From contig NW_019384981.1 in NCBI RefSeq assembly GCF_000671375.1, forward strand, positions 110,966 to 140,415: a DNA stretch of 29,450 nt. The letters are read 5' to 3'. Numbering within the stretch: position 1 is the stretch's first letter; each line of letters opens with the position of its first letter. Shown in pieces: positions 1 through 29,450 of this stretch. This DNA comes from Centruroides sculpturatus (taxonomy: Eukaryota). The notes under the pieces were generated by a model, which saw only the letters and a list, made by a program, of their open reading frames with translations, did not search any database and was not told where the DNA came from. Both the position numbers and the translations under genes were made by a program.

Positions 1-249
1 ATCTATATTTTTAAAAATATTTATCATCAAAAATTGTTATTGACCAAGGCAAAAATCTATGAAGCTTATATGTAAATATAAAAAGAAATTAATATTGCCA
101 TTTAAAGTACTGCGAGTATATATATACTTGCAATTGTTAAATCTCATGTTCCCTAAAAAATATTAATCACCAAATTTATTATATGAGAAGTCAGTAATAA
201 GATTACAAACACTTATCACCACATTCAAATGTGTCCCAAAATTCTGCTT

Positions 250-600
250 AACTGATCTGCAAAAGTCTTAATTGCTGTCACAGTCATACTGCAGTGTATC
301 TTACTTTTATCACATCTCTGCTTGAAAAAGATTCATCTACCAAGTGTTTTTTAAATGTCTAAAAAAATGGTAATCAATCAGTTTCATATCTGGGCTTCAA
401 GATCCTTTTTTTGGACCTTAGAAGAACATTTAGATGGAGAATATTTTTCAAGTGATGAAGAGATTCAAGAACATGTACTACAGTGATTCTGCCAGCAATT
501 AACAGACTTTTATGTGTCAAAATTTCAAAAGCTGGTGAAATGCTGGGACAAGTGTATTAATATTTATAGCTATTCTACTGAAAAATTAATGTGTCAGAAA
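250..600 (+). mobile_element. Mariner-like (Tc1/mariner superfamily) transposase fossil, C-terminal part, frameshifted
   Basis: Plus-strand ORF 367..486 reads MVINQFHIWASRSFFWTLEEHLDGEYFSSDEEIQEHVLQ*, resembling mariner ...DYHLFRSLQNFLNGKNFTSDDDLKSQL. After a 1-nt frameshift, 487..590 reads FCQQLTDFYVSKFQKLVKCWDKCINIYSYS, resembling mariner ...FFAEKDQKFYERGIMKLPERWQKVIEQNGQY. The two blocks occur in the correct order. Upstream sequence is too degenerate to follow, and the element may continue upstream of the window. Confidence 0.45.
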
Positions 601-1486
601 TTGTCTTGCTTATTTTTTCATAAGTAACCTAATTACTAAATTCTACTTTTGAAAAGTGTCCAAGTTACAATCCTCACAATCTTACTTTATACATGTATAT
701 ATTTTATTAAATTTTAATATCAAATCTTTATTATAAGATTAAAAATTACTGCTTAAGAGATGTTTAGATTTATTTTGTATTCAGATATTCATGTTTATAA
801 TACTAATTCAAAACTGGGTATATACTTGAATTAAAAACTCTAAAAACCTATAATCCAGCAATTTTTTTTATATGTGCAAACATCTTGAGCAGGTGGCAAT
901 ATGTAAGGCCACCCATAATAACACCGCTATTAATTTTCACAACATTGAATCCTTCCCCACAGCATGGAAATCTTTCTTCAAACTATAAATCTTACTACTC
1001 TCCTTCCTCTTTCTCTCATCTTACATCACCTCCCCTCTGCACATGTGTATGGCAATCCTATATTGTTTCAGCAGCTGGGGATTAGTTTGCCTGATGATGC
1101 CTGTTCAATGCAGGCAAAAACGTTTGCACATATTATAAAAAATTACTGCATTACAGGATTTTAGAGTTGCTAATATTCATGTTTAGTTTCAAAAATAACT
1201 TCTGGTTTGTTTTTCTTTTTAACTGTCTCTAAGAGCATTTATCCATTTATATCAAAATTCTTGGTAATTACATTCAATATTTTACTTCTCATACAAATAC
1301 TGTTTTAAAAAATTGATAACATTTCCTTCCAACACTTTTTCATCATTAACAAAAATTAAAATATTGCATCATCATTTTAATTATATTTCAGATAATGTTT
1401 CTCATTTCAGATTTATAATATAAAGTTTATAAAACTATTTTTAAAAATATGCTTGATATTTACTCTTACAAACTTTATATTATAAT

Positions 1487-1492
1487 TTATTT
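1487..1492 (-). promoter_or_regulatory. Candidate polyadenylation signal AATAAA for the PARP4-like gene
   Basis: Plus-strand tttatt is AATAAA on the minus strand, about 156 nt downstream of the stop. An ATTAAA variant (plus-strand tttaat) lies closer, at about 1587..1592. Confidence 0.25.
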
Positions 1493-1647
1493 GGATGTAA
1501 ATCTATTCATTACAAACTTATTAAATATCAAAATTGGCAATTTCCAGTATCAAAAATAAGGAGCTACTATCTTATACTGACCTGTCTTTAATTCAAAATT
1601 ATTTAAATATTAAATTAATGTCTAGTTTTTACATATGGTATACTTAA

Positions 1648-1782
1648 CTAACCTTCAGATTTAGGAGTAATAGCCATTTCATTTTCATCTTCAAAACTCA
1701 TATACAGTAGGTTATCAACATCAATCTCTTCCAATAAATTAAATTTTAGAATGGAACCATCAAATGACGAAGAATCTTCTTC
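1648..1782 (-). CDS. PARP4: PARP4-like terminal exon 23 (includes TAG stop at 1648..1650)
   Basis: Acceptor tatttctag|GAA. Translation EEDSSSFDGSILKFNLLEEIDVDNLLYMSFEDENEMAITPKSEG* (human EDVDFLPYMSW). In-frame TAG follows. No further homologous coding sequence downstream in the window. Confidence 0.7.
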   Translation of the reverse strand, partial: EEDSSSFDGSILKFNLLEEIDVDNLLYMSFEDENEMAITPKSEG

Positions 1783-1853
1783 CTAGAAATAAGTTAAAAA
1801 TTAGATCATAAAAAATCTAAATTACAAGAAATTTTTATTTTAAATTCACTGAC

Positions 1854-2036
1854 TTCTGTTCTTTTCTCAACAGCAATAAAACTAGTAAGAGATGTAACCA
1901 AGTTAAATTGTTTACTAAATTCAATTATTTTCTCTCTATTGGATTTTTTTTCTAGCAATTGATCAACTCTGTCATCAGCAAGTAGACCATCTTCCCAATC
2001 TCGAATAATGGATCGAGCAGCTAATTTATGTAACAT
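1854..2036 (-). CDS. PARP4: PARP4-like exon 22
   Basis: Acceptor ttattatag|ATG. Translation MLHKLAARSIIRDWEDGLLADDRVDQLLEKKSNREKIIEFSKQFNLVTSLTSFIAVEKRTE matches human MIHKLAARALIRDYEDGILHENE...ITQFTSFVAVEKRDE. Donor GAA|gtcagt (phase 0) chosen so that VEKRTE|EED parallels human VEKRDENES. Confidence 0.85.
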
Positions 2037-2248
2037 CTATAATAAAAATTGTAAAGTATAAAAATACATACTTTAATTGAATATTTCTAATAAGATAATA
2101 TTAGTAATCTTTCTTTTCTGTTTGTATGTTATTAATTATGTTGAAATATATTAACATTTGAATCTAGAGCGTAAATTCATTCAGTTTAAGAATTAGCAAA
2201 CAAACACATTTTAAATTCACCCAATAATTGAAAAGTATTTAGACTTAC

Positions 2249-2329
2249 AATTCCTTCAGTGGCATTTAATTCAGAGGCATATAATACTGTTTCAAATTCT
2301 TGTCCTTCAATGTCTGCCTTCAACTTTAC
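2249..2329 (-). CDS. PARP4: PARP4-like exon 21
   Basis: Acceptor ttttctag|GTA. Translation VKLKADIEGQEFETVLYASELNATEGI matches human CALIQEKEFRTMVSTTELQKTTGT. Donor ATT|gtaagt, 27 codons. Confidence 0.8.
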
Positions 2330-3461
2330 CTAGAAAATAAATTTTATAGTTTTTTTTTGCACTGTGAAAAAGTATAAAATTACAAAAGTAATAAATTTAA
2401 ATATTTTAGTTCAACATATAAACTTGGAATAGGCACACATTGTTGTGCTAAAGATTATTACTATTATTATTGTGTTAGTGGAGTATACCCTATATGTGTA
2501 AATATCAGTGCCTAGTATTATGCTAAACCAAAGTCAAGACAACTACAGAAAACAAATGTTTCATTTACATGCTGTTTGTACATGTATCTGTGTTAAGAAT
2601 TTTCTCATTATATGACATATGTTAAGTATGGTAGCTTTTTGTAGAATGATGTATGTCTGTTGTGAAGACACAGTGTTTCAAGACATATATTATATGTGAT
2701 ATGACATCTATACAAGAAATTAAAGATAGAATTCATCTTACTTGTATCATCCTGCACTGACAAATATTATATTCATTAAGTTACATTCATTTGTGCTTTC
2801 TGTGGTATTTAAACCTGTAATTTCATAAATATTTCTTAAAATAAAATTATGAGTATTTTAAATTAATTCTGTGTACATAGTTTCATTAGTCACAATTGTT
2901 GTTTTTATGTTTTTATTGATACATGTTGTGCAGTACATGTATTCATGTGTAACTGTTTTTGAAGTAGTAAGTGTCTGATCTTCTGATGATCTAATGTTCT
3001 GTACATTGATGTAACTGCTGTGCAACTTAATGTTTGATATGTTCAAGCATTGTTTATGAAATAAGGATGTTGTGTACAATTGTTCTTTTCTGATCAACAA
3101 TCCTCTGCTCTGTAACAATGAGGTTGAGTATCTTTGTGTGAATTTGTCACATTTGTCTGTCTGTATGCTATCATGTCTGTTTTGAGTTTTGTAATATTAT
3201 AGTAGATATAAATGATGAATTCATCCATTTCTTGTGTCCATTTCATCTGTTGTTATGGTTTGTTTTTCAGCCTTAGTGATCAGTGGCTGGATTGTCACTG
3301 AAGCATGTTGGCTGGTTTGGTGTGTTATCATTGTGTTTGAGTGAGCTGGTGAATGTGTTTGTGTTGTTATTTATTATTATTTATTTATTATAAAAGTAAT
3401 ATTCTAGATAAATAAAACATAACATTTTAAAATCATGTATTTAATTCATAAATATACTTAC

Positions 3462-3635
3462 AAAACTAACACCTTCTGGACAAAATCCATAAATAATTTG
3501 CCTACATCCATTGAATATACTCATTATTTGTTTAGGTGTCTGAATCACTACTTCATTTCCATCATAACTGTTCTGCCATTCAATTCTTACATTTGTTAGA
3601 GATGCTTGAGTTGTTCTCATAATTTGTTTTTGTAC
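3462..3635 (-). CDS. PARP4: PARP4-like exon 20
   Basis: Acceptor attttaag|GTA. Translation VQKQIMRTTQASLTNVRIEWQNSYDGNEVVIQTPKQIMSIFNGCRQIIYGFCPEGVSF matches human IEDQMTRLCSPSCHSVSVKWQQLNPDVPEA...VPSLFLNDRLLVYGFIPHCT. Donor TTT|gtaagt, 58 codons. Confidence 0.85.
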
Positions 3636-6146
3636 CTTAAAATTAATACATTTTATTATTAATGTTAAATTAATAAAAAAAGTAATAAAACAGAGATATT
3701 CTAAACCAAATTCTAAAAACCAATATTCTAGAAGATTAGTAGAACAATCGTACAGACCAAATAATCTCATGTATTATCAAAAAACATCCTTTAATTCTAC
3801 AAAATCATATCTAGTTATAATTGCTATATATTTTAATTTCACTCTTCATACTCCTTTTTTATCAATTATATGTCAAATAAATGTAATTTAATAAATAAAA
3901 TATTTATCAGTAGATGATGCAAGTAAAATGAATTTTATCTTTAATTTCATTTTATCTTAACGATATCTTATAGAGTCATTAATATTTGAAAACAGTTGAG
4001 ATTTACATTTATATATATTATTAAAAAAAAAAAATGTTCATACAGAAATCACTAGAATGCTAGCTACTCATACATCTGATTATCAAAAAGACATCATACA
4101 TGCCAAACAACAGAATTAGGTGTATTATATCAAGTTCCTTTGAGCCCATTTGACATGCTTTGAAATTGTTACTTGTATGCAGGAACTCCAAAATAGTACA
4201 CATTTAGGAAACTTCATATTTTAAAACAATCACAATCATTTGACAGCGAGTCTTTTCAACCATTGGACCACTCTTATTAAACTTTTCAAGTAAATTGGAT
4301 TTGTATGATTTTTGCTAGAGCATTTTTCCCAACAATGGACTAATTACACTGGATTAATCACAGAACAGAATGATGCCAAGACATGTAATTTGCAGATTAA
4401 TTCTATGTATTTTACTGATTTTTCTATGATTTGTAAGCATATTTATACACTAGTAATTTCATAATAAAAATCTTGCAACTTATATAGAATGTAGGTGTGT
4501 GAGGGATGTTTCAGATGGGTATTTTGTAAATTCTATTAGAGTATATAGGTACTATAAATACATTATGATTTCATCAATTTTTCTGGAGGTTATATTGAAT
4601 TGTACAAATTTTCATTCAAGTTTTATGCTCTGTTTAAACTGATCTTGTTTGATGAAGTTTTGTCACATGTGTGTACATGTGAGGTTTTTATTATGAAATT
4701 ACTAGTATCTATACATATTCCTACAAATCCTAAAAAAGGATCTATGCATTAAGACTGAAGATGAACCTGTCATGTCCAAAATATAATTTGTAAAGTAAAT
4801 ACACAGAATTACTCTGCAAATTACGCGTCTTGAGGTCATTCTGTTCAGTGTTTAATCCAGTGTGATAAGTCCATCTTTGGGAAAAGTGAGCTAGCACAAA
4901 ATGTAATACAAAACAAGACAACAGACAAAAAGTGATCAGAATAATAAATTTGGTTTGTTCACAATATAGCAAATATAAAATTTTATATACATATTTTTAT
5001 ATTGTTTTAATTATTTTAAATTTAAAATTGTTATTCTAAATGCATGTTCCAAAAAAAATCTAACATCTTTTGTATTTACATCCCGATGCTCTTACTCCAT
5101 TTTTGTTCTAGTTGATTGAAGATGATAACTCAATGAAAAGTTGTAAAATTATAGTGATAATATTTAAGTGTATTCAATAATTTTTAACACCATAAGACAG
5201 TTAAACATACTTTAACTAATATTTTGGAATGTGGTATTTCATATCATTCATTTTACAATATTCCTTTTTTATAATTTTATAATATATAAAAATATAAAAT
5301 TTTATAATTTAATACAATCAAACCTCTGAATAACATCCACTGATGAAAACACAAAAAATGTCCATTATTAGACATTTGACTGTATTAAATTGATTTATAG
5401 ATTAAAAATAAACATTAAATTCAGAATTAATTTTGAAAGTAACTTCAAACATAAAAATTGTAAAATCAGTTAAAATGTTAAAATATATTCATAGATTGTT
5501 ATAAAAAGAACAGTAAATTTTATAATTATCAAATGTAGTTATAAATACATATTAATTTTTGAATATATATTAAAATTGATTGTTTTAAAGTTCTACATAA
5601 ATAAATATTTTTCATTAAAGTTATTTAAAGTTTTAATGAATCTAAAGATACAAGTGAATGTTGTCTCTCAATGAAAACAAATTATGAACAAGCAGAAAAC
5701 ATATTATTATTAACTAGATTACTGCAAACCATTTTTGAATCTGATTGAATATAATTACTTCACACAGTATAATATTACTTTTATATTCTTTAATGCTGTA
5801 TAACAGAAATAAATCAACTTTAAGTTAAAGAAACTTTAACAATTGAAGATAAGCTGTGAGTAAATTTAATTAATATTTAATAACCAAATGTTAATAATCA
5901 TTATTTACTTAATAACTAATCATAAGGCAACTCATTCAATTTGCTTTCACATAAATTCATATCTTTATTGTAATTCATAGTAATAGAATGAACAATACTA
6001 CTCTGAATTAAAGTAAAATATCTTACCTAAATGATCAAAGTTAATAATTTAATTATTCTTTTCACAAATTTTAAAAATAACAAAATAAATCATAAATATT
6101 AAGATTAATAAATTCAGATTTTCTTTATGCCAAATATTATATTTAC

Positions 6147-6252
6147 CATATTCTTCCAGTTTTCTAAATTTAAAGTATCTAAACATTCGTACACACCTCC
6201 ACTTTTATTAGCAATTTGTTGCAATGTATGTTTGTTGATATAAGTAGTTGAA
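6147..6252 (-). CDS. PARP4: PARP4-like exon 19
   Basis: Acceptor ttttttatag|T. Translation (S)STTYINKHTLQQIANKSGGVYECLDTLNLENWKNM matches human STANRHVLRILSQCGAGVFEYFN...SWRKQ. Donor ATG|gtaaat. Confidence 0.85.
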
Positions 6253-6341
6253 CTATAAAAAACAGCAAAGAGTTAGTAGTATAATAATATAAAAAATTTC
6301 ACATTACTTACAATGATGATAAAATTTCAAATAGTTCTTAC

Positions 6342-6597
6342 CTTAAACCTATTGTAAATATCCTCACTTTGTTGCTATAAGATTTGATACTTTTAAATAT
6401 TATCCTTTCATTATTAACATCACCATCACTCAAAAGAATTATATTCTTTATGCCTTTTCCAGCAGTTAATTGATAATATTTTAAAACTCTTGAAAATTCT
6501 GTATTACCTAATAATGTAACCTGTTTCAGGAAATTCATAGCTTTTTGCACATTTTTTGAATTGCATATTTGACTTGATGGAAATAACTCATGAAACA
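6342..6597 (-). CDS. PARP4: PARP4-like exon 18 (vWA domain, continued)
   Basis: Acceptor gatag|TG completes the codon. Translation VFHELFPSSQICNSKNVQKAMNFLKQVTLLGNTEFSRVLKYYQLTAGKGIKNIILLSDGDVNNERIIFKSIKSYSNKVRIFTIGL matches human YKELFSYPK...TPTMGNTDFWKTLRYLSLLYPARGSRNILLVSDGHLQDES...RLFACGIGS. Donor TTAAG|gtaaga, leaving 2 nt. Confidence 0.9.
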
Positions 6598-7319
6598 CTA
6601 TCAAAAAGAAATAATATTTAAATATAAAAATAAAGAATATAAGACTTCTGGTAAATCAAATTTTAGTATTGTATTACTTTTATTATTTAATTAAATAAAA
6701 ATCCAGCAACATTTAAAATTTTGATGGTGCCATATGTTATATTTTATTAGAAAACTTTTATATTTTTAATTATTGTAAAATTGCAAAAAAGCTTAATTTT
6801 GAGGGTGGGGACAGGTTTTTATAAAAAATTGTAAATGATAATAACAAATAAAATCGTCATTAAGTCTGATCCTACTGGAGATAAACACAACCGCTTTTAT
6901 CTCTCTATCCTGTCAACCTTTAACCACAAAAATTTAATAGCATCAATCCCCAATGCATGAACCTCCCTGCAAATTTCAGAAATTTTCGACAAAAAGCACA
7001 GGAGTTATTGAGCTTCATAGAAGGTGAAAAAAAATTAGTCCCCCACACAAACATCCATACATACAGGAAAACATCCAAAATTTTTTTGCATTTCTTGATA
7101 TTTCAAGGTGTCCTGAGTCCAAAAATGTAAAAATCTTAGGGGTCATTTTGACTGATAACCATACTTTCCCTTTTTTATATATAACAGAGCTAGAAAAGTA
7201 AAAATTACAAAATAAACCAAACCAAAGACGTCTAATGAAAGGTAATAAAAAATAATGGAAGCATGAATAATTTCTCTGATTAAACTGGATTGATGAAATA
7301 AGACAATGCAACACAAGTG

Positions 7320-7935
7320 ATCTGTCAAGGGATGCCCCCAATTTTCTACAGAAAACTGGCCTCTATTTAAGTGTTACACATGTAAAGAAAACCTAGAAAA
7401 CTCCACATGGCCAGAATGTTGGTAAAATGTGAATAGGGTATCCAACTTTCTTATATTAAACAAGAGGATATTGCACAGATATTGTTAAAGGATTATAAAG
7501 GACATTTGTTAGCCAGCAAATATTTATTGACTGACTATAAATCATAAAATAGTAAATAGACTATAAGTAGGGTTTTAAAATCAATGTTAAAATTATTATT
7601 AACTGTTGCACAATGCCACCCTAACTAAGTCCCTCAATTTTATTTTCTTGTCTGACTGTAATTAATAGTAGTGTCTTTCTCTTTCTGTTGAGTGATAAAG
7701 ATGAAACTATTACTTTAAAGTAAGAAAATAAAATATTGGAATGTTGTCTGCCAGTAATATAAAGTAAAATTAAACAAAAACAAACAATTAAGCATATACT
7801 TAAAAGAAAAACATTATTGATAAATGGAGGACTAGAGGACAATACAGTTCATTGGAGGACTAGCCACCCAAATAAAAGACAGTTACCAACTGCAGGTGCA
7901 AACCCATAACCAACTACATGTTAGATCACTAGTGG
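7320..7935 (+). repeat. Repeat family C, copy 1 (interrupted by a roughly 420-bp internal insertion at about 7440..7860)
   Basis: 7331..7440 ctggcctctatttaagtgttacacatgtaaagaaaacctagaaaactccacatggccagaatgttggt and 7895..7935 ggtgcaaacccataaccaactacatgttagatcactagtgggctaa are collinear with the uninterrupted copy at 23725..23890. Confidence 0.55.
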
Positions 7936-8060
7936 GCTAATTTCTTTGATAAATAAATTATGATTTAAAAACAGTAGAGATTTTGTTTTTCATTTAAATC
8001 TTTTAAATTCTTGCAATTTATTTGTATGAATGACTTTTTTCAACATTAAGAGTTTATTTA

Positions 8061-8490
8061 CAGTGGAGCGTCATTTATCCGAAAGTCGGTTATCCGAAAA
8101 AATTCCAGTTGGCAAATTTAAATTTCCACTAGTGTTGTGGCACTGCAATCTTTGGCTATGTCTTGGGCTACTCAAATATTTTACGTTTTTCATACTAAAT
8201 TAACTTCTGAAGTATAATTTTTTATTGTTTTTATATTTTTCAATATATTTATTTTGTTTGTACAAAATAAAGAAATAATTTTTAATGATACAATAGCCAC
8301 GATTATTATTTTAAAAAGTTTACATTAGGCTTAACATCGACAAAAATTCAATGCAAAGTGACACGCAATGGAGAAAAATTTCAGGATGGGATAGGTTAAT
8401 ATATTTTTTCGTACATAATCGGTTATCCGAAAAATAAGTTATCCGAACAACCCCAGTCCCCGATTGATTCAGATAAACGACACTTTACGG
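8061..8490. mobile_element. MITE-like element with terminal inverted repeats, TTATCCGAA subterminal repeats, and possible TA target-site duplication
   Basis: The 5-prime end cagtggagcgtcatttatccgaaagtcggttatccgaaaa at 8061..8100 pairs with the reverse complement of 8455..8490 (ccgtaaagtgtcgtttatctgaatcaatcgg). The motif ttatccgaa or ttatctgaa recurs at 8076, 8090, 8422 and 8436, and inverted at 8470. Flanks are ttTA|cagtgg and acgg|TActt. No ORF. Confidence 0.4.
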
Positions 8491-8810
8491 TACTTTTGTA
8501 ATGAGATCATCTGGAATGGTAAAATATGGACACAATTACAACTGTTCAAGAAAAATTCAAATGACTTAATCTGGATTAAATTTTTGAAATTTCCCGATAG
8601 TAGATGATACAAAATGATTTCCATTGTACACTGTGGATTTTTCCATATTAGAGATTAGTGAAATATTATTACTATTATTAACATATTTAGAACAGTCCTA
8701 CAGAAAAGAAAATATTCAAAAAAAGCAAAAAAAAAAAATATTGCATGAATTTCAACTAAACATTTAACAAAAACTTCAATACAATTTGTAAACTTTAAAA
8801 GCAGATCAAC

Positions 8811-8825
8811 TTTTTTTTTTTTTTT
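8811..8825. repeat. Poly-T homopolymer (15 nt), with a nearby A12 run at 8727..8738
   Basis: Direct reading. Confidence 0.9.
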
Positions 8826-9524
8826 GAAGTTTTAAAATTTTTGGAAATGCAAAGTAAAAAAATAATAATAAAAACAACACAATGCCTACAAAATGCACAT
8901 ATTGAAACTAAACAAGAATGCATTATAATTGCATCTTTATAATAAACAGAAAAACAGTAGTTGTGACAAAAAAAATATTCATTGTTAATGGGTCAAATGT
9001 TTTTAAAGTATTATTGTCATGACTGGGATAAGACTTGATGAAAAATTTATAGATTATGTAATATATCTCTTTATTAAAATAATCATTAATATACAATATG
9101 TCTGTACTTAAAGAATTAACATTAAATAGTCTGAAAATTTATTCAAAAATAATTAAAACTATACAATTAAATTTTAACTATAAAAAAGTAGTTAAATACA
9201 GGTATGCACTACTTACTTTAGGAACAAATGTTCCATAAGATTATAATGGAGCTGAAAAATTAGTAACAGATTGTATCTTTATGTTAAGTATTTATGTATC
9301 TAAACATATCTAATCATTGTCACATTGTCACAATTGTATTACATATGGCCTTTATGAGTAATAGACTAAACTATATAAGGTTTCTCTATAAAATTTGCTC
9401 AATAACATCTTTTTCAGAATGTTAAGTGGCACATACCTGTACTAATAAGAACAAAATAAAGTGCATAAGATAATGATATTTAATAAAATATATGTAGAAT
9501 TATAACAATCATTTTCATTATTAC

Positions 9525-9711
9525 CTGATCCAAAAACTACTATATTAAAATAACAATTGTGTGGAAGATTTTTGAGACATAGAACAGCTGTCTTCAAAGC
9601 ATCTGCAAATAATTTCCCTTGCATAGAATTTGATGCATCTAATGCAATAATTATCTCAGGATGAGGATTTGTAACTGCTTCAAATTCTGGATAAAATGTC
9701 AACATGCAAAC
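9525..9711 (-). CDS. PARP4: PARP4-like exon 17 (vWA domain with MIDAS motif DxSxS)
   Basis: Acceptor ttaaacag|GTT. Translation VCMLTFYPEFEAVTNPHPEIIIALDASNSMQGKLFADALKTAVLCLKNLPHNCYFNIVVFGS matches human ACMLVFQPDLD...EVIICLDCSSSMEG...KVNIIQFGTG. Donor CAG|gtaata, leaving 1 nt. Confidence 0.9.
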
Positions 9712-9949
9712 CTGTTTAAAAAAAATCTATATTAATAATAAATTGATAAATATTTGTGTTACCTGAAATAAAATCATAAAAATTAATTATAACAAGGTTC
9801 CACAGTCAAAAAATGATATTAAATTATACATAGAAAAGCAAATCCAAATTCTGAAAATCTAATATTGATATATATTACAAAAAGTGGCCTATTGTTACTT
9901 GCTTCTATGATGAAAGCTCTTATAAAATGAATTATTTGAGATAGAAAAT

Positions 9950-10125
9950 ATATAGAATAAAATTATTGTGACATCATTACAATGCTGGGCTGCAATTTTA
10001 ATCATATTTTTAATTTATTCAGTTTAAAATATATGTAGTAGTTTCTTGCTCTTGTATACCATATTTTTCCTGATAACAACAGTGTCATACTAATCATCGG
10101 TCTAGCTCTGTTGTGGAGAAAATTT
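9950..10125 (+). repeat. Interspersed repeat family A (SINE/MITE-like), copy 1, 3-prime truncated
   Basis: The 5-prime head aattattgtgacatcattacaatgctgggctgcaattttaatcat...cctgataacaacagtgtcatactaatcatcggtctagctctgtt aligns to the copies at 25605 and 20025. Confidence 0.6.
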
Positions 10126-10739
10126 ATTTTATTTATTTATTTCATTAAATTTACATGAAAAGTCTGGATAGACATTTGATTTCTGCCCCCTACAAAAACG
10201 TACATCATAAAAACAAACAAAACAAGAAAAATAAATAAAATAAAAAAAAACAGGTAACAAATCTTAAAAAAGATACAGAGCTTTTTTACATTTCAATTTA
10301 AAATCAGGGAGGTCAAGATGTAAAAATTCATCAAAATTATTAAGATTTTGCAATATACAGTAGAAGAAAGATTGTTGAGATAGATTTAGATGATAAAAAG
10401 GAGTAAAAACGTAAATAAAGGAGTAAAGTTTTCTTGATGGAATTTGGAGTGAAAGCCAATCTTGATAAATAAGACCATTAAAATATTTGTAACATATTAA
10501 CCAATCAAAATATTTAATTCTCTCAAAGAAAGATGGGAAGCCCCGGCAAATTCTAGCAATATTAAAGTCAACAGTGAAAATCAGATTACACATTTTGTTA
10601 AACGTAAAAAGGGAAGGTGCAGCCATTGACCAAATTGGCAGTCCATAATCAATGCAAGATTGAAAATTAGCATTAAAAATCATCCACAATGCTGTTTTAT
10701 TAAAGACGGGCTTATAAAATCACCATAAAATTCCATGTC

Positions 10740-10965
10740 AGATAGCCAGGGATCAATATGATTTTTGAAAGTAATTTTTAATTGAAGTTATTAACTTTAG
10801 TCCTGACTGGAAGTTCATACATAAATAAATCAGGGCCCATAGTCCTTAGCTTTTCATATCTGATTTTGATTTTCATCTATCTAACTTTGTTCTCAAGATT
10901 AAGAGGATGGACAGAGAGACATGAGTGGAATGTGTAGGACTGAAATTTGAAAAATTTCAGACAAA
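10740..10965 (+). repeat. Interspersed repeat family A, copy 2 (5-prime degraded)
   Basis: Shares cttagcttttcatatctgattttgattttcatctatctaactttgttctcaagattaag...gactgaaatttgaaaaatt with the copies at 17255, 20025 and 25605. Confidence 0.6.
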
Positions 10966-11616
10966 TTACTTTAACTTCATAACTGTAGACACTAAAGTAG
11001 TTAAATATGATACAGTTTACTAATATATGATTACAATACAAAAGTAAAAGAGATAATAATAATATATGAATAAATATTTTGCATTCAAAAGTTTATGATT
11101 AAACTATTATGAACTATGTGACTGAGATAGTTAAATTATTGCTCTGGGAGATCAGAGGATCAAATCCAGACAGTCAAAAAACCCAGGAATTTTTCACAGA
11201 TAGTCTCTCTCTCTTGTATTTGTTGATCCTGAACTTCACCACATGCCTGCCCTCACTGTGGCCAAATCTATAATGGTTATGAAAAAGGCAGTCTTACTGT
11301 TCACAAAAATAAACAAACTTTAAACTGAAATCAATTTAGAGATATTCCTTTATTTCTACTCTATCTTTGCATTATCAACAATTTACTTTATCATATACAA
11401 AAAATAGACTGATCATTTTACTAATTTGAAATAAATAGTTTTGGATTAATATTATCAAGACTAATTATAAAATTCTGTATTCTTCACTTAGATTATAAAA
11501 TCAAAAATAATTTCTGATATTTACTTAATTATAATACATATTTCTATAATTTAAAATTACACTAATATTTACCAAAACAGATATTTGTAAGATTTATTAC
11601 ATATTATTTAACATAC

Positions 11617-11748
11617 CTGTGAGTCTTCTTCAGAATTATTTTCAATCCACATTCTTGGAACATGGACTTCTTTCAAACTTATACATAATGTGAATCCATT
11701 ACCTAATATTGAATTTTCAAGTTTCACTACAGCTTTTGTTTCTGTTCT
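11617..11748 (-). CDS. PARP4: PARP4-like exon 16
   Basis: Acceptor ttctag|AGA. Translation RTETKAVVKLENSILGNGFTLCISLKEVHVPRMWIENNSEEDSQ matches human TDCKAVISTMEG...AYLPRMWVEKHPEKESE. Donor CAG|gtatgt, 44 codons. Confidence 0.85.
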
Positions 11749-11850
11749 CTAGAATTGCAAAGAAATACAATTCATAAATTTTGTATAAATCATATAATAG
11801 TTTTAATTTTAAACTTAATAATTTAAGTAATAAGTACATAAAGAATTTAC

Positions 11851-11970
11851 CTTTGTCATAATTTTGTGTGTTGGAGAAGAAATTATATGAATGGGAAAAG
11901 GCATGTCTACAGCTATTTTTAGCGAAAATGAACCTCTCATGTCCATTAGATTTACAGATGACATTACATC
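11851..11970 (-). CDS. PARP4: PARP4-like exon 15
   Basis: Acceptor taaatag|GAT. Translation DVMSSVNLMDMRGSFSLKIAVDMPFPIHIISSPTHKIMTK matches human KEIGTKQSFSLTMSIEMPYVIEFIFSDTHELKQKRT. Donor AAG|gtaaat, 40 codons. Confidence 0.85.
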
Positions 11971-12612
11971 CTATTTAAAAACAACACTTAATAATAAAAT
12001 AAATGTTTTATTAAAATTTCATTCAAAAATTTAAAATCATCTTAAATAAACTAAGTATCAAAAATTTTTTTGAAAACCAATTTCATTTTTTATAACTTAC
12101 ATTATTATTTTTTAAAGTATTATTTGGCATTAAATCTAAAATACAAGTATATTGTGCAACATCATGTTTATAATTATTACCACATTTTCTTTGTTTCTAT
12201 TTACTTATGTTAACGATTAATTTATATTTGATTATAGCAGCTCAGATGAGCATCATTTAAAAAATTGTGCATCTATATTTGTTAGCCATTGCTGTTACAG
12301 GTATAAGTATCATCTAAACTAGCAATTTTGTATAAAATCTACACCTTCACAATATATTCTTGGTCTTTCAGTATCAAAGCAATGCATATGACTGTAAAAC
12401 ATTTCATACAACTGACTACAGAATGTTTTTTTTTAACATTTAAAATATTGAATAAGTTGAAAGTATTTATTCAATTTTACATCTTTCAATGCCACATAAG
12501 TTTAGATAAACTGCATCAAATTAAGATATTTCCACATAGTTTTAAAATATAGTTTATATAAAACTCATTAGATAATAATTCATATAAAATGATTAAATTA
12601 AATTTAATTTAC

Positions 12613-12771
12613 CTGAGTTTCAGTAATCAATTGTGAATGCCAAGGTGCAACAGTACCAGGTATATTAAAATTTATCACCTCATCAATTACAGGCAATTCT
12701 ATTATATATGTAATTTTAATGATCACTGTAGTTTTAGGAGGAATATTGCCAACACTTACAGTAAATACATT
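12613..12771 (-). CDS. PARP4: PARP4-like exon 14 (VIT domain, C-terminal part)
   Basis: Acceptor atttttcag|AAT. Translation NVFTVSVGNIPPKTTVIIKITYIIELPVIDEVINFNIPGTVAPWHSQLITETQ matches human DVFTVSVGNLPPKAKVLIKITYITEL...ATVAPWQQD. Donor CAG|gtaaat. Confidence 0.92.
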
Positions 12772-12833
12772 CTGAAAAATAACATAATAATGATATTTTT
12801 GTATAAGCATTAATATTTCCAATTAATGCTTAC

Positions 12834-13052
12834 TGGTTGTTCTTCATCCATAAGATATGCCCCATGCCCTTTCTGAATGGCTTCTTTATATTCTTTATGA
12901 GCCGTTTCTTTCTCTTTTATCTCACCAACAATATGTTTATCATTTATGAATGCTTCAAAGCCACAAACAGCCGCTCCTACTTCTAAAGGAAAAATATATT
13001 TGGCTTCCACAGAACTATCATTGTTGTTTTGATACACTTGCAGAACAATTAC
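12834..13052 (-). CDS. PARP4: PARP4-like exon 13 (VIT domain, N-terminal part)
   Basis: Acceptor ctatacag|GTA. Translation VIVLQVYQNNNDSSVEAKYIFPLEVGAAVCGFEAFINDKHIVGEIKEKETAHKEYKEAIQKGHGAYLMDEEQP is near-identical in blocks to human VIVFQTYTNKSHVPIEAKYIFPLDDKAAVCGFEAFINGKHIVGEIKEKEEAQQEYLEAVTQGHGAYLMSQDAP. Donor CCA|gtaagc, 73 codons. Confidence 0.92.
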
Positions 13053-13136
13053 CTGTATAGAAATTAATATATTAATTTTGTAGATTAATAAATTACATAA
13101 ACTATAAACAAATTCTCTATTTATTATCTGTAATAC

Positions 13137-13279
13137 TTCAGATACTAAATCGATTATTTTTGCTTGGACATCAACTGATTTTAAGGGAACTTCAATATTT
13201 TCTACATTATTTATTAATTTCAAGCCAGCTTCTATTTTTTTATTACTTTCCACACTTAAATTCTCTTCAGTTTCAAAAT
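13137..13279 (-). CDS. PARP4: PARP4-like exon 12 (linker into VIT domain)
   Basis: Acceptor tttacag|AT. Translation DFETEENLSVESNKKIEAGLKLINNVENIEVPLKSVDVQAKIIDLVSE matches human TKAGLQDASGNLVPLEDVHIKGRIIDTVAQ. Donor GAA|gtatta, chosen because it restores collinearity with human IIDTVAQ|VIVFQ. Confidence 0.8.
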
Positions 13280-13630
13280 CTGTAAATAATAAAATGCTAT
13301 TTTATTTAGTGAAAGTTAAAATAAACAATCAGTTGAAAACAAAAATATTTTAGTATTTTTAAAGATGCAATTTTGATATATTTTACAAATTTGTATATAA
13401 TTTATTTTACAATTTTAATATTAAATCTTATAAATTCTACTTGAATTTACAGATATACAGCATAAATTAATATATTTGCCATATGATACAGATATTATAT
13501 TTCATTCAGTTTCATGAACTTTCAAAATAAATTACTTTCTTTTGAAATTTTTGTCTGCAATTTATAAATTTGCAGACAAAATATGTCTACTTAATTTTAT
13601 AAATTTAACATATCTGTAAATACATTTTAC

Positions 13631-13787
13631 CTAAATTAATATGATTTTTATCAGGTTTAAGAGGAGGTTCTTCTTCTAAAAGCTCTGTGATATCTGGAAA
13701 AGGTTTCACATCATCCTCTGGCAATGAAAATTCAATCAAATATTTTAATTGTTGTTGACAAGGATCATAGATAACAAATTCATCATC
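13631..13787 (-). CDS. PARP4: PARP4-like exon 11 (catalytic Glu; end of PARP domain)
   Basis: Acceptor ttacaacag|GAT. Translation DDEFVIYDPCQQQLKYLIEFSLPEDDVKPFPDITELLEEEPPLKPDKNHINL matches human DDEFVVYKTNQVKMKYIIKFSMPGDQIKDF. Donor TTAG|gtaaaa, leaving 1 nt. Confidence 0.9.
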
Positions 13788-13863
13788 CTGTTGTAACACA
13801 AAATAACAATAAGATTTAATAAAATAATTCTTAATAATTAAAAGGCAATAACTATAATTTCAC

Positions 13864-14047
13864 CTGAAAATCAGTTATTTCATAATCTGATGTTTTAATT
13901 CCATGAACACTTTCAAATCCTTCTGGAGGCTTACTCAGAGAAATCTGGAACTTATTTGTATGATATACTTTTCCTAATGCAACTTCACAAACCAGGATAA
14001 ATCTGGTATTCCTCATTTTATTCACAGCAGAATATTTAATGCAAGAA
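13864..14047 (-). CDS. PARP4: PARP4-like exon 10 (catalytic domain)
   Basis: Acceptor ttttag|T. Translation SSCIKYSAVNKMRNTRFILVCEVALGKVYHTNKFQISLSKPPEGFESVHGIKTSDYEITDFQ matches human LSTSIKYSHPGETDGTRLLLICDVALGKCMDL...PPGYDSVHGV...TTDFE. Donor CAG|gtgaaa. Confidence 0.9.
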
Positions 14048-14852
14048 CTAAAATTAAAATAAACATTTCAATATTATAATACTAATAATATTATATTAAC
14101 AGATTGTCATTTGCAAATTAAGTTTCATTTACTATAATTATTACAAACTTTATAAATAATTGCCAAACCCCATATTAATATACAAATACATAACTGACAG
14201 ATTTTTCAGACTATAATGTGATTACTAATTCATTACACAAAGTAAATAGTTTGGTTTATGGCACACGCTTAAAATTCATCATCTATTAAATTTATTAAAA
14301 CAAAAATAAATTTAGATTAAAATGAATTATTTAAAAGTTTCTGGAAGAAAAGAGTGACTCAGAATGAACTTGATTTTGCATTTTTAATACATCATGCAAA
14401 TGCTTTAATTATTAACAGTTATACTACACGTAACTCCATCTGATCTTTTCTTCCAGACATATATTATGCAAAGTCATATAGTCAAACATGTTAATCACCA
14501 CACTAACCAGAGACATGTCACACACATTGTCCTCTCTTACTCTCAGCTGACTTCAAGCTTTACCCTGGCTTTTTGTGTGCACACATGCACACAAATAATT
14601 ACCATGCTATATGGTTATAACAATCACTTCTGTCTGATTTAATAAAATAACATGTGAAATAATTTTGACTTGTATTTATTTTGTTTACCTATTCTCTAAT
14701 TATTGATTTTTGTTTTGAACATAATAAGTTTCATATATAATTTATATCACTTTGAAAATTTTTTTATACACAAATTTTAATATATTTATATTATTAGAGT
14801 AATTAAATTAGTAATAATTAAAATTTTCATTAGAAATATAAACAGAACCAAC

Positions 14853-15089
14853 CTTGCAGAATCCGTAAAATAAATTCCACTACCAAGCATTCCAACATCA
14901 GTTCTTTCAACTCCAGATTCTGCTACAATAACTCTTGGCAACTTCAAACCACGTGAAAGAATACCAACAATGTTAGAAGATACAGTAGAGTGAAATAATA
15001 ATTGTTTGTTTGATATTTGGCTTGTAAATTCTGCATATTCTATATCACGATGAATAGCATAAATATTATGAACTTTAATACATGTTTCC
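14853..15089 (-). CDS. PARP4: PARP4-like exon 9 (ADP-ribosyltransferase catalytic core, H and Y of triad)
   Basis: Acceptor ttgtag|G. Translation (R)ETCIKVHNIYAIHRDIEYAEFTSQISNKQLLFHSTVSSNIVGILSRGLKLPRVIVAESGVERTDVGMLGSGIYFTDSA matches human LLHGSPVQNIVGILCRGLLLPKVVEDRGVQRTDVGNLGSGIYFSDS. Donor GCAAG|gttggt. 237 nt, phases 2 in and 2 out. Confidence 0.9.
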
Positions 15090-15143
15090 CTACAAAAGAA
15101 AAAAATGAAAAAATATTAATTTGCACACATACATTCAAAACTT

Positions 15144-15175
15144 TGTGTGTGTGTGTGCACACACTACACACAGAT
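15144..15175. repeat. (TG)n/(CA)n microsatellite
   Basis: tgtgtgtgtgtgtg followed by cacacactacacaca. Confidence 0.8.
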
Positions 15176-15661
15176 AAAAGGGAGATAAACCTTTACGAAA
15201 AAAAATATATGCTAAAATTGATTTTAATAAAGCATACCCTATTCAATAAGTAGATGTATTGTTTTAAAAAAAGTATAACCTTACTTATGTGGCCATCTTC
15301 AGAATATACAATTTCCGGACACATAAGTGAGATGGTTACTTAGGTGGGGTGTTTCCTTAACTCTGTCTTGTGGACACTAAGAGGACCTTTCTAGCAAATT
15401 CATCATGGTTTGCCAGTTACATAGTTACATTTTTTATAAAATACAATCAGGATTCAAAAAAGATCTCAGTAAACTGTTCCAAAAACTATAGCAATGAAAG
15501 TTCAATTCATTTAAAATGCTTTAAACAATACATTGCTTTTACATGTGCATGTTTTCTTGTTCTGTTGGCCACATAAACAGGAATAAATAACTTTTGAATG
15601 CTCCTATCTTAGCCACAAAAATGGAGTTTAATTTATTTTAAAACTTATGCTATTTTCAACA

Positions 15662-16900
15662 ATTACAGTTAGAAATTGAACTGTAGCAGCCTGTTGATAT
15701 ATGCTTGAAATTGTGATGTACTCTGTTATGTAAAACTTATACAAATGTTTGAGTTCCACACATGTTGGTCACATGACAGCACAGATAAGAGATTTCAGGC
15801 AAATATGTGCATGCAGTCAGTTTTCGTTGGATGTGAAATTTGAATGTGGAGGAGTGAAGTTACAATAATAAAATTCTGGACATGTCTTCTAGGCAACATT
15901 TAGATGATTTTACTCATGAAAGAACAATCGGAAAGCTGGAAGAAGGGCAAAAAATAACAGATGTTGTGCATGAATTTAACATTGCACACAGTATCATTTC
16001 TAGACTATGGACAGCATTTCAAACTAGCGGAATGTGCAGCAGGCACAATGAGGAGGTCGTCCTAGCAGTACAACACCCCAAGAAGATCGGTATATTGTTC
16101 TTTCAGCAAAAAGGAATTGACGTAGCACAGCTGGTGAACTGGCAAGTCATTTACAGGGAGCCACAGGAACTAAGATATCCCATAAAACTGTTGCAAGACA
16201 TTTGTGAAAGAAATGGACTATACGCCTGAAGATCTGTTGTATGTGTCCCACTCGAAAGTCCACCGAAGTGCCCATTTGCAATGGTGCCGTCTGCATTGCA
16301 ATTGGACTAATGACAACTGGGCTATCATGTTCTTCTCAGATGAGAGTAGATCCAGTCTATCATCTGATTCTAGATGGCAACCGATGGGAACCAAGAGTGG
16401 AAGGAGAGTGAGAAAGATTGTTCTAGTCTGTCACAAGACAAGGTTCAACTCCATTGATTTACTCAGTACAAGTGGACATGATTATCGACAAAGACTGAGA
16501 TATTACTGTATCTAACAATTCTTAGATATTATTATAAATCTCACCCATAAAAATTAATTCACAGAATTCTATATTTTCTATTTACTTTGTTAATAACTTT
16601 GTTTGCATCAGCAGCACATCTTTTTCATTATTTAAATTGTTTTATTTTGCAAAGCATAAAATTATACAATATCTTCTTAAAAAAGCACGTTTAATAATCA
16701 ATTTTTATAAAACTTTAATTTATGCTTTTTCAAGAAAATCATTACTGTTTTTATTTGAACTAGAGGATACCTTATATGCAGGACTTTGAAGAACTTTTTG
16801 AAAAAGAAAAAACAGGGCAAAAATAAGAATATTAAGGATTCTTAATTATTTTCTAAATGCTTCTAAAAATTAAGGGTTTTTAAGGCATGTACAAACTGTA
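15662..16900 (+). mobile_element. Tc1-like DNA transposon fossil (frameshifted transposase, TACAGTT termini) inside the intron between PARP4 exons 9 and 8
   Basis: ORFs 15882..16229 and 16204..16515 carry Tc1 hallmarks. Frame 1 reads LDDFTHERTIGKLEEGQKITDV...ISRLWTAFQTSG. A shifted frame reads GGRPSSTTPQEDRYIVLSAKRN*RSTAGELAS (compare Tc1 GRPRATTPREDRYIVLSAKRNRRSTAQLVN), then TGTKISHKTVARHL, then LQWCRLHCNWTNDNWAIMFFSDESRSSLSSDSRWQ (compare RARLQWCREHRNWTVDQW..VLFSDESRF). The 5-prime end is TACAGTTAGAAATTG at 15664. Its inverted counterpart is caaactgta at 16892..16900, which reverse-complements to TACAGTTTG. The element is too short for an intact Tc1, so it carries internal deletions. Confidence 0.6.
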
Positions 16901-17254
16901 TTTTGGAAATGACAATATTTTTATAAATACAAAGTAGTTCTGAAATGCTAATATTGAAAGTTCTCAATGTGAAAGAATCTATTATTGCAACTATTTTATA
17001 CTGAATAACTTAATATAAATAATTTCTAATTAGTATAAATACTTCACAACAAATTAACTAGGCCAACTATTAATGATATTTAAATGGTAAATAAATGGAA
17101 AAATATCTTACACAAGTGCTCATTCACCACAGGATCTCCATTCAAGTAAAAACACAAATAAGGTGAAAAGGGCTTTGTTTGCACCACAATTTTCACAGTA
17201 ACAGAAGTAGCAAAGTCAGGAGAGCCTCAACACAATGAAACAAACAATTATTTA

Positions 17255-17475
17255 TTGTGACATTAAAAATTGCTGCATGGCATTGTGACAATGATCTTTT
17301 AATTTTAAAAAGTCATGCAACTTCCAGAAGTTAATCAGAGTCTCAAGCCCTAAGCTTTCCATATCTGGTTTCGATTTTCATCTATCAAACTCCATTCTCA
17401 AGATTAACAAACGACAGACAGACAGACAACAGTGGAAATGTATATATCTGCAATTTGAAAATTATAGAATAAAAA
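17255..17475 (+). repeat. Interspersed repeat family A, copy 3
   Basis: Reads cattgtgacaatg...cctaagctttccatatctggtttcgattttcatctatcaaactccattctcaagattaacaaacgacagacagacagacaacagtggaaatgtatatatctgcaatttgaaaattatag followed by an A-rich tail. Contains a (GACA)n core. Confidence 0.7.
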
Positions 17476-18061
17476 AAAGAAAGCAAAGATTTTATGTAGG
17501 CAAAGGTAACTGTGGATTAGAATTGATAACATCATTAACAAGACTTTGATATTACTTCAATTAAATATAACTTCATCATTCACTGTTTGATCCATCTGTT
17601 GACCAAACCCAAAATATTTAATAATAGCATGCTGCAACTTTTGTATGCCTTTTCAAGTGTGTACGATTCCTAAAAAGATGTTAAAAAGGCATGGACTGGA
17701 CTAATGGTTCCATAATATAAAATTTCTTGGTGTGTTCATTTTCACTGAACTTACTGAAATTTTTCTCATTTAAGGAATAATGAAAATGTTCAGACTGCTA
17801 CATAAATGCTTGCTTTATGAATTGTTTATCATGTTAATACAGTAAGACCTGCATGCATCAAAAATCCAGCAACATTCAATTAATGCTCATCAATTTTACA
17901 ATAAACTTAACTTAAATGACTATCATTAAAGTAGAAATACTGTATTAAATTTTACTTCATTACCAGGAAGTTTTTCTTCTAATAATGAATGAGATAAGTA
18001 TATTTTATAAGTCATGTATGCATGTTTTTAAGAAATAAAATACATATATTAAATACAATAC

Positions 18062-18222
18062 CGAAATTGTGAATTAATCACAAAATTATTCATTTTGTTA
18101 AATTCTTCACTATCAGAAGGCAAAAATTGAATATGACATCGAAGTGCTTTATATTTGGCATGGAAACAACCTTTCGGTGACCAACCAATGGCTTCACTGA
18201 CAGAAACCATATCTCGTAAAAC
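18062..18222 (-). CDS. PARP4: PARP4-like exon 8 (start of catalytic domain)
   Basis: Acceptor attttag|GTT, donor TTTCG|gtattg (2 nt carried over). Translation VLRDMVSVSEAIGWSPKGCFHAKYKALRCHIQFLPSDSEEFNKMNNFVINSQF matches human LIRDMVNV...AKYRALRCKIEHVEQNTEEF. Confidence 0.8.
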
Positions 18223-18294
18223 CTAAAATTTTAAACCACTTTAATAAGTACACGTAAAATTATTAAGTTAAAATTCAATTTTTTATATCCTCAC

Positions 18295-18471
18295 TTGACA
18301 TAGGTCTTTTTTTTGTGCAACTAATTGTTTAGACTTGATAGTTTGACTGTATTCTGGCACATGCGGTAAAATTGAATAAAATTCCTTACTAAGTTTCTCT
18401 AGTAATTCTTCTGAATCAAATTCATTTAACATTGAGTGAATTTGGAGTAAAATACTTTCTGCTTCATCAAT
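18295..18471 (-). CDS. PARP4: PARP4-like exon 7 (PARP helical domain)
   Basis: Acceptor tgtatag|ATT, donor CAA|gtgagg, 59 codons. Translation IDEAESILLQIHSMLNEFDSEELLEKLSKEFYSILPHVPEYSQTIKSKQLVAQKKDLCQ matches human ...TEFYRLIPHKGTMPKEV...LAKKADLCQ. Confidence 0.8.
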
Positions 18472-18564
18472 CTATACATTTGATAAAATTTTATAAAAAT
18501 TAACAAGTTTTATTATTATAATAAAATTTTTAAAAATTTATAATATTCAAATAAAGTTACAAAC

Positions 18565-18699
18565 CTTCCACAAAGGTATAAATTCGGGATGACTTAGATA
18601 TTTCTTTAAATGTCCAATTGCTTCTGTCCATATTAATTCTACAATATTTAGAACATTTTTATCTATGTGTGAAGATAATGAACTTAATTCCAACTGCAA
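18565..18699 (-). CDS. PARP4: PARP4-like exon 6 (PARP helical/regulatory domain)
   Basis: Acceptor tattttcag|TTG, donor AAG|gtttgt. Translation LQLELSSLSSHIDKNVLNIVELIWTEAIGHLKKYLSHPEFIPLWK matches human SQEVSDLVEMIWAEALGHLEHML. Confidence 0.75.
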
Positions 18700-20024
18700 C
18701 TGAAAATATACAAACTTATTCTTACAAAAGTTCACGAATTATATAAATTGTAATCTGGTTTTAAAAAACAATATAAATAAAAATATTTTATTTAAATTCA
18801 TGTTTTAAAAATAATTCATAAATTTATATTCTATAAAATGAATATTAATAATCTATTTACAAAATATTAATATTTATTGAATAAAATTCAACAATTTTGT
18901 ATGTTTCTTACTTTTAAGGTGATGCTAGAATGCATTATTTTTCAAATGATAAATGTTTTCCTGCAGATGTGAACTGTTTGTCAAGTAATAAGCCCACAAG
19001 TATATATATGCATCTATTTCCTGAGACTCAGATGTTTGAAAATAGTGTAAAAAAAAATGTAGTTTGGTGGCCAAGATGAATGTTTTTCTTCTTTAATGTG
19101 AGTGAAAAGACTGATTCCAATGAAAATAGCAAACATTCAGGTATATTTGGCAAATCTCAAATATATACCACAAATTATCCATCCGTAGCACTTTGTATTC
19201 GTCAAATGACAAATATTTGTCACTCAAGATTTAACAAAAACTGAACATGACACCATTATTAAAAATTTGCAGCGTAACCACATGAATGCAATTGAATATT
19301 TGGCTTATTCTGACTACTAATTTAGGAATTTGCCAAAATGCATTACTGTTTTTGTTCAGTTTTCCAAGTAGCCTAATTTCTTTATTATAAACTAGACACA
19401 CAAAAATTTGTGAAAATTTATTCTACCTGATGCTTTTTAATATTTAAAAACAAACAGTTATTTTATCATTTACAATTAACTGCATTTCATATTCATTACA
19501 AATAACACTCAAATATTTTAGTATACATTATTTAAAAAAATGCAAATAAACAACTCATATAACTGGATTCAGTTCAAATAAACACTAACTCATCCAGCAA
19601 GGATAAGGATACTTTAATAAGTAAAATAAACATTTTCAACTGTTTTAAAATTATGATCAGATTTAAATGAGTAGATTCAAATGAGATTGCAAATGGAATA
19701 CAAAATTTTAAAAAAGGAACAACAATTTTTATTGGATGCGACAAAATATTTAAGAGATGATATATGCATATAAGTTCAAACAAATCATAGTCTCTACTTT
19801 AACAAAGATGGAAGAGTATCCAAATTTGGACACTAACATCCCTGTAATAGCACTGAGCATCCTGTTTTGCTTATTAAAGTATACTTTCCTTGCTGGATTT
19901 TGGTCTTAGTTGTTTATTTAAAAAAAAAATTTAACAAATTTGGTTGTGAAACTAATTATTCTAATTTTATATATTATATGTCAAAATTACATGCAATATA
20001 TTTATATCAAATTTATATAGTAAC

Positions 20025-20400
20025 GATCAATTATTTATTATGACATTGTCACAATGCCAGACTGCAATTTTTAATTTATTTCATTTAAAATATATGCTCT
20101 CCACCTCAAATTAGTGGAGGCTTGCTCATAAACATCATACTTTTCCTTTAACAACAGTCATGTTGATCATCTATCTAACACCTTTCAGTAGAAAATTTTT
20201 GAATTGAAATAATGTGACTTCCAGTTTGCATCAACAGTTCATATATAGTTAATCAGGGTGTCCTGCCCCAAAGTTTCCATATTTGGTCTTGTCTTTCCTC
20301 TATCTAACTCTATTCTCGAGATTAAGGAAAGACAGATGCACAGACAAATGACAGTGGAAATTTATAGGTTTACAATTTTTTCAAATTCAGCCCAGTTATA
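20025..20400 (+). repeat. Interspersed repeat family A, copy 4 (longest)
   Basis: Reads ttatgacattgtcacaatgccagactgcaattttt...aagtttccatatttggtcttgtctttcctctatctaactctattctcgagattaaggaaagacagatgcacagacaaatgacagtggaaatttataggtttacaatttttt. Confidence 0.7.
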
Positions 20401-20709
20401 TAAATATAAATATAATTACTAATTATCATATCTAATACAATGTTTATCTTTCTTATAAATTGTTATAAGTTAAATTATTTATTTATTCACTAACAAATGA
20501 AACAACAATGAGCTTAGTAACAAAACTGACAAAACTAAAAAAGCAATTAAAGAAGTATTTCCATATGGACTTGTGTAATAAATTCTTATTTATAGTTTAT
20601 GTGTTACCATTTATTATTTTACCTTATTATTATTAACTATAATTTGATTTTTATTTATGATTTTTTAAATAAAATGGAAAAATTAAACATTTATAGTTGA
20701 AATGCATAC

Positions 20710-20877
20710 TTTTTGAAATGCAAGAGATCCAACTTCGGGATGTAGAATTTCCATAACTTCAATCATGTAATGAGGTGGTCCACATTTTGCAAAATAAAGC
20801 TGACTAAATACTGACAAAGCTCTTTCAGCTGTTTCAAGGAAATAACAAACTTTCTTACTTTCAACAATACTTTCATC
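20710..20877 (-). CDS. PARP4: PARP4-like exon 5
   Basis: Acceptor tttttcag|GAT, donor AAA|gtatgc, 56 codons. Translation DESIVESKKVCYFLETAERALSVFSQLYFAKCGPPHYMIEVMEILHPEVGSLAFQK. Collinear with the human region between BRCT and the helical domain. Confidence 0.65.
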
Positions 20878-20948
20878 CTGAAAAACATCATCATTATTTT
20901 AATTTCAAATAATAATGGCATTTTATATTCAAATAAATTCATCATTAC

Positions 20949-21095
20949 TTGTTGACTTATGTGTCCTTCTTCTACAAACACACAAAACTGTTTATCTGTT
21001 TCAACAACATTTCTTTCACTAGAAGCAACATGAAGTTCAACAATACAAAAATTATAACGTAATGTACCGCTTGAAGATGCTTTTTGTGCTTTTCC
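20949..21095 (-). CDS. PARP4: PARP4-like exon 4
   Basis: Acceptor ctttttaag|GGA. Translation GKAQKASSSGTLRYNFCIVELHVASSERNVVETDKQFCVFVEEGHISQQ; the QKASSS block matches human DQKASSSE. Donor CAA|gtaatg. Confidence 0.7.
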
Positions 21096-21240
21096 CTTAA
21101 AAAGAATTGAATTTAAAGTAATTAAAATGTAAATAAAAATAATAATACATTTATCATATAAATCAAAAGTAGAATTTTATTAAATATATTAAAAATCAAC
21201 AATTAAACAGTATTGCTCTGTAAAGATTTCTGATATTCAC

Positions 21241-21356
21241 CTTCAAAACCACAGGTTTAACAAGTTCATATCCAAGTAACTCTTCATATGGATATGTTGG
21301 AAGTGAATTCAAAAATACTTGAACAGTTGTAGGCTGTTTTTGCACATCCGAAGACA
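21241..21356 (-). CDS. PARP4: PARP4-like exon 3
   Basis: Acceptor ttttcag|TG supplies the 2 nt that complete the codon from exon 2. Translation SSDVQKQPTTVQVFLNSLPTYPYEELLGYELVKPVVLK (human NYDPYKPLDITPPP region). Donor AAG|gtgaat. Confidence 0.7.
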
Positions 21357-21528
21357 CTGAAAACCAACAGATAAGAATAAAAATATTTCCTGTACAATAT
21401 CAAATTTTAAATATTTGGCATAATCAATAATAAATGTGTGTAGTCAATTAAAATGTTATATATAATCATACTACCTACAATTAAAAAAAATGTGTATTAC
21501 CTCAAACCAGCTAATAAAAATATGATTA

Positions 21529-22444
21529 TGTGAGGGACGAACAGACCCACAATAAAGTATTATTTTAAATTTTAATTATTGGAAACTTTAATCGGTTAAA
21601 TTCGAACGTTTTATCGAGTTAGGCTAAAAGCCATAAAAATTATTTCCCACGGAGTTTGTTCCTTGTTGAGTCGTATCAAGTTAGTCAGGGATGTGTCACC
21701 AGGAACTTTTGAGGGAGAAGACATATTGGACGTGCGACCGTTAAAGGCCATCACCTGACCTCATGGAAAAAACCCAAGAGGAAAAAAAAAGAGAAAAGAA
21801 AACGATCCCGAGGTCAGTCGTCATCCGAAGTCCCTCTACAAAAGTCATCCTCCAGGATTAAAACCGTGACCCAGGATTAAAACCCGTGACCCAGGATAAA
21901 ACCCGTGACCCAGGATAAAACCCGTGATCCAGGATAAAACCCGTGCACCAAAATCCCGAAATAACACCTTGACAGAAGTAACACCGTGTCTCCTTAAGAA
22001 TCTCACCCCACTTCCGTGCTTCCACACCTCCGAGATCCAATTAACGGACAAGAACTAGTGGAAAGACCATTTCAGAGGAGTCAAGAGTGTCATCATACTA
22101 TAGATCTGCGACCTAGGAAAAAGAAAGGTATTTATCAACCCGCGATTCGGTTGTAAACTCTCTCTCTCGAACGGAATAGTATAATTAAGTCCGCTAATAT
22201 GCCCGATATCTCTGTATTTTCTTTGTTTATTATTAAAATGGAATTTTTGTCAGAACATATGGAGTCCGAGTGAGTCACTTCCTCGTCTCTCTCCTCACCT
22301 CTACTCCGAATCCAAGCGCTCACACGCTACCGCTCGCGAATCTTTAGACATAACGTCGCGATTTCCGAGTCCCCCAGAGACTCGGTGGTGTCAGATTCAG
22401 GTCTCCTGACAGGGCGCCAAAGAGGTGCCGACCCTACGGTCACA
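21529..22444. mobile_element. Putative solo LTR (GC- and CpG-rich) inserted in PARP4 intron 2
   Basis: A roughly 916 bp block begins TGTGAGGGACG and ends CGGTCACA (terminal inverted TGTGA/TCACA, TG...CA). It is flanked by direct ATTA (21525..21528 and 22445..22448; ATTAT if the element is taken from 21530). GC content is far above the surrounding sequence, with about 49 CpG by my count against near-absence elsewhere. It has internal tandem repeats and a TATAAT-like box near 22180. No ORF is present and no second LTR copy occurs in the window. Confidence 0.55.
21852..21950. repeat. Tandem repeat, 5 copies of a 19-20 bp unit CCAGGAT(T)AAAAC(C)CGTGAC, inside the putative LTR
   Basis: Direct reading gives ccaggattaaaaccgtgac, ccaggattaaaacccgtgac, ccaggataaaacccgtgac, ccaggataaaacccgtgat, ccaggataaaacccgtgca. 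Each unit carries a CpG. Confidence 0.85.
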
Positions 22445-23724
22445 ATTATATCAAGAATTTTTTTTACTACTTTAATACAATCCTGTTAAACAACAAATGC
22501 AATAAAATAAATAATAAAATTCAATGTATTCTGATAATAAATATCTGGTAATACACCATATATACTGTATTTTATAATGTGCCAAATTAATATTTAAAAT
22601 CCATAACTATATAGGTATGTGCTGCTTAACAAATGTAATTGTCAAATATCAATATAGAATATAAGAATATGAAAAAACAGCACTATACACTAACAATTTA
22701 TACATTATTAGTATACAGTGCTACAATTATTACATGTAAAAACAAGAGGCACACAAAACTGATAGAAGGTATATGTTAAGTACAGAATTTTTTAATATGA
22801 TCTATTTATATCATGATGTTATTCTTTGGATTATAGAAACATGTAATGAAAATATTTCTGCAATTACATTTATTATATATAATACATCAGATATAAGTAT
22901 GCTGATAAATGCATATCGTCATCAGAAATAAATTCTTAAATTCCTTTGCAATATAACTTAGATGCTAAGCAAACCTGAAGGTTCACTCAATCATAGTTTA
23001 CCTAACAAAAAATTATTCAATGTTATTTTTATCAGATTTCAGAGGAATTTAAAGAACAAACTGAAATAATACATAACAATGATGTTTTAATTCATTTTTA
23101 AACTTATTTAGCTGTATTGAATTTCATCCAAATAATAATTAATTTAATGCATTTATAACAAAATTTCCTGTAAGAAATTCAAACAACAATTATCAATTTA
23201 CTTTGTATTGTTTAATTCCATGATTACTGATAACTCACAGATTTGAGTAAGATAAAAATATCTGAAAATAAATAACTTATTTTTATTGTTTATTTTTATC
23301 AATCTTATTTTAAGAGTTACACAAAACATAAAACTGAATTACAAGTTCAATATATAGAATAAATATTTAAATATTTTAAATTCTAATCTACTTTTCATAT
23401 ATAGTTGAATCTGTATCTCAAATATGTTTACTTAAAAAGCTCTTTATCTTGAAATTTATTTTCCCCCTGTATTTTCAGTCTAAATTCAATATATTTTCCA
23501 TGTTTATTGCAAATAATTTTCTCACAAAACCTCTATATCTCAAATTACAGATGAATTATCAATTACAACCTCAAAGCTAAGCAACTACATTATGGTATCA
23601 TAAATTGTAGTTGAGAAACATCTCTTGCAATATAGCAAATAGTTATAATTAACACTGCTTTTCTTTGATTGGCTATGACTTTGGTTTAGTTTATTTGTTT
23701 ATGGCCACGTGATACATGAGCAAT

Positions 23725-23890
23725 ATCCCCAGGAAAGACTTTAATAGGAAACTGGTCCCTATTTAGATGTTACAAATGTGAAGAAAACCTGGATAACTCC
23801 ATGTGGCCAGCCTGTTGGTGAGGTGCAAACTCAGGACCAGTGTTCAGTGATTTTATCCACTCAGCCACTGGTGGGCTAAGGCTATGAGTT
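23725..23890 (+). repeat. Repeat family C, copy 2
   Basis: Reads ctggtccctatttagatgttacaaatgtgaagaaaacctggataactccatgtggccagcctgttggtgaggtgcaaactcaggaccagtgttcagtgattttatccactcagccactggtgggctaagg. Confidence 0.55.
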
Positions 23891-24339
23891 TGGCTTGCAT
23901 CTTATTGGTTGAAGAAAATCAGGCATTAGAAACTATTGACAAACTATTTTTGTTAAGGTATGTCAAAAATGTTTTATCTATACCTAATTCAAGTATGTAC
24001 TGTATTTGCTACTGTGTTAATAAAATACCATATTTCCAACCAAACCTATTACTGTGCAGGAACCTTTATATCTCAAAATCTGACTAACTCAAATTTTTTC
24101 TCATTCCCGTGAAATTCAAGACAGAGAGATTCATCTGTATCTTTTTATAAATCATTATTATTTTTCTTAAAAAAATCTAACGATATAGCTTTATATATTT
24201 AATAAAAACATTTTTAAATTGATCAGATTAAAATATTACAGCCATTAGAAAAATGGAAAAGAAGTCATGATTAGAAAGATATGAAAATAAAAAGTTGTAC
24301 AGAAGAAACAGAAATGCTATGAAAATTTCAACACACACA

Positions 24340-24450
24340 ATAAAAAATAATAATATGAAAAGGATAAGGCAATGGTTTTTAACTAGTTTGCTGCGGCATA
24401 CTAGAATGCTGCAGTGACACTTTAGGGGATGCCACAAAATAGTACTGAGA
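24340..24450 (+). repeat. Repeat family B, copy 1 (about 90-100 bp shared block)
   Basis: Reads ...ttgctgcggcatactagaatgctgcagtgacactttaggggatgccacaaaatagtactg. Near-identical to 26095..26190. Confidence 0.6.
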
Positions 24451-25337
24451 AACATAAGGATTCTTACATGTATTACTGAAAGTTCAAAGCATGTACTAAC
24501 TCTATATTGACAAAGAAGTATGAGTACAGCAAGAAAAAAAATTATCAAGTTTAGGTGGCACTATTAAAAAAATGTTGGAAAACATTGGAGAAGAAATTTA
24601 GAATGGAGGAATGGAGAAGAAATTTAGAAGAAAAGCAATAAAAACATATAAAGAAATTTTTAAATTTATACTAGTACAATATTTTATTTACTGTATTCGT
24701 TACTACTACTATTATATCAAGTACACACTCACAAATCTCAATTTTGTATATTATATTATGAACAAATATTGTTCATTTTTCAGTTAAATGTTCCAGCCAA
24801 ATATATAATTAAATCCTAGAATTTTTTTTTTAAATATGGCAAACGTGTAAAATTAACACAATGTAGATACTTTTTAAACATAAACATGTGTACCAAATAC
24901 AGTACAGAAATTTATAAATGTAAATGTATTTGATCTGTTATTTTGAATTCCATTTCTTTGTATATCATGCTGCTAATCTGAACAACCTCATACTGTAATT
25001 ATTACAGTTCAAATCATTAACAGTACACTGTAATCAGTTTAATGTGTATGACATTGACTAATTTTTATAAAATAAATCAGAAATTAAAATTTTTAAATAA
25101 TTTAAAGAAAATATATCAGAACAGAAACAAGTTTTAATTTTTATTTTATATTCTCTCAGATCTTGTTTCACTAAATGTCAAAAATTACCTCGAGTTTATT
25201 TAAACTAACATCAAATTATTCTAAGAATTATATACTATATTATTATTTTTTGTAAAATATAATGTAAAATATTCTTCCAAAATATATTCTTAACACTTAA
25301 CAGGTTTACTAAAATTTTAATTATGAATTTAATTTAC

Positions 25338-25530
25338 CGAAAATTTTTCCTTTACGAAAGCCATTCATTTGTGTTTCATTTGAAATCAGGAAGGATTTGG
25401 AATCAAGTAGCTTCTTGTTTTTTAAACATGCATTAATATAATCTTCTTTTACCATAGGAATTCCATATTTCTTTGCTGTCTTTTGTTTCATTGACGAAGT
25501 ATTTGATTCTAAACAAATTACAAATTTAGT
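25338..25530 (-). CDS. PARP4: PARP4-like exon 2 (BRCT C-terminal part)
   Basis: Acceptor tttttttttcag|ACT, phase 0. Translation TKFVICLESNTSSMKQKTAKKYGIPMVKEDYINACLKNKKLLDSKSFLISNETQMNGFRKGKIF matches human THIILDNADVLS...FIWKSIREKRLLD. Donor TTCG|gtaaat, leaving 1 nt. Confidence 0.75.
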
Positions 25531-25604
25531 CTGAAAAAAAAAAATATAATAGCAAGTGAGTAAATTATATATTCCTTATATAGTGTTAATATACTGCTGA
25601 AATT

Positions 25605-25905
25605 TTTAGACAAGTAATTATTCATTGTGACATCTTCATAATGCTGAGCTGCAATATTTAATCATCTTTTAATTTAAAAAGAAATCAAGTGACTTCCCTG
25701 AACCGGAAGTCACTTGAAGTTAAATGAGGTTTCTGGTCCTTAAGCTTTTCATATCTGTTTTGCCCCTGTACATCATACTTCTCCTGATAACAATCAAGTC
25801 ATACCCGTCATCTATATAACTCTGTTCTCAAGATTAATGAAGGACAGACAGACAGATAAATGCCAGTGGGAATTTATAGGTCTGCAATTTGAAAATTGTA
25901 GCTTA
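25605..25905 (+). repeat. Interspersed repeat family A, copy 5
   Basis: Reads attattcattgtgacatcttcataatgctgagctgcaatatttaatcat...ccttaagcttttcatatctgttttg...ctctgttctcaagattaatgaaggacagacagacagataaatgccagtgggaatttataggtctgcaatttgaaaattgtagc. Confidence 0.7.
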
Positions 25906-26094
25906 AAAATATCAATCAATTAATACACATTAAGTATTGAAAAATAAAGATTTCAAAAACACAAAAATCATTTATTTAGAATTGAAGATTTCAAATTGAG
26001 TGTTTCATTATTAATATTGTCAGGATTCTGACATTAAAGAATCAAATGAGTAATTATGATTTATGAATATGTAGGTAGCATTATAAAATACACA

Positions 26095-26190
26095 TGTAAG
26101 AGGATGAAAATAGCTATTGGCTCTAATTGTTGCAACATACTAGAATGCTGCAGTGACACTTTAGGGGTGCCATAAAATAGTTACTGTTTG
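26095..26190 (+). repeat. Repeat family B, copy 2
   Basis: Reads ...ttgttgcaacatactagaatgctgcagtgacactttaggggtgccataaaatagttactg. Same orientation as copy 1. The two copies flank PARP4 exon 2 (25338..25530). Confidence 0.6.
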
Positions 26191-26377
26191 CTAATATAAA
26201 ATTCTAATTTATTGCAATTAAATTTTCAAATCCAAAAGAACATTAAACAGTTTTAATTATACATACAACACATACAAATCTATAATTGAATCTTTACATA
26301 CCAACTGATTGTAATTAAAAATATCTCTGTTCAATGCTGACTAGAGAAATATTTAGCAGTTTAAATTCAATCAAATT

Positions 26378-26761
26378 TGGTATGGTGACATTTCAAACGA
26401 CCTGTCTTGAAATGTCACTATACCAATAAAATAAAATTAGTACCAAAATTCACCACTATGGTATTTTTGACACTGAAACAACAAGCATTTTATTTCTACA
26501 AGGCATTCATGCTATACAAAGAAACCCTAGCAATGCAGGAAATACTACTCAATGTGGTCTCCTTTGAAAGTGTATAACCTGAAGGCATTTGACAGCTGAC
26601 AGTAATTAATCCTCTATGATGCTTCTCACAGGCAAAGTAATACTATCTCTCAAGTTGACAAATTTGCAACAGGTCCTTGATAAATCACACTTTTTTAGTA
26701 TCAAAACAAACAAAATTATTGCTTGTAGCACCAAAAGTTCCATAGTGGTAAGTTTTGGTAC
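26378..26761. mobile_element. Foldback/MITE-like element: a perfect-ish hairpin plus about 34-bp terminal inverted repeats
   Basis: Hairpin: ttggtatggtgacatttcaa (26378..26397), 10-nt spacer, ttgaaatgtcactataccaa (26408..26427), with 1 mismatch. TIR pair: gtaccaaaattcaccactatggtatttttgacac (26440..26473) against the reverse complement of gcaccaaaagttccatagtggtaagttttggtac (26728..26761). The interior, including ORF 26616..26840, has no recognisable homology. Confidence 0.45.
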
Positions 26762-29285
26762 AAATTGTTTTTTTATGGAAATGTCTTCTGCAAGTCTTAA
26801 AATGTTACCTTATCATTTAGACTGCTGGATGTCTTGCTAAAAAGCATTGAAACTTTAATTAAAATCACCTGATACATAAAAAATTAGAAATTGAAACGGA
26901 ATCATAGCTCAGTAATCTTGTACAGTTCTCAATCAATTACACTAAATACAATATTGTCAAATAAATGGCAATGAAAATTAGTACAATCAAAACAAGATGA
27001 ACGAACATGGATAAATGAAATGTACTCTGTATGTTAACCGTTCTGCTTTTTTTACCAAATATAAAAATGATAAAATGTTAAGGAGTCTTTGAATATTTTA
27101 ATCAAGATTAAACATCTTTCAAAACATTCTTCCTCTTCATCAGGTCACTAATTCAAATAATGAACAGTTTCCATTTTAAAAATATTCTCATAGCACTATT
27201 TGAAATATATTACATTACTGAGACTTATGTTTTGAGTTTAAAATATAATCTCTTATGAAATAACCTATTAAAATAAATGTGCAATATATAATATAAAAAA
27301 AAAATAAAAAAAACACCTATTATATAAAATTAACACCTTGTAAATCATTAGATTTTAAAGTAATAAGAAAGTAAAATACAGGTAGCCTTCATACAACACG
27401 GTTTTGCTTTAACATGGTTAGAAAATTCGGAATATCCCACATACAATGCAACAACCGGTTTTGCTTTAACACAGTTTTGGAACTCCTCAGTACAAAATTT
27501 CACAATTTTTAAGTGTAAATTTCATTATTTGATTTTTTTTATTCACACAAGCATGCATGTTGTCTCAAATTTGTCCATGAATTTTAGAATATTGAAATTT
27601 TCAATTCGTTTTGTGCCTTTTATCAGGTTCACTATAATAAAGACTGATAGTACAATTTTTTATTCCTTGTCCTAACTTTCCTATCAATCAATGTCATTGT
27701 TGTTGCTTTCAGACTTTAGCCCTCAAGCCACTGTGTTTTCTTTTTATAGATTAATCTTCGTATTTAGTAGTTTATTTAAACATTTAACTGTAGATAAGCA
27801 ATCATTCATAAAATGACAAATGAAATACAATGATAACTCAGTACTTGGACAATTCAGCATTCAAACACAAATTTTGGAAAAAAGTTGCTTGGTAAGCGAC
27901 TGAACAAAGACAACCCGGTAGAACAAATTTTCTATTAATAACATATTTTTATTTCATCACCCATAAAAATTTTTTATGATGATAATAAAATGTATGAAAA
28001 TTTTGCAGATACTTCTGATCAAGATCAACAAAAAAGCTGAGATGACAACGATAATTTGTAAAAAGAAAGTACTCGTTTAACTAAAATTAATATTAACATG
28101 TCATACAGTATTTTTAATTGTGATTATTAGTAAATTATTGACTGGAAATAAATTATTAATTGCGTTAATAAACACATTTCTCTTAATTATGAAAAAGAAT
28201 AGTATACTTTTGCTAACTTCTGGAATGTAACCCTATGTTTTGCATTAGTTCTTTGTTTCGTGTAGCACAGATTCACATAACATGACACTTTTTCGGAACA
28301 TATCTACTGTGTTATATGAGGGATACCTGTAATTTCTTTTCTACGGAAACATGTTTATGCTAATTTTTCTATGTACTATGACTAATTACTGACATTTATC
28401 ATTTCACAAACACAATATTCAGCACATAATAACAATTTAACAGATGTTAGAAGATATTGAAAAACTTTTATTTTATGATGAACTAGCCAATGTACCATCA
28501 ATGTTCAGGTTAAGAGACTTGAACAAGTAAGAGTTGTGAAGAAAATAAAGCAATGAAAATAGTAATCACATTTTTATGTAACTTGTACAGACTAGTTTCA
28601 TCAATTTTACAGAAATATTCATAAAGATTAAAAAGTTCCTCTCAAATGATGATGAAAGTAATTCTTAATACAGCGATCTGTAACAAAACAATTTAAAGTG
28701 ATACACTTCAAGAGGCAATAATTGTATTTCAAAGAAATATTGAAAGCAGATTGAAAACAATATTAATAAAATTCTTTAAATACTTTCAAAACATTCGTGC
28801 ATCATTAGGTTTCAAGTGATAAATTTAATTTACTGATATTTGGTCAAAAGGACACCAATAAAATGATAACAACACTGCTTAGTTAGTTACACATCATTAT
28901 TCTGATCATGTGTTGTTAACAATAAAACAAAAATAATGAAAATTTGATATCAAGAAATAAAATAATTACTGTAAACAGCAGAAGTTATATAAATAATAAA
29001 AAACACAATAAAAATATTTTATAAAAATAATAAGAATTACTATTAATTAAGTTGTTAAAATCTGTTAAATTTAAACAGAGACAATTCATTACTTTTAGCA
29101 TCATGAAATCATCTGATTTTATATCATTATTTGATATCATCATATTTTTACAGAAAATTCTCTTTTATGCTTGTAATAAATTTATTTTTTTTAATTACTT
29201 GTACTTATAATGTATTAATTAGAACATTTATCATCATTCTAAACACTCAATTAATAACAATCTAATTATTAAGTTATAAACTTAC

Positions 29286-29450
29286 CTTTTTAGTAACCAT
29301 ATACGATACAATTCCCCCGTTATCAATGATTTTTCTCCTCAATTCTTGTTTCTCTTTCATTTTCATCGAGGGAGGCATATCTAAAACTATTTCATAGTTA
29401 CTAAATAATTTTCTTTCTATGTGTTTGCATAAAATTTCTTCTTGATTTGG
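29286..29450 (-). CDS. PARP4: PARP4-like exon 1 (partial, BRCT N-terminal part; continues beyond window end)
   Basis: Minus-strand translation PNQEEILCKHIERKLFSNYEIVLDMPPSMKMKEKQELRRKIIDNGGIVSYMVTKK aligns to human PARP4 N-terminus (KKKLQTDIKENGGKFSFSL). Donor AAG|gtaag at 29285. No in-frame stop up to window edge; start codon not located. Confidence 0.7.

Follow-up and report, generated by a model that had tools for sequence, protein, structure and literature searches.

Vertebrate PARP4 (VPARP) carries BRCT, PARP helical, PARP catalytic, VIT and vWA domains in this order, and its INT region, responsible for interaction with the major vault protein (MVP), spans VPARP residues 1563–1724 (PMC5665922). 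VWA5A and the inter-alpha-trypsin inhibitor heavy chains also have a VIT domain followed by vWA, with a FVAVE-type block after the vWA, but they lack BRCT and PARP. The gene found in the window (the whole 29,450-nucleotide stretch of Centruroides sculpturatus DNA analysed here) has the VPARP domain order: Pfam identifies BRCT (E=3.1e-11, residues 13–91 of the draft translation), PARP_reg, PARP (catalytic domain, E=2.8e-27), VIT (E=1.6e-38) and then vWA (VWA_3, E=4.7e-22). The H-Y-E triad is intact, with His (LLFHST), Tyr (GIYFTD) and Glu (DDEFVIY) aligned with the PARP4 and PARP1-type residues, and the MIDAS DASNS and LLSDG motifs are conserved; the triad and the MIDAS DxSxS are likewise kept in vertebrate PARP4, which shares 35–40% identity with the scorpion protein over ~98% of the part encoded in the window. 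The conserved vertebrate blocks FVAVEKR and VD.LPYM.W have counterparts here in FIAVEKR and DVD.L.YMS. Strong matches are all PARP4 or PARP4-like, across Metazoa, and the best matches are PARP4s throughout. The product is identical (100%) to residues 62–1304 of the RefSeq C. sculpturatus PARP4-like protein XP_023233095.1. An initial sequence-only reading had proposed a PARP4 orthologue with a complete BRCT-PARP-VIT-vWA core, and domain order, best matches, RefSeq identity and motifs all bear this out; the blocks it quoted from VIT, vWA and beyond (EAKYIFPL, AAVCGFEAFI, HIVGEIKEKE, GHGAYLM, LDASNSM, LLSDG and FIAVEKR) are all present in the translation. Judged by its sequence, the gene is thus an ordinary PARP4 (vault PARP) of the bark scorpion, already in RefSeq.

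The gene occupies the minus strand from 29450 to 1653 in 23 exons, with GT...AG at every intron and consistent phases (Table 1). The exon structure proposed earlier therefore holds, its approximate size of 1244 codons becoming exactly 1243 codons plus 1 nt. The 5' end of the gene is also cut by the window, as 61 N-terminal residues lie beyond 29450. Introns reach 4 kb in the window and 13 kb in Centruroides vittatus. The intron after exon 12 (13136–13053) is 84 nt long, in frame and free of stop codons.

Table 1. Features of the PARP4 gene in the window (a slash marks the exon/intron boundary).
Feature	Position	Strand	Support
Exon 1 as visible (BRCT start)	29286..29450	-	frame open to window edge; Pfam BRCT
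Exon 2 (remainder of BRCT)	25338..25530	-	XP_023233095.1 match; Pfam
Exon 3 (VSSDVQKQ...VVLK)	21241..21356	-	homologue alignment
Exon 4	20949..21095	-	XP_023233095.1 match
Exon 5	20710..20877	-	XP_023233095.1 match
Exon 6	18565..18699	-	XP_023233095.1 match
Exon 7 (PARP regulatory/helical domain)	18295..18471	-	Pfam
Exon 8 (PARP_reg end, PARP catalytic start)	18062..18222	-	Pfam
Exon 9 (PARP catalytic; His of LLFHST, Tyr of GIYFTD)	14853..15089	-	Pfam, motif alignment
Exon 10 (PARP catalytic)	13864..14047	-	Pfam
Exon 11 (PARP catalytic; Glu of DDEFVIY)	13631..13787	-	Pfam, motif alignment
Exon 12 (VIT start)	13137..13279	-	XP_023233095.1 match
Exon 13 (VIT core: EAKYIFPL, AAVCGFEAFI, HIVGEIKEKE, GHGAYLM)	12834..13052	-	Pfam
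Exon 14 (VIT end)	12613..12771	-	Pfam
Exon 15	11851..11970	-	XP_023233095.1 match
Exon 16	11617..11748	-	XP_023233095.1 match
Exon 17 (vWA; MIDAS motif DASNS)	9525..9711	-	Pfam, motif alignment
Exon 18 (vWA; LLSDG)	6342..6597	-	Pfam, motif alignment
Exon 19 (vWA end)	6147..6252	-	Pfam
Exon 20	3462..3635	-	XP_023233095.1 match
Exon 21	2249..2329	-	XP_023233095.1 match
Exon 22 (MLHKLAAR...FIAVEKRTE)	1854..2036	-	boundaries as in brittle-star exon MLHQLTAR...VAIETRDK
Exon 23 (130 nt, 43 codons + 1 nt, phase 1 end; conserved EIDVDNLLYMSF block)	1653..1782	-	
5' splice site AAG/GTTAGT	1647..1655	-	consensus match, C. vittatus identity, RefSeq use
Intron 23, first 1.6 kb, non-coding	1..1646	-	no PARP4 tail match (tblastn)

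The key question is whether exon 23 is the last. An in-frame TAG at 1650–1648, 44 residues past FIAVEKR, had been taken as the end of the protein, and it is indeed where the open frame stops. However, this TAG falls on positions +3 to +5 of the intron, within a strong splice donor, GAAG/GTTAGT, with the G of GT at 1652, so that the end of the frame shows only what happens when the donor is read past, not a terminal exon. The donor matches the consensus at eight of nine positions, a score equalled by only 13 of the 1532 GT sites on the minus strand (0.85%), seven of which are PARP4's own donors. A stop shortly after exon 23 is in itself uninformative, since an in-frame stop is met at a median distance of 7.5 codons (1–108) when the internal exons 1–22 are read past their donors. 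C. vittatus is identical from the last 8 bases of exon 23 through the donor and for 20 or more bases into the intron, even though 18 of the 43 codons of exon 23 differ between the two species; the first 1.6 kb of the intron is 93–95% identical, like other introns. The RefSeq C. sculpturatus models XP_023233094/95 splice precisely at this donor. In the brittle star Amphiura filiformis the orthologous exon measures 129 nt (43 codons) and shares the starting boundary; it closes with GAA/GTAAGT, has further coding exons after it and is therefore internal; the exon 22 and 23 boundaries are common to both genes, while the donor phase differs (1 in Centruroides, 0 in the brittle star). Taken together, these sequence comparisons indicate that exon 23 is most likely internal rather than final.

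A full-length PARP4 is found in what is most likely another scorpion. A cluster of 17 proteins of ~1933 aa (listed members 1929–1933 aa), encoded on Logan contigs of ~6 kb, has the same domains as the window protein and 70% identity to it across its whole length. The mRNA-like structure is seen in one contig of the cluster, L002 (run SRR2790072), where an in-frame stop precedes the ORF and a 3'UTR follows its TAA; the ORF extends ~640 aa beyond the end of exon 23. The tail of this relative as a query retrieves the C. sculpturatus gene LOC111632786 (XP_023233079-82, 565–585 aa), annotated as 'uncharacterized' or 'mucin-5AC-like', with four isoforms, each starting with Met. It consists of a Ser/Pro-rich linker (FGSGPTPSSVPQ-type repeat) and a ~245-aa C-terminal domain, which aligns end-to-end with the last 243 aa of the relative's PARP4 (45% identity, E=2e-63). 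What is one uninterrupted ORF on the mRNA-like contig is thus annotated in Centruroides as two separate genes, of combined size 1304 + 585 = 1889 aa compared to 1933 aa in the relative. The contigs holding LOC111632786 and the PARP4-like gene are both 388,916 bp long, with close accession numbers, so the two genes apparently share a scaffold, as judged from size and accession numbers rather than from coordinates.

A profile of the scorpion tail matches most full-length PARP4s at their very C-terminal end. Aligned by hhalign with 18 vertebrate tails, it gives a probability of 96.8% and E=2.6e-10 over 101 columns, at an identity of ~22%, and the mammalian stretch matched covers about residues 1575–1690 of ~1700. 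The vertebrate INT region therefore aligns with the C-terminal domain of LOC111632786, whose binding to MVP is putative and inferred from this homology. Homology is demonstrable for the last ~245 aa of LOC111632786 only; assigning its N-terminus to the linker lacks statistical support, and the vertebrate linker is unalignable with the Ser/Pro repeat. On this profile evidence the C. sculpturatus genome encodes a PARP4 C-terminal domain homologous to vertebrate INT.

No tail exon was found near exon 23. The earlier claim that no homologous coding sequence lies downstream in the window is correct, as neither the relative's full-length protein nor the tail protein of Centruroides gave a tblastn match in positions 1–1647, although this covers 1647 bases only. 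The 10 kb downstream of PARP4 in C. vittatus also contain no tail exon that we could find; this flank has two zf-C4 exons on the PARP4 strand, 4.4 and 7.6 kb downstream. A search with the tail found no C. vittatus protein with this domain.

RefSeq models of the locus in both species share all 23 exons and then diverge: the C. sculpturatus model continues into zinc-finger exons, while the C. vittatus models (XP_067141073/74, 1304 and 1313 aa) run into the intron up to the TAG, both ending in ...ASEG. The INT-like domain is absent from the PARP4 models of both species. Could the C. sculpturatus model be correct, with exon 23 joined to the zinc-finger exons in a PARP4-zf-C4 fusion of 1390/1398 aa? 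The zf-C4 domain that follows ...PKSE in XP_023233094/95 is genuine (Pfam E=4e-31), and the C. vittatus exons described above lie on the same strand. However, the equivalent join in C. vittatus yields Ala followed directly by TAA, which means that the genus does not conserve the fusion ORF; the C. sculpturatus model reaches its end only by running past a consensus donor (AATG/GTGAGT) after the second finger and is therefore itself incomplete; and PF00105 occurs in no other PARP4 among the matches listed. We consider such a fusion hardly credible, and the 3' end appears to be wrong in both Centruroides annotations.

Another possibility is that LOC111632786 derives from a further PARP4 paralogue, such as a remnant of the arachnopulmonate whole-genome duplication, and that the copy in the window has lost its tail. 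An ancient genome duplication is reported to be common to scorpions (PMC5535294), and a partial duplicate of vWA exons (P0097) exists on another C. sculpturatus contig. The duplicate is, however, identical to window exons 17–19 and therefore looks like a haplotig, and the whole-protein search gave only one Centruroides PARP4 cluster. The tail model lacks the N-terminal part of PARP4 and is apparently on the PARP4 scaffold, and its N-terminus is not significantly similar to exon 22/23, the observed score being attained in 347 of 2000 shuffles. A second paralogue is therefore very improbable, in our opinion.

More serious, but still unlikely, is the reading that Centruroides PARP4 is truly short or split: intron 23 would be left unspliced or contain the polyadenylation site, so that the protein ends at the TAG, with a ~580-aa INT-like protein made from its own promoter. 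In its favour, both C. vittatus models end at the TAG, the C. sculpturatus tail is annotated as a gene of its own with Met-starting isoforms, nuclear-receptor-like exons and no tail exons occupy the C. vittatus flank, and the TAG within the donor is kept in both species, so that any unspliced transcript would give the short product. Since both C. vittatus models stop there, a short read-through isoform may exist. Against it, Gnomon models at this locus end by intron read-through, as the C. sculpturatus one does, and the tabulated C. vittatus gene end coincides exactly with the stop codon, in a table that may list CDS ranges only. The lineage-specific short PARP4 without the MVP-interaction region, perhaps vault-independent, that the sequence-only reading put first thus lacks support: the near-consensus donor is conserved after a fast-evolving exon and used in RefSeq, the echinoderm exon is internal, a close relative makes a single 1933-aa protein, and the tail domain is separately annotated in C. 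sculpturatus. Its other suggestion, an alternative terminal exon, came close in expecting further exons, but exon 23 is most likely internal rather than an alternative end.

We therefore consider it probable that the window contains most of one PARP4 gene, with exon 23 internal and the tail on the same scaffold outside the window; the apparent truncation is almost certainly due to the window edge and to a stop codon that falls within a splice donor. Exon 23 would end at a functional donor, AAG/GTTAGT, and the TAG would be no more than in-frame intron sequence. Most likely, the transcript then crosses a long intron 23, of more than 10 kb, which would also hold the two nuclear-receptor-like zinc-finger exons, and exon 23 would then be spliced to the LOC111632786 exons, giving ~1889 aa; we have seen no Centruroides transcript with this join. 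By homology with vertebrate PARP4, the protein would be an ADP-ribosyltransferase held inside vault particles via its C-terminal domain.

The gene itself is of little biological consequence, being a typical PARP4 orthologue that RefSeq already contains. It has some use in curation, since one Centruroides annotation fuses PARP4 to zinc fingers, the other stops within an intron, and the INT-like tail is labelled 'uncharacterized' or 'mucin-5AC-like'. It is distinctly doubtful that Centruroides PARP4 is functionally split in its fast-evolving linker, such that an unremoved intron 23, through the conserved TAG in its donor, yields a vault-independent BRCT-PARP-VIT-vWA enzyme and LOC111632786 supplies the INT-like domain; if true, catalysis by PARP4 would have been naturally separated from its targeting to vaults, in a phylum for which vaults were once reported as absent. 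The best 120 matches of our MVP search were all from tetrapods and so uninformative on Centruroides, and a literature search gave no report on scorpion MVP. Despite an earlier survey that found MVP in no arthropod (PMC3762200), a scorpion lineage retains a complete PARP4 whose tail is conserved and vault-targeting-like, which suggests that vaults may persist in chelicerates.

The window is strongly AT-rich (G+C ~26%), and its minus strand carries a series of short open stretches that are PARP4-like on translation. We built the gene model independently, listing all frame-compatible GT/AG pairs for each two adjacent coding blocks, assembling a draft and correcting it against homologues. The result is 23 exons, all flanked by AG...GT, with a total of 1243 codons and one base. 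The product is 100% identical to residues 62–1304 of RefSeq XP_023233095.1 ('poly [ADP-ribose] polymerase 4-like isoform X2', C. sculpturatus), so the PARP4 gene of the window has already been annotated; at the 29450 edge the frame has not closed, and the first 61 residues are encoded beyond the window. The Pfam domains BRCT, PARP_reg, PARP, VIT and vWA follow each other in the PARP4 order, and the catalytic H-Y-E triad and the MIDAS motif of the vWA domain line up with their counterparts in the PARP4s of vertebrates, brittle star and sea anemone. The rebuilt model, the RefSeq identity and Pfam bear out the exon number, codon count, domain order and conserved blocks of the sequence-only reading, and the gene is an ordinary PARP4 orthologue, known already from annotation.

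Several other features were seen along the gene. Exons 12 and 13 form, together with the in-frame and stop-free intron 12, a single 163-codon open stretch; if retained, this intron would add 28 residues in the N-terminal part of the VIT region with the frame intact, and it is spliced out in RefSeq. Between exons 2 and 3, a 19-nt unit (CCAGGATAAAACCCGTGAC) is repeated in tandem within the intron (4.9 copies, 93% match), in a stretch of locally higher G+C (33%). Intron 8 and the sequence downstream of exon 23 contain plus-strand ORFs of 115, 103 and 43 aa, the first of these regions lying in a G+C-richer island (31–33%); the intronic ORFs look transposase-like by eye, and Pfam matched no family in them. 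On another C. sculpturatus contig, of 212,066 bp, the 195-aa 'vWA domain-containing protein' XP_023242416.1 is identical to exons 17–19 and then continues into a slightly differing intron, and is probably a haplotig or partial duplicate of the window locus in the assembly.

Features of the PARP4 locus in C. sculpturatus (window) and C. vittatus (L001)
Feature	Window	L001	Strand	Remarks
Exons 1–23	29450–1653		minus	
Tandem repeat	21852–21945			
ORFs in intron 8	15882–16515		plus	
Intron 12	13053–13136		minus	84 nt
Exons 17–19	9711–6147		minus	
Exon 23	1653–1782	~54040–54169	minus in window	
In-frame TAG	1650–1648		minus	
ORF downstream of exon 23	355–486		plus	
Gap between successive matched exons		34477–47261		~13 kb
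First zf-C4 exon		58532–58627	same as PARP4	4.4 kb downstream of exon 23
Second zf-C4 exon		61754–61924	same as PARP4	7.6 kb downstream of exon 23

Where does this gene end, then? The TAG after exon 23 had been taken as the end of the reading frame, possibly that of a short PARP4. The exon ends in ...CCT AAA TCT GAA G/GT TAG TTA AGT (the slash marks the exon–intron boundary), and the TAG is indeed in frame, but it lies within AAG/GTTAGT, which agrees with the MAG/GTRAGT donor consensus at eight of nine positions and is the donor used by the C. sculpturatus RefSeq models. A score this high is reached by only 13 of 1532 GT dinucleotides on the gene's strand, seven of them the gene's own donors. 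When the 22 undisputed internal exons are read through past their donors, the median distance to a stop is 7.5 codons (range 1–108), so a stop directly past exon 23 is not special. Poly(A)-like hexamers downstream of the TAG have no discriminating value, as they occur once per 194 nt on the gene's strand.

The C. vittatus locus is ~90% identical to window 2400–215. Exon 23 is unusually diverged in this comparison, with 81.5% nucleotide identity against 93–97% in the flanking introns and 97–98% in exons 21 and 22; 18 of its 43 codons differ (16 nonsynonymous, 2 synonymous), while the remaining PARP4 protein is 91–100% identical between the two species. Such divergence points to accelerated protein evolution at the linker start, and PARP4 has been reported as rapidly evolving in primates (PMC4038475). 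The divergence ends sharply at the exon border: over the final 8 bases of the exon, the donor and 20 or more bases of the intron (ATCTGAAG/GTTAGTTAAGTAT), the two species are identical, as expected of a splice site in use. The VD.LPYM.W block of exon 23 is kept across Metazoa and the sequence beyond it diverges. In Amphiura filiformis, Centruroides exon 22 has a counterpart with identical boundaries, MLHQLTAR...VAIETRDK, and the next exon, of 129 nt (43 codons), starts as exon 23 does (130 nt, 43 codons plus one base) and ends in GAA/GTAAGT, the sole difference being a phase shifted by one base. This counterpart is internal, with many further coding exons after it.

Both C. sculpturatus RefSeq models splice at the exon 23 donor instead of ending at the TAG and continue AQIENVCCKVCGDESSGMHYG... 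into a nuclear-receptor zf-C4 domain (Pfam E=4e-31). The two corresponding exons of C. vittatus encode a complete nuclear-receptor DNA-binding domain with an unusual CESCKGFF P-box, in a region where the annotation calls no gene; the identity of the domain between the two Centruroides species is only 81–88%. When exon 23 is joined to them in C. vittatus, a single Ala is added before a TAA closes the frame two codons into the first zf-C4 exon, so the fusion frame is not conserved within the genus, and the C. sculpturatus model itself ends by reading through another consensus donor, AATG/GTGAGT. We regard this model as chimeric and a genuine PARP4–zinc-finger fusion as hardly credible; the zf-C4 exons may represent a nested gene, a receptor missing from the annotation, or a pseudogene. 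The C. vittatus models (1304 and 1313 aa) both end in ...ASEG at the TAG, which is the main evidence in favour of the sequence-only reading. However, the 3' ends of models at this locus evidently represent intron read-through where evidence runs out, and we consider a real short isoform or a gene fission unlikely.

A continuous protein is found in a relative. The 1933-aa P0002 is the second-best match to the window protein (70% identity, with the next match at 42%) and belongs to a cluster of 17 proteins near that size (members listed, 1929–1933 aa) from Logan transcript contigs of ~6 kb. On the one contig examined (L002, run SRR2790072), the ATG is preceded by a stop in its own frame, and the ORF, closed by TAA and followed by a 285-nt 3'UTR, runs uninterrupted across the position of the Centruroides donor and for ~640 residues more. 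Judging from the identity level, its source is most likely another scorpion.

A search with the P0002 tail alone found two proteins, one of them C. sculpturatus LOC111632786 (XP_023233079-82, 565–585 aa), annotated as 'uncharacterized' or 'mucin-5AC-like'. The final 243 residues of each align end to end (45% identity, E=2e-63), and demonstrable homology of LOC111632786 is limited to its C-terminal ~245 aa. A scorpion-tail profile finds its matches at the very C-terminal end of most full-length PARP4s, in animals ranging from nemertean and rotifer to fish and mammals and in every case co-linear, and profile-profile comparison with 18 vertebrate tails (probability 96.8%, E=2.6e-10, 101 columns) takes in the FL..KGI.SLG and QYP.IC.RLELG.DW blocks. 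The matched stretch in mammals, approximately residues 1575–1690 of ~1700, falls within the MVP-interaction (INT) domain, VPARP residues 1563–1724 (PMC5665922). Therefore, the C-terminal region that the sequence-only reading had considered missing, perhaps in a vault-independent protein, is encoded in the C. sculpturatus genome as an INT-like domain. Pfam found no family in the tail protein with a set that lacked PF26156 and PF26166 (present only in precomputed annotations), and the tail profile matched no solved structure at E<=10. Since LOC111632786 ends in this domain, the name 'mucin-5AC-like', which is due to a Ser/Pro-rich linker with FGSGPTPSSVPQ-type repeats, is misleading; what distinguishes its four isoforms are small in-frame indels within or beside the repeat.

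Do the two models represent one gene? The contigs of LOC111632786 and of the PARP4-like models are both 388,916 bp and the accession numbers of the former are just 12–15 lower; from this we infer a probably shared scaffold and the relative order and strand of the two models on it. The summed size (1304 + 585 = 1889 aa) is compatible with the 1933 aa of P0002. A second PARP4 paralogue behind LOC111632786 is very improbable, as the similarity of the latter's N-terminus to exon 22/23 is not significant (347 of 2000 shuffles score at least as high), and on the same count we rejected this N-terminus as a second exon 23 copy; its alignment with the basic cluster of the linker is also not significant (156 of 2000 shuffles). 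Searches by tblastn with the full-length relative and the Centruroides tail protein gave no match in window 1–1647 or in the 10-kb downstream flank in C. vittatus. The earlier statement that no homologous coding sequence lies downstream thus holds for the window, but this covers only 1.6 kb, and intron 23 would need to be longer than 10 kb, with the zinc-finger exons inside it. Within the window, introns reach 4 kb, and a gap of ~13 kb separates two successive matched exons in C. vittatus, where a protein search with the tail found no protein carrying it. Overall, we consider it probable that the C-terminus appears to be missing because the window ends 1.6 kb past exon 23, an internal exon with an in-frame TAG lying by chance in its donor.

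The analysis yields an annotation correction at the PARP4 3' end in Centruroides and a probable full-length scorpion PARP4 with a vault-targeting-like tail, despite a survey that detected MVP in no arthropod and suggested vault loss in the group (Daly et al., 2013; PMC3762200). The 120 best matches listed in a search with human MVP were all from tetrapods, and a literature search on scorpion or chelicerate MVP found nothing relevant. Scorpions appear to retain the complete PARP4, conserved INT-like tail included, a hint that vaults may persist in chelicerates.

Follow-up and report, generated by a model that had tools for sequence, protein, structure and literature searches.

A 916-bp block of foreign-looking DNA in an intron of a PARP4-like gene is probably the solo LTR of an LTR retrotransposon, an identity that we assign from its structure at this single locus of the window (the whole stretch of 29,450 nucleotides analysed here). 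The block has a base composition unlike that of its surroundings, exact ends and a target-site duplication; it has no coding capacity, and it lacks both a partner LTR and a gag-pol region. Its extent is as follows.

21529-22444, + strand (inferred): probable solo LTR, 916 bp, called from its composition, its boundaries, the lack of ORF homologues and of any RNA family, and the lack of another copy in the window

The gene that hosts the block is read from the minus strand. Peptides encoded on that strand are colinear with a compact PARP4-like gene on ENA contig ctg4455_242x_l (L001), with BRCT, PARP_reg, PARP, VIT and VWA domains. The joined peptides from 29277-29450 and 25338-25530 match Pfam BRCT with an E-value of 3.4e-10, and the block lies 2.9 kb from the second of these BRCT exons and 3.1 kb from the PARP_reg exon at 18286-18471. 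For the candidate “exon 3” at about 21199-21352 (minus strand), 177 bp from the block, no homologue was detected, and no homology was found for a further candidate exon at 20686-20898 (minus strand). Over the full query, the PARP4 exons of the window have matches of no more than 47% identity, in vertebrates, one rotifer and one bivalve, and identities of 62-70% to ENA contigs are confined to the VIT part. L001 and a second contig, ctg31820_243x_l (L002), are eukaryotic, come from metagenome assemblies and each carry a compact PARP4-like gene whose VIT and VWA share one ORF (500-553 aa) adjoining an actin fragment. Both loci have a GC content of about 36% and a CpG observed/expected ratio (O/E) of about 0.67, and their VIT part is 69-70% identical to the exons of the window.

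We compared the composition of the block with that of the rest of the window. The window as a whole is about 27% GC; the block is 44.3% GC and the 28.5 kb outside it 26.4%. Outside the block there are 121 CpG (O/E 0.24), and TpG and CpA are in excess (O/E 1.33 and 1.30, respectively), a combination of depletion and excess that is the signature of methyl-cytosine deamination. Inside the block there are 48 CpG (O/E 1.08), with TpG and CpA at 0.81 and 0.79. The sequence-only reading had described CpG as nearly absent across the window and had credited the block with about 49 CpG at a ratio near 1, and both statements are borne out by these counts. From the O/E of the host and the block's own content of C and G, about 10.9 CpG would be expected in the block, and the probability of finding 48 or more is about 1e-16. 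GpC is also unusual: 19 are observed in the block against 44.5 +/- 5.2 expected (z = -5; O/E 0.43). This odd depletion, unlike the host, where GpC O/E is 1.14, points to foreign sequence.

The boundaries of the block were located independently of the TG/CA rule, from the limits of the CpG cluster and from a two-change-point likelihood fit on G+C. The outermost CpG inside the block are at 21538 and 22437, and the nearest ones outside, at 21349 and 22917, are separated from the block by about 180 and 470 bp. On the right, the GC change point falls at 22443, which is 1 bp short of the CA terminus; on the left, it falls at 21646 because the initial ~120 bp of the block are AT-rich; this part holds 5 CpG and opens with a 23-mer of 57% GC, and is therefore part of the block. 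The left junction reads ...ATATGATTA followed by TGTGAGGGACG..., and the right junction ...CCTACGGTCACA followed by ATTATATC..., with these features at the ends:

21525-21528, no strand: left copy of the target-site duplication, ATTA, read directly; a 4-bp direct repeat for the end pair 21529/22444
21529-21533, + strand: 5' terminal inverted end TGTGA (TG terminus), read directly; the inverted repeat stops at 5 bp
22440-22444, + strand: 3' terminal inverted end TCACA (CA terminus), read directly, beside the GC change point at 22443
22445-22448, no strand: right copy of the target-site duplication, ATTA, or ATTAT to 22449 with a 1-nt ambiguity

Thus, the TG...CA termini with their 5-bp inverted ends and the flanking ATTA(T) direct repeats, all of which had been picked out in the earlier reading, are present. 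Counting the element's first T as part of the duplication makes it ATTAT instead of ATTA, and 4 bp is the length consistent with the TG...CA reading. When 20-bp windows were taken at random and in pairs from the sequence outside the block, 1.4% of the pairs held a TG...CA combination with a 4-bp duplication and 0.06% had the 5-bp inverted ends as well, figures to be read with the caveat that the duplication is just 4 bp long and AT-rich, within an AT-rich intron. A wider scan returned two alternative boundary pairs, 21580/22444 (ATTAT) and 21493/22495 (AATG), both of which fit the composition edges worse. The match between the ends and the composition edges, taken together with the low chance figures, led us to conclude that the block is a discrete piece of foreign DNA that was integrated with a 4-bp target duplication.

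The same observations bear on the idea that the block evolved in the host as an unmethylated CpG island, serving as a nested or alternative promoter or as an enhancer, and that TG...CA and ATTA are coincidental. A 0.9-kb block that has an O/E of 1.08 in a CpG-depleted gene body and also contains TATA-like and Inr/DPE-like motifs (positions below) is what this idea would lead one to expect. Measured against the usual definition of a CpG island, the block lies above the O/E threshold (at least 0.6 over at least 200 bp; here 1.08 over 916 bp) and below the classical GC content of at least 50%, at 44.3%, though the host background is 26%. It shares with LTR-derived and with vertebrate-type CpG-island promoters an O/E of about 1 over about 0.9 kb, a TATA-like box and a position within a gene, and it differs from the vertebrate type in GC content (44% versus a classical 50% or more). 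A host origin is, however, difficult to reconcile with edges so abrupt that the right GC change point comes within 1 bp of the CA terminus, with a terminal structure expected by chance at 0.06%, or with a GpC O/E of 0.43 (z = -5) against 1.14 in the host. Moreover, the corresponding region of L001 and L002, two other, very distant, compact PARP4-like loci, has no similarity to the block. We consider a host-evolved island very unlikely.

What kind of foreign DNA, then, is the block? Its longest ORF is 68 aa. Its concatenated six-frame translation, searched against 5.8 billion proteins in a comparison that could also have picked up ORFs called spuriously on other copies of the LTR, has no homologue; exact-product look-ups of three ORFs of the window gave no match either. 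Rfam returned nothing for the block at gathering thresholds or at E<=1 (no 7SL, no 5S) and ARAGORN found no tRNA, and an RNA gene or SINE is ruled out by these empty searches. A poly(A) tail is absent at both ends, which rules out a processed retrocopy. Plasmid and phage BLAST with the block gave no match, and exact-pattern scans for its ends in bacterial and archaeal genomes and in viral contigs were empty, so that an origin from a plasmid, a phage or a prokaryote is also ruled out. Metagenome contigs, scanned for the exact 3' end and for a 5' end made degenerate at CpG, gave nothing either. Most of these results count against the view that the block is some other foreign insert or an artefact, be it a processed retrocopy or SINE, DNA of organellar, viral or contaminating bacterial origin, or a chimera of the assembly. 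The composition of the block, foreign to the surrounding intron, is what such a view has in its favour. Against it stand the missing tail, the empty tRNA and Rfam searches (7SL and 5S included, with Rfam relaxed to E<=1), the lack of a protein homologue in any frame and of plasmid and phage matches, and the scans of bacterial and archaeal genomes and of viral contigs, in which the ends had no exact match; the target-site duplication argues for real integration. We hold this view to be highly improbable.

A truncated full-length retroelement was likewise excluded. The 29-kb window contains no second copy of the block, and a Pfam search of stop-to-stop ORFs on both strands from 17.5 to 26.5 kb found no gag, pol, RT or integrase domain, the only matches being to the PARP_reg and BRCT domains of the host. 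The sequences flanking the block, ATTATATCAAG and AAAATATGATTA, are AT-rich intron sequence and resemble neither a PBS nor a PPT.

Another candidate is a non-autonomous, MITE-like cut-and-paste DNA transposon of a superfamily that makes 4-bp duplications, such as Sola or Ginger. Ginger termini read TGT...ACA, and both Ginger and Sola make 4-bp duplications. The block shares these traits, being a discrete, non-coding insertion with a 4-bp duplication and TGT..ACA-type ends, and the same gene contains another short TIR element with intact CpG, at 8059-8492. Elements of the two superfamilies are reportedly equipped with TIRs of tens of bp, and their autonomous copies have a DDE transposase. In contrast, the inverted ends of the block match over 5 bp only, short of the 10 bp or more expected of a Sola- or Ginger-type MITE. 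Local alignment of its first 150 bp with the reverse complement of its last 150 bp scores 9, no better than shuffles (8.3 +/- 1.3), and on these grounds a MITE or other transposon with long TIRs was rejected. The interior of the block is, in addition, asymmetric and promoter-like. A MITE-like origin therefore appears unlikely to us.

We return to the solo LTR, with which all of these properties agree. The block has TG...CA termini, a short inverted repeat, a duplication within the 4-6 bp range, a non-coding body within the 0.1-5 kb range and no partner; structurally, a solo LTR is defined by just such a set, with a non-coding body of under a kilobase to about a kilobase. Intronic solo LTRs are among the commonest features of animal genomes. 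TG...CA, the short inverted end, the 4-6 bp duplication and the 0.1-5 kb size are shared with solo LTRs of Ty3/gypsy, BEL/Pao and Ty1/copia elements, superfamilies among which a lone LTR such as this one cannot be told apart. As in other animal solo LTRs, the block is non-coding; it is also intronic, probably antisense to its host gene, and devoid of an internal region, and it may share their layout, since its repeat array precedes a TATA-like box and a candidate poly(A) signal. The internal features are:

21852-21945, + strand: tandem array of a 19-bp unit, CCAGGATAAAACCCGTGAC, x4.9 (Tandem Repeats Finder score 158, 93% matches)
22180-22185, + strand: TATA-like motif TATAAT, candidate core promoter, a motif match only
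22232-22237, + strand: ATTAAA, candidate polyadenylation signal that follows the TATA-like motif at a distance of 52 nt, a motif match only

Both the tandem repeat array and the TATA-like box that had been claimed for the block were thus recovered, the latter as a motif match only. CpG is retained in 5/5 copies of the array, which would be enhancer-like if it is located in U3. When both strands of the block were scanned, TATAAT was the sole TATA-type match. ATTAAA is followed by a T-rich stretch, and its placement would give a short R and a U5 of about 190 bp, with the U3/R/U5 borders being guesses. Read on the + strand, the succession of array, TATAAT, ATTAAA and U5 would make a plausible U3-R-U5 layout. 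From the same order of array, TATAAT and ATTAAA on the + strand, we infer that the sense strand of the LTR is probably the + strand, antisense to PARP4. On the minus strand of the block, the only AATAAA precedes any TATA-like motif. With 286 A to 224 T, the + strand is A-rich, and it also carries an alternative transcription start, in which an Inr-like TCAGTC (21814) is paired with a DPE-like AGTCA at +28 (21843).

The following series of events would account for these features. An LTR retrotransposon would have inserted into the intron-like stretch that separates the second BRCT exon of the PARP4-like gene from the PARP regulatory-domain exon, and the integrase of the element would have duplicated the 4-bp target ATTA; the empty site before insertion, with a single ATTA, would have read ...ATATGATTATATCAAG... 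/ ...AAAATATGATTATATCAAGAA.... Recombination between the two LTRs may later have deleted the gag-pol interior, leaving one LTR. That LTR would have retained its own base composition, 44% GC with CpG at expectation, either because it arrived too recently for methylation-driven decay or because it escaped germline methylation.

The probable orientation bears on the host gene. The sequence-only reading had placed the BRCT exons upstream of the block, as the Pfam match and the colinearity with the gene on L001 confirm, and had suggested that an LTR-derived promoter might start a truncated PARP4 isoform. Its claim of a solo LTR is well supported structurally, in that all the structural tests run fit it. 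The isoform is not favoured, the order of array, TATA-like motif and poly(A) signal probably placing the sense strand antisense to PARP4 and the proposed exon 3 having no detected homologue. With the LTR in this orientation, its promoter would yield an antisense transcript rather than a truncated PARP4, and the block would differ in this respect from LTR-derived alternative promoters, since it could not serve as the start of a PARP4 isoform. Antisense is the orientation in which intronic LTRs are usually best tolerated.

We then considered the intact CpG of the block. The signs of CpG decay, an excess of TpG and CpA, are absent from it, and the gene body around it is presumably methylated. A second insertion in the same gene body offers a comparison:

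15882-16515 (wider extent 15750-16520), + strand: frameshifted Tc1/mariner-type transposase relic, called from matches to Tc1/Tcb transposases

This relic (15750-16520) has a GC content of 41% and a CpG O/E of 0.38, with TpG at 1.43 and CpA at 1.60. Its best matches are Tc1/Tcb transposases in TE annotations of the spider Trichonephila clavipes (43-48% identity, E-values down to 5e-38), which may reflect annotation bias; Pfam gave no match for it at E<=0.01. That the relic has decayed at a GC content similar to that of the block indicates that GC-rich insertions in this gene body lose CpG over time. In a spider, the LTR retrotransposons that sit within gene bodies carry methylation as the gene itself does (PMC6673714), which supports a CpG clock if the present host behaves alike, and one spider retrotransposon family, CopiaMBD, targets methylated gene bodies (PMC6673714). 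The block recalls the CopiaMBD retrotransposons known from spiders and from centipedes (de Mendoza et al. 2019, PMC6673714) in that it is an undecayed LTR-like insertion in a strongly CpG-depleted gene body; nothing ties it to that family, however, it has no coding part, and Copia elements typically make 5-bp duplications, compared with 4 bp in the block. The block is either young or kept unmethylated as an active promoter, two states that sequence alone does not separate. A more specific proposal, that the block is unmethylated in the germline and acts as an antisense promoter toward the PARP4 BRCT exon, or that it comes from a family that targets methylated gene bodies (cf. CopiaMBD), has in our view only a slim chance of being correct.

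Several other repeats were seen in the window. A second CpG-rich patch lies at 8059-8492, with 15 CpG, an O/E of 1.46, a GC content of only 30% and no CpG decay. It looks like a MITE of about 430 bp. Its inverted ends (TACAGTGGAGCGTCATTTATCCGAA / TTCAGATAAACGACACTTTACGGTA), 25 bp long, are imperfect, and TA stands at either extremity, as in Tc1/mariner elements. An interspersed family of short repeats, 67-81% identical, occupies several introns, with copies at 10820-10902, 17325-17407 and 20243-20325 and further pairs at 10046-10119/25760-25833 and 17413-17475/25847-25909. A (GACA)n-like stretch follows these repeats, and they have a SINE- or MITE-like look. A 151-aa open frame at 10267-10719 (minus strand) resembles by eye the C-terminal region of the reverse-transcriptase ORF of a non-LTR (CR1/L2-type) element; it had no Pfam match and no homologue in a protein search. 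Finally, an inverted repeat of 104 nt, whose two arms (4309-4412 and 4797-4900) are 84% complementary and separated by 384 nt, may be another TIR element or a foldback.

A solo LTR in a PARP4 intron is an ordinary feature and matters little by itself. Of modest use is the clean local case of CpG content as an insertion clock that this gene body, presumably methylated, provides, with O/E values of 1.08 for the LTR, 0.38 for the Tc1-like relic and 0.24 for the host. Equally modest is a second use of the block, which flags a retrotransposon family that was possibly active recently in an AT-rich metazoan genome. Should the block prove free of methylation and give rise to a transcript, it would become a candidate for antisense regulation of PARP4.
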